DNA of 64,000 nucleotides from Chiloscyllium plagiosum (lineage: Eukaryota). The notes under the pieces were generated by a model. It was not told the origin of the DNA. It did no database searches and was given only the letters and a program-made list of their open reading frames with translations. The DNA lies in NCBI RefSeq assembly GCF_004010195.1, contig NC_057719.1, positions 24,808,750 to 24,872,749 of the forward strand, written 5' to 3'. Every line of letters starts with the position of its first letter. Positions within the stretch are counted from its first letter, which is position 1. Positions 1 through 64,000 of this stretch are shown here, piece after piece. The translations under genes were made by a program, and so were the position numbers.

Positions 1-258
1 CCTATTATTCTTACAGATAGCTGAGATCTCCTTACAAGTTTGTTTCTCAATTTCCCTCTGACTATTGGGGGGTCTATAATACAATCCTAATAAGGTGATC
101 ATCCCTTTCCTATTTCTCAGTTCCACCCAAATAACTTCCTTGGATGTATTTCCAGGAATATCCTCCCTTAGCACAGCTGTAATGTTATCCCTTATCAAAA
201 ATGCCACTCCCCCTCCTCTTTTGCCTCCCTTTCTATCCTTACTGTAGCATTTGTATGC
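1..258 (-). mobile_element. CR1 LINE fragment (APE endonuclease region), cut by window edge
   Basis: Closely similar to 10417-10457 plus 11424-11640 of the large CR1 copy. Confidence 0.85.
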
Positions 259-1009
259 TGTGTTGAAGGAAAGATTGGGAAGGCTGTGGTCCCTTTCTAC
301 AGGGTTTGCTGAGATGATCCTTCCACTGATCAGAACGCAGCCTTTTAATTTCCCTTCTCTGGACACCTTCCCCTGTTTGTGGGAGGTACAGGGTAACTAC
401 TTCACACTCTCAATATCTCTGACTTAGTAAATAAAAATCACAGCTTAAAGCAATGAGAAAGGGTAATAACTGGCATTCTTCAATCTTGAGATGCTTTCTA
501 CTGCAGAACAATAATAGTTCCTTCCTTTACAGAGGTCTACTGGCTTCTGAGCCAAACCTTATGACCCCCACGCCATTCAGCTTCCTGGAGCCAACCATAC
601 AGACGCTGGATACAGAAGGCCTTCATTTTCAAAAACTGATCACTAGTCCATAGACCAATCGCCTACACATTGTCAGCCAAAGGTCCATTTGTTCTCTGCC
701 CTGTCACCAGACCATCTGCAACAGGACGTGCCCTGCTACTTGAACAAACAGCTGTGTAAACATCACTTGCAGCGAGTATCACAGTTACTTGCATTTTTTA
801 AAAAGCATAGCAGTCCTTGAACATTTCTTGCCTTTTAAATCAGTTTATTTTCCACTTCAGTCCATATCAACAATAAATGAAAATGAATCATTAATATTAT
901 ACTACTTTCCTGCCTGCCATTTTAAAAACCTTGAAAAAGCAACAGACTGCCCACTGCTACCTGTCTGCCAAAACCAACCACACTGTAGCATTGGCCATAT
1001 AACATTAGG

Positions 1010-1207
1010 AGAAAGTGAGGTCTGCAGACGCTGGAGATCAAAGCTGAAACTTTATTGCTGGAACAGCACAGCAGGTCAGGCAGCATCTAGGGAACAGAAG
1101 ATTCGACGTTTCGGGCACATGAAGAAGGGCATGTGCCCGAAACGTCGAATCTTCTGTTCCCTAGATGCTGCCTGACCTGCTGTGCTGTTCCAGCAATAAA
1201 GTTTCAG
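1010..1207. mobile_element. Fold-back mini-element from a PLE pseudo-LTR (family A)
   Basis: Perfect 79-bp inverted arms 1043-1121/1130-1208; 14-bp direct repeat CATATAACATTAGG at 996-1009 and 1208-1221; truncated hammerhead core TGAAGA-AGGGCATGTGCCC-GAAACGTC. Confidence 0.85.
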
Positions 1208-1809
1208 CATATAACATTAGGGTCAAATTTCCCTAACAAGGTCAACTTCCTGATTTAGGACCAGATAGACCATTTGTTGGTTAGAGTTCCCCAGAAGCAA
1301 TGGTCCCCCCAAAGCTGCTCGGCCACCATTCCATGATCCCATGTACCAATGCAATGACTTCCAGTTTTGGAAGTCAATGCTACATACAGATCTCAGATGC
1401 TAACAAAACAAAGGGGAGTATTGCCCAAAAATGTATACTCAACATCAAAAAACTAGCTTTTAAAAGAAAGAGTACCTGATATGACAGGACATCCCAAAAT
1501 GAATTAAACACTTTTTGAAGCATATTTGCTAGTGTAATGTACAAAACACAACATAATAATGACCAGATTCTCAGTTTTAGTGGCTTTGATTTAAAAAAAG
1601 TGTTGATAGCAAGTTGAACAACTTTCTACTTTCTTCTTCTGTAGTGTATTCATTCATGAAGTTTTAGTGAATTTTTGTATGATGTAAATTGAATCCCATT
1701 GGAACCAAACCAGTTCTTACTCCTTTGTATGGTTTTGGACTTGGAAATAGGTGGCACCCACCTGCTCCAGTGAGAGGACTGGAAAGTCTAAGCTGAAATG
1801 ACAACTTAC

Positions 1810-2011
1810 TTGTAGGGAATGGAAATTCCTTATTGCAATCCAAATGAAGTTGCGCCTCTAGAGACAAGGTATCGAACCTATTGACAAAAAACTCCCAGCT
1901 TAAAGCTGGAATGTCTTGCTTTAAGAAATGAAGAAGAAATAATTTGCTGAGGATTGTTGGCCTGTCCTTCACCACAGTGTCAAACTGAAAGTCGAGGCAA
2001 AGACAGAGACC
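1810..2011 (-). CDS. UNC79: UNC79 exon GLCLCLDFQFDTVVKDRPTILSKLFLLHFLKQDIPALSWEFFVNRFDTLSLEAQLHLDCNKEFPFPT
   Basis: 202 nt, catgtag|GGT ... ACA A|gtaagt, phase 0/1; gene continues beyond the window. Confidence 0.96.
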
Positions 2012-2364
2012 CTACATGAAAATAAATAAAAGCTAGAAGTTAATCACACAGGCTGTATATAATTATATAAATATATATATAAAATAGGACTTCCAAATAT
2101 TGCAAGTTTTCCATGATATTATGTCAAGGTGTTATTTGTTGTTTACATACATTTTTAGGAACTCAAACTGCTGCCTTTGGCATCCTTTCTATCTGAAAAA
2201 ACAAGTAAATCAAATGTGTTTCCAATTCAAATTTTAATCTTTCCATGACAATTTATGATAAAAGGATGAAGATTTATTCAAGGAAAGCAGGATTGTGAAG
2301 TGAAGAGGATGTTCTGGGCTTTTGCGGACTAGTCTCTGAAAGTAGAACCAATCTTATAATACTC

Positions 2365-3085
2365 AGTCATGGGATGTGTGCATCGATGTAAGGCTAGCAT
2401 TTATTCCCAATCCCTAATTGCCCTTGTACTGAAAAGCTTGCTGGGCCATTTCAAGACAAAAAACTGCAGATGCTGGAATCCAAAGTACTCAAGCAGGAGA
2501 CTGGAAGAACACAGCACGCCAGGCAGCATCAAGAGATGGAGAAGTCGACGTTTTAGGTGTAACCCTTCTTCAGGACCGGGGGTGGGTATGGGGGAAGCTG
2601 CAGATAAAGATGGTAGTGGGGGCAGGGTGCTGAAGATAGGCAGCGGGTATGAGCTGGTTAGTCAATGGGAGTAATGAATCCATTAGGTGGCTGGAGGGGG
2701 GGGGTGGGGGGTGGTTGAAGGGATGGGGGTGTGCTGGGAACGGAGTCAGGAGAAGGGAATGGAGGTTATTTGATATTGGATAACTCAATGTTGAGTCCTC
2801 CAGGCTCATTTCAGATAGCAGTTAAGTCAACCATACTGCTGTGGATCTGGAGACACACGTAGAACAAACTAGGTGATAATGGCAGATTTCCTTCGTAAAT
2901 GACGAGAAAATCAGGTGGGTTTTTATGAAAATTAGCAACGGTTACATGGTCAACTTTTGGCCAGCATTAATTCCAGATTTCTATTAAATTCGAATGTTAC
3001 CATTTGCCATGATGGGTTCTGAGCCCCAGAATATTAGTTTGAGGTTATAGTTATGAGTCCAGTGGCACTATCTCTACACCACCCA
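2365..3085 (-). mobile_element. tRNA-derived SINE (DeuSINE/SacSINE1-like 3' tail), interrupted by a PLE fragment
   Basis: Tail motif (reverse complement GGGAATAAATGCTAGCC...CACATCCCATGA) shared with LINE ends at about 28800 and 58830; family name from memory. Confidence 0.55.
2454..2806 (-). mobile_element. PLE (Neptune-like) 3' fragment: ORF C-terminus plus pseudo-LTR with degenerate hammerhead
   Basis: 7-bp TSD CATTTCA (2447-2453/2807-2813); minus strand encodes PGGLNIEL; CTGAAGA-AGGGTTACACCT-AAAACGTC. Confidence 0.75.
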
Positions 3086-4618
3086 TGTCATGTTTGACTC
3101 CAGGCCATGGTTTTCTTTTTGACCCCTACTACCTGGCTATGTAGTTTTACTGTCATGCATTCAGCGCTGGTTGTTGGACTACTAAACTCAATTGTTTGCG
3201 GTGTTCAGCAGCAGGAAATCCTGCTTGGTTTTGTACATACCTCACTCTAAAAAATATCAGAACTATTCCTGTCATGCCTTATTACAATCTTTATTTAGCA
3301 AAGAATGCTTTCCTAGCCAAATGCTGTCCAAGGGAAGAGCAGCATTCTGAGCCTTAATACTGCTGCTTATTTTTGTACATAATCCTGTTCCTGAGGTGGC
3401 ACAAAATACATTGTGAACAATCATCTTGGACTGCCTACTTTATATGACAATAACTTACATTCATACAGTTCCCTTAATACAACAATCCACGGCATTACGC
3501 AAGAAAATTATAAAACAAAGTATGACACCAAGTAACATATTCGTGGTGGAGATTAGTACCATACAGGTATCACTTCTGCCAAAATTGTGGGTAGATGCTT
3601 TAAAAAGAGATGGGTGGAAAGATACGCTCAAGTAAACTACTTTCTTGCGTTGGTTACCTCATCATCCAATGCAAGCCCAGTCTGAAAGCTATAATGTTAA
3701 AGCATGAACAAGGGCAGACAGATGTGTTACTATCAAGTCCCCTTATCACAGTACATTCTGTGCTTACGTTGCTCTCATCTCCCTCATGTGTGATGTTTAA
3801 CATGAAGGCGAGCAATCAATAGTTTCCTTGGCATTATTTTATTTGAAGCCATGAGACTTCATAGATCTAGCATCAGTGTATTAGACTAAGAATATTGCCA
3901 CTAATTCTTTTCCATTCTACAAGGCATGTCTGTATAAGATTTATCAGTTAACACAGATCCAGGGACATTTGAACAGGAACCTGGCATTTTCCAAACCAAC
4001 AAATACTGGGCTCAACATCACTGATGACTATTTTGAGAGTACATACAGGTCATCTGACTGGTATACAGATGAGTTCCGAGGTTTTATCGATCACACTTGC
4101 TCTTATCCATGTTAAAAGGTAGATCTGATTTCCTTCTTACAATTAAAGTTTGTAACAATTGCTTTAAATCCAGATAAATTTCTAGGTTATTTCAGAAATA
4201 ATTATCAGCCACATGTAAGGAAATATAGCATAATAATTATGGAAAAGCAAAATACTGCTGATGCTGGAAATCCGGAAAAAAACCAGAAGTGCTGGAGAAA
4301 CACAGCAGGTCTGGCAGCTATAGAGAAAGGAACAGAGTTAACATTTCAAGTCTTCTTCAGAGCTAAAAGCAGTTGGAAAATGGTATTTTGTTTTATATAG
4401 TTTTGACAGAGGCAGAGGATAAGCAAAAGGAACAGAAAGTTTGTAGGTCCAATGCAAAAGAATTGCTAATTGGTATAAAAGAGAAATAGAGAAATAAATT
4501 TGGTTTAAAGTAAGGTGGGATGGTTGAAAATAGGCCATCTCAGCTGAAAGCAAAGTTTAAAAAAAACACAAACAAGATTTAGGGTGTAGGTTTGCTCGCT
4601 GAGCTGCAGGTTTGGTAT

Positions 4619-4658
4619 CCAGACGTTTCATTACCTGGCTAGGTAACATCATCAGTGG
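4619..4658 (-). ncRNA. Minimal type I hammerhead ribozyme motif in PLE pLTR (on the UNC79 pre-mRNA strand)
   Basis: CCA-CTGATGA-T-GTTACC-TAGCCA-GGTAAT-GAAACGTC-TGG; activity untested. Confidence 0.65.
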
Positions 4659-5578
4659 CAACCTCCAAGTGAAGCGAAGCTGTTGTCTCCTGCTTTCTAT
4701 TTATATCTTTCTCCTGGATGGGGTTCCTGGGGTTTGTGGTGATGTCATTTCCTGTTCGTTTTCTGAGGGGTTGATAGATGGCATCTAGATCTATGTGCTT
4801 GTTTATGGCGTTGTGTTTGGAGTGCCAGGCCTCTGGGAATTCTCTGGCATGTCTTTGCTTAGCCTGTCCCAGGATAGATGTGTTGTCCCAGTCGAAATGG
4901 TGTTTTTTTTCATTTGTGTGTAGGGTTATGAGGGAGAGGGGATCGTGTCTTTTTGTGGCTAGCTGGTGTTCATGTATCCTGTTGGCTAACTTTCTTCCTG
5001 TTTATCCGAGGTAGTGTTTGTGGCACTCCTTGCATGGAATTTTATAGATGACGTTGGTTTTGTCCAGGGGTTGTACTGGGCCTTTTAAGTTTGTTAGTTT
5101 TTGTTTGAGAGTGTTGGTGAGTTTGTGTGCTACTAGCATTCCGAGATAAATTATTCTTGATTGATTTACTTGACTTTTTTTGATGAAATAATTAGAGATA
5201 TTTGGTGATGAGAATGTGGTAAATGGTATCTATATACATTTCAAATACACATTTGACAAAGTACCACATAAAAGTCTGGTAAACAATACTAGGGCTTCTG
5301 AAATAAAGAGTCAGTGTTCAATTGGATAAAAATAGTAGTTTAAAGACAGAGAACAGTGGGTTGTAGTAGCTCATTGTGTTTCAGTCAGGAGAGTGGTTGA
5401 TCATGGCATTCTCTAAGGTCCTTTGTATTTACCACTGCTTTTGTTTGCTAAACATAAAAGATTCAAATCTTGGAACTGGAGTAAAATTTCAAAACTTGCC
5501 GATGAGACCAAATGGATGCATGGCTTATAGGATGATATGAGTTGCCTGCAACAATACATAAATAGGCTCAAAGATTGG

Positions 5579-6469
5579 NNNNNNNNNNNNNNNNNNNNNN
5601 NNNNNNNNNNNNNNNNNNNNNNNNNNNNNNNNNNNNNNNNNNNNNNNNNNNNNNNNNNNNNNNNNNNNNNNNNNNNNNNNNNNNNNNNNNNNNNNNNNNN
5701 NNNNNNNNNNNNNNNNNNNNNNNNNNNNNNNNNNNNNNNNNNNNNNNNNNNNNNNNNNNNNNNNNNNNNNNNNNNNNNNNNNNNNNNNNNNNNNNNNNNN
5801 NNNNNNNNNNNNNNNNNNNNNNNNNNNNNNNNNNNNNNNNNNNNNNNNNNNNNNNNNNNNNNNNNNNNNNNNNNNNNNNNNNNNNNNNNNNNNNNNNNNN
5901 NNNNNNNNNNNNNNNNNNNNNNNNNNNNNNNNNNNNNNNNNNNNNNNNNNNNNNNNNNNNNNNNNNNNNNNNNNNNNNNNNNNNNNNNNNNNNNNNNNNN
6001 NNNNNNNNNNNNNNNNNNNNNNNNNNNNNNNNNNNNNNNNNNNNNNNNNNNNNNNNNNNNNNNNNNNNNNNNNNNNNNNNNNNNNNNNNNNNNNNNNNNN
6101 NNNNNNNNNNNNNNNNNNNNNNNNNNNNNNNNNNNNNNNNNNNNNNNNNNNNNNNNNNNNNNNNNNNNNNNNNNNNNNNNNNNNNNNNNNNNNNNNNNNN
6201 NNNNNNNNNNNNNNNNNNNNNNNNNNNNNNNNNNNNNNNNNNNNNNNNNNNNNNNNNNNNNNNNNNNNNNNNNNNNNNNNNNNNNNNNNNNNNNNNNNNN
6301 NNNNNNNNNNNNNNNNNNNNNNNNNNNNNNNNNNNNNNNNNNNNNNNNNNNNNNNNNNNNNNNNNNNNNNNNNNNNNNNNNNNNNNNNNNNNNNNNNNNN
6401 NNNNNNNNNNNNNNNNNNNNNNNNNNNNNNNNNNNNNNNNNNNNNNNNNNNNNNNNNNNNNNNNNNNNN
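5579..6469. other. Assembly gap (891 N)
   Basis: Run of N. Confidence 1.
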
Positions 6470-6573
6470 AAAATGAACAGGAAATTACATCACCACAAAC
6501 CCCAGGAACCCCATCCAGGAGAAAGATATAAATAGAAAGCAGGAGACAACAGCTTCGCTTCACTTGGAGATCG

Positions 6574-6613
6574 CCACTGATGATGTTACCTAGCCAGGTA
6601 ATGAAACGTCTGG
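6574..6613 (+). ncRNA. Minimal type I hammerhead ribozyme motif in PLE pLTR
   Basis: CCA-CTGATGA-T-GTTACC-TAGCCA-GGTAAT-GAAACGTC-TGG; stem I CCA/TGG, stem II GTTACC/GGTAAT. Confidence 0.65.
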
Positions 6614-7553
6614 ATATCAAACCTACAGCTCAGCGAGCAAACCTACACCCGAGACCTCAACCTGAGCTACAAACCTTCACAAACCTTGCACAAACAAGGT
6701 TAAAGAAAGAAATATGGAGAACACTTCACGAGGTCAGGCTAATTCATGTTGAGACCTAGAGGCTGTAAGGTGCCTAAGCCGAAAATGAGATGTTGTCCCT
6801 TGGGCTTGCACTGTGCTTTGTTGGAACATTACAGCAATCCCAGGATAGAAATGTGAGCATGAGAACAAGGTAGTTTACTGAAATGGGAAGCAACTAGAAG
6901 ATCAGAGTCATTCCTACAGTCAGAGCTAGTGGTAGTGTTCAGCAAAGCCATCATCCACTCTGCATTTGGCCTCACCATTGTAAAGGTTAATGCATTTTGA
7001 GCAATAAACACAGTAGAAAAGATTGAAAAAAGTATACGCAAAATGTTGCTTCACCTGGAAAGTATGTTAGCAGCCTTGGACAGTGAGAAGTGAGGAAGTG
7101 ATTGGACAGTTGCCATGGAGAATGAAGTATTAGAAGCAATGGAGGAGGGGACCAGGGTATTGTGGAGGTAATACAGAATGCCGAAAGTGGAGGTGTGAGG
7201 AGAAGATTCATTTGATGGTGGCATATTGCTGAAGATGGCAGAAATGGCAGAAAGCAATGACTAGTGAAGTGGAAAGTGAAGGCAAGAAGAACTCTATTGT
7301 GATGGGATTAAGAGGAAGGGATGAGGGTATAAGCACAGGAAATGGGTTGGACATGGCTGAAGATCCTATCAATCAGACTGAACTATGGTCAGGGAAGTAA
7401 TGCAAAGAAACAGGCATAATATGGACCCATGTGGATACCCATAGCCAGATCTCATGGTGAAGAGGAGGAAACTGGTAATTGTGGAACTGATGTAAAGAAT
7501 CAGAAGAATCATGAAGAATCATGAACGTAAATGTGAGAGACTCAAAATGACGA

Positions 7554-7555
<2 letters not shown>

Positions 7556-7602
<47 letters not shown>
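7556..7602 (+). repeat. Poly-G run (47 nt)
   Basis: Direct observation. Confidence 0.9.
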
Positions 7603-7603
<1 letters not shown>

Positions 7604-7999
7604 GCGTAGAGTCAAGATGGGAAGAAGTTAATTGGGACAGGAAGAGACTGAAACAGGTGAGTCTGCCAGAGCAATCTGTTTGTGGATTTTGGGATAACTA
7701 CGTGATTGGGTTACAATGAGGTGGGAAGATGTGCAAGGGGGATCTCCAGAGAACATGACATCAGTGACAGTCCTGAAAATAGCAGCCTGATATTCAGTGG
7801 TGAGGTCATGATCCAAGGGAGATAAGAGGAAAGGTCAAAGAGTTGGGGCTCTGCCTCTGCACGATTGAAGTCACGATGCCTGACAACAAAAGCAATGTAG
7901 AAGCGAATTACTGCAGATGCTGGAATCTGTACTGAAAACAAATGCTGGGGATCACAATGGATCAGGCAGCATCAATGGAGAGAAAGCAAGATAATGTTT

Positions 8000-10900
8000 A
8001 GAGTCATAGGGATGTACAGCACGGAAACAGACCCTTCGGTCCAACTCGTCCATGCTGACCAGATTTCACAACCACTTGGCCCATATCCCTCAAAACCCTT
8101 CCTATTCATATACCCATCCAAATGACTTTTAAATGTTGCAATTGTACCAGCCTCCACCACTTCCTCTGGCAGCTCATTCCATACACGTACCACTCTCTGT
8201 GTGAAAAAGTTGCCCCTTAGGTCTCTTTTATATCTTTCCCCTCTCACACTAAACCTATGCCCCCTAGTTTTGGATTCCCCTACCCCAGGGAAAAGACTTT
8301 GTCTATTTATCCTATCCATACCCCTCATGATTTTATAAACCTCTATAAGGTCACCCCCTCAGCCTCCGACACTCCAGGAAAAACAGCCCCAGCCTATTCA
8401 ACCTCTCCCTATCGCCCAAATATTCCAAACCTGGCAAGGTCCTTGTAAATCTTTTCTGAGCCCTTTCAAGTTTTACAACATGCATCCGATAGGAAGGAGA
8501 CCAGAAGTGCACACCATATTCCAAAAATGGCCTAACCAATGTCCTGTACAGCTGCAACATGACCTTCCAACTCGTGTACTCAATATTCTGACCAATAAAT
8601 GAAAGCATACCAAACGCCTTCTTCACTATCCTATCTACCTGCGATTCCACTTTCAAGGAGCTATGAATCTGCACTCTAACATCTCTTTGTTCACCAACAC
8701 TCCCTAGGACCTTACCAATAAGTGTATAAGCCCTGCTAAGATTTGATTTCTCAAAGTGCAGCACCTCGCTTGTATCTAAATTAAACTCCATCTGCTAGTC
8801 CTCAGCCCATTGGCCCATCTGATCAAGATCCCATTGTACTCTGAGGTAACCTGTTTTGCTGTCCACAGCACCTTCAATTTTGGTGTCATCTGCAAACTCA
8901 CTAACTATACTTCTTATGCCCACATCCAAATCATTAATATAAATGATGAATCGTCGTGGACCCAACACCGATCCTTGTGGCATTCTACTGGTCACAGGCC
9001 TCCAGTCTGTAAAACAACCCTCCACCACCACCCTCTGTCTTCTACCTTTGAGCCAGTTCTGTATCCAAATGGCTAGTTCTCCCTGTATTTCATGAGGTCT
9101 AACCTTGTTAACCAGTCCCCATGGGAAGCTTTGTCCAACACCTTACTACAGATCAAGTCTACCCCTCTGCCCTCATCAATCCTCTTTGTTCTTTCTTCAA
9201 AAACTCAATCAAGTTTGTGAGACATGATTTCTCATGTTGACTATCCCTAATCAGTCCTTGCCTTTCCAAATACATGTACATCCTGTCCCTCAGGATTCCC
9301 TCCAACAACTTGCCCACCACCGATGTCAGGCTCAGTGGTCTATAGTTCCCTGGCTTGTCCTTACTACTTTTTAAAAATAGTGGCACCACGTTAGCCAACC
9401 TCCAGTCTTCCGGCACCTCACCTATGATTATCAATGATACAAAAATCTCAGCAAGGGGCCCAGCAATTACTTCCCTAGCTTCCCACAGAGTTCTAGGGTA
9501 CACCTGATCAGATCCTGGGGATTTATCCACTTTTATGCGTTTCAAGACATCCAGCACTTCCTCCTCTGTAATATGGACATTTTTCAAGGTGTCACCATCT
9601 ATTTCCCTACATTCTATATCTTCCATGTCCTTCTTCACAGGAAACACTGATGCAAGATACTCGTTTTGTATCTCCCCCATCTCCTGTGGCTCCACACAAC
9701 GACCGCCTTGCTGATCTTCGAGGGGCCCTATTCTCTCCCTAGTTACCCTTTTGTCCTTAACATATTTGTGAAAACCCTTTCGATTCTCCTTAACCTTATT
9801 TGCCAAAGCTAGCTCATGTCCCCTTTTTGCCCTCCTGAATTTTCTCTTAATTATACTCTTCTAAGGATTAACCTGATCTATCCTGTCTATACCTGACATA
9901 TGCTTCCTTCTTTTTCTAAACCAAACCCTCAATTTCTTTAGTCATCCAGCATTCCCTATACCTACCAGCCTTTCCTTTCACCCTAACAGGAATATACTTT
10001 CTCTGGATTCTCGTTATCTCATTTCTGTGAGCTTCACGTTTTCAGCCGTCCCTTTACCTGCGAACACCTGCCCGAATTAGCTTTTGAAAGTTCTTGCCTA
10101 ATACAGTCAAAATTAGCCTTACTCCAATTAAGAAATACAGCTTTTAGATCTGATCTATCCTTTTTCATCACTATTTTAAAACTAATTGAATTATGGTCAC
10201 TGGCCCCAAAGTGCTCTCCCACTGACACTTCAGTCATCTGCCCTGTCTTATTTCCCAAACGTAGGTCAAGTTGGCACCTTCTCTAGTAGGTACATCCACA
10301 TACTGAATCAGAATTTTTTTTTGTACACACTTAACAAATTCCTCTCCATCTAAACCCTTAACACTGTGGCAGTCCCAGTCTCGGTTTGGAAAGTTAAAAT
10401 CCCGTACAATAACCACCCTATTATTCTGACAGATAACCAAGATCTCCTTACAAATTTTTGTATGTAGGTTTGCTCACTGAGCTGGAAGGTTCATTTTCAG
10501 ACGTTTTGTCACCCTACTAGGTAACATCTTCAGTGGGCTGGTGATGTCATTTCCTGTAGAGAGATTAAATTTCCTGTTCTTTTTCTCAGCAGGTGGTAGA
10601 TAGGGTCTAACTCGATGTGTTTGTTGATAGAGTTCCAGTTGGAATGTCATGCTTCTAGGAATTCTCGTGCATTGTGGATTGAAAAAGAATGGGTACCCAA
10701 TGAACACAGTCCACCAATTTCTCAGCAACAAACTCAAACAAGTGGACAAAACGCATCCAGAAACCCTAGCCACTCTCCCCTACATCAAGGACATCTCAGA
10801 AATGACTGCCAGACTACTCAGATCCCTTGGCATCATGGTGGCCCACAAACCCACCAACACACTAAAACAGTAGCTAATGAACTTGAAAGACCCTATACAG

Positions 10901-13398
10901 ACAACAAGCAAAACTGATGTCATTTACAAAATACCATGCAATGACTGTAACAAACACTACATTAGACAAACAGGTAGAAAACTAGCCACCAGGATACATG
11001 AACATCAACATCAACAAAATGACATGACCCTCTCTCCTTAGTATCCTTACATACAGATGAGGAAGTAAACCACTTCAACAGGGACAACACATCCATCCTA
11101 GGTCAAGCTAAATAGAGACTTGCACGAGAATTCCGAGAAGCATGGTATTCCAACCAGAACTCTGTCAACAAACTCATCGAGTTCAACCCCATCTACCATC
11201 CCCTCAGAAAAACAAGAAATGACATCACCACAGGAAATGACATCACCAACCCAAAGAAACCCAAACATATAAATAGAAAGGAGTCAGCAGCAATGCTTTG
11301 CCTGGAGGCCCACTGAAGATGTTACCTAGTGTGATGACGAAACGTCTAGAAACGAATCTTCCAGCTCAGTGAGTAAACCTACATCCAGAACCTCAACCTG
11401 AACTACAACTCTTCTCAATGCTACTTACAAATTTGTTTCTCAATTTCCAGCTGACTATTAGGTGGCCTATAATACAATCCCAATAAAGTGTTCATCCCTT
11501 TCCTATTTCTCAGTTCCACCCAAATAACTTCCCTAGATCTATTTCTAGGAATATCCTCCCTCAGTACCGCTGTAATGCTATCCCTTATCAAAAACGCTAA
11601 TCCCCTTCCTCTCTTGCCTCCCTTTCTGTCCTTCCTGTATCCTGGAACATCCCAGTCCCATGTTCTTAACCATACCCTGAGGTCATCTGCCATCCCTGTT
11701 CAGCCCCTTGCATTGAAATAAATGCAGTTTAATTTATCAATCCTACCTTGTTCTCTGCTTTGTCCCTGCCTGCCCTGACTGTTTGACTCGCTTCTGTTCT
11801 CAACTGCATCAGTCTCAGATTGATCTCTTTCCTCACTATCTCCCTGGGTCCCAACACCCCACCTTACTAGTTTAAATTCTCCCGGGCAGCTCTAGCAAAT
11901 CTCCCTGCCAGTATATTTGACCCCTTCCAATTCAGGTGCAATCCGTCCTTCTTGTACAGGTCACTTCTTCCCCAAAACAACTTCCAACGATCCAAAAATG
12001 TGAATCCTTCTCCCATACACCAACTCCTCGACCATGCATCCATCTGCTCTATCCTCCTATTTCTACCCTCATTAGCTCGTAGCACTGGGAGTAATCCAGA
12101 TATTACTACTCTCGAGGACCTCCATTTTAAATTCCTGCCTAACTCTCTATATTCTCCCTTCAGAATTTCCTCCTTTTCCCTTCCTATGTCATTGGTTCCA
12201 ATGTGTATAATGATCTCCTGCTGTGCCCTCTCCCCACTGAGAACATTCTGCACTCTCTCTGAGACATCCTTGATGCTGGCACCAGGGAAGCAACACACCA
12301 TTCTGATTTTTCGCTGTTGGCCATAGAAACATCTGTCTGTACCTCGGACGAGAGAGTCCCCTAATACAATTGATCTCTTGGAACCCAGCATATCCCTCAT
12401 TGCATTACAGTCAGTCTCAATACCAGAACTTGGCTGTTTGTGCTACATTCCCGAGAATCCATCACCCCCTACATTTTCAAAAACAGCATACTTGTTTGAA
12501 ATGGGTATAGCCATAGAAGACTCCTGCACTACCTGCCTACCTCTCTTACTTTCCTGGAATTAATCCATCTATGTGACTGTATCTGTAACTTTTCTCCCTT
12601 TCTCTAACTGCAATCCATCACACCCCCTTGCTCTTGTAAATTTATCATTGCCTCTAAATGCCACTCCAAACGATCCATTCGATTTGATAGGATTCGCAAT
12701 CAACAGCATTTAATGCAGATATAATCCTCAGTAATATGTAAACTCTGCCTAAACTCCCACATCTGACAAGAAGAGCATCTCACTATACTAAGGGCCATTT
12801 TTGCTTCTTCCAATCTACAGACCCAGAAAATAGCACCTTCTTATTCCTCAACAAATAATGTTCCAGGCTAGCTTAATACTTATGGCTTATATTTTCAAGT
12901 TTAATCAAGAGAACATATGATCAAGAAAGAACCCACTCTACTCACTATTGTAGATTTATAGCAAGGTTATACTTAAAACTATTCACTTATCTGTTTCTGT
13001 GCTGTGACCTCTCCTAAACAGGTTCCTCCAAGATCAGTTGTATATTTCACTGTTTGTTAATTTTCCTAGATACATTCTGATGTCCCATGATACATGAATT
13101 CAACAGCAAATGCAGTAACTGCGTAAGTTCACTGCTGTGTCAGTTAGCAATGTGGGTTTCTTTCTCTCTCTCTCTCTCTCCTGCACTGACCTGGCCATGT
13201 GCTGCCTTTTGTCTGTCCCTCTCCCTTTTAAAAATGCAGTTGTTTTGACGTTTTTTTTCTCCAAAGATCCAAAACAATGCAACAGCATATTGCTGCTCCT
13301 GGAATTCAAGGAAATCACCTCCAACATCTAAAATACCTCAAAAAAGGAGCAGCATGTTCCAGCCAGAAATTTTTGCTCCTCTCCATCTTGGATTACCC
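8000..13398 (-). mobile_element. Near full-length CR1 LINE (5'UTR, ORF1, APE-RT ORF2, 3' tail), inactivated by frameshifts and stops
   Basis: ORF1 zinc finger VRCSSCQMW...YICIKC (about 12706-12783) and SGNH esterase (GDSLVRG, HIGTND, DGLHLN); ORF2 PQGSVLGP, FADDTK, TRGH, FFTQRVVRVWN; TATGACTC tail at 8001-8008. Confidence 0.93.
10458..11423 (+). mobile_element. Penelope/Poseidon-type PLE 3' fragment with inverted 5' pLTR, nested in the CR1 endonuclease domain
   Basis: 11-bp TSD CTTACAAATTT (10447-10457/11424-11434); NGYP...LPYIKDISE...DVIYKIPCNDCNKHYIRQTGRKLATRIHEH; hammerhead core at 11313-11346, inverted copy at about 10500-10533. Confidence 0.9.
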
Positions 13399-14611
13399 AG
13401 ATGACACTTCATCAGAGGTGACATGAAGTGTGGAAGGGGCAGCATTTATGCAATAGCATGGTGGCGGATTGGGCGGATTGGTGGGTGGGGAGAGGATGGT
13501 GATAGTTCAGATTAAGTGATCAGAATGTGAAAATGCCTGAACAATGATGTGTTGAACTGTCAGACTGGAAAGAACAGGCAGTCCCACTGGGGTGGGGAGA
13601 GGGGAGACAGGATGCAACAAGTAAAGCTAAAAGAAAAGGAAGGAATGGGAGTAGGTTCACAACCTGAAGGTGTTGAACTCAACATTAAGTCCAGAAGATC
13701 GTAAACTTTCTCATCTGAAGATGAGATGTTGCTCCTCCAGTTTGTGCTGTGATTCACTGAATCATTGCAGCACGCCGAGGATAGAGAAATGGGCATACGA
13801 GCAGGAAGTTGTGTTAAAATGATCAGCTACAGCAAGGTCAAGGCCATGCTTGCACGGGGGCCAGTGTTCTGCAAAGCAGCAGTATGTACCTGGACTAATA
13901 ATCAAGAGACATGAGATAAATCCCACAACAATAATTGGAGAACTAACTAAACCTGGTATATCAAGTCATGATGACTATGTCATTAAAAAAACATTCATAA
14001 AAAAAAGAAAATCTGTTATTCTTGCCTTGTCTGGTCTATATGTGACTCCAGATCCATGACAAGGTTGATTCTTACTGACCTCTGAAATATTCTGGCAAAC
14101 CACATAGTGATGACCACTAACCAGTGGCTCTGCAAATGACATCACAGTTGCAAATGAAGATTTCCTTTTTAACAAGCTCGACAGGTAAAATTGGAAACTT
14201 TCTCTGAAGGGGAGGGCATTAATGATTCAGGCAGGTTTTCATGACAATCCATAATCCTTCAAGATTATTTTGCTCGTGCTAATCCACAAATCTGCAAATT
14301 CACTATTTTTGACAGAGTTTGGAATAGCTTGTCTTTAACCCATCCCTTTGGAATTGAGTATCATAACACTAGGCTATCCTTACTCGCATTGCTAATACAT
14401 AGAGATCTTTTACAGAGATCAAAAGATGGATGGGGTGTTCCATTTTGCATTTATTGTTAAATGCTGTCTTCAAAAAACAGTTCAACTTAATTGAACCAAG
14501 AAGTGATACCTTATTTCCATTATTATACACATTCCTTCTTTGACCAATGCAATCAATAGAAATGAAATAATACAAGTATCATTTGGATTTTCCTAAGACG
14601 TGTGCACTTAC

Positions 14612-14793
14612 TTGTAAAGCTGGTCTTTTGATGGAATCAAGCAAAAGTCTGGCTCTCGTGGCCACTGCTGGATTAACATCTTCAACTGCAGCAAGGAAAC
14701 AGCAGAAGGCATGGGCTAGAGAGTACTTCAGCACATGATTCTTTGTCACAGATTGGATATCCAGAAATCTGCACAGAACCACTACTTTCTCCA
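14612..14793 (-). CDS. UNC79: UNC79 exon (V)EKVVVLCRFLDIQSVTKNHVLKYSLAHAFCCFLAAVEDVNPAVATRARLLLDSIKRPALQ
   Basis: 182 nt, tatgtag|TG GAG ... CAA|gtaagt, phase 1/0. Confidence 0.96.
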
Positions 14794-15059
14794 CTACATA
14801 CCAAAAAAAAAATGAATTGGTACCAAAAGCAGTAGCAAATGTTTGAATGTCATTATCTAGATTGCTATACATAACTAAAGCTTACAGCATACATTAACCA
14901 GTTCTAGTTCCCTGGATGATAAATTATTTCCTGTTTTATTTACCTGGAAATAAAGAATTTATTTTATTTAGCAGATCTAGCAGAATATAGTTCAAACATT
15001 AATCATTCTCAGTCAGACATTGTAATTTATAGATCAGATGTCAACATGATTTACATTAA

Positions 15060-15375
15060 TGGCTTCAAACCCAGGCATGAGGGTGTCCAGAACCAGGGGA
15101 CACAGTCTCAGAAAAAGAGACAGACCATTTAGGACTCCCTTCATTCCCAGAGTGATGTATCTTTGGAATTCTCTGCCCCTGATACCTTTGTAGGCTAAGT
15201 CAGTATGTTAACAATAGAGATCAATAAAGTTTTACATATTAAAAATATCAACGGATACAGGAATAGTGCAGGGAAATGATGGTGGGTTAGGAAGAAAAGC
15301 AACATTCTCACTGAATACTATGAATGGGCTCAAAGGGCTAATTGGACTTTTCCTGCTCCAACTTATGTTCTTGTG
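15060..15375 (+). mobile_element. Old CR1-type LINE 3' end
   Basis: Degenerate SRTRGHSL...WNSLP motif and CR1-like 3'UTR. Confidence 0.6.
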
Positions 15376-17808
15376 ATGCAAGGTCTGCCAGAGCAAATAC
15401 TTCTGATGGATGACTTGTTCCTATCCTACGAACATGTCTCTTTGGTCGAGTGATTAAAAGCAGAAAATATTAGCCATGTTTTATTTCTCTTTCTACACTT
15501 TCTCTAGCAGCAACCTATTGTACTGGTCTGCACGTTGCAGATAGGAATTTTGGGAGATTGAACCTGTACATTCCAACTTGCAAGTTTCGAGTCAATTACT
15601 ACTGACTCGGAATTTTACAGGTGATTATGTGACTTCTCCATCCTAACTACTGAACATTCAGAACTACTCCAGCAAATCTAGACAAGAGCAGGACAGCTCA
15701 CCATTTAATACATTAACTGCTCAGTCATTTATTCTTTTTTTCTCTCAAATTTGCCAAAGTAGAAATATAGCCCTGGTCAAGAAATTTTTAATTTATAAAA
15801 TTATACATGGAATAAATGGTGTAAATGGGGAAAAGTGGGTGAAGAAATAAAGGCAACTAAGTCAATGTTGATGTCAATTCATTACTTGATAACATGCAGA
15901 TGAACAGATTAACTGGATTGAAGGGAGATAATTAATGTTTACAAGAAAAAGCATAGATTTAGCCTTAGATGAATTTAGAAGTAATTTACACATGGGATAA
16001 CACAAATACACAAAAGATCACCAAGAAAGCCAGAAATTAGTATATTAAAAATCAAAGAAATTTAACTATGAACATATAGGGCATTAGAAGGCGACACAAA
16101 ATAAAGTTTGTAACTTTGGAACAGAGCCAATGAATGGAAATAGTTTTGTCCAGTTCTGTTGTGATACAAGCGAACTAAGTGTGTCTGCTAATGTGTCATT
16201 GATATCCACAGTCTTCTGGATCTCATTTGTTGTGTTACTGATAGGGATTAGGGAGGGGGTATTTCCAGAATTCACCCTGAAATTGACAGTAGATTTTTTT
16301 CTGCCATTTTTTTTGTGCCAAAGATTTACTATTTCTATCAGCCAGGGAGCTAGTGCATCAGTTGATACAAAATAGGATAAGAATTGATGGAGCTGACTGT
16401 TGTTCCTCGTCTTTATTTACATATTTACCACAGTGACCCGAAGCAATAAGAGGATGTGTGCACCCAGGTGGGGAGATAGAGAAGCAGTGCATAGGAATGC
16501 GACACATGAGGAGTTATAAGCATCCAAAAAGACCATTTGGAAGCCATGGATCCTCAGTTTTCTACTGGCCATATTTACACCGTTAGGTTGCTCATTGATG
16601 ATAATCTGCCCTTATGTAATAATCAACCACCCTTCAATCCAGTCCTAAGTCTCAGAAAATTACTGCAATCCCATCATACTGATCATGTCATGATAACATA
16701 CATAAATTGCTGCAAATATGTGCAATAAAAATGTATAATGCATATGCCATCACTGAAAAGGCAGATAGGTGTTTCTGGAATCAATTTTTTTTTCTGAAAC
16801 AAAAAGGCTTGAAACTTCATATTATATTAAGTGACCAGAGTCCCAGAGGGCTATAAGGCTGGGCTCTCATTAGAGAGAGAGGACTAGTAGTGGTTTAAGC
16901 TGAGGGTCACCACTCCTCAGGCAAGGTGCAAGTCAAGAAGATGTAACAGAAATTACAGTCAGAAATAGACTATCATCCAATTACTTTAATATTTGACTAA
17001 TCAATTAGAGTGAAGAATTCCAATTTATGGTTATAATGTTGCTACAGTATCTATTTTAATAATCGAGTTGACAAACATCACTAAAATTATTGTAAAAATC
17101 TACCATGACCAAACTATAACACTGTACGTAGCGCAGGCAATCCAGTATCACACCTCTGGCTACACATACTTTTAGTTTCAACTTGCATTGCATTTTGAAT
17201 AGTTTCACATCTTTGTAATAAATTAGATTTTTCGGGAATGGAATACTCACCTCAGTACATTGTGATTTCCAAAGTATCTAAAATGGCATAATAGCTATGT
17301 TGACATGTATGGAAAGCAAAACAGCTGATTGGTAATATACATGGAGTGTAGTGATAAGTAAGATCTCATGACATCAATCCTAAATTGTGCAATTGGTAAG
17401 TCTGAGTTTTTTCTCACTATGAGCAGCAGTTGCACCAGATTTTGGTGGAACAGCAGAATGTGTAAATTGTGCAATGGCTTATGTTGGCTTATCAGTCAAT
17501 TCAATGCATAGTTAATATGTCTTTCTTCACTGTTCTTTGACTGATTTCAAGAGAGTGTGCAGGTAAGTAACAGAAATATTCTTGCTATAATTTCCAAACC
17601 CAACACAGCTTCTGGATTAAAAAAATACTTGCAACTAACAGCATTAATTTTAGTTCTGACACCTTGTTTCATTAATACATTTTTAAAGTAAAAACATACT
17701 TTATTACAGAATTATGTCTTTATCTTAAGTTAGAGTTTTTGAGTTTTAAAAATTATATTTGAGTTTGAGATTACACACTTTGCACTGTGCTTTTGTTTTT
17801 CATCTTAC

Positions 17809-17966
17809 CAGCTTCAAAACGCATCTTCCAGTCTTTGCTGTTAAAATTGCTATCAATGATGCCCCAGAATATATCAGCACCACGAGAGAGAGAAAGAGCA
17901 TGCAGGAACAAGGGTATTGCCACAGAGGCAAGCTGGGAGAATTCAGACTTAAGTACTTTCCATAGG
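17809..17966 (-). CDS. UNC79: UNC79 exon LWKVLKSEFSQLASVAIPLFLHALSLSRGADIFWGIIDSNFNSKDWKMRFEA
   Basis: 158 nt, ttttgcag|C CTA ... GCT G|gtaaga, phase 2/1. Confidence 0.96.
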
Positions 17967-18669
17967 CTGCAAAAAACACAAGCAGAAATGAACTTTGGAT
18001 GCTGTCTTCCAGTTTTATAAGTTATCTGTACAAGATAGTGTGTATATTTTTTCTCCACATCACAAATAACTTGGTTATTTTGGAACTCAGTATTTTTTAG
18101 TCTCCAATGTCAGCCTTGAATTTGTATGTCCAGTTATTTAAAAGAAATAATGGAATGCTGGGGTGAATCGCAAGCCAGCAATCTCATCAAGTTTACATAG
18201 CATCAGGAACCACTAGTTTCAGACTGCATGCCTATCTTCTAGATAAAGAGATAAAACTCGGAATTTGTAATCTGTGGGGAAGCAAGGACACTTGCTGCTG
18301 ATATCAAAGGAAGTTGCCTACAATGATCTAATGGTCTCTCTGGCATGGATTTCCTTTTTCCAATTTTAAATTCTGCACCAAGTTTTGGGGATCTCTTTGC
18401 ATGCAGCAGCAGTGATGTCAACAAAACAGGAAGCAGTCAACCACAACAAAGTATTCACACGCAGCAAAAACACTCAACATCTTTTACTTGCAATTTAAAT
18501 TTCCAGATAACAAAGTAAATAGTTACGATTTGATTAAAATAGACTCTGACTTTTTTTGAAAAATCATTTTTAAAATGTACAATTTGTTGTTTTACAACAT
18601 AAATCTTTCAGGACCAAAGTGTCCAGCAAAAATTATGAAGTCAGTACATTAATGTTGGGAGATATTGAG

Positions 18670-18749
18670 GGGCGACGCTCCGAAAGCTAGTGTCCAACAA
18701 TTAAACCTATTGGACTATAACCTGGTGTTGTGTGATTTTTAACTTTGTC
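18670..18749 (+). mobile_element. Family B pLTR single-arm fragment (hammerhead 3' half)
   Basis: GCTCCGAAAGCTAGTG...CTGGTGTTGTGTGATTTTTAACTTTGT, same as 25296-25363. Confidence 0.75.
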
Positions 18750-19850
18750 AAGTTTTCTTTTAAACAGTGAAACCAAAAGCATAAGATTGGAACTTTTCAT
18801 CAATTCAATATCCCATTGACTGCAATACGATTGCGTGGGGCGGGAGGGGGGGAGGGGGGATTGGAATATGAGGGCGAACATCTCAAATGCACAAACTGGA
18901 GAATCACAGAGTCACTGATATCAACTTCTGGATTTCCAAATTGTTCTTTGCATGTGCAGACTCCAGATATGGCTGTCAGTTTCAGTGGAGGAATGGTTAT
19001 GCACATGGACAATTTCACCACCATTAAAACTGCAAAATCCAGGCCGATGTTTTCGATCTACGATGGATTACAGAACTCCAATAACACCAGATACATTATT
19101 TTTGTTTGTAAGTCTTTCAATATTTAACGTCCTTAGTGACCCTGTAAACATAGCATGGTACAACTTTACCCTCCCAAGAGGAGGCATTCCCACAACTGGC
19201 AGGTAGCCTCCAGCAGAAAATTTACCTGATGCGGCAGTGCTTTTGTTATCTCCCAACATTAGAAAATGACCATGGGTATTGTGATGTTCAAATCCTACAG
19301 ATAAGTATAATAACTATAGCTACATTGCATTAATCAGACATAAAGCTGTTTAGGCTAACATTAAACTATTAGGTTACAACAGAGAAGCATGCTTCAAGTG
19401 TCTGGAGGTAAGGTGGCGTATGAAATCTTTAACAAAAACAGAAATTGACAGAAAATCTCAGCAGGCCTAGCACCATCTGTGAAGATAAATCAGAGTTAAC
19501 ATCAGGGACCCAATGAAAGGGACCTCAAAATCATACATTTCAATGGGATTTTCTTTTTATTCTTCTAAACTCCAATGGAAACATGCTTAACCTTTCCTCT
19601 TTAGAGAATCACTTCATTGCAAGAATCAGTCAAGTTGCTGGATGACAAAGACAATGTGGTCCATGTCAAAGGGGGCAAACAGACCAAAAAAGGACAAGAA
19701 GAACAAGTTTATCTTTGCCACAGTCACGTACAATATTCTGTGTACTTTTGATAAAGGCAGTTTCAGTATCATGACAGGCAGATTAGATGGATTAAAATAT
19801 GGAGTTGGAGGAAAGATGTGTGGAGGAAAACTTCTGATACAACAACATGT

Positions 19851-22636
19851 ACATCTGACAAGAAGCGCATTTCACTCTACTAAAGGCCATTTTTGCTCCT
19901 TCACAATCTACAGACGCAGAAAATAACTGTCTTATTCTTGTACAAAACACTGCCTCAGGTTAAATTAATAGTTTTGGGTAAAATTTTAAGTTTAATCAAG
20001 AGACATATCTCAAAAAACATATAACCAAGAAAGAACCCACACACTTAAAACAATTCACTTATCTGTTTCTGCACTGCGAACTTCATCCAAACAGTTTCTC
20101 CAAGATCAGTTATATTATAGACCCCCTAATGGTCAGAGGGAAATTGAGAAACAAACGTGTAAGGAGATCTCTGTAAGGAGCTATCTGTAAGAATAATGGG
20201 GTGGTAAATGTTAGGGATTTTAACTTTCCAAACATAGACTGGGACTGCCATAGTGTTAAGGGTTTAGATGGAGAGGAATTTTTAAGTGTGTACAAGAAAA
20301 TTTTCTGATTCAGTCCGTGGAGGTATCTACTAGAGAAGGTGCAAAACTTGACCTACTCTTGGGAAATAAGGCAGGGTGGGTGACTGAGGTGTCAGTGGGG
20401 GAGCACTTTAGGGCCAGCAACCATAATTCTATTAGATTTAAAATAGTGATGGAAAAGGTTAGACCAGATCTAAAAGTTGAAGTTCTAAATTGGAAAAAGG
20501 CCAATTTTGACGGTATTAAGCAAGAAATTTCAAAAGGTGATTGGGGGCAGATGTTCACAGGTAAAGGGACAGCTGGAAAATGGGAAGCCTTCAGAAATGA
20601 GATAATGAGGATCCAGAGAAAATATATTCCTGTCAGGGTGAAAGGGAAGGGTGGTAGGTATAGGGAATGCTGGATGACTAAAGAAATTGAGGGTTTGGTT
20701 AAGAAAACGAAGGAAGCATATGTTAGGTATAAACAGGATAGATCGAGTAAATCCTTCGAAAAGTATAATGGCAGTAGGAGTATATTTAAGAGGGAAATCA
20801 AGAGGGCAAAAAGGGGACATGAAATAGCTTTGGCAAATAGAATTAAGGAGAATCCAAAGGGTTTTTAACAAATACATTAAGGACAAAAGGGTATCTAGGG
20901 AGAGAATAGGGCCCCTCGAAGATCAGCAATGTGGTGTTTGTGTGGAGCTGCAGAAAATGGGGGAGATACTAAATAAATATTTTGCATCAGTATCTACTGT
21001 GGAAAAGGGTATGGAAGATATACAATGTAGGGAAATAGATGGTGACACCATATTACAGAGGAGGAACTGCTGGATGTATTGAAATGCATAAAGGTGGATA
21101 AATCCCCAGGACCTGATCAGGTGTACCCTAGAACTCTGTGGGAAGCTAGAGAAGTGATTGCTGGGCCTCTTGCTGAGATTTTTGTATCATCAATAGTCAC
21201 AGGTGAGGTGCTGGAAGACTGGAGGTTGGCTAATGTGGTGCCACTGTTTATGAAGGGTGGTAAGGACAAGCCAGGGAAACTATAGACCAGTGAGCCTGAC
21301 ATCAGTGGTGGTCAAGTTATTGGAGGGAATCCTGAGGGACAGAATGTACATGTATTTGGAAAGGCAAGGACTGATTAGGGATAGTCAACATGGCTTTGTG
21401 CATAGGAAATCATATCTCACCAACTTGATTGAATTTTTTGAAAAAGTAACAAAGAAGATTGATGAGGGCAGAGCAGTAGATGTGATCTATATGGACTTCA
21501 GTAAGGCACTCGACAAGGTTCTCCATGGAAGACTGGTTAGCAAGGTTAGATCTCACGGAATAAAGGGAGAACTAGCCATGTTGATACAAAACTGGCTCAA
21601 AGGTAGAAGACAGAGGGTGGTGGTGGAGGGTTGTTTTTCAGACTGGAGGCCTGTGACCGGTGGAGTGCCACAAGGATCGGTGCTGGGTCCTTTACTTATT
21701 GTCATTTATATAAGTGATTTGGATGCGAGCATAAAAGGTACAGTTAGTAAGTTTACAGATGACACTAAACTGGGAGGTGTAGTGGACAGCGAAGAAGGTT
21801 ACCTCAGATTACAATGGGATCTTGATCAGATGGGCCAATGGGCTGAGAAGTGGTAGATGGAGTTTAATTCAGATAAATGTGAGGTGCTGCATTTTGGGAA
21901 AGCCAATCTAAGCATGACTTATACACTTAATGGTAAGGTCCTAGGGAGTGTTGCTGAACAAAGGGACCTTGGAGTGCAGGTTCATAGCTCCTTGAAAGTG
22001 GAGTCGCAGGTAGATAGGATAGTGAAGAAGGCGTTTGGTATGCTTTCCTTTATTGTTGAGAGTATTGAGTACAGGAGTTGGGAGGTCATGTAACGGCTGT
22101 ACAGGACATTGGTTAGGCCACTGTTGGAATATTGCATGCAATTCTGGTTCCTTTCTATCGGAAAGATGTTGTGAAATTTGAAAGGGTTCAGAAAAGATTT
22201 ACAAGAATGTTGCCAGGGTTGGAGGATTTGAGCTATAAGAAGAGGCTGAACAGGCTGGCGCTGTTTTCCTTGGAGCGTTGGAGGCTAAGGGGTGACCTTC
22301 CAGAGGTTTACAAAATTATGAGGGGCATGGATAGCATAAATAGACAAAGTCTTTTCCCTGGGGTGGGGGAGTCTAGAACTAGAGGGCATAGGTTTAGGGT
22401 GAGAGGGGAAAGATATAAAAGAGACCTAAGGGGCAACGTTTTCACACAGAGGGTGGTATATGTATGGAATAAGCTGCCAAAGGAAGTGGTGGAGGCTGGT
22501 GCAACTGCAACATTTAAAAGGCATTTGGATGACCAAATGAATCGAAAGCGTTTGGACCGGGTGCTGGAAGGTGGGACTGATTGGGTTGGACCGAACGGTC
22601 TGTTTCCATGCTATACATCTCTCTGACTCTATGACT
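19851..22636 (+). mobile_element. CR1 LINE with inverted 5' segment (19851-20110 antisense 5'UTR/ORF1 start; 20111-22636 sense ORF2)
   Basis: 19851-20110 matches 12759-13039 in the same orientation (antisense to CR1); ORF2 with PQGSVLGP, FTDDTK, TRGH; ends CTCTGACTCTATGAC. Confidence 0.9.
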
Positions 22637-23154
22637 TTGGAGAGAGAAATCATAATGGATGGTGGTTTGCAAAATAGAGGGAGATATAGTATCTAAGGAA
22701 TGTAAACAATTAACAATATCAACTGAACACTAGACTCAAGAAGGGAAGTTAGTAGTCAGCTCTTCATTGCATTTAAAGTCAAGGGACAAGCAGTGACTTT
22801 GATGGATGCTCAGAAATAGCGTTGGATATGAGATGTAGGGAAGATAGTAAGTTCAGGGATAAGGCAGCAGGTAAGTCTCTAAGAGAAAGCTTGATCAGAT
22901 GGACTTGTAGAATGTGGAGAAGTGGCAGAGGTAGCTGATTGGTGTTTTCAATGTGAATGACAGGGAATTGCATGAGCTTATTATAGGTCTTGCCATATTT
23001 ATACATACTTCCAATGGTGGCACAGCACCACAACATATTGATCTCACAGCTCAATAATCTACTCTTTAGACTCTTGTGCCCCAAAAACTCAACCTCACTG
23101 CTTTGAAATGCTTAATATTTGCTATTTCATTATGAATTTAATGAAACTAAAGTA

Positions 23155-23364
23155 CAGGTTGTTCTGCTATAATGCACGTTTCGTCAACACAAATTCGCTG
23201 TAATGTGACTGACAAATTGGGGATAATGTTTCTACAGTGCAAACCTTTAAAATGTCTGTTGGCTGTTATGCGATTACATTGCCAGTACTTTGAGCACTGT
23301 TTCTAAAACACAATTTGTCTATAACACAGCGAAAGGAACCATCACATTATAGAAGAACTGACTG
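23155..23364. mobile_element. Tigger/pogo-like MITE
   Basis: TA flanks; terminal inverted repeats CAGGTTGTTCTGCTATAATG / CATTATAGAAGAACTGACTG. Confidence 0.65.
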
Positions 23365-23419
23365 TATACACAAAAGGAAAATAAAATACAGATGATACTA
23401 AGCTGGAGAGAATTGTGAA

Positions 23420-24170
23420 TTATAAGGTTACGATGAGTGACTTCAGAGGGACACTGACAAATTGGCCAAATGGATAGACACCTGACAGATGAATTTAAAT
23501 GCAGAGAAATGTAACAGAATGTATTTTGACAGAAGGAACACAGAGAGACAATACAGGCTCAATGGTATAACTCGGAGTACAAGAGCAGGGGGACTTCAGA
23601 GTTCCAATTCTCTGAAGGTGCCACACAAGTTGAAACAGTTGTCAAGATGACTTATAGCATCCTTGGGTTTATAAGAAAAGGCATAGAGTATAAAAGCAAG
23701 GAAGTGATGCGACACCTCTTCAAATCATCGGTCACACCATATTTGGAGTAATGTGTTCAATCCTGGCATCTTATTTAAAACAGGATACTATAGCCCTGGA
23801 AAAAGTACCAAAGAGATGTATTAGAATAATACCACTGATGAGGGATTTTAGATAGAAGAGAAAGAAAAGAAGGATATTGTGCTTCGATTAGTTGATATGA
23901 CAGTAACTAAGGGTCACAATTTCAAGATTATCAGCAAGAGAGCTAAGAGTGAGAAGAGGAGCAACTTCCTTACTCAGAGTTGTTAGGATTTGGAATGTGC
24001 TGCATGGGAGAGTGGTGGAGGAATAGTCCATAGGAGGTCTCAAAAGAGAGCTGATACATATTTGAAAGTGATGAATATCGAAGGCAATGGAGATAGGGCT
24101 GGAGTATGGTACAAATGGGTAGCTCCTTCAGGAGCTGGTACAGACACAATGGGCTCCTTCTGTACAGTAA
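23420..24170 (+). mobile_element. Old CR1 LINE 3' fragment
   Basis: Degenerate RT C-terminus (GIEYKSKEV, TKGH, WN motifs). Confidence 0.65.
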
Positions 24171-24619
24171 AAGTTGATAGTTCTATTATTTTATTATCTG
24201 AAGACATATACTGTAATACTTCTGGACATTTTGGTCAAATTACACTTCATCATCTCGCCTCACTTTGCACAAAGATTATACTAGATCTCTTGAGTCTCCA
24301 GTTACAATGTCAGTACTTGCTTAGATTTACAACATATTGTGCGATTCAATTTTTCAGAGTTATATTATACTGCGATGTTATTATAATATTGTTCTTTGCC
24401 AGTTATGGATAACATGCTTGGTGCACTTGGTATTACTGATTCATAGCAATGTCCATATTAAAGGATTGATTCTTACATAAGACTTGCAAGTTGATTTAAC
24501 AACTGTCACAAGTTGATTATCAGGAAATAACATTGCCAGAGAATATAATGATATTTGAAATAAAACAGCGAATCACCAAATTAATGATTGCTACAAAAGT
24601 GATACATGCCTCAATCACA

Positions 24620-25020
24620 GATTCATCGAATCATAGAATCGCTACAGTGTAGAAGCAGGCCCATCGAGTTCACACTGGCCCTCCAAACAGGATCCCATCC
24701 AGACCCACTCCCCTACCCTATCCCTATAAACCTGTATTTTATTATGGCTAATCCACCTAACCTGCATATTCCTGAACAACAGGCATTCAACCATGGCCAA
24801 TCCACCTAATCTAGATAAAAACAATGACTGCAGATGCTACTTTCTCCCCACCCCCACCCTCCTCTAGCTTATCTCTCCACCCTTCAGGCTCTCTGCCTTT
24901 ATTCCTGATGAAGGGCTTTTGCCCGAAACGTCGATTTTACTGCTCCTCGGATGCTGCCTGAACTGCTGTGCGCTTCCAGCACCACTAATCCAGAATCCAC
25001 CTAATCTGCACATCTTTGGC
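24620..25020 (-). mobile_element. Partial HE1-like V-SINE with nested family A mini-element
   Basis: Similar to the SINE 3' halves at 43755-43930 and 61460-61890. Confidence 0.65.
24813..24993. mobile_element. Family A mini-PLE (inverted tail plus one arm) with intact hammerhead core at 24905-24932 (+)
   Basis: 14-bp TSD AATCCACCTAATCT (24799-24812/24994-25007); ATTC-CTGATGA-AGGGCTTTTGCCC-GAAACGTC-GATT. Confidence 0.8.
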
Positions 25021-25144
25021 TATATCTCCATAAAAAGTTTCATTAATCAAAGTTTAGGCAGTCAGAAAATTTGGAACCCACTTCCAAACATGTAAACAAA
25101 TAGGGAGATCTTTGTTCACAGACTACATATCCTAACAATTACTG

Positions 25145-25359
25145 ATTTGGAGATGCCGGTGTTGGACTGGGGTGTACAAAGTTAAAAATCACACAACACC
25201 AGGTTATAGTCCAACAGGTTTAATTGGAAGCACACTAGCTTTCAGAGCGACGCTCCTTCATCAGGTGATAGTCTATCACCTGATGAAGGAGCATCGCTCC
25301 GAAAGCTAGTGTGCTTCCAATTAAACCTGTTGGACTATAACCTGGTGTTGTGTGATTTT
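25145..25359. mobile_element. Family B fold-back mini-PLE with a hammerhead core on each strand
   Basis: 91-bp inverted arms 25181-25271/25273-25363 (2 mismatches); 12-bp TSD TAACAATTACTG (25133-25144/25360-25371); CAC-CTGATGA-AGGAGCATCGCTCC-GAAAGCTA-GTG at 25277-25311, mirror at 25233-25267. Confidence 0.85.
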
Positions 25360-25407
25360 TAACAATTACTGGTAAGTCATCAGGATTTCATACTTTGTTA
25401 ACCTTAC

Positions 25408-25556
25408 CTGGAAATCAACATTTTCTCTTGAATGTAAGCAAGAAAGTTTGGATAATCCTTTCTGGCGAGATACAAACATTCCCCATGGAGACACAATATT
25501 TTTAAACAGTTGAGCATGTTGAAAAGAATGTCTGGCTCCTCACAATTTGGGATTTC
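25408..25556 (-). CDS. UNC79: UNC79 exon EIPNCEEPDILFNMLNCLKILCLHGECLYLARKDYPNFLAYIQEKMLIS(S)
   Basis: 149 nt, caacag|GAA ... TCC AG|gtaagg, phase 0/2. Confidence 0.95.
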
Positions 25557-25642
25557 CTGTTGACACAAACAAGTGAAGCACAGGGAAGAACTTAACAGAC
25601 CCAAGTGCTGAAATATAACTGAACAAGTTAAATAATAATTAC

Positions 25643-25722
25643 CTGCAATATTGTATGTATCAACTTCAACGTAGCAGGGAGTTGTTCATAATCAAAGGTC
25701 CTCTCTGCGTTATTTTTCATTT
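25643..25722 (-). CDS. UNC79: UNC79 exon (E)MKNNAERTFDYEQLPATLKLIHTILQ
   Basis: 80 nt, ttttaatag|AA ATG ... CAG|gtaatt, phase 1/0. Confidence 0.9.
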
Positions 25723-26619
25723 CTATTAAAATATAAAAATGTTAGTGACTGCATACTCTAACCAATACCTTTTCTGAAGGTACAACAGAATTATTTGTTC
25801 AATTGTAAGTTAGTTTGATATTAGTTTGGAGCAGAGTGAATTATACTTGTGAAGTAATGGCTAGTAAATAGGGCTGAATCTTACCAAGAATTGGGTGTGT
25901 GTCAACTTCAGGGAGTTTCGTGGAGAGTTTCTCTCCGTGAGCTCTCGTGAGTTTTCTCACACCATTCTCCACAGCTGTACACCGCACTTCTATGGCACCC
26001 CACTCGCATTATCTTGCGCTCAACAATGGCTTAAGTACTCACCACTGCTAGGACCTCCCCGGATTTCAACCCCTGGGGCTATATCTAAAGCTCAGTCATG
26101 CCCCAAGTCTAGTGTCACCAGCCAAGAGCTGCATTTCACAGTTTCACAGCTGCATTTCACTGTGCATTTCACAGTGCACAGTGGAACAAAAAACAAAGCT
26201 TCTGAGGGCACAAAGGGTCCACAGATGGCACTTCACTGTAAATCCAAGTTGATATTCACAGATGTATTGGTATTTTACATCATCATCTCTCTTATCATTG
26301 TAACTGCATTTATGAGAATCAAGCTATAGAGGCCACACCTCCCAAACATCACCCATCTTAGAACCCTGTCTAAGGAAATGCAACTCTTTTGCTAATACCT
26401 TTGTAGCATAACATCTTCTCATTGTTCAATGTGGGATAATCACATACTGGAAAGTCTTCACACAGTTGAAAATGTTCACTTTTATTCAACAACGACAAAG
26501 AGAAAAAGTAAACAAAGAAAAGCTGCAACTGGTTCTGAGATCACATAAGAACTACTTGGCATTTTGAGCAACAACACATGTCCAATCAATGAATGATCAT
26601 TGCACCCAGCACACATCTG

Positions 26620-26905
26620 TTCCAACTGGATGAGATGAGTTGAGTAGATGTGGTTTATATAGATTTTAGGAAAGCTTTTGATAGGTCCCACATGGGAGAC
26701 TGATTGAGAAAGTTAAAGCACGTGGAATTCAGGGAAGCTTGATGAGATGGATCAGAAATTGGCTTAATCATTGGCTGACTGGAGGCCAGTATCCAGCAAA
26801 GTACCACATTGATCAGTAAGGGACCCTCACTGTTTTCTATATACATAAATGATACAGATGAAAATGTGGGGGGAGTGTTTTTCAATTTACAGATAACACC
26901 AAAAT
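26620..26905 (+). mobile_element. Old CR1 RT fragment
   Basis: VDVVYIDFRKAFDRSH motif. Confidence 0.6.
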
Positions 26906-26907
26906 TA

Positions 26908-27910
26908 TGTTAAAACATGGTAAACTCTCCTGCGTAATTTAAAACCAGCAACACAGATAAAAATTATTCCGTGCAGTAATGTGTGAAAATTCGATAGGCC
27001 AAGAACTAGTTAAAGTAAAAATTATCAACTTTATTTCTTAAAGTAAAACAGAGAATAATGAACTAACAATTATTTACAATTCCTTCCTCTAATCTAAGCT
27101 GTGTACTCTCCTGCAGCTCCTCAACTCTTCTTGGGGTCTCCTCTACTACCTTCACTAATGCAACTGGCTTCGCTTCTTTTACCACATCTTTTCCCACAGT
27201 GCCTTTCTTTAACAGTCAGCACTGTGACTTTGTGTTCCACTTTACCACAGTGGAAGCACCTGAGGCCTTTCATCTCCTTTCCACCCTCTTGGGCTTCTTT
27301 TTTATTCTGTGGTATATTCTTACCAGTGCTCTCTACTCTTGGTTTAGTAGTATAGGATCTCCACTTCTCCCAAAATCTATCCCTCACAGGACGAAATTCT
27401 GGCCGGAAGCTTGTCTTATGCACCAACATGTACTCATCTGCTAATTCTGCTGCCCTTCTCACTTCCTGAACTCTCTGTTGCTCCAGGTGAATTCTTACCA
27501 TCTCTGGAAGTCAGTTATTAAACTCCTCCAGCAGAATAACCTCTCTTAGAGCCTCAAAGGTCTTATCTATTTTCAAAGCACGCACCCATCAATCAAAATG
27601 ATTATGTTTAATGCTTTTGAACTCAATATAAGTCTGACCTGGTTCTTTCTTTGTGTTTCTGAACCACTTCTGGCACCAATTCATGAGCACTTAAAATAGT
27701 CTGTTTAACCTCTTCATAATCTCTTGACCTCTCATCTGACAGTGTGGCAAATACCTCACTAACTCTGCCTACCAGTTTACTCTGAACTAGCATAACCCAT
27801 AAATCCTCGGACCACTCCATCTGCCGAGCCAATTTTTCAAATGAAATAAAGAAGGCTTCAACATCTTTCTCATCAAAATGTGGCAGAGTTTTGACATATT
27901 TATAATTCAA
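26908..27910 (-). mobile_element. Gypsy (Gmr1-like) LTR retrotransposon remnant: gag with SCAN-like domain and zinc knuckle, plus probable LTR end
   Basis: LPHFDEKDVEAFFISFEKLARQMEW...DYEEVKQTIL; ILLEEFNN*LPEMVRIHLEQQRVQEVRRAAELADEY; CFHCGKVEH; 26908-27100 ends in ...AACA with AATAAA on the minus strand. Confidence 0.8.
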
Positions 27911-28139
27911 AGATCCTGTGTAAGTTCTTTGAAATCTGAGTGGTCACCTAAGCTGTTGGTGACTTCTGTCGAAGATGGAGGCCCAAAGGAGCGTGCAGTG
28001 ATCTGAAGCTGCCAGGTAACTGCTCTAACTTTCATGTCAGGAATTATCGCCATCTGTTTTCTATCTGACTATGCAAGATCAGGAAACTCCAGAACAATGA
28101 GGAGAGAATAGATGCTACAGATACTTACACTAATGCCTC

Positions 28140-28822
28140 TTGATCTTCAATGGCATTACCATCACCACATCTCCCATTATCAACATCCTTGGGGTTACCA
28201 CTGACTAGAAACTCAACTGGACTTGCCATATTAATACTGTCTACCGGATCAAGTCAGAGGCTAGGAATCCTGCAGCGACTAACTCACCTTCTGACTCCCC
28301 AAAGCCTGTCCACCATCTAGAAGGACATGTCAAGAGTGTGATAGAATACTGCCAACTTACATGGATAAGTGCAGCTCCAACAACACTCACGAAGACTGAC
28401 ACCATGCAGGCCAAAGCAGCCTGCTCGACTGGCAATCCATTCATCCATGAACAGGGCTAGAGCAGAAACGTGTACAATCCACAACATATACTGCAGAAAT
28501 GTGCCAATGATCTTGAGACAGCACCTTCCAAATCTATAACTATTTCCATCTAAAAGGACAAGAGGATTAGATACATGGGAATACCATCCTCTGGAGATTC
28601 CCCTCCAAGCCACTCACTATCCTGGAAATAAGTCATCGTTCCCTCACTGTCACTGGGTCAAAATTGGAATCACTTCCTGAACAAAAGTGTGTACCTACCT
28701 ACAGCACATCGACTACAGCAGATCAAGAAGGCAGCTTACATCACCTGCTCAAGGACAACTAAGGATGGACAATAAACAGCGGCTCAGCCAGCAACGCACA
28801 CAGCCCACAAATGAATTTAAAA
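28140..28822 (+). mobile_element. CR1/L2-group LINE 3' fragment with DeuSINE-like tail
   Basis: Degenerate RT C-terminus; tail CAATAAACAGCGGCTCAGCCAGCAACGCACACAGCCCACAAATGAAT. Confidence 0.6.
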
Positions 28823-29991
28823 AGTAGGCATGCAAATACACGTCTATGGGCTCATGCCACTCACTAACAGGATTCTCACTGCACTGTTCAAAACCCCATT
28901 GCAAAATTTGAAGTTTTTTCTCTCTCAAATTTCAAATCTAATTTCTTCCAATTTTGCCATATTTTCCCAACTGACACACCACTGTCCATAACATTTAGGG
29001 TTGGGAAGATTCCATTCTTGGTCTCTGAATGATTGCTACAAAGATAGCAACAGGGAATTCATAGTCAAGGTCACGGCTCCTTTGACTCTTTTATATAAAT
29101 GATTGTATGGAAGCCATGAATGTAATGTAACATGCAACGTTCATCTGAATGGTTTTAGACACCACAATACCACACAATTCAGATTAGTCCACTTAATTCA
29201 CATCCCTTTCCACTACATCATTATATGACTATAGTTATAATATGCACTAGCTATGGGATGAATTGTGACAAGTAGCTTTAATAGCATCTCCATCCTTCTG
29301 ACGTCTACCACTAAAAAGAACAAAGCCAACATTGTTTTGTGAAGGCCATCAGCTGCAAATTCCCTTCTAAGTCATTCACCATCTTCACTTGATATTAAGT
29401 TACTGGGAAAATATTTTAGATTTTCATCAAACAACATTGCAAGCAGACAATCAAAAGAAGGACCAATGTAACCAATATTATTGGGGAAAAACTAATGCCG
29501 CAGTTCTCCTGACCATTCACTGTAACTTCAGTGGATGAGCCATGTAATGACAGTATTAAAGTAGGCGAGGGAAGTTTTCAATGGTTCACCAAATTACATC
29601 AAATAATTGGAAGAAATTAACCCCAATTGTCATTATGTCTAAAAAAAATTACACTATAAGAATTGCAGATTCTATTAACTAAATAGCCATTACCTAAAAT
29701 GTACCAACATTTTAATGCAGATGGTTACTTTTCATTTGTTTTGCGCGTTAGCAGATAACAATAGGTTCTATAATTATGACAGGTCATTATTACTGATCAA
29801 TGTACAGATAGATGTGAAAATTAATAAATCTTTGCACATAGATTTAGCAATTAAATGAGTTTTTTAAAAAAGCAATTTGTTCATATCACATCACATCTAA
29901 TGATGTGCCCAATGTCTCCAATAAGTCACCTTTGCACTGTCACTGCTACCATTATTGTCAACGAAAACTTGTCAGCAGCCAGTTTCAACTA

Positions 29992-30180
29992 CAGGTTGTT
30001 CTGCTATAATGGTCATTTCGTCAGTGCAAATTGGTTATAATGCAATTGACGAATTTGGATAACACAAACTTTCTACTGAAGGGGTATAGTGGTTTTCTAT
30101 TAGCGATCTTCCACAGCCTGATTTTCTATTGCACAAGGTTGTAGAGGAACACAATTGTTGCATTACAGCAGATTGACCTG
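29992..30180. mobile_element. Second Tigger-like MITE copy
   Basis: Starts TA-CAGGTTGTTCTGCTATAATG as at 23155; ends TTACAGCAGATTGACCTG. Confidence 0.6.
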
Positions 30181-30220
30181 TCCAGCACTTTTAGTAAAAA
30201 TGACTATTAACATCCCATAC

Positions 30221-30356
30221 CAGGCTTTTCTTCACATCCGTTATTAAACTGTTGATTTTCTTCCTCTTTTGAATTATCATCTTCTTCTCCTTCAAAACCT
30301 ATAGTGAATTCAGGTCTAGAAAACAGCATACTATCTTCAAAGCTGTCAGTTGGTTC
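30221..30356 (-). CDS. UNC79: UNC79 exon EPTDSFEDSMLFSRPEFTIGFEGEEDDNSKEEENQQFNNGCEEKP (acidic, less conserved 3' half)
   Basis: 136 nt, ctccttcag|GAA ... CCT G|gtatgg, phase 0/1, compatible with the next exon. Confidence 0.88.
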
Positions 30357-31377
30357 CTGAAGGAGAACAGATATGTGCTGACTTAGAACTTACATGAACT
30401 ATCATTGGATATAAAGCAGCAGTACAAGTTTCAGGAGGTGATTGCAAATGAGAAAAAGAAGCAGGGTTTATCTTAGATGATCTTGTAGTGGGGAGATTGA
30501 CAGAGGAGAGTGAAGCCCCAATTTGAAATGGCTAACACAGATACACCTACATTTGCTCCTCTTTGATTTTACAGTGCTAAGATGCAGCAGTCTACAGTCA
30601 GAATAGCCATTTTGCTATGGACAAAGTTATAGAAATTAACATTGTGCATCAGCATTAGGAACACGTTAAAAAGTAATTAATGTTCATCTTAAAAACATAT
30701 TTAAAAGCTGAATTTTCAGGAGTGCTGCAGCCTGCATGCCCCACCCCTGGCCCTATATAAAGGTCAGAGGGGAACCTGCCCATGATTTGACAGTTTCTTG
30801 CAGCAATTTAATGGTGGAAGCAGTGTTAAATGTTTTAATAAAAGAGTTTTGCCTCTGTCTCAGGAGGAAGTGCCCCACTTCAAAGACGTGTCAGCAATCC
30901 ACTGGCCAGCAGTTCTGTTTCCCAGCAGCACCAATCAGAAACGATGGCTATTGCTGGCACTACAAGCAGGGCAAGCTCATCCATGGAGCCCACATCAATT
31001 CAGGATTGAGGATCTCAGTGAGGAGGCTGAGAGGACCGGATTCAACATGTCGGGGATGAACAATGATCCTGGGAAAGGGAGGATCAGACGGCCCCAGGTA
31101 AACCACAAAGAAGAAATTCTTCTTTGGGCCTGGCACCAACCCATGATGCTACCTTTATTAAGATTCCACATGGGCTGGGCCTTAAGTTGGGTGGCCTGTA
31201 ATATGTCAGACAGGTCATAAGTGGGTGGCTAGGTGGTAGGAAGACCAGCTGGTGGATTTTACATACCACCAATCTCCTTCCTCATGTACTTTCAAACTTG
31301 CCAGCAGGTAAGCATTAAGTCCAGTTTCAACAGTTAACATGCAAACCACATTTCATCATATATTCATCTCTCCTTAC

Positions 31378-31605
31378 CACCAGTTTGATTTCCTCTTTAG
31401 GTGCCAATCGCTCCAGCAGCTCACATGCGAGTTGGTAGCATAAAATGCTGGATTGACATAGGTTGCATTCAACCGCACTTTCATCTTTCTGGCAAGTATG
31501 TGAGCCTCCCCAGGGAGCTTGGAACACATTGTTTATGATGGAAATTATGTCCTTAGCTAATCCATGGTCGAGACCCATAACCATACCATCATCTTGCAAT
31601 TCCAT
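31378..31605 (-). CDS. UNC79: UNC79 exon MELQDDGMVMGLDHGLAKDIISIINNVFQAPWGGSHTCQKDESAVECNLCQSSILCYQLACELLERLAPKEEIKLV
   Basis: 228 nt, cttcag|ATG ... GTG|gtaagg, phase 0/0. Confidence 0.96.
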
Positions 31606-31729
31606 CTGAAGCATTGAGATAGAAGATTAAAGAAGAATTAATTGCTTCTGCATATATATCCCTAGTGGCTTAGAATAACTTCACACTAATATATATTTGA
31701 TTGGTATTTTCAATATGAAATGATACAGT

Positions 31730-32825
31730 AACATGAATTAATAGGAACATGCATAGGTCATTCAGCCTGTCAAACCTGCTCCATCATTAACATGAACAAG
31801 GCTAATCAAACACTTTTACTCACCCATCACCATAATCTTGTATGCCCCGATAATCAGAAATCTATCAATTTCTACTTTAAACATGCTCAAAGGCTGAGCT
31901 TCCACAGCCCACTGTGATAGAAATTTCCAAAGGTTCATGATCCTTTAAGCAAAATAATTTCTCCTTCTCTCAGACCCTTTATGTTTAAATTGTGTCTCCT
32001 CACAATTGTGTTCTCCTGTAGATTCCTCAACCATGGGAAGCATCCCACCTGCATTTACCCTGTCTTTTCCTTTCAGTACATTGGAGGTTTCAAGGAGATG
32101 GTGAGCAAATGGGTATCCCTGGGAAGTAGGGGGTGGAGTGGAGTTGCTGTGAGAGACACCCCAAGATTAAGGGGTTGGGTGTGGCGCAAGATGTATCTGC
32201 ATGAAAGGATGATTGTATAAGTGGGTGAGATCTTGGGGGTGAAGTAAGAGATGGCATATGAGACCCAAGGCAGGATGGAGTGTGTGAGACCCCAGCAGTG
32301 AAAGGATAATTTATATTTTGACAACATTTGCTAAACAATCCAACGTTTGCCAGGAATTACACAAACAACCAATGTAGGACTGTGATTTGGGTTCTCAAGT
32401 GGTGTAATTAAGCATACGGAACTGAAAGGTACATGCATCAATATAGGAAGCCAGAGTCCAGTGGGGTTTTGCAGGGATCATGGTTGGGAACCTTCCCTTT
32501 AACATATCATTTATAATAGATTCTAACACTCTCTCTAATACTGATTTTAGGCTGAAAGGCCTGCAGCCCCATTTTCTCTCTTGCTTTCTTGTTACATTAC
32601 TACTTTCACTACTTCCCAATCCAAAAAAAATCAATCCAGAATCTATAGAACATTTGAAGAAAATCATAAAAGCATCAACTTTCTCTACAACCAATGCTCT
32701 GAGATGAAACCCATCACATTCTTGGGGATTTATCAACTTACAGACCTGTTCATTTCTCGGTACAATCTTCATACCAACACTAATTTCCTTCAACTCGTTT
32801 TCCCTAGTCAATTGGATCTCTACTT
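31730..32825 (-). mobile_element. Degenerate CR1 fragments
   Basis: CR1 3' end at about 31730-32060; RT-adjacent motif RPFSLKSVLERVLESII at about 32500-32820. Confidence 0.55.
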
Positions 32826-32965
32826 CTGGGTGGTTTATTTAGTGATGAAGTTAAAATACTTGTCCCAAGAAGCTGTAACATATTCATCTTTAAATAGTGC
32901 ACAGAATAACATAAGCTGAAATTTCACATATAATATAACAGGAAAAGGAGCAATTAAATCATTAC

Positions 32966-33187
32966 CTGTTTCAATATCAAATCAAACATCAGAATAAAGC
33001 AAGCTAAGTTCATCTCATCATCATCAGAATCAAAGTCAATGGGTCTTCCTCCTGCAGATCCGAAATTCTTAAAACAACCACGGAATGGACTGCGCAATGG
33101 ACTACGGAATGGGCTACGAAAGGGGCTAGGAAACGGACTTAGAGTAACATGTTGGCATCTGCGTCCAGGATCTGATACAACACTAAC
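32966..33187 (-). CDS. UNC79: UNC79 exon VSVVSDPGRRCQHVTLSPFPSPFRSPFRSPLRSPFRGCFKNFGSAGGRPIDFDSDDDEMNLACFILMFDLILKQ
   Basis: 222 nt, ctccatag|GTT ... CAG|gtaatg, phase 0/0; contains the SP(F/L)R repeat typical of UNC79. Confidence 0.95.
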
Positions 33188-33690
33188 CTATGGAGAAAAA
33201 TTGTATTCATTAGGGCAACAGCTCTAAGAAAATAAAATAAAGTTACAGTATAAAATATACGGTCAAGAGCCACCATTCATATGCTGACTTTTGCATATTG
33301 TATTGTGCACCCAGTTTGAGGCTACATTTCACTTATCTATGGCTTTAAAGAGAAAAATGGAAAGAAAACTTATTTCCTGGAGTAGAAACTGAACAAGTGT
33401 CCTATACTGCGCATGAACAGTTTGTCACCTTTGCTGTTTGTAAAAATTACTGTTTAGAGGATTTTGAGGAATAGAACCACTACGAACGGCAGGACTTCAC
33501 ATTACATGTGAGCAGAATCAAAATATGAAACAGCAGCTTAAGCAAATTTAACCAAGGCACGTTCAATTTACACATTAAAATTTCAATACAATAAGATTTT
33601 TAATCACAACACACTATATGATTTCTCATGTTAAACAATCTTTGAATCTCAGCTTGCACTGAAACCTGAACTCACCAGTTCTTCTCAAAT

Positions 33691-33915
33691 GAGTGATTTG
33701 GAGGTACCGTTGTTGGACTGGGGTGTACAAAGTTAAAAATTACACCAGGTTGTAGTCAAACAGGTTTATTTGGAAGCAATAGTTTTCGGAGCACTGCTCC
33801 TTCATCAGGTGGACTGTTTGCCTTCCTTGTGGACCTGATGAAGGAGCAGCACTCCAAAAGCTCGTGCTTCCAAATAAACCTGTTGGACTATAATGTGGTG
33901 TTGTGTGATTTTTAA
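33691..33915. mobile_element. Family B fold-back mini-PLE (older copy)
   Basis: 10-bp TSD CTTCTCAAAT (33681-33690/33916-33925); inverted arms around a short spacer; minus-strand core CTGATGA-AGGAGCAGTGCTCC-GAAAAC. Confidence 0.8.
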
Positions 33916-34072
33916 CTTCTCAAATAAGGCTGGTCAATTACTAAAGACAGAACTTTAAGTTATTTTCCTTTCTGTTAGGGATAAGATCTTTTTATCTTAG
34001 TTCCTCTCCCCTGCATTCTTTAGAATATGTCACACCACTTCCTAAGGGGTGGACAACCAGCTGTCAAGGTCT

Positions 34073-34164
34073 GAGTCAAAAAGCATTGTGCTGGAAAACC
34101 ACAGCCGGTCAGGCAGCATCTGAGCAACAGGACAGTTGATGTTTCAAGCATAAGCTCTTCATCA
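34073..34164 (-). mobile_element. Family A pLTR single arm abutting a V-SINE
   Basis: Minus strand CCTGATGA-AGAGCTTATGCTT-GAAACATC. Confidence 0.7.
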
Positions 34165-34467
34165 GGGTGGCAAGGTGGCTCAGTGGTTAGCACTGCTGTC
34201 TCACAGTACCAGAGTCCCAGGTTCGATTCTAGCCTTCGGCAGCTGTCTGTGTGGAGTTTGCACATTCTCCCCATGTGTGCGCAGATTTCCTCCGGGTGCT
34301 CTGGTTTCCTCCCATAGTCCAAAGATGCGCAGGTCAGGTGAATTGACCATGCTAAATTGCCCACAGTGTTAGGTGCATTAGTCAGAGGGGAAAGGGGTCT
34401 GGGTGGGATATTCTTTGGAGGGTCGGTGTGGACTGGTTGGGCCGAAGGGCCTGTTTCCACACTGTAG
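34165..34467 (+). mobile_element. HE1-like V-SINE, full length
   Basis: Pol III A box TGGCTCAGTGG and B box GGTTCGATTC; V-domain TGTGTGGAGTTTGCACATTCTCCCC...GGTTTCCTCCCA; CR1-like tail GGGCCGAAGGGCCTGTTTCCACACTGTA. Confidence 0.85.
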
Positions 34468-34739
34468 TGTGGTAGTGGGTCACTCTGAAGGTACAAAAAT
34501 GGTGGAAAATGATCCATTGAACACTGAGGGTGAAAGAGTCCACTGGGTGGTGTAGGACCCCTGGCCAAAGAAGGGAATACAGAAACAAAGGCAACAAAAG
34601 GAGCACTCAATCAATTTTGAGCTTGTTGTGACATTATGGTAGGGGTGTTACAGGCTAAAGCTGAGTCCTTTATTTCATTTATTCGTGGGATGTTTGTGTC
34701 ACTGGGTATGGCAGCATTCGCTGACCATCCCTTACATTA

Positions 34740-37700
34740 TGGTCAGAACAGATCATTCGACATCAGAGGTCAAAACAGCTAGAGCCCAGCTGCACAAAGG
34801 TGAAGAAAAAGAGAGGAAGAGCAATTTGGATAATAGACTCAAGAGTGAGGGGTACAGACAGGCACTTCTGTGACCGCAAATGTATCTCTTTGGTACTGTG
34901 TTGCCTTCCTCAGGCCAGTGTCAAAGATGTCGCTGAATGGCAGCAGGACATTGTGAAGGTGGAAGGCAAACAGTCTGAGGTCATGATTCACAAAGGTATC
35001 AACAATATAGAGAGAAAGAGAGATGTGGTTCTCTAACAAGAATTTAAGCAGCCAGGTTGCAGATTGAAAAGTAAAATCTCCAAATGACTTAGAGTGCCAC
35101 GTGCTAGTGAATACAGGAATTGGCAGATACTGCAGATGAACATGTGGCTGATGAAGTGTGTAGGAGGGAAAGCTTTAGCTTCCTGGATCACTGGGGCCAT
35201 TTCTCAGGAAGGTGAGATCTATATAAGTCCATTTGGTTGAACATAAACATCCTTGCAGAAGGTTTTGGGGGTAGGGGCGGGTGTGGTTTGTAAGTGCCAT
35301 TAGTGAGATTTACACTCATTTGGCAGGAGGATTGATTTTGGAGTAGGGAATGATGCACAAACAAGTACAGAAGAAAGACCAAGTCAGTTAGAAAGACAGA
35401 GTGAATACAATCATGTTAAAATACAAGGAAGCATAGCAAGGCTGGATACCATTTATTTTAATGCATGGAGTCTGAAAGAAAGGCAGATAAATTTAAGGTT
35501 TTGATTAACACATGGGATAGGACATCATTGCTATCATGTAGACATGGCTGAGGAAGGGGCAGGCTTAATATTCTAGGCTATCAAAGCTTCAGGTGAGATA
35601 GGGAGAGGTGTAAAGAAGAGCTGGCATTGCAATACAGATCAAGGAGTCAATTACTGAAATAAAGAAGGATGGTACCTCAAAAGGTTCTTCAAATTCCCAA
35701 GCTAAAAACAAAAAAAAAGGCCAGTCACATTGGCCTTGTAGTGTAGAACGCCAAACAACCAAGGAGAGATAAAAAGACAAATATGTCAGCAAACCGCAGA
35801 GAGGCATAAAAAAATAGTAGGGTATTTCAACTTTCCCAACATTAACTGGGATAGACAGTGTGAAAGTCTTAGAGGTGCAGCTTGTAGAAAGTACGATAAG
35901 AGGAGGCAGAACGGGACTTAATTTTATGGAACAAAACCAGACAACAAGTGGTATAAGTCTCATTGAGGAGCATTTTGGTGGTAGTGACCATGACTGAATT
36001 GGATGTCCAGGGACTGTACAGGTCTAGATAAGGGGGGAAAAAAATCCAGCTTTTGACAGATACTGAGGTCTCTAAGCAGTAGAATATATATATTAGAGTG
36101 TTGGAAGTGCAGGAGGTAACTTCAAAAAAACTTAAGAGTGAAGACAGGGCATGAAAAACACAGACTGGTAAAAAGCATTTTATTATTATGCTAGAGGCAA
36201 GAGAATAATGGAGAAAGAGTGCAGCCCATTAGGAATCAAAGTAGCAATTTTTGCCTGGAGCTAGAAGAGACAGATGAGGTTTCACATGTGTTCTTTGCAT
36301 CTGTGTTCACTACAGAGTATGGTTTGGTTATAGAAATCAGGAGGGTCCTCGATACACTTGAACAAATTAGCATTGAGAGGTGGGAGATATTAGCAATTTT
36401 GTGGGGGGCTTAAAAGTGAAACAAATCCTCAGGCCCAGATGCAAAATGTGTCCCAAGTTGCAATGGGAAGCAAGAGAAGAGATTGCAGGGATTCCGTCAT
36501 TGATGTTCAAATACTGACAGCTACACAAGAGATGTTCAAAGGACTGGAGGGCAGCTAATGTGGTACCATAATTCAAAAAGAATGGTAGAGATAAGTCAGG
36601 AAACTATAAGCTATTAGATCTAACATCAGTGGTAGAAAAAACTATTTTAAAAGTTCTGATGGGCAGAATTAATCTCCAATTGGAGGGGCAGGGAATATTC
36701 AAGGATACTCAGTATGGCATTGTCAGGGAAGAGCAGGTCAAACAAATTTGATTGAATTTTGAGGAAGTAACTAGGTGCGAAGATGAGGATAGTGTGGTTG
36801 ATATGGTCCACATGGACTTCAGCAAGGTTTCTGACAAGGTCTTATCATGATACTAGTCAAGAATGTAAACACCCATGGAATCCAGGATGATTTTGCAAAT
36901 TACATCCAAATTTGGATAAATGGCAGTGGGTTGAAGGTTGTTTTTGTGACTGGAAGCCACTGTTCAACAGGACCAGTGGATAAGGTGTTTAAAAAGGCAC
37001 ATGGGATACTGAGCATGATTAATCAAGGCATTCAATACAACAGCAGGGAGGATATAATGGAGCTGTATAAAACATTAATTGGGCCATCCCTGGAGAGCTG
37101 CATGCAATTCTGGTCACCACATTATAGAAAGCATGTGATTTCACGAGAGAGGGTACAGAAGAGATTTAGCAGGATGTTGCTGGGCCTGAAACAAATCATT
37201 AGATATAAAATCACCACAATCCTACTCTCTCTTTATATATATATACAAATACATGAGAGAGAGAAATGGTGAAAGTTTAATCTAGCCATACCATATTTCA
37301 GGGGAGAGTTTGAGAAGGAGGGTTCTTTATGGAAATCTCAGCCAGTGCAAGAATTGAGGAGATGAGAGAGAATTGAACACATGCTGCTGGTATCTCCCTG
37401 CAATGCAAACCAGCTATCCAACCAACTCCCAAGTCAGCTACAAAGAGAGACTAGATAGGCTGGGGCTGTTTTTAATTGAGCAGAGAAAGCTGACAGGGAA
37501 CCTGACTGAGATGTACAAAATTATGGGGGACACAGATAGGATAGGGAAAAAAACTATTCCCCTTAGTTGAGGGTAAATAATCAGGGTGCATAGATTTAAG
37601 GTAACAGGCAACAGGTGTGAACAGGATTTGAGGAAAACACTTTTCACCCAGAGCAGGAAATATCTGGAACTCTGCCTGAAAGGCTAATTGAGGCGAGAAC

Positions 37701-37810
37701 ACTTAAAGCATTATTTAGATGAACACTTGAAATGCCAAAGCATACAAGTCTTGGGACCAAATGCTGGAAATTGTAATTAGTATAGATAGGTGCTTGATGA
37801 CCAGCATGCA
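34740..37810 (+). mobile_element. Old, internally deleted CR1 LINE (esterase ORF1 to 3' end), with a small insertion at about 37195-37432
   Basis: IDSRVRGTDRHFC...CCLPQASVKDV esterase; LESCMQFWSPHYRK; SYKERLDRLGLF. Confidence 0.75.
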
Positions 37811-37816
37811 TACAAA

Positions 37817-38473
37817 GAACAAAGAACATTATAAAGGAACAGGCCCTTCAGCCCTCCAAGCCTGCGTCGATCCATATCCTCTATCTAAATCTGCTGCCTA
37901 TTTCCTAAGGATCTGTATCCCTTTGCTCCATGCTCATTCATGTATCTGTCTAGGTACATCTTAAATGATGCTATTGTTCCTGCCCCATCACCTCCGTTGG
38001 CAGCGTATTCCAGGCACCCACCACCTTCTATGTGAAGAAGTTTCCGCATATATCTCCCCTAAACTTTTCCCCTCTCACTTTAAACTTGTGACCCCGAGTA
38101 ATTGAGTCCTCCACTCTGAGTAAATGTTTTTTGCTATCCACCCTGTCTACACCTCTCATGATTTTGTAGGCCTCAATCAGGTCCCCTTCAACCTCCTTCT
38201 TCACAATGAAAATAATCCTAATCTACTCAACCTCCCCTCATAGATGTAGAGGAGGTTACCTCTACACCTGGATGTATACCAGGTAACATCCCCCATCCAG
38301 GCAACATCCTGGTGAACCTTGTCTGCACCCTCTCCAAAGCATCCACATTCATTTGGTAATGTGGTGACCAAAATTGGCCAAAATTCCAATTGTGGCCAAA
38401 CCAACTGTAACATGACCTGCCAACTCTTGTACTCAATACCCCGTCCGATGAAGGAAAGCATGCCGTATGCCTT
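37817..38473 (-). mobile_element. CR1 LINE 3' fragment
   Basis: KAYGMLSFIGRGIEYKSWQVML; ALERVQTRFTRMLPG; AAAGAAC repeat tail. Confidence 0.8.
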
Positions 38474-38821
38474 TGTGATACAATGGACAGAAGAGCTTAT
38501 TTCCCTGCTGTAAAATTCTATCACTAAAATAATACTAGATGATTTCAGGCACTTTCGATTGAGGATCTATATTAACAAAACAACAATTTTTAAGGATCAA
38601 GATTTAGCTCAACCAGCAGGAATGCTGGTGGCAAAACTGAAGTTAAATTGAAATAAATACAAAGAACTTAATCGGATTCATTAATGGAGTAAAGAAATTG
38701 CCTGAGTCAGCTTATCCCAGCACAACTATTTGTCCTCTCTCAACTGGAAAAATTCAATGCAAAGAACACAATGATTATTTATTCTGTACAGTTAATGGAA
38801 ACAGGCATAAGTAAAACCTAC

Positions 38822-38959
38822 CCTTCGAGTTAGGTTTCCTGGCTGGTCATTGGCTCTTGCTTTTCTTTGGTTTGCCAATTCCTTAACTGAGTTAACTCCG
38901 TCGGAAAACATACTGATCAATAGCTGGAGAGGGACGATAATATCTAGTTCTGATAAAAC
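38822..38959 (-). CDS. UNC79: UNC79 exon VLSELDIIVPLQLLISMFSDGVNSVKELANQRKARANDQPGNLTRR
   Basis: 138 nt, tgattag|GTT ... AGG|gtaggt, phase 0/0. Confidence 0.93.
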
Positions 38960-39795
38960 CTAATCAAAGGATTGATCAAAACTACATTTGTTAGACAGCA
39001 GGACCTTTAAACCAGGAACATTTGCAAACATAATCTGAACACTTGTTACTTGAAATGTTTACATTTAAAAGTTCTTGAATGTACTATAATTCTCAAGCAG
39101 TTGGTTAAATTATTTCATGTTTGATACTTGCATTTAGATCTTCAAACAATGATGATTAATCATTAATAGTAATTCAAAAGAAATACATATACACACATAT
39201 ACAGTATTTAATGTTACACTGATTGCACAACAGTTGATCTTTTTGTATAGATTTGTTCTTAAGTAATAATGATGGCAAACCTTTTGCAACTCTAAGATTA
39301 TGCATATCTGTTAAACTCATCCAATAATATCCAGGCACTAATTAGCAAAGCTACCTGATCTACATGGTAGCACTTTCAGGAGTACTATAATCTCCACTAA
39401 TAACAACCAAATACCTATGATTCTATTTAATTAATGTTAGATTCAAACAAAAAATATGCAATAAATGTTGGACATATTATTTATACATTTGGTTTGCAAA
39501 CATTCTAAGCAGCTGAAGTTTGAACCCAGAGCTACAAGGAGTCTTATTTAACTTCAGAATAGAAATTTGGTTCTGGATTTATGCTACATCTTTACAATTT
39601 CATGCAGTACATACATGGCAACAATCAACAGTCAATGTTGTCTTTGGCATTACTGGAACTGAAATAGGTTTGATAGCAGGAACATAGAATTTGGACAATT
39701 GACACTGCAGACACTAGTCAAATATAACTAAAACATAGATGAGAATTAATACTAAGTTTTCAAATTAAAACTCATCAATAAGGATATTGACTTAC

Positions 39796-39919
39796 ATGAA
39801 GCCAAAGCAAAGCTTGTTCCTGTACTGAAGCGGGGTAGCCAGTAAATCTACAGCTAATAAAACCAAACATCTCCTCCAAGGAAAAGGGTAATGGACAAAG
39901 TTCAATATCAAACATTTTG
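39796..39919 (-). CDS. UNC79: UNC79 exon KMFDIELCPLPFSLEEMFGFISCRFTGYPASVQEQALLWLH
   Basis: 124 nt, tatttcag|C AAA ... CAT|gtaagt, phase 2/0. Confidence 0.96.
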
Positions 39920-41337
39920 CTGAAATAAATCAATGTTAACATTAGCTTCCAATCAAAACCCTGATAACAATACAAATGAAATGAAACTCAGCAACAGAAT
40001 AGTAGAATATTATTGCATATCTTTTTTATAACTTTATGAATATTAAAGATAAGCACCTATAGTTAAATAATTTAACTATAAAGTGCTTGCTCCATCAAGC
40101 TATCCCCAGATGTTACATTTTATTACTTTTGACAACTCCTAATATGTTAACAATGTTCCAAGCTCACACTCGGAAGATGTTGTCATTGTTAAGCAAGCAT
40201 ATTTATTTGGCAAATAGGAGACTGAATACATTATTATTCCTGAATGCTATTTGGAAGCCACAATGCATTCCCTAACCTCGTATAAAGTAAATTATACTCT
40301 TGTTTGCTATGGAGAGAGAAAAACTCAACAAGTACCATTTGTGGAGAATTAGAATACAGCACAAATTTCTTTTTACGTATATGAGGGTATTGATTTAGGA
40401 TCCCAAGGGAAGAAATCCCAACCCTCAAGAGCTTCAAACAAGTCACCACTAGTAATCAACCCACCAGAGACTTTGAATTGCCTACAGGTAAGTGAGGGTG
40501 GGATAAGCAGAAAGAATTGTTGGCCATGGAGCAATGAAATCAGAAACAATAGCAGTGGGGTGGCTCTCAGTAACCCTAACTTCATCCCCATCCCTGCCTT
40601 CCTGATGCCAGGTCCATCGATTATGCACTGATTGCCTTTGAATGATGACCGAAACCCCAACTCAAAGCCCAGAAACAAGTCCAACAATTTCTTTTTGGGG
40701 CCCACAATCGCGTGTCAAGACTCTTAAATGGTCACTAGTTGACCACGTAAGGCTGTCAAATTAGTATCTGAGCATCCTACCTTACATTTAATAAGTATTC
40801 ATTGGTGGTAAGGGTTTTGGGGTATTCTGAACTCATTAATTTCAGAGTTCTTATTGAAGTTCTTATTGAGCACTGATTAAATTGGTCATTGTTTGAAAAT
40901 TACATTGATCAAGTGACATGAGGCTCTAAACACTGTTCTCCTATGCCAGATCAAACATTAATGAAACAATTGTACACCTCGTTTATTAATGGACAAACAA
41001 GTGAATCAATTAATCTCTGCAACAAGTGTAGTTTCAGGATACCCTCACTGAAGTAGGGCTACTACACTGCAGCATCATGTCTCAACACACACAATCATGA
41101 ATGATTGCTTACTGAAACAACTCTCAATGCTTTTTTAGTGAGGAATTCAATTTTCTTAGAAATTAACATAATTAAACTGGAAAAATATTCTGGTATGTTG
41201 TTACTTCCGTGAAAGTACTTGTCATCTTATCCCTTTTATTTTATTGCCACAGGTATGTTAAAAGTTAAAAGCCCAAGATACATATTATTAAAGAAAAATA
41301 CAAAAGTGAGGCATTGAACAACAAACATTGAACATAC

Positions 41338-41528
41338 CTTAAAACCTCTTTAAACTCTTTTAATTGGTTGTCCGGCACCTCAGTTCGGATAGATTCCAAC
41401 CATTCTGGCATAATGCATTCCCACACAGCTTGATTTATAACATTATATGGAATAAGGCACAGAATACGATTCAAGCCTTCCTTTAGCTGTGTCACAGTAC
41501 TGCAGCGCTTGTCCCAATACCCACCAAC
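41338..41528 (-). CDS. UNC79: UNC79 exon VGGYWDKRCSTVTQLKEGLNRILCLIPYNVINQAVWECIMPEWLESIRTEVPDNQLKEFKEVL(S)
   Basis: 191 nt, ttttcag|GTT ... TTA AG|gtatgt, phase 0/2. Confidence 0.96.
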
Positions 41529-43754
41529 CTGAAAACACACCTTGCCTCAGTACAGCTTGCATTTGTATAAATACCTTTCTCATAGAAAAACATCCAAAAG
41601 TGGTTCCCCTAATGTGGAATTAGGCACCAACTGACACTGAGCTACAATGTAGGTATTAGGAAGGATAACCGAAATGTTTGTCAGAGAGGTGAGTTTTAAT
41701 TATGGTCAAAGGATGATAGAGAGGTTGAGACTCAGAAGTTTAGTTGGAAAATTTTAGGGATTACGGTTTATTAATGACCAGATAAGCAGAATGGGAAGAA
41801 TACAGGAAAAGGAACTAAATAGATTTACCTCAGTGTCAGTTGCACTTCTCATTATTCCAGACAATAATGGCAGAGACAGATTAAAGAAGACTAAAAAGGT
41901 GACTGGTAATGAAGAAAATATGTTTGTCTCAAATTTGCTATCACAGCAATTTATCACAAAATAAATATATTGTATTTGGAAGCAGCCATTTACTGGTTGT
42001 TGTACATATATCTTTTGAGACCAAAATGCAGAATTCCTCATTATAGTTTGATAAAGGCTTTTCTGGTATTGCTTGAAACGATATAAACCACATCCACAGA
42101 AAGCATCCAAACAGATTTGAATTCTGAAAGTTTTAAAATAAACAAGATATTTTGATGTTATTCAATTAATTTTTAAGAATGTGTACAATCTCAGTAAGTT
42201 AGAGAATTTGAGTATAGTCAACAGTAACGTTACATTTGTACCTTTAGCAGTCAGAGTTCAGAGGAGAAATGTGTGGCTGTTGGCTGGCATATAGGCTGAA
42301 AATGTTTTTAGTAGTCAGATCTCATAGTCTGAATATTTGTCAATTAGGTTTTGGGGTTGGCTGGACCTAAAGCAGCTGTAGAAAGATCTGTCAGAGACAG
42401 TGGAATATCAGCAACAAGTTAATTTTAATCAATAATCCCAGGTAAGATTTTTCTATGAGATGATACATTCCAGAAGTAGGACGAAAAGCATATTGCCCAT
42501 TCAGCAGCTCAGCAGCCTCAGGGAAGTATTGTTGCTGTGGAAGCAGAAAGAAGTCCCAAGGCCTCCAGAACGTAAGAGAACACAATTTAAAATGCTCAGG
42601 GGCTGAATACAGGCAGGGAAACCTGTGCAGGGATAATGATAGGGGCTGTCTCCCTTGCCTGAGGACTTCTGTTTGCTGCATAATATCTTTCCCGCCTCCA
42701 GTCACTTTCAAGGTCACTTGAGAAGCTGCCTCCATTTAACTGGCTACCTTCAGACATAGTGAGACACCCTCTCTCAGGGGGTGCATAGCTTGTTTGCTTC
42801 ATACTGGTGGCAAAATGCTGCAACAGTGCCTCTGCTCCCACCTCCAAGGTACTACCAAATTCAGCCTTTTGGATCCTGAGAAGATTAAAGCAGCTTAATA
42901 TTTTGTGCAAGCAAATTAATTATGTGGAAAAAGTTTTGATGAATTACAAATTTGCCTGTTCATTTCTGAGACATGGATCATACCCAAATAACAAGCTGAA
43001 GGCTCCTACTTCACTGTTATTAATGGTTCTGTCTTACAATGGTAGTGATGAATTAACTTTAGATGTCTTCACTGCAGATCTTCACTGCATCACATGAAGC
43101 AAGCCTTTTTTTTAATCTTAGAAGAAGGTGTAAATTTGGTCTTTTTCACTCAAATGCTGTGTATATCAAATCATTATTGTTCAATTTTAATAAATCAACA
43201 GTCTTGCTCAATGTGTACACAATGTCCTCGAGTGATAATAATACATCATGGCAGATACATTAACATGTTGAATTTGTGGATTGAGTTCAAGTCAGGGGTT
43301 AAATGGAGAAAAATGCCGAAAATGTCAGAAAGCTGGCTCCAGTGAACCAACTTCCAGAGCTTACTTAGGACCCGGATGGAGAGAGGGAAAGGCGGAGAGC
43401 TCACCAGGCAACAGACGACTGTCAAGCAAATCCTCTACAGTTTGTCTGCAGACTTCTGGTGGAGGGTGGGTCGCTCCCTCAAACAGACTCCCATGCCTGA
43501 TTGAGAGTTCCGTATTGGGAATCAGAGTACCTGCTGAAAGTCACACATCTCATTTGCTCTGACCATCCTCCATGCACATTGCTAAGGACCTGCAATCCGC
43601 ATTCTACCATTACTTTCTCCAGGAATTCTGTGATGAACTGACGGCTCCTAGTAGGAAGTCCAACCTATTGGAAAACTTCCAGGATTAAATTTCCCCATTG
43701 GAGCTCCCTGAGATCAGGGTGGTGAGGAATGCCACCAGTTGTGGGTGACTGGTG

Positions 43755-44103
43755 TTTAGATTAGATTCCCTTCAGTATAGAAACAAGCCCTTCTGCCCGA
43801 CAAGTCCACACTGACCTTCAGAAGAGTAACCCATCTAGGCCCATTCCCCTAACCTGTATTTACCCCGACTAATGCACCTAACACTATGGGCAATTTAGCA
43901 TGGCCAATTCACCTAACCTCCACATCTTTTGATTGTGGGAGGAAACTGGAGCACCTGGAGGAAATCCAGGCAGACACGGGGAGAACATGCAAACTCCACA
44001 CAGACAGTCACTCAAGGTGGGACTCAAACCCCAGTCTCTGAGGCTGTGAGGCAGCAGTGCTAACCACTAAGGCAGCAGTGCTAACCACTGAGCCACCATG
44101 CTA
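43755..44103 (-). mobile_element. HE1-like V-SINE with a 21-bp internal tandem duplication in the tRNA head
   Basis: Reverse complement of the 34165 copy; AGGCAGCAGTGCTAACCACT repeated at 44049 and 44070. Confidence 0.8.
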
Positions 44104-44179
44104 CCCCCCCCCCCCCCCCCCCGCCTTCATAAATTCCCATTCCTAGGAACCAGGGAAAGCATCCAATTCATACTTAGGA

Positions 44180-44860
44180 GGCGGATTTGAAATATGTTAA
44201 TGAGACTGTAAGTTTCTGGTTTAACATTCTGGGTTTGCCAGCCTTGAGATACCAGCAGCTACACAACATGAGGATAACTTCACAGTGGTGAAAAGTAGAC
44301 AGGATGTACTGCAGCTATTGTAAAGTGTTGGTGGAGGGAACAGATGTTATACCAATGGATGAAGTGTTGTTGTCTGTTATGTCCCAAATAGATTTAAATT
44401 TCTTGAATGTTATTGAATCTGCACCCTCCAGCAAGTGGAGAGTACTCCAACACACCCCTCACCTGTGCATTACAGGTTGGTAGAAAAACTTTGGAGAGTT
44501 AAGAGGTATGTCACCAGACATAGAATACCATTTATCTGATCTGTTCTTGTCACCATATCATTTGACTGGGTGTTCCAGTTAACTTTCTCAATGGTAATTT
44601 GTCTTATCATTGAAGCTATGGAAGACAGGTCATTGGTATTATCCGCAATTGTTAAGTGGAAGCAAATATGCACTCTCAATCATTATTTCCTGGCACAAGA
44701 TTAGTTATAATGTTGATCAGCCCAAGTTCAGATGCTATCCAATTGTTGCTGCATATTGACACAGTATGTTTCATTACCTGAGGAACTGTGAGTGGAGTTC
44801 AACATTTCTGATCTTAAGAGGGAGAAAATGTCATTGAATGGGTTAGATTTGTCTTGCCTA
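44180..44860 (-). mobile_element. Degenerate LINE fragment related to 28140-28822
   Basis: Patchy reverse-complement similarity. Confidence 0.45.
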
Positions 44861-44908
44861 TGTATATGGGTTATACCTGGAGAATTTTCAGTCTACAAAC
44901 AAACTTAC

Positions 44909-45139
44909 TCTTGCAAACTCCATGGGTTTGGGAAGAAGACACATGACCATGACATCAAATCGAACATCACAAACAGTCTTCAACCATTTGGTGACAAATT
45001 GAGGCTTGAGCTTTTCCACTAGGCTCCCCACTTCATCATCAAGCATGTATGCAGTAGAATGGAACCATTGGAACATCATGCTAACCAACCTGGCTAGACT
45101 TTCTGTAGGTGTGTTTTCACTTGGAGTGCAAAGGCTGAC
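44909..45139 (-). CDS. UNC79: UNC79 exon VSLCTPSENTPTESLARLVSMMFQWFHSTAYMLDDEVGSLVEKLKPQFVTKWLKTVCDVRFDVMVMCLLPKPMEFAR
   Basis: 231 nt, acatag|GTC ... AGA|gtaagt, phase 0/0. Confidence 0.96.
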
Positions 45140-46658
45140 CTATGTAGTAAAAAGAAGTAAACACCGATGTTTTGCATGAATAATTTGTCTGATTTACTGG
45201 GACATATTTCAGAAGATCACCCAACTACTGTAGACTTTATCCAATTTTTTATTCTATTGTTTTCCACTAGATTGCCACTCACGCACTGAAGACAAGAATT
45301 TACCCCTGAAGAAACATGTCAATCGTAAACATCATGGACTAGTAATAATGAAATATAAAGAAAAGACACAGTAATGGAAAACAAAACTGAGCCATACAAC
45401 AGCAAAGTTTGTCAAGTACAAAACCTGTACAGTAATTAGTAATGCTATAATGGGGAAGAAGGACAAAGCTACCTTGTATACTCAGAGGAGAGAAAACAAA
45501 GTTATCTTATCTGCCTTCAGAAACCTCTGTTCACTGGCCCTGAATGTTGATTAAATTAGTTCATTCAGAATTCTCTAATAAATCAGTTGTACAATAGCTG
45601 CAGTATAATGCTTGCTTTCTGTGATTTTGTTGCCATTGATACCAATGGTACTACAACATGTCTGGTTGTAGCATAGAGCAATTAATTACACAGCACTAAG
45701 TGACAGGCATTGAAAATAGGTTAATAATCTTGGGATTAAGGTCATTACATCTCATGAAAGTAATGGCATTATCTGAATTTCTATGCAACATAGGTCCAGA
45801 TCTTTCAGCAGTACAGTCGTTATGATTATTTTATGCTACAGCCTCTATCTTGGCTTCAAATTGGAACCACCATAGAACAGAGTTGCGGATCTGTGTGTTG
45901 AATATAACTCCAGCAAAGTCCTTAGCGACTACCTTCAGTTCACTGACTAACATATTTTTAAATACAGTTGTCACTCCCAACAGTTCACAAACTCCCCTTC
46001 TGACAACACTGCCTCCACTGTTCTCCAAGAAAGCAAATTCTGAACACTCACAATTTTCTGACTCACAATTCCACCCTCATAGTCAATCCCTTCCTTTGTC
46101 TCATTGAAGGAAAATTTGGCCTACTCCTGTGGCCCTTCCTATGGTCTCCACAGCATCCTGACTGGGGCAACCATACTTCCCAGACTGATTGCATTTGACC
46201 TGCAAAACTAACTATGGCCCACTTTTTGGGTTGCAAAAACTTGAATCCCCAGGTTCTGATATGGTCATGAACCTGACTGACCAAGGCCAATCCCATGGAC
46301 TGGAACAGAACAAGCTCTTTGATTGACTGTGGGAGTACACTCTGACTAACATTGGTCCCCCTGACTCCTCATGCCGTTGAGCACTGTTTCTCTTTAATAT
46401 TCACACATGGCTATTTGTTTGGGGCACATGCAGTGTGTGTATTTTGTACACTGCTGGTACATGCTGCAGGTATGATGCTAACGTAGCATGTTGCCATACA
46501 ATGATATGTCCACCCCACCTTGGCTGTTGAATACTTATTAATGTCACAAGCTACCTGCCTCTCCCCTAAAAAGTAATGCGAGCCACAGTAGCTGGCAGTC
46601 TGTAATTGAGCAAAAAAAAAGTTTATTCAGAAAGCAATGTGATACATTCAGAAGCTGG

Positions 46659-46749
46659 ATCAAGAGTGTGGTGCTGGAAGGCACAGCAGATCAGGCAGCA
46701 TGCGAGAAGCAGGAGAATCGATGTTTCAGGCATAAGCCCTTCATCAGGA
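46659..46749 (-). mobile_element. Family A pLTR single-arm insertion
   Basis: 17-bp TSD ATACA(T/C)TCAGAAGCTGG (46642-46658/46750-46766); minus strand TTC-CTGATGA-AGGGCTTATGCCT-GAAACATC. Confidence 0.8.
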
Positions 46750-48347
46750 ATACACTCAGAAGCTGGCAATCTGTAACTGAGAGCTGAACTTAGTCTATCC
46801 TGGGGCCATAAGAAGCATCCTGAGTAGATGAATGAGATACGTGTGTATTCTTGTGTACAAAGTGATCTGACAAAAGCATGCAAACTGTAGGTGTCTCTGA
46901 GTTTCAATGACAAATGTTGAAGAGCTCAACAGGTGACTGGGTTGGTCCAAGAGCAGGTATGATACTGTGATGAGGTGATTTGCCAATGCTGACTTGCTTG
47001 GGTGAAGGGTTGAGGAGAATGTTGGCAATGGAGCATGCAGGAACAATGTTGTGAAGAACCAGTTGGATGATGGCCAGAACAAGCATTCAGCGACCTGCAG
47101 CTACCAGGTACCTGCTCTGATTTACGTGCCAGGTATTTATGCCATCGAGAGGAGAATTGGAAGTGGCATGTAAGTAAAGTTAGGTGAGGTTTTAATGAGA
47201 TGCAAACATATGGAAAAAAGGAAGCCAACGGCAAGATCTTGAAATTGGCATCTAAGGCTCAAGGAGAAAAATCGAAAAATGTTTTGTTCGATATCATGAT
47301 TACTTTTTATTCTTCCCACATTTTCCACTTTTCTCAACGTGGTTCATGTCATATCAGGGAGGGGAAATTCTGCCATTCTCTAACTTCTCATTCCTTCCTG
47401 TTAAATCATTCTTGATGTATTTTAAATTCTATACAATCTTCTAATCTACCACTAATATTACAGAACTGTGCACTCTTTCTTCTTCTATTTTGATAACTAT
47501 CTTTAACCACAGTGCATAATTTGCACACAGACTATTTCCCACACTGAAACATATCCTTACTGAGTGCAATGAAGTATCTCCTTAAGTACTTGTCTCTTGA
47601 CTATCGTATTCTTTAACTTGTCTTTCACCTTCACTGTCTTTACATCTTTGAAATTGCCTTTATTAAAGTTTAAAACATTCGTCTCTTCACCCTCAAACTA
47701 AATAAAATTCATGCTGTCATCTTTGCTACTTAGAGGCTTTTAACGGAAGTCCATTCATTGATCCTGTCATTACATATCACCTGGTCTAGAATGGTCTGTT
47801 GTTTGGTTAGCACTCGAATAAGCTAGTTGAAGAACATGACCAGAATGCAATCTATGAACTCAGGTCAGGGTAGGCACAGGGCACACAACTCACATCTCAG
47901 TGGTATTGGATATCCAATCAGACTTTCATAAAGAGTCATGCAGTAAGGTAAAACTAGTAATCGGAAGTGTAAACTTTCTGTATTTGAGCCCCCAAATAAT
48001 ATTCACCTCTGTCAATGCTCACCCCTAACAATATTTACCCCTACCCAAAACGTCCGTCTCCTGACAATGTGTTCACCCTTCTTGAAAACGTTCACGCCTA
48101 CCTAACAATGTTCGCTTAACCTCCCACCTCCAACAATGCTCAATCCCCATCTCCACAAAGCCTGAACTCCTCAGGATCTCAACAAACATTAGTGACTGAA
48201 GTTCAGTTGGTCACCAGTGCCCTATCAGAAGATTCAGGCCATTATCATATTTCAATTTGTTTGCAGGCATTCATCATCTTCCATGAACTAATTTAGTGCC
48301 GATATATTCGTAAGTGTTACATGAAAATCATCATTTTAGTTACGTAC

Positions 48348-48519
48348 CAAAACCCATATTCCAAACTGACTTAATAGTCGCTGATCATTTTTATCATCAT
48401 CCTTGTTATCATACTCCATATTGTCTAAAGAAGGTTGGGATAAGGACAATCCCATTTGTCTTCTTCTATTTAATTCAAACTCCCGCTGCTCGGCATGATA
48501 TTCAGCTTCTTTTAGCAAA
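48348..48519 (-). CDS. UNC79: UNC79 exon LLKEAEYHAEQREFELNRRRQMGLSLSQPSLDNMEYDNKDDDKNDQRLLSQFGIWVL
   Basis: 172 nt, tttctgcag|T TTG ... TTG|gtacgt, phase 2/0; ORF 48336..48545. Confidence 0.95.
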
Positions 48520-48808
48520 CTGCAGAAAAACAAGAAAAGATGCAATTGCTAATAACATTTTCATTTTTGGAATATAATACAATCCTATCTAAAAGAGCAG
48601 CTATAGCAAGAAAAGGTCCTCTCAACAACTTTATTTTGATCCTAACTATCAGTCATTCCCCTAGTGATACAAACAAACTTTATGTCAGTACTAGGTACAT
48701 AAAGAAAGAACCCAAAGGCCATTTTCCCAGCTCAAGGAAAGACTATCTCTTATTTCTTGCATTTCTTACGGAAAGGTGTTTAGCCCATATGTCTTCATTG
48801 CTCAGACC

Positions 48809-49407
48809 TTTGAGTAAAGGAGTTTGGATGTCATGTTGAGGTTGTACAGGATGTTGGTGAGGTTTCTTTTGGAGTACTGTGTTCAGTTCTGGTCTCCCTG
48901 TTACAGGAAGGATATTATTAAACTGGAGAGGGTTCAGAGAAGATTTACTAGGATGTTGCTGTGATTGGAAGGTTTGAGTTATCGGGAGAGGCTGGATAGG
49001 CTGGGACTTTTTTTATTGGAGCTTGGGAGGTTGAGGGGTGACCCTATTGAGGTTTCTAAAATCATGAAGGGAACAGATAAGGTGAACGGCAAATGTCTTT
49101 TCTCTATGGTGGGGGATTTCAAGACTAGGAGTACATTTTTAAGGTGAAAGGAGACAGATTTAAAAAGGAGATGACAGGCAACTTTTTTTTATAGCGAGTG
49201 GTTCATTTGTGGAATGAACTTCCAGAGGAAGTGGTAGATGCAGGTACTGTCACAACATATAAAAGACATTTGGATAAGTACATGAATAAGAAAGGTTTGG
49301 AGGGATATGAGTCAAGCGCAGGCAAGTGGGACTAGTTTAGTTTGGGATTAGGGTCAGCATGGGCTAGTTGGACCGAGGGGTCTGTTTCCATGCTCTATGA
49401 ATCTATA
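48809..49407 (+). mobile_element. CR1 LINE 3' fragment
   Basis: EGLSYRERLDRLGLF; tail CTCTATGAATCTATA. Confidence 0.85.
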
Positions 49408-49561
49408 AATACATTTCTGATCCTGACCAGACAATCAAATGATACAGAGAAGGCATTTAGTTTTTCCTAATAGGGGTTGAAAAAATAAAAAAACACACAA
49501 AAATATGTCACCAGAAGATAATGATTTCACCAAAATGTTAAAAACATTTTTGATTAACCAG

Positions 49562-50040
49562 GAAACATAGAACATAGATCAGTATAGCACAGTACAGGCC
49601 TTCAGCCTTTGATGTTGTACTGACCTGTTATCCTACTCTAAGATCAAACTAACCTACACTCACCCTTCATTTTACAATCATCCATGTGCTTATAAGGGAG
49701 TCGCTAAATGGCCCTAATGTATCTGGCTCTACTACCACTGCTAGCAGTGCATTCCACACACCCACCACTCTCTGTGTAAAGAACCTATTTTTGACACCTC
49801 CCCTAAAACTTCCTCCAATCACCTTAAAATTAAGACCCCTCATGACAGTCATTCCCACCCTGGGAAAAAGTCTCTGTCTATCCACTCTATTTATGCCTCT
49901 TATCATCTTGTACACCTGTATCAATTCACCTCTTATCCTTCTTTGCTTCAATGAGAAAAGCCCGAGCTCCCTCGACCTTTCTTCATAAGACATGCCCTCC
50001 AGTTCAGGCAATATCCTGGTAAATCTCCTCTGCACCCTCT
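49562..50040 (-). mobile_element. CR1 LINE 3' fragment (different subfamily)
   Basis: QRRFTRILPELEGMSYEER...FFTQRVVGVWN. Confidence 0.8.
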
Positions 50041-50140
50041 CCTGAAGCTAGGGATTTTCAAAAACTTTTAAGAAAGCAATACACTTTCTCAATTGTTCAC
50101 ATCAAAATTGGTGGGCTGCAACAAAGAAACTAATTATGGC

Positions 50141-50535
50141 AGGTTTGATTAAACAACTATAACAATTTTTTTAAAATGGGGACTGATATGAGTTAATTAG
50201 CTTCATGGATTCCTCAGAGTTCTTAATCATCGAAGTAATTTTCGGGTAAATACATTAAATGCTATTTGAGGTGTAGACATTATACTTTGCATCAGAGGGA
50301 TTACAAATGCAGAAATGAAAACTTTAAAAATTAATTTAGGTTTGATTAAACAACTATAACAATTTTTTTAAAATGGGGACTGATATGAGTTAATTAGCTT
50401 CATGGATTCCTCAGAGTTCTTAATCATCTGAAGTAATTTTCGGGTAAATACATTAAATGCTATTTGAGGTGTAGACATTATACTTTGCATCAGAAGGATT
50501 ACAAATGCAGAAATGAAAACTTTAAAAATTAATTT
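50141..50535. repeat. Direct tandem duplication of a 197-bp unique AT-rich segment
   Basis: Copies start at 50141 and 50338; one substitution and one 1-nt indel apart. Confidence 0.9.
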
Positions 50536-50679
50536 AAATAATAATTTTCACTTATGTATCATTTTAACAAAACAAATTATTTACAGGAGTATAATTAAGG
50601 AAATATTGATGTTGAGCCACATGATGTACTCAAATAAATGACTAAATGCTTAACCATTTGAAAATATTAGAAATGATAG

Positions 50680-53410
50680 TAAAAGTTTCTTTCAATAAAT
50701 AAGGAACAAACGAGAGGCAAAAGTAGAAATTGGGCCACTCTAAATTGATGCAGGAAGGCTCGTGATGGGAGATAAGGAACTAGCTGAAGAACTTAATAAA
50801 TACTTTGTGTCAGTCATCACAGTGGAAGATGTGAATAATATCCCAACAATTAAGGAGAGTCATAGAGATGTACAACATGGAAATAGACCCTTCGGTCTAA
50901 CCTGTCCATGCCAACTAGATATCCCAAACTGATTTATTCCCACCTGCTAGCACCCAGCCCATGTCCCTCCAAACCCTTCTTATTCATATACCCATTCAAA
51001 TGCCTCTTAAATGTTGCAATTGTACCAGCCTCCACCACGTCCTCTGGCAGCCCATTCCATACACGTACCATCCTCTGCGTGAAAAGGTTGCCCCTTATGT
51101 CCCTTTTATATCTTTCCCCTCTCACCCTAAACCTATGCCCTCTAGTTCTGGACTCCCCCAACCCAGGGAAAAGACTTTGTTTATTTATCCTGTCCATGCC
51201 CCTCATACATTTGTAAACCTCTATGAGGTCACCCCTCAGCCTCCGACACTCCAGGGAAAACAGCCCCAGCCTGTTCAGCCTCCCCCCATAGCTCAAATTC
51301 TCTAACCCTGGCAACATCCTTGTAAATCTTTACTGAACCCTTTCTAATTTCACAACATCCTTTGATAGGAAGGAGATCAGAATTGCACGCAATATTCCAA
51401 CAGTGGCCTAACCAATGTCCTGTACAGCTGCAACATGACCTCCCAACTCCTGTACTCAATACTCTGACCAATAAAGGAAAGCATACCAAATGCCTTCTTC
51501 ACCATCCTTTCTATCTGCGACTCCACTTTCAAGGATCTATGAACCTGCACTCCAAGTTGTCTTTGTTCAGCAACACTCTTTGGTCCTTACCATTAAGTGT
51601 ATAAGTCCTGCTAAGATTTGCTTTCTCAAAATGCAGCACCTCGCATTTATCTGAATTAAACTCCACCTGCTACTTCTCGGACCCACTGGTCCATCTGTTC
51701 AAGATCCTGTTGTAATCTGAGGTAACCCTCTTCGCTGTCCACTACACCTCCAATTTTGGTGTCAAGGGGCAGAGTTGAGTTTGGTGGCCATTACAAAGGA
51801 GAAAGTACTTGAAAAGCTAAAAGGTCTAAAAATTGATAAATCTCCTGGCCCGAATGGGCTACATCCTAGAGTTCTGAGGGGGGTGGCTGAAGAAATAGCA
51901 GAGGCATTGGTTGTAATCTTTCAAAAATCACTGGAGTCAGGGAAAGTCCCAGATGATTGGAAAATCACTGTTGTAACCCCTTGTTCGAGAAAAGATCAAG
52001 ACAAAATATGGAAAATTATAGGCTGATAAGCCTAACCTCAGTTGTAGGTAAAATTCTAGAATCCATCATTAAGGATGAGATTTCTAAATTCTTGGAAGTA
52101 CAGGGTCGAATTAGAACAAGTCAGCATGAATTTAGTAAGGGGAGGTCGTGGCTGACAAACCAGTTAGAATTCTTTAAAGAGGTAACAAGTAGGTTAGACC
52201 AGGGAAACCAATTGGATGTTATCTACCTAGACATCCAAAAGGCCTTTGATAAGGTGCCTCTCGGGAGGGTGCTGAGTAAGGTGAGGGCCCATGGTGTTCG
52301 AGGTGAGTTACTGGCATGGATTGAGGATTGGCTGACAGACGGCAGAGAGTTAAGATAAAAGGTTCTTTTTCAGAATGGCAGCTGGTGACAAGTGGTGTCC
52401 TGCTGGCCTCAGTGTTGGGGTCGGAGCTGTTCACTTTATGTATAAATGATATGGACAAAGAGACTGGGGGCATTCTGGCGAAGTTCACCGACGATACAAA
52501 GTTAGGTGGACAGGCACGTAGTTCTGAGGAGGTGGGAAGGCTACAGAATGATTTAGAGAGTTTTGGAGAGTGGTGGAAGAAATGGCTGATGAAATTCATA
52601 GAGAGCAAATGCGAGGTCTTGAACTTTGGAAAAAAGGACACAGGCATGGACTATTTTATAAATGGTGAGAAAATTCATAAAGCCAAAACACAAAGGTATC
52701 TGCGAATGGTAGTACAGGATTCTCCAAAGGTTGACTTGCAGGCTGAGCCTGTGGTTAAGAAAGCAAATGTAATGTTGTTATTTATCTTAAGGGGGTTGGA
52801 ATGTAAAAGCAGTGATGTGCTACTGAGACTTTATAAAGCTCTGGTTAGGCCCCATTTGGAATACTATGTCCAGTTTTGGGCCCCACACCTTAGGAAGGAC
52901 ATACTGACACTGGAGCGTGTCCAGCGGAGATTCAACGGATGATCCCTGAAATGGTAGGCTTAACATTTGATGATCGGCTGAGGATCCTGCAATTGTATTC
53001 AATAGAGTTTAGTAGGTTGAGGGGAGATCTAATAGAAACTTACAAGACAATGCTTGGCTTAGAAAGGTTAGACACTGGGAAATTGTTTCCGTCAGGCAGG
53101 GATATGAGGACCCGTGGGCACAGCCTTAGAATTAGAGGGGGTCAGTTTAGAACGGAAATGAGGAGACATTTCTTCAGCCAGAGAGTGTGGGCCTGTGGAA
53201 TTCATTGCCACGGAGCGCAGTGGAACCGGGATGTTAAATGTCTTCAAGGCAGAGATTGATAAATTCTTAATCTTGTAAGGAATTAAGGGATACGGGGAGA
53301 GTGCAGGTAAATGGCATTGAAATGCCTATCAGCCATGATTGAATGGCGGAGTGGATTCGATGGGATGAATGTCCTTACTTCCACTCCATTTCTTATGGTC
53401 TTATGGTCTA
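50680..53410 (+). mobile_element. CR1 LINE ORF2/3' end (second subfamily), interrupted by a younger CR1
   Basis: KSPGPNGLHPRVL, IQKAFDKVP, FTDDTK, TRGHSL; tail CTTATGGTCTTATGGTC. Confidence 0.85.
50863..51760 (-). mobile_element. Young CR1 3' fragment nested in an older CR1
   Basis: Closely similar to 8000-8890; GTCA at both junctions (50859-50862/51761-51764). Confidence 0.9.
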
Positions 53411-53712
53411 ACCAAAGAAGTAAGTTTTAATGAGGATCTTAAAGGAGCAGGGGTTTATAGGTGGAGAAATTTAGGGAGGGAATTGAAGAACTTAGGGCCT
53501 AGGACTGAGCTGAGGACAAAAATGAACCAAAAGTTTAAGACGGAACAGCATAAGTGTAAATGTTTTGAACTGATTAATTATAAACCATGCACTTTTTTCT
53601 GAAGTGGTTAAGCCTATTGGTATAGTATAACTATAATTAATCAAATAAGGCAGAATATGTATTCGTATTTCATTGGGAAGATCAATTTTTAAGGATTAAT
53701 ATTATTGATTAC

Positions 53713-53942
53713 CTGACTACTGATTCCACGGTACAGACTAGCTCTTCTGCACCACACTCTCTAGTGTTCATTGGAGGGGGTGAAGTCTGGTACAGGTGAG
53801 TCTCCGCAGCAGCACCAATCTCACTGCTGTGGTGATTGTAATGACACCTTTTGCAATAACGCACTGGTTTGTTTCCATGACGACCACAGCATCCTGCTGA
53901 GAAGCAGGTAACAATGGCTCTCCTAACGTGCGAGCTACAATT
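53713..53942 (-). CDS. UNC79: UNC79 exon, Cys/His-rich: NCSSHVRRAIVTCFSAGCCGRHGNKPVRYCKRCHYNHHSSEIGAAAETHLYQTSPPPMNTRECGAEELVCTVESVV(S)
   Basis: 230 nt, cataag|AAT ... GTC AG|gtaatc, phase 0/2; not captured in frame by the ORF track. Confidence 0.95.
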
Positions 53943-54239
53943 CTTATGGGGAACAAGACTTTCATGTTAGTTAAAAGAGCCACAAGTTCAATTTTTTTAA
54001 TACTAGAAAGTATTCTTTAGGCTTTCAAAATGCTAAACTTTCAAACAACACTTTCCAGCAGATCAATAATTTTGGATGAGTTCTAATATCTTCTTTCCTG
54101 TTGATGAAACATTAAAGATCCTTAAAATTAATATCTGCTTGCAATATTTTAAAATGCCATTTGGTGTTAGTTGTACTTTCAGACAGCCCAATTAGGTACT
54201 GGCCAAACTCAGCAGCAGTCTAGCCAAGGCAGTGTACAC

Positions 54240-54435
54240 AATAAAAAATAGCAGCATCTGTAAACTGAGAAAATCAGTCAACATTTCAGAATTACGTTCT
54301 TACAGTTCTGATGAAAGTTAAATAAACTTGAAATCTTAGCTGGTTTTCTCTGTACAACCTATGACTGATGTGCTGAATGGTTCCAGCATTTTCTATTTTT
54401 TTCAGATTTCCAGTATTCCAAAGTGTTTTGCTTCT
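54240..54435. mobile_element. Highly degenerate family A pLTR element
   Basis: TCTGATGAAAG...TTGAAATCTTAGC followed by family A-like GCTG...TCCAGCATTTTCT...CAGATTTCCAG. Confidence 0.45.
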
Positions 54436-56093
54436 AAGTTAGTGCGTGTTTTAAGTCAGATTTGTTTCCAGCTTGCCAACCTAATTTTCTTCATCAAAAA
54501 GAAAAAGGATCCTGGATTTATAATTATCCTATAAATTAACACATCTTCACATTTCGTGTTCTCAACAACAGAATCAATAGAAAACTGAAGCCTTGGTGAA
54601 GTTAAATTTAAAAACACAATTGCAAGACTAAATGCTAAAACTCATATAAATGTATTTTCAATCTCAAGTTACCTTCTCTCTTCATCCTGTTAAGGTAAAC
54701 AAAATATGTCAGGGTATTTAAAGGCAAGTGAAAGTTCCCTCTCCATTTAATGCAACTCAAATTACCTTTCAAAGCACTCAAAAATCAACAACTCCATTGA
54801 GAGCAGTCCTCTTTAGCATCTTCTTCGATCCAAAATAGACATAATCAGGATACCATGAGGTACCAAATGTAAGTAACTCCATGAACAACTAAGATTTGGA
54901 GTGTAATAATTTAAACCGTAAACAAGCTGGCCAGATTGTTACTGGTGTATAATGTCACCAGTGCAGCTCCAGATATTCTATTCTAATTTTACTATTCTAT
55001 CTATCTCCAAGGAACCATCAAATACTCTGAATCATGTAAGTTTGCTTAATGAAATAATTCATAGGAAAAGCTGCCAGGTGCTCCTTTTCCATGCAGTTTA
55101 ACTTGAATTTATTTTATAGTGAGTTAAAACAAATCAACTATATTTTGATTTTAGAGCTAAAAGGGGAGAACAAGGATGCTGCTCGGACAAATCAAAATGG
55201 TTTGGTTGGATATTTGCATCAACTGGTCAGGATGTATCCTGTGGTCGATACCGATCAGTTGATGCAAATATACAATCAAACTACTTTTTTTTTGTCCGAG
55301 CAACATTCTTGTTCTTCCCTTTTAGCTCTAAAATCAAAAATATGTTGTTGTTTTTTACCCACTGTGAAATTAATTCCAGTTAAACTGCAGAAAAGAGCTG
55401 ATAAATTTAGTACCTTACAGGAGACATTGGACATTGGATCACAGCTTTGCTGACCCATCCCCGTTTGCATTGTGACCCCTACATTCTCTGGTCATTGCTC
55501 CTCACTTAATGATGTGAAATCACTTCAAAAACATTTACTTAGAAGTTGATGTTAGTTGTTGATAATGCATCCGAAGTAAAACAAATCAAGTGATCTGAGC
55601 GATTTATGAAATAAGTAAAGAAATAGATTATCACCAAAAGGAGTAGAGTTCCTTAATGTTATTTGCACCAACTAGAAAAAGTACAATCTTACTACAAATA
55701 ATGAAAGGAAATTTACTGTCCTTCCATTCTACCCTCCCTCACCATCCTCTATAAATGGAAAACAAGCAGTCAGTACAAAAAAACTTTAAGATTATGCTCT
55801 GTTGGTGAAAATAAACAAACGTTTTAACATTATTGGTTTATCAATGTGTCATTTAAAAATGGCACAATTCTTCATTGCTTCAATTTTTCCTACAGTGAGG
55901 TTTTTATGGTTATGGTATTTCTCAATATTTCCTGATGGGGAAGAAAGGTAATCAGAAGGGAAATTTGAATAGTTCCATTCCCAGGCTACTTCAAATGCTC
56001 ATTTCCATGACAGCCCTTTTAGAAAAGATGACATATCAATTTGGTTTGTTGCACTGTCTGTCACGAAGATAATTTTTTTTGATAAATAGACAT

Positions 56094-56731
56094 CATAGAT
56101 AGTGAAGAAGGCTTTTGGTATGCTTGCCTTTATTGATCAGTGCATTGAGTACAGTATAGGAGTTGGGAGGTCATGTTGCAGCTGTACAGGATATTGGTTA
56201 GGCCAATTTTGGAATACTGCATGCTGTTCTGATCTCCCTGCTATAGGAAGGAAATTGTGAAACTTGAAAGGTTTCAGAAAAGAATTACAAGGATGTTGCC
56301 AGGGCTGGAGGGTTTGAGCTATCGAGAGAGGCTGAATAGGCTGGGGCTATTTTCCCTGGAGCATCAGAGGCTTAGAGGCCACCTTATAGAGGTTTATGAA
56401 CTCATGAGGGGTAAATATACAAGGTTCTTTCCCTGGGGTGGCAGGAGTCCAAAACTAGAGAGCATAGGTTTAAGGTGAGAGGGAAAAGATTTAAAAGGGA
56501 CCTAAGGGGCAACTTTTTCACACATATTTGGAATGAGCTGTCAGAGGAAGTGGTGGAGGCTGGTACAATTACAACATTTAAAAGGCATTTGGATGGGTAT
56601 ATGAATAAGAAGTGTTTAGTGGGATAAGGGCCAATTACTGGTAAATGGGATTAGATTTATTTAGGATATCTGGTCGGCATGGATGAGTTGGACCGAAGGG
56701 TCTGTTTCATGCTGTACATTTCTATGACTCA
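56094..56731 (+). mobile_element. CR1 LINE 3' fragment
   Basis: LERFQKRITRMLPGLEGLSYRERLNRLGLF; ends TCTATGACTC. Confidence 0.85.
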
Positions 56732-58819
56732 ATGGTGGGTGGTGGGAGCACTGCAAGGTAAGAGTCCCAGCAAACAGTAGATTTTCTAGATTTATAGCTG
56801 TCCTTTGAAAATACACTTACACCTCTTTTTGGAATTTTAGTTTTAATAGTGGTTTTAAATTTAATCTCACCAAGACTTTAATTGTCTATTGATTCAACTT
56901 TAGTTGAGGGTTATAGGTTGCTTCTAAATCTAGGATCCCTCTTCCTCTTGGTGAAGAAAATTAAACTTACAAGCTGGAAACAAACCTGACTCCATCACAC
57001 ACACTAACAAGACACAATGTAAAACTGGAAATCAGCAGTTTGTGGATATGTGGGGAAGTTGGTGAATACATTATGCATCACAGGAAAACAAATAGCAATA
57101 TCAATATAATGGAATATTTCCTCTTTTTTGCATCAGAGTCATGATAAATTATGCAAAAGGAAATACAATGAAATTATTTTTGAAAATAGCAATAGCACTT
57201 ATTAAAAATTTAACAAAAGAATCAATAGCCACTATTATATGATTATTTATTCAAATAACTTGCAGATCCTATACCAACATTTCAAAGTGATTTAGGGGTG
57301 CTATGAATACAAGAAACTGAGCGCAAAAAGAGAACAGGAATCTTCATATCATATCAAGACATGTATTGATAGACAGGATTACAACATCTGTTATTTGTGG
57401 CTATTCTATATCCTAGTACAATGGATATGCAAATACCAAAAACATTGAGGAGAATCCTTTGGAGGAAAAGCCTTGGATTGACAAACATATCTCATCAATA
57501 TTAAATTCCTTTCTCTTAAAGGATATAACTGCACTAAATGCATCTCTTTGATGTTGAATAATACGAAGCAGTAATTGAGATAAATTCTGCTATTATGCCA
57601 ATGTAGCCACACATTAATCACAAATATCTCCATTAAAAAAGTATAATTTGGCTCATCCTTGGATATTATTAGAATACTCAGAAAACTAGATTTAACATTC
57701 AAGTTAATCAGTATGGTCTAAGTTGAATTTAAAATTACACATTCACAATGTACGATTAATTAATTTTGTTTATCTTGCGTATTTACTTCAATACTATATT
57801 TTAAATGCTTTTTTGTAAAAATGCCAATGAAAACTTTACTTTTCAAAGAAAGGATTATAATTTAAAATTAAATGTATTTAACAAGTTAACAAAAAAAGGA
57901 ATAGAAAGTTTTTCAGTTGGAGAATGATCAGTACAAAATCAAATAGTCATTGCGTTGCATTTTCGGCATGAGGTAAAACTAACAGCATATTTTTGTAGAG
58001 CTAGCGATTTTTTATGATTCCTTCTTTTTTATCACAAATGATATTTAGTTATCATTTTACCAAATGTAATTAACTTCTCAAACAGCTTGTCACTGCACAA
58101 TTTCACACAATTTCAATAAATAAGTTACTGCTTCATAAAACAGTACACCATAACGGTGACATGATAGAAGATAATTGTATTCAACATAATGTGCATTTAT
58201 TCTCTATTCAAATCAGTGGCTAATATAATTTTTAAATGTTTTACAAGCTGGGCTAGCTAAGTAATTAATTTTCATTCTGCAAGACAAACTGAATGGTAAA
58301 TACTGAAAGCAAAATACAGAAACATCAACAAGAAGCACAAGAAAGGCACATATTTGACATTTTCAACTCAATGAAGAACGCACATCTAGCTTCTTTAGAG
58401 GCCTAATGCTTGTATAACCAGCCACAGTGTAAGGGCACTGATGATTTGTTAGCAACATTGACCATGATTGCAATTAAGATTTTCAATGCTTCAAGCATTA
58501 TAGTGGACAGCAATGTTAAATGAATTGCATCAAACAATTATTGCAATATTTGAGTTGCATCTAATTCTAAAACCAAGGGCTGAATTATATTAGCATTGCA
58601 AATTGGGAAAAAACATTTTTTTTTCCTATGGGAAGAACAAAAACATCTATTCCTTCAATTCCCTTTGGTCACTATTTACAAGAAGGGTTAAGAACAACAA
58701 CAAAGACTTATTTTTGTTGTAGACCCTTGTATTGTAGTAAAGCACCAAAGATATTTTACCAAAATATTTCAAAACAAACAACAAACTAAGAATGATATTA
58801 GGAGAAATTAGAGTTTTTT

Positions 58820-59755
58820 TTGTTTATTCATTCAAAAGAATAAATGGCCAGGCCAGCATTTTGTGCTCATACATAATTGTCCCTTATAAGGGTGGTGGTC
58901 AGCTGCCTTTTTCAACCACTGGAGTTCTTAGTGTGTAGGAACACCCACAATGTTATTAGGAAGGAAGTTCCAAGGTATTGACTCAACGATGGTAAAGGAA
59001 TGGCAATATAGCTCCAAGTCAGGATGATATGTGATTGGAGCAGAAGTTGCTGCTGGTGGTGTTCTTATGCATCTGCTGCCCTTCCCTTTTCAAGTGCTAA
59101 AGCCTGTAGGTTTGCTGTTGTAAGAAATTGGTGAATTGTTGTAGTGCATCTTGTAAGCGGTATATGCTGTTGCCACTATCCATTAGTGATGGACGGGGTA
59201 TCAATGAAATGGATTGCATTGTCTTGGATGGTGTCGAACTTAATGTGTGTTTTTGGACGAAGTTAAAAGTGTTTTTGGAGCTACACTCATCCAGGACAGT
59301 GGAGAGTATTCCATCACAGTCCTGACTCATGCCCTGTAAACGGTGCTCAACCATCGGGGAAACAGGAAATAAGTTTCTCGCCCAGAATTCATGGCCTCTA
59401 ACCCGCTCTTGCAGCTATCATATGTGTATGGATGGACCAGTTCAGTTTCTGGTCAATGGTAACCCCCAGAATGTGGACAGTGGGAGATTCTGCAATGTTA
59501 AACCCAACAAAAGCTCAGGGACACTGATTAGATTCTCTCTTATTGGTGATGATGTGGAGGAGCTGCGGTTCTACTGCGGGTGGACAAAGTCAAAAATCAC
59601 ATAATACCAGGTTATAGTCCAACAGATTTATTTGGAAGCACTAGCTTTTGGAGTGCTGTTCCTTCATCAGGTCTAGTGCTACTAAATAAACCTGGTGTTG
59701 TGTGATTTTTAACCTTATTGGTGATGGTCATTGTCTGGTACTTGAACAGCATGAA
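58820..59755 (-). mobile_element. LINE 3' fragment (same family as 28140-28822), with nested family B element
   Basis: Reverse-complement similarity including the tail. Confidence 0.6.
59552..59713. mobile_element. Family B mini-PLE with truncated second arm
   Basis: 13-bp TSD CTTATTGGTGATG (59539-59551/59714-59726). Confidence 0.8.
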
Positions 59756-59925
59756 TGACAACAAAAAGCATGATCAAAGGTTGGTTTTAAGAAAGTTTTA
59801 AAGAAGGAAAGGTACAGAAGCACAGATCTGTTGAGTATCCCAGAGCTTTGGGCATTGACAACTGAAGGCGAACCAATCAATGGTGGAGTAATTAAAATCA
59901 GGTATGTTTAGAAGGCCAAAGTTAG

Positions 59926-60137
59926 AGGAGGAGAAAGTGAGAACTGCAGATACTGGAGATCAGAGTCGAGAGTGTGGTGCTGGAAAAGCCTCAGCAGGTC
60001 AGGCAGCATCCGAGGAGCAGGAGAATCAATGTTTCGGGCGTCAGCCCTTCATCAGGAATCTTGCCCGAAACATCAATTCTCCTTCTCCTAAGATGCTGCC
60101 TGACTTGCTGTGCTTTTCCAGCAACACACTCTTGACA
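59926..60137. mobile_element. Family A fold-back mini-PLE (diverged arms)
   Basis: Same head GAGAAAGTGAG..CTGCAGAT as 1010 and 61528; minus-strand core CTGATGA-AGGGCTGACGCCC-GAAAC at 60031-60055. Confidence 0.75.
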
Positions 60138-60174
60138 AAGGACGAGTGCAGATATATACGATGCATATTCTGAT

Positions 60175-60470
60175 GGAATCGAAAAGTGTGGTGCTGGAAA
60201 AGCACAGCAGGTCAGGCAGCATCCAAATAGCAGGAGAGTCGTATCAGGCATAAGCTCTTCATCTGGAATTGGGGGGATGGTAGCTGGGAAGGCGATAGGT
60301 CAGTACAGGTGGGGGGTAGGTGGTGATAGATCCGAGGGAGGGTAGAATGGACAGGTGGGAATGTACCTGTCCATCTTCCTTCCCACCTATCCACTCCACC
60401 CTCCCCTCCAACCTATCACGCCCACCTGTATCTATCTATCGCCTTCCCAGCCACCTTCTCCTCCATCCCC
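60175..60470. mobile_element. Longer family A pLTR fragment with internal imperfect inversion
   Basis: Family A arm, then GCTGGGAAGGCGATAG...ACAGGTGGG mirrored by CCCACCT...CTATCGCCTTCCCAGC. Confidence 0.65.
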
Positions 60471-61459
60471 AAGGGGCATCATGTAGTGGGCCAAGGATAG
60501 ATCATCAAGGGATGCAAGGGAAGGAAGAGACACCATTGCAAGTGATTTTCTGGCAATGAGTAGGCAATTAAAAATGGAACGAGGTGAAAGCAGTCCCACA
60601 AAAGTGGAGAATCAGGACGTCTTATGGTGTTGTGATAGTCTCCCTACCCCTGGACTAGGAAGCCTGGATTCAAGTCCCACCTGCTCCAGAGGTGAATAAT
60701 AACATTTCTGAATGGGTTCATTAAGAAAATCTGGTTAAATAAAAATATAATCAGAAGTGGAGAATCATTCAACGAGGTTGATGTGATCAACTGTGCAAAG
60801 GTTGCAGACAGACCAAAAGGGAAAGCTTACTTTTGTCACACTACCATAGGATATAACTTGTGCTTTTGATGAGAGCTGTTTTGGTATTGTGGCAGCTGAT
60901 TTAATTCAAACATGGAGTTCCAGGAAAATTGGAAATGGATTTGGGAGGCGGGTACATGACTTTGGAGATTGTATGGCAATTTTAAAGAATGGTGAGGTCA
61001 AGAGTTGTTTTTTGAGGCGTGATGACAATACACTTAAAGGATAGGGGTACAAGACCTGAAGAAACAAAATCATTTATAACATCTGAATCAGGAGGGAAGC
61101 TCATCTGTACTTTAAGCAGGTATGGTTTAAGGGAGTGATTTCTGAGATTCATGGATAACATGAGCTTGGAAATGGCACAAGAGGAGAAAAACTGTAGAAA
61201 GATTTAAATTCAGGGCTAGAGCATTGCGTGCATTATGGGATATTTGGCCCAGTGTGCTGGTAGAAAGGAGAGATGCAGCAGAGGCAGCTGAGTGGATTGT
61301 CCTGACATTCGTGAGGAAGTCCATGAGCATCCATTATTGCTGGAGGTGAAGGTGAGGGGAATCGGAGGAGAGAAGTTTTAGAGAATGTTTTACAGTAAAT
61401 GAAACTTAGAGGTTACTTTTGCATTCCAGGTTAATCCTAGAACATTGAGCATTTTTTAA

Positions 61460-62037
61460 ATAGATTCCCCACAGTGTGGAAACAGGCCCTTCGGCCCAAC
61501 AAGTCCACCATGCCCCTCTGAAGACTATGAGGAGAAAGTGAGGTCTGCAGATGCTGGAGATCAGAGCTGGAAATGTGTTGCTGGAAAAGCGCAGCAGGTC
61601 AGGCAGCATCCAGGGAACAGGAGAATCGACGTTTCGGGCATAAGCCCTTCTTCACTTTTGTGGGACTGCTGAAGAAGGGCTTATGCCCGAAACGTCGATT
61701 CTCCTGTTCCCTGGATGCTGCCTGACCTGCTGCGCTTTTCCAGCAAAACATTTCCCTCTGAAGACTAACCCATCCAGACCCATTCCTCACCCTTACGTTT
61801 ATCCCTGACTAATGCACCTAACCTATACATCCCTGAACACTATGGGCAATTCAGCATGGCCAATTCACCTAACCTGCACATGTTTGGATTGCGGGAAGAA
61901 ACCAGAGCACCCAGAGGAAACCTATGCAGACACAAGGAGAACATGCAAACTCCAGACAGACAGTCGCCAGAGGCTGGAATTGAACCTGGGTCCCTGATGC
62001 TGTGAGACAGCAGTGCTAACCACTGAGCCACCATGCC
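61460..62037 (-). mobile_element. HE1-like V-SINE interrupted by a family A mini-PLE
   Basis: A/B boxes at about 61975-62032; V-domain; tail at 61460-61527. Confidence 0.85.
61528..61753. mobile_element. Family A fold-back mini-PLE (young)
   Basis: 86-bp arms 61569-61654/61670-61755 (1 mismatch); 14-bp TSD CCCTCTGAAGACTA (61514-61527/61754-61767); core CTGAAGA-AGGGCTTATGCCC-GAAACGTC at 61669-61696. Confidence 0.88.
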
Positions 62038-63736
62038 GTTTGCAGCAGATGATAGCAGGATCACAACAGTGGTCTAGTCAAAGCTAGCAGATAATGGCTA
62101 AATCTGTTATTCAGCATGAGTGATTTACAAAAGTGATCAGAGATGCCTTATTGAAATTGATAAGGCGGGACTGTCAAGACTACATGAAATGGCAAGGCCA
62201 AATCTGTGGCCATGAATGTGGTTTAGGGATATTACATGGAGAGAAATTTCAAAAAGACAAGCAGGTGGGAAATTCACAGTGGAAGGTACACGATAAAATC
62301 ATCTAGGATAAGAAATTATTTGGTGCAAAAGCTGGAGAGGAAAGCAGTGTGGAAATATTTTAATTGCACTTGGGAGTACAATGAAGAATAAGGATTTTAA
62401 AGAGATGTGAGATACGTGTTGAATAAGGTGAGAAATGTAAATGATAAGAAAGTGACAGAAGAACTGAGAGAATGAGGCCAAAGGTGTGACCTGAGATCTG
62501 ATAGCCACTGTGATAGTCTTGGCGAGGTAAATATAAAAGATGCAGCCAGTGGGCTAGATGTCCTCACCCCACAGGTTGGTTTCTGTTAATGTCATGGTGT
62601 TAGAGCAATCTGTCAAAAATAAGTTCATTAATGGTAAAGGCTCTGCTACAAGTCACTGCACTTTTTGGATGGTAATTTGTAGAGGGCTGGTAAGAGAAGA
62701 TCTGCTGGCAGAATCCACAAGGTCAGTGGAAGACAAATTGGACAGGAAGAAAATTGACAAGGTTACTCCTTTCTGGATTGACTGACAGCAAGACTGTCAA
62801 GAAAGTATGATGGAGCAATTTGTGTTTTTGCTCAATACAGAGTACCTCAAACCTCATTGAAGAATGCCAAGTCAGGCAGAAAAGGAATCTGTAGGCTTAA
62901 TCAAGAGAGAATTGAGCTTACAGCAACAAGACAGCAGAAAGTCAAGGAATGATATAATGAAGAGAATTGAGAAATGAAAGGAAGCACAACAACATAAGGG
63001 AATCTAAAAAGGACAAAAAGCAATTAAATAGAAAAAAATGCAAATAGTGTAATGGGCTCATGAATTAATATGCCTTCTCTTTTGTATTACAACACTTTTT
63101 GAACTGAGATATCAATCAATCTCAAGATACCTGATGGCAGAGAGAAACATTTGCACCTGCAAAAAAATTTTGATAAGGACTTCATTTGAACCAGCTCTAA
63201 TGATTTTGTTACCTTGGGGAGCCATTACTTTATTTTTAAATCTTGTACCTCTATACTCCTGTTTTGTTTGACAACAAAATGTGCATGATTGTGTGAAGTA
63301 CTGCATGAAGCTCCTTCTACAACATTGATTCTGTGAAATTCTGCACCAAAGTTGACTCAAATACATTTAATCAGAGCTATTAATGTTGATTAAATTATAA
63401 CTTGCTTTTGGCTTTATAAAACAGTAAGTCAGTGTTTTGGACACAAGCAGCCTTGGACTGCAGTTGCAATAAAATTCAGCCCTATGTTCTGTTGTATTCC
63501 TTTTACTGTTAAATATTGAGCCTCTTTTCTAAACAATAGGATTTGCTGTTTCACATTTAATTGCCTGAAACACCGAGAAATTCATGAAAGCATGTCACAG
63601 CATAAGTACAGTCTGCAGCCTGGTGATCAAACAAACTATTGCATGATGGGATGAGCTGGCAGAAGTGCATCAATCAACCATGAGATGAAAAGCACAACCA
63701 CTGGAAAATTTCCACCAAATTAAAAACTGGTCTTAC

Positions 63737-63765
63737 CTTCTTCTGACAAATAGCCGAAATTTCAG
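63737..63765 (-). CDS. UNC79: UNC79 coding microexon (29 nt), (A)EISAICQKK
   Basis: tttacag|CTGAAATTTCGGCTATTTGTCAGAAGAAG|gtaag; matches the recalled vertebrate UNC79 segment AEISAICQKK; ends phase 0, joining NCSSH of the next exon. Confidence 0.9.
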
Positions 63766-64000
63766 CTGTAAAGGTGAACATATGCAATGAATCAAAATGA
63801 AAAGTATTTTGTAATCATTGCTGGGAACTGGTCTCCGCAAAACTTATACTTTCTGCAAATAAATATATCAATGGCAATAATTTCAATTTTTTAATGAAGA
63901 AAGCAGAAGTAAGGACAAAACTGGTGTAAAACAACACCCAGACTATTTAACACTGATTAACAATGGGACCTATTTAAACATTCAAACATTTTGATTGTGC

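What the first reader, a model, noticed from the sequence alone, without database searches (positions are those of the whole stretch)
996..61767. Dense population of hammerhead-bearing, pLTR-only mini-retroelements in UNC79 introns
Seen: about 15 insertions of 90-360 nt, unrelated to the CR1s and V-SINEs. They share one layout: a ~30-nt unpaired tail, an arm, often the same arm inverted, and 7-17 bp direct repeats. Three sequence families (A, B, C) keep CTGA(T/A)GA...GAAA(C/G) while stem II changes but stays paired: GGGC/GCCC with loops ATGT, TTAT, TTTT or TGAC; GGAGC/GCTCC; GTTACC/GGTAAT. Families A and C adjoin PLE ORF remnants (HLIFxLGTLQPxGLN; VIYKIPC..C...Y.G.TGR). Established: PLE pLTRs carry minimal hammerheads and PLE insertions often have inverted pLTRs with a 3' tail. 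Inference: these are non-autonomous, retrozyme-like elements or extreme 5' truncations mobilised by PLE RT/GIY-YIG, at very high copy number in this shark genome.
Basis: partly seen in the sequence, partly recalled or inferred. Interest (0 to 1): 0.75.

Follow-up and report, generated by a model that had tools for sequence, protein, structure and literature searches.

The report
Penelope retroelement stubs ending at ribozyme
The short inserts are real and very common, but they are the clipped ends of three Penelope-type jumping genes that carry a known kind of predicted self-cutting RNA, not a new mobile element; in two families the clipping piles up just before that RNA motif, likely where the element's transcript starts.

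Summary
Observation largely confirmed: 16 loci (24 arms) of families A, B and C lie in UNC79 introns. Fourteen are 82-353 nt; the two C loci are 1-2 kb. All three families are terminal repeats (pLTRs) of endonuclease-bearing Penelope-like elements (PLEs): longer copies run on into a GIY-YIG-type ORF end. The window's density (0.25 loci/kb) equals that of a 1.3-Mb genome sample (about 0.9 million loci if extrapolated). Minimal hammerheads, inverted pLTRs, the one-sided tail and many solo copies are all published for PLEs. A self-propagating retrozyme family is not supported: 5' ends and junctions vary, no unit-length arrays were seen, and the stubs lack the upstream TATA-like box. One notable point: in A and B, 5' ends pile up from 13 nt before to 3 nt into the hammerhead core (92 of 265; 37 of 81), about 30 nt below a TATA-like box, with no peak at the predicted cut. 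This fits run-off at the transcript start after internal priming. That step is inferred: no cap-G excess was found and C lacks the pile-up. The scan has reported the same reading many times on other DNA of this and other genomes.

The parts
996..1221 (.). Family A inverted pair (arms 1011-1119 minus with tail, 1120-1208 plus without), 14-bp target duplication at 996 and 1208
2463..2815 (-). Family A solo copy: endonuclease ORF end, 3' UTR, degenerate hammerhead, tail
4254..4363 (-). Old, diverged A-like arm
4567..6698 (.). Family C inverted insertion of about 2.1 kb (891 N inside); minus arm holds a GIY-YIG-type ORF end (4642-5120); 10-bp target duplication
6750..6900 (-). Separate endonuclease C-terminal remnant (HLIF...LGTLQP...GLN) abutting the C insertion
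7909..8001 (-). Old partial A-like arm without the 5' core
   Evidence: E 2e-7
10447..11434 (.). Family C subfamily inverted insertion, 967 nt; plus arm holds linker and endonuclease ORF end (about 10780-11300); 11-bp target duplication
18668..18749 (+). Family B solo arm, tail-less, begins inside the core (+7)
24799..25007 (+). Family A solo arm with about 66 nt of 3' UTR, intact core, 14-bp target duplication
25133..25371 (.). Family B inverted pair; arms begin at -8 and -7 from the CUGA core; 12-bp target duplication
33681..33925 (.). Family B inverted pair with short spacer; 10-bp target duplication
34067..34167 (-). Family A solo arm, tail-less
46638..46755 (-). Family A solo arm with tail, begins at -4
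59539..59726 (.). Family B full arm plus short inverted arm; 13-bp target duplication
59933..60138 (.). Family A inverted pair; minus arm begins at -4, plus arm in the stem II loop
60162..60463 (-). Family A arm preceded by 3' UTR-like sequence and its inverted copy (the hairpin that draws weak miRNA-model matches)
61514..61767 (.). Family A inverted pair, arms 99% complementary, 14-bp target duplication

Best explanation
The inserts are 5'-truncated terminal repeats of three endonuclease-bearing Penelope-like retrotransposon families, and the short A and B copies are likely run-off products made when the element's reverse transcriptase primes about 90 and about 125 bases inside the front of its own transcript and copies to the transcript's start, predicted to lie 4-8 bases before the hammerhead core. 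Shown here: contiguity with the endonuclease ORF; two 3' end positions 30-36 nt apart; one tail per inverted pair; target duplications up to about 15 bp; the pile-up of 5' ends; a TATA-like box 35-40 nt before the core. Taken from the anole PLE (PMC11167929): both target strands are cut and extended, priming is internal at two sites that delimit the tail, and uncut RNA is the template. Inferred: that the pile-up is the transcription start; that one target strand uses the far site and the other the near site; that stubs, having lost the TATA-like box and the sequence beyond the tail, are dead on arrival.
For: Long copies join ORF end, 3' UTR, hammerhead and tail without a break: A (weak Pfam GIY-YIG, E 8e-4, below cut-off), B, C. 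Shark relatives of the A ORF carry RT and endonuclease motifs. 5' ends at -13..+3: A 92 of 265, B 37 of 81, with 2 and 0 at -19..-14; per-base stopping rate 5.6% and 6.0% there, against 1.6% and 1.2% downstream and 0.7% and 0.6% upstream. Independent of upstream homology: in 102 of 123 A/B inverted pairs the two cores lie 40 nt apart or closer; the solo copies with a flank repeat of 10 bp or more ending near the core did so at -12 to +5 (7 A, 3 B). TATAAA at -36..-40 in 10 of 12 long B copies; TTTAT at -34..-37 in 17 of 22 long A copies. The recurring B junction joins a -8 and a -7 arm with the tail on either arm (7 of 30 query-selected hits). Partial tandems jump from the -4 to -8 end into the element's 5' region and ORF start (contig joints), so templates carried the front of an ORF-bearing RNA. 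113 of 130 pairs have exactly one tail (50% expected if independent; P 4e-19). Raw reads of run X19 show loose ends at -4 (78 reads) and at the tail end, so the ends are not assembly artefacts.
Against: No transcription start was measured; neither read lay listed a place where many molecules begin. No excess of an untemplated G before the ends: 13 of 53 against 13.0 expected in A, 3 of 18 against 5.0 in B, 5 of 15 at A -4. Family C has a TATA box in 5 of 10 long copies but no pile-up (3 of 27 at the core, 23 long). Ends are spread over about 10 nt, and 117 of 265 A arms end further inside. Penelope of Drosophila virilis has an internal TATA-less promoter (PMC2377424); if shark PLEs do too, stubs could be transcribed. 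No intact full-length element was recovered, because long copies hold assembly gaps. End positions in old copies depend on the choice of donor; 18 arms were reclassified as long on a second test.
Confidence: 0.62

Rival explanations
1. Ordinary truncation of cDNA primed in the 3' pLTR, with the enzyme stalling or being blocked as it passes a folded, protein-bound or dimerised hammerhead.
For: The peak (-5..-2 in A) coincides with the 5' strand of helix I. No cap-G excess. Ends also accumulate through the core (+4..+23). The anole hammerhead is protein-assisted (PMC11167929).
Against: A structure should stop the enzyme on entry (+20..+32), not after it is copied (inference). Family C has an equally well-formed hammerhead but no pile-up. 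The left edge sits about 30 nt below a TATA-like box in both A and B.
Confidence: 0.23
2. The stubs are non-autonomous, retrozyme- or SINE-like elements, transcribed as short RNAs and mobilised in trans by PLE protein.
For: A short RNA starting near -4 to -8 would also give the pile-up. An internal promoter is reported for Drosophila Penelope (PMC2377424). pLTR sequences sufficed for trans-mobilisation in a rotifer (PMC3846280). Retrozymes derive from pLTRs (bioRxiv 10.64898/2026.07.22.740005). Stub sequence is about 60 times deeper in RNA reads than the sequence after the tail.
Against: Junctions differ between loci and the tail is on either arm. Young stubs match ORF-bearing copies at 97-100% over the shared stretch. 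No equal-unit arrays among 34 same-strand neighbour pairs. Reads lie on both strands and 94% run on into unlike flanks, as expected for passive read-through. The anole protein needs RNA extending about 55 nt past the priming site (PMC11167929), which stubs lack.
Confidence: 0.1
3. The 5' ends record hammerhead self-cleavage of the template in vivo.
For: The core and helices are maintained between subfamilies. 18 of 265 A arms end within +24..+32.
Against: That density (2.0 per nt) is below the neighbouring 2.75 per nt; B has 1 of 81. Most stubs contain the whole uncut ribozyme. No read ends pile up at the cut, in a library poorly suited to show them.
Confidence: 0.05

Closest known systems
Insertions of endonuclease-positive Penelope-like elements: pLTR, adjacent inverted 5'-truncated copy, 30-40 bp tail at one end (PMC8557442 and PMC3846280, passages)
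   Same: Head-to-head inverted arms, tail on one arm, target duplication, heavy 5' truncation, partial tandems, TATA and initiator-like motifs in the pLTR.
   Different: Most A and B insertions here are only the terminal 90-130 nt, at about 0.25 loci/kb, with 5' ends concentrated at one place.
Minimal hammerheads of metazoan PLE pLTRs (PMC4209133, parts 1-2 of 4)
   Same: Core boxes, bulged base before helix II, short helix I, palindromic 15.2-16.2 pair, mostly solo motifs of truncated PLEs, pairs on opposite strands 100-700 bp apart.
   Different: The parts read name no shark. The counts given there (2,000-9,000 per genome, by descriptor) are far below the estimate here; methods differ.
Poseidon of Anolis carolinensis, PAc (PMC11167929, parts 1-2 of 4)
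   Same: Two priming sites bounding the tail about 85-125 nt past the hammerhead; both strands primed; uncut RNA used.
   Different: In vitro the two strands showed no difference in start site; here 113 of 130 pairs use one site each. In family A the putative ATG lies after the tail, not in stem II.
Non-LTR retrozymes of animals (PMC7229834, passages; bioRxiv 10.64898/2026.07.22.740005, parts 1-3 of 5)
   Same: Small, non-coding, type I hammerhead, pLTR-related, long target duplications.
   Different: Retrozymes are head-to-tail tandem units (canonical hammerheads in PMC7229834) expressed as circles. These are solo or head-to-head, with minimal hammerheads and variable ends.

Membership tests
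EN+ Penelope-like element | pLTR contiguous with a C-terminal GIY-YIG endonuclease ORF end | tested here: met
   A (weak Pfam match); B; C (motifs read by eye; no Pfam match for C)
EN+ Penelope-like element | PLE-type reverse transcriptase in the same ORF | tested here: inconclusive
   RT motifs are visible in shark relatives of A (P0003, P0004). In G000 the long C copy L217 has a gap over the RT region; RT was not fetched for A or B.
EN+ Penelope-like element | Inverted 5'-truncated copy with 30-40 nt tail at one end and target duplication | tested here: met
   113 of 130 pairs have one tail; 64 of 130 have an exact flank repeat of 9 bp or more, against 4 of 300 decoys
EN+ Penelope-like element | Partial tandems forming pLTRs | tested here: met
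   L312-L317, L100, L041
Neptune (A, B) or Poseidon (C) clade | Placement in an RT phylogeny | not tested
   Labels rest on recalled endonuclease and linker motifs only
Minimal type I hammerhead of PLEs | Core boxes, bulge, paired helix II, short helix I, palindromic helix III pair, with covariation | tested here: met
   87 strict matches in the sample, 0 in its reverse; compensatory pairs between subfamilies
Minimal type I hammerhead of PLEs | Self-cleavage (dimer or protein-assisted) | not testable with these tools
   No assay; the read library cannot show cut ends
Rfam hammerhead families | Match to an Rfam hammerhead model | tested here: not met
   None among 24 matches at E up to 1
Non-LTR retrozyme | Head-to-tail tandem units, each with a full hammerhead | tested here: not met
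   34 same-strand neighbour pairs within 600 nt among 462 arms, spacings 35-533 nt, no equal-unit array; Tandem Repeats Finder was not run, and rare arrays elsewhere are not excluded
Non-LTR retrozyme | Unit-length linear and circular RNA | not testable with these tools
   Only a poly(A) single-cell library was available as raw reads
Non-autonomous SINE-like family | Fixed 5' end and own subfamily lineage | tested here: inconclusive
   Ends cluster but spread over about 10 nt; junctions vary; no tree was built

The most novel reading that the evidence does not exclude
Hundreds of thousands of shark PLE stubs are a genomic record of a strong-stop-like step: a dimeric PLE protein primes both target strands on the 5' end of its mRNA, one strand at each of the two internal sites, and both cDNAs run off the transcript start just before an uncut hammerhead. 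Longer copies would need a template jump or priming in a downstream pLTR.
Probability: 0.5. Interest if true: 0.55.

Novelty: new member of a known kind. Interest (0 to 1): 0.3.

Why it matters
As elements these are ordinary PLE debris. Their value is as data on a poorly understood transposition cycle. The near-strict rule of one tail per inverted pair and the pile-up of 5' ends give testable predictions on where PLE RNA starts, how the two priming sites are shared between strands, and whether the hammerhead cuts before copying. At about one locus per 4 kb they are also a sizeable repeat class in this genome that forms hairpins and mimics miRNA precursors.

Tried and rejected
Rfam scan: no hammerhead family; the miRNA-model matches are the inverted arms. 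Local enrichment in UNC79: rejected, 0.254 against 0.252 loci/kb. Cap-G signature: not found. Peak at the predicted cut: not found. Excess core conservation among copies: in A the core diverges 0.034 against 0.160 (median 0.089) elsewhere, but non-core A bases are as low; in B 0.080 against 0.095; dead copies look neutrally decayed. Cross-family MAFFT alignment fell out of register, so cross-family pairing was read by hand. Single-strand folding gave z of -0.3 to -2.4 and mostly not the hammerhead fold. Search for full-length copies returned gap-filled loci; recurring identical long junctions may be gap-closing artefacts and were not used. No RNA holder on record was listed; run X20 laid 0 reads. 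Pfam found nothing for the UNC79 exon pieces or the C fragments. Literature searches for a shark PLE-hammerhead report and for a transcript-start pile-up found none; Dfam and Repbase could not be searched. The three text supplements of PMC11167929 held none of four terms; its figures and the bioRxiv supplements, which cover one chondrichthyan, were not seen and may bear on novelty.
Full report
Observation. A motif scan and profile HMMs built from the window's own arms find 24 arms in 16 loci (A 13, B 7, C 4). Fourteen loci are 82-353 nt; the two C loci are 967 and 2115 nt and contain ORF sequence. Eight of 16 have exact flanking repeats of 10-14 bp. A strict minimal-hammerhead pattern occurs 9 times in the window and not in its reverse. 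Rfam has no hammerhead match. The host gene is UNC79 on the minus strand, and no locus overlaps the exons mapped. The nearest named proteins for the A ORF come from carpet sharks.

Genome census. I took 136 evenly spaced 10-kb tiles from contigs C1-C36, apart from C10 (1,315,925 non-N bases). They hold 462 arms (A 346, B 86, C 30), 130 inverted pairs and 332 loci. That is 0.252 loci/kb, against 0.254 in the window, and about 0.9 million loci if extrapolated; this is a rough figure from large contigs only.

Parents. Longer copies of each family continue upstream through a 3' UTR into an endonuclease ORF end: A in L214 and L215, B in L232 and L223, C in the window and L217. Pfam gives only a weak GIY-YIG match for A and none for C. 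Relatives of A from other sharks show RT and endonuclease motifs. No intact full-length copy was recovered because of assembly gaps. Neptune-like (A, B) and Poseidon-like (C) are recalled labels, not tested by a tree. Copies that run past the A tail enter a 5' region and a likely ORF start, then jump back to a second pLTR end: partial tandems.

Ribozyme. Reading the five clusters of 4 or more copies by hand: helix I pairs change between families (C-G to A-U next to the core) and within them (B: C-G to U-A; C: C-G, G-C); helix II is replaced but paired; the helix III palindrome switches from ACGU to AGCU in B. On 17 distinct C copies, 90.9% of cells pair against 85.5 +/- 1.3% in shuffles; two pairs change on both sides, a number not above the shuffles (333 of 500), and one helix II pair is broken in 8 of 17. 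The structure was drawn from these sequences and copies are related, so this is support, not a P value. Among genomic copies the 10-base core is intact in 98 of 149 A and 21 of 50 B arms, with no clear excess conservation. Selection acted on source elements, not on the stubs (inference). Cleavage is untested.

3' ends. Two end positions 30-36 nt apart occur in A and B. 113 of 130 pairs carry exactly one tail, 4 two and 13 none. 64 of 130 have an exact flank repeat of 9 bp or more, with a peak at 15 bp, against 4 of 300 decoys.

5' ends. Positions count from the C of CUGA. I scored 265 of 346 A, 81 of 86 B and 27 of 30 C arms; the rest were dropped for short alignment, tile edge or N. Ends at -13..+3 number 92 (A), 37 (B) and 3 (C); at -19..-14, 2, 0 and 0; long copies 54, 20 and 23. 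The stopping rate there is 3.5-10 times that on either side in A and B. There is no peak at the predicted cut. Junction spacing in pairs and target duplications of solo copies agree without relying on upstream homology. TATAAA lies at -36..-40 in 10 of 12 long B copies and TTTAT at -34..-37 in 17 of 22 long A copies. Seven of 30 query-selected B hits share a junction of a -8 and a -7 arm, with the tail on one arm in 4 and on the other in 3. Against the reading: no extra-G excess, no pile-up in C, and a spread of ends.

Reads. Run X19 (poly(A) single-cell, about 2% read; its species label is that of the best holder, and identity with the window's species is not shown) laid 2089 and 1941 reads on two A stretches, on both strands, 94% running on into unlike flanks. 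Loose ends lie at -4 (78 reads), at the near 3' site (348 reads) and at the tail end; depth falls from about 1055 to 17 past the tail. This confirms the ends outside the assembly and fits passive transcription. It says nothing on cleavage or the start site. X20 laid none.

Mechanism. Most likely the PLE protein cuts both target strands about 10-15 bp apart, primes at two internal sites near the front of its mRNA, one per strand, and each cDNA runs off the RNA start just before the hammerhead; the two cDNA ends are then joined head to head, or one alone is inserted. Two-strand cutting, internal priming and use of uncut RNA are shown for the anole element (PMC11167929); the run-off step and strand-wise site choice are inferred here (0.62). 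Rivals: stalling at the ribozyme (0.23), a trans-mobilised short family (0.10), ribozyme cleavage (0.05).

Prior knowledge. Read: PMC4209133 parts 1-2 of 4; PMC11167929 parts 1-2 of 4 and a term search of its three text supplements; bioRxiv 10.64898/2026.07.22.740005 parts 1-3 of 5; passages of PMC8557442, PMC3846280, PMC2377424, PMC7229834 and PMC6155905. These describe minimal hammerheads in pLTRs, solo and opposite-strand motifs, inverted pLTRs with a one-sided tail, and pLTR-derived retrozymes. Searches found no shark-specific report and no report of the pile-up; Dfam and Repbase were not available. The scan's notes hold 328 findings with these words in at least 26 genomes, several with the same run-off reading. 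I had formed that reading before looking (note); they are not independent support. Some of them report an extra G, which I then tested and did not find.

Verdict. Real, abundant, and a new member of a known kind. Interest 0.3; about 0.55 if the run-off model holds.

Noticed in passing
window 27067-27943 (minus): Broken frames resembling an LTR-retrotransposon gag with a zinc knuckle (label from recall).
   Followed up: no
window 7975-10435 and 20182-22620: Two long CR1-like LINE copies in inverted orientation, 86-95% complementary over several blocks (label from recall); an SGNH-like ORF1 piece at 11870-12442.
   Followed up: no
window 6750-6900 and 4254-4363 (minus): An endonuclease remnant and an old A-like arm flank the 2.1-kb C insertion on the same strand; they may be one old PLE split by it.
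   Followed up: no
window 13650-13800 (minus): Another decayed PLE endonuclease C-terminus with no hammerhead arm detected beside it.
   Followed up: no
L186-L213: Many long inverted A copies share one junction and the same variant bases next to N gaps, which suggests gap-closing artefacts in this assembly.
   Followed up: partly
L232, L223, L228: The family B 3' UTR is about 720 nt and carries CA-type microsatellite tracts, so this PLE may seed microsatellites.
   Followed up: no
window, all arms: 14 arms lie sense and 10 antisense to UNC79: no sign of depletion of sense hammerheads in this small set.
   Followed up: partly
L009, L312-L317: Sequence after the family A tail continues into an ATG about 35 nt on and an open frame of at least 38 codons, the likely ORF start.
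   Followed up: partly
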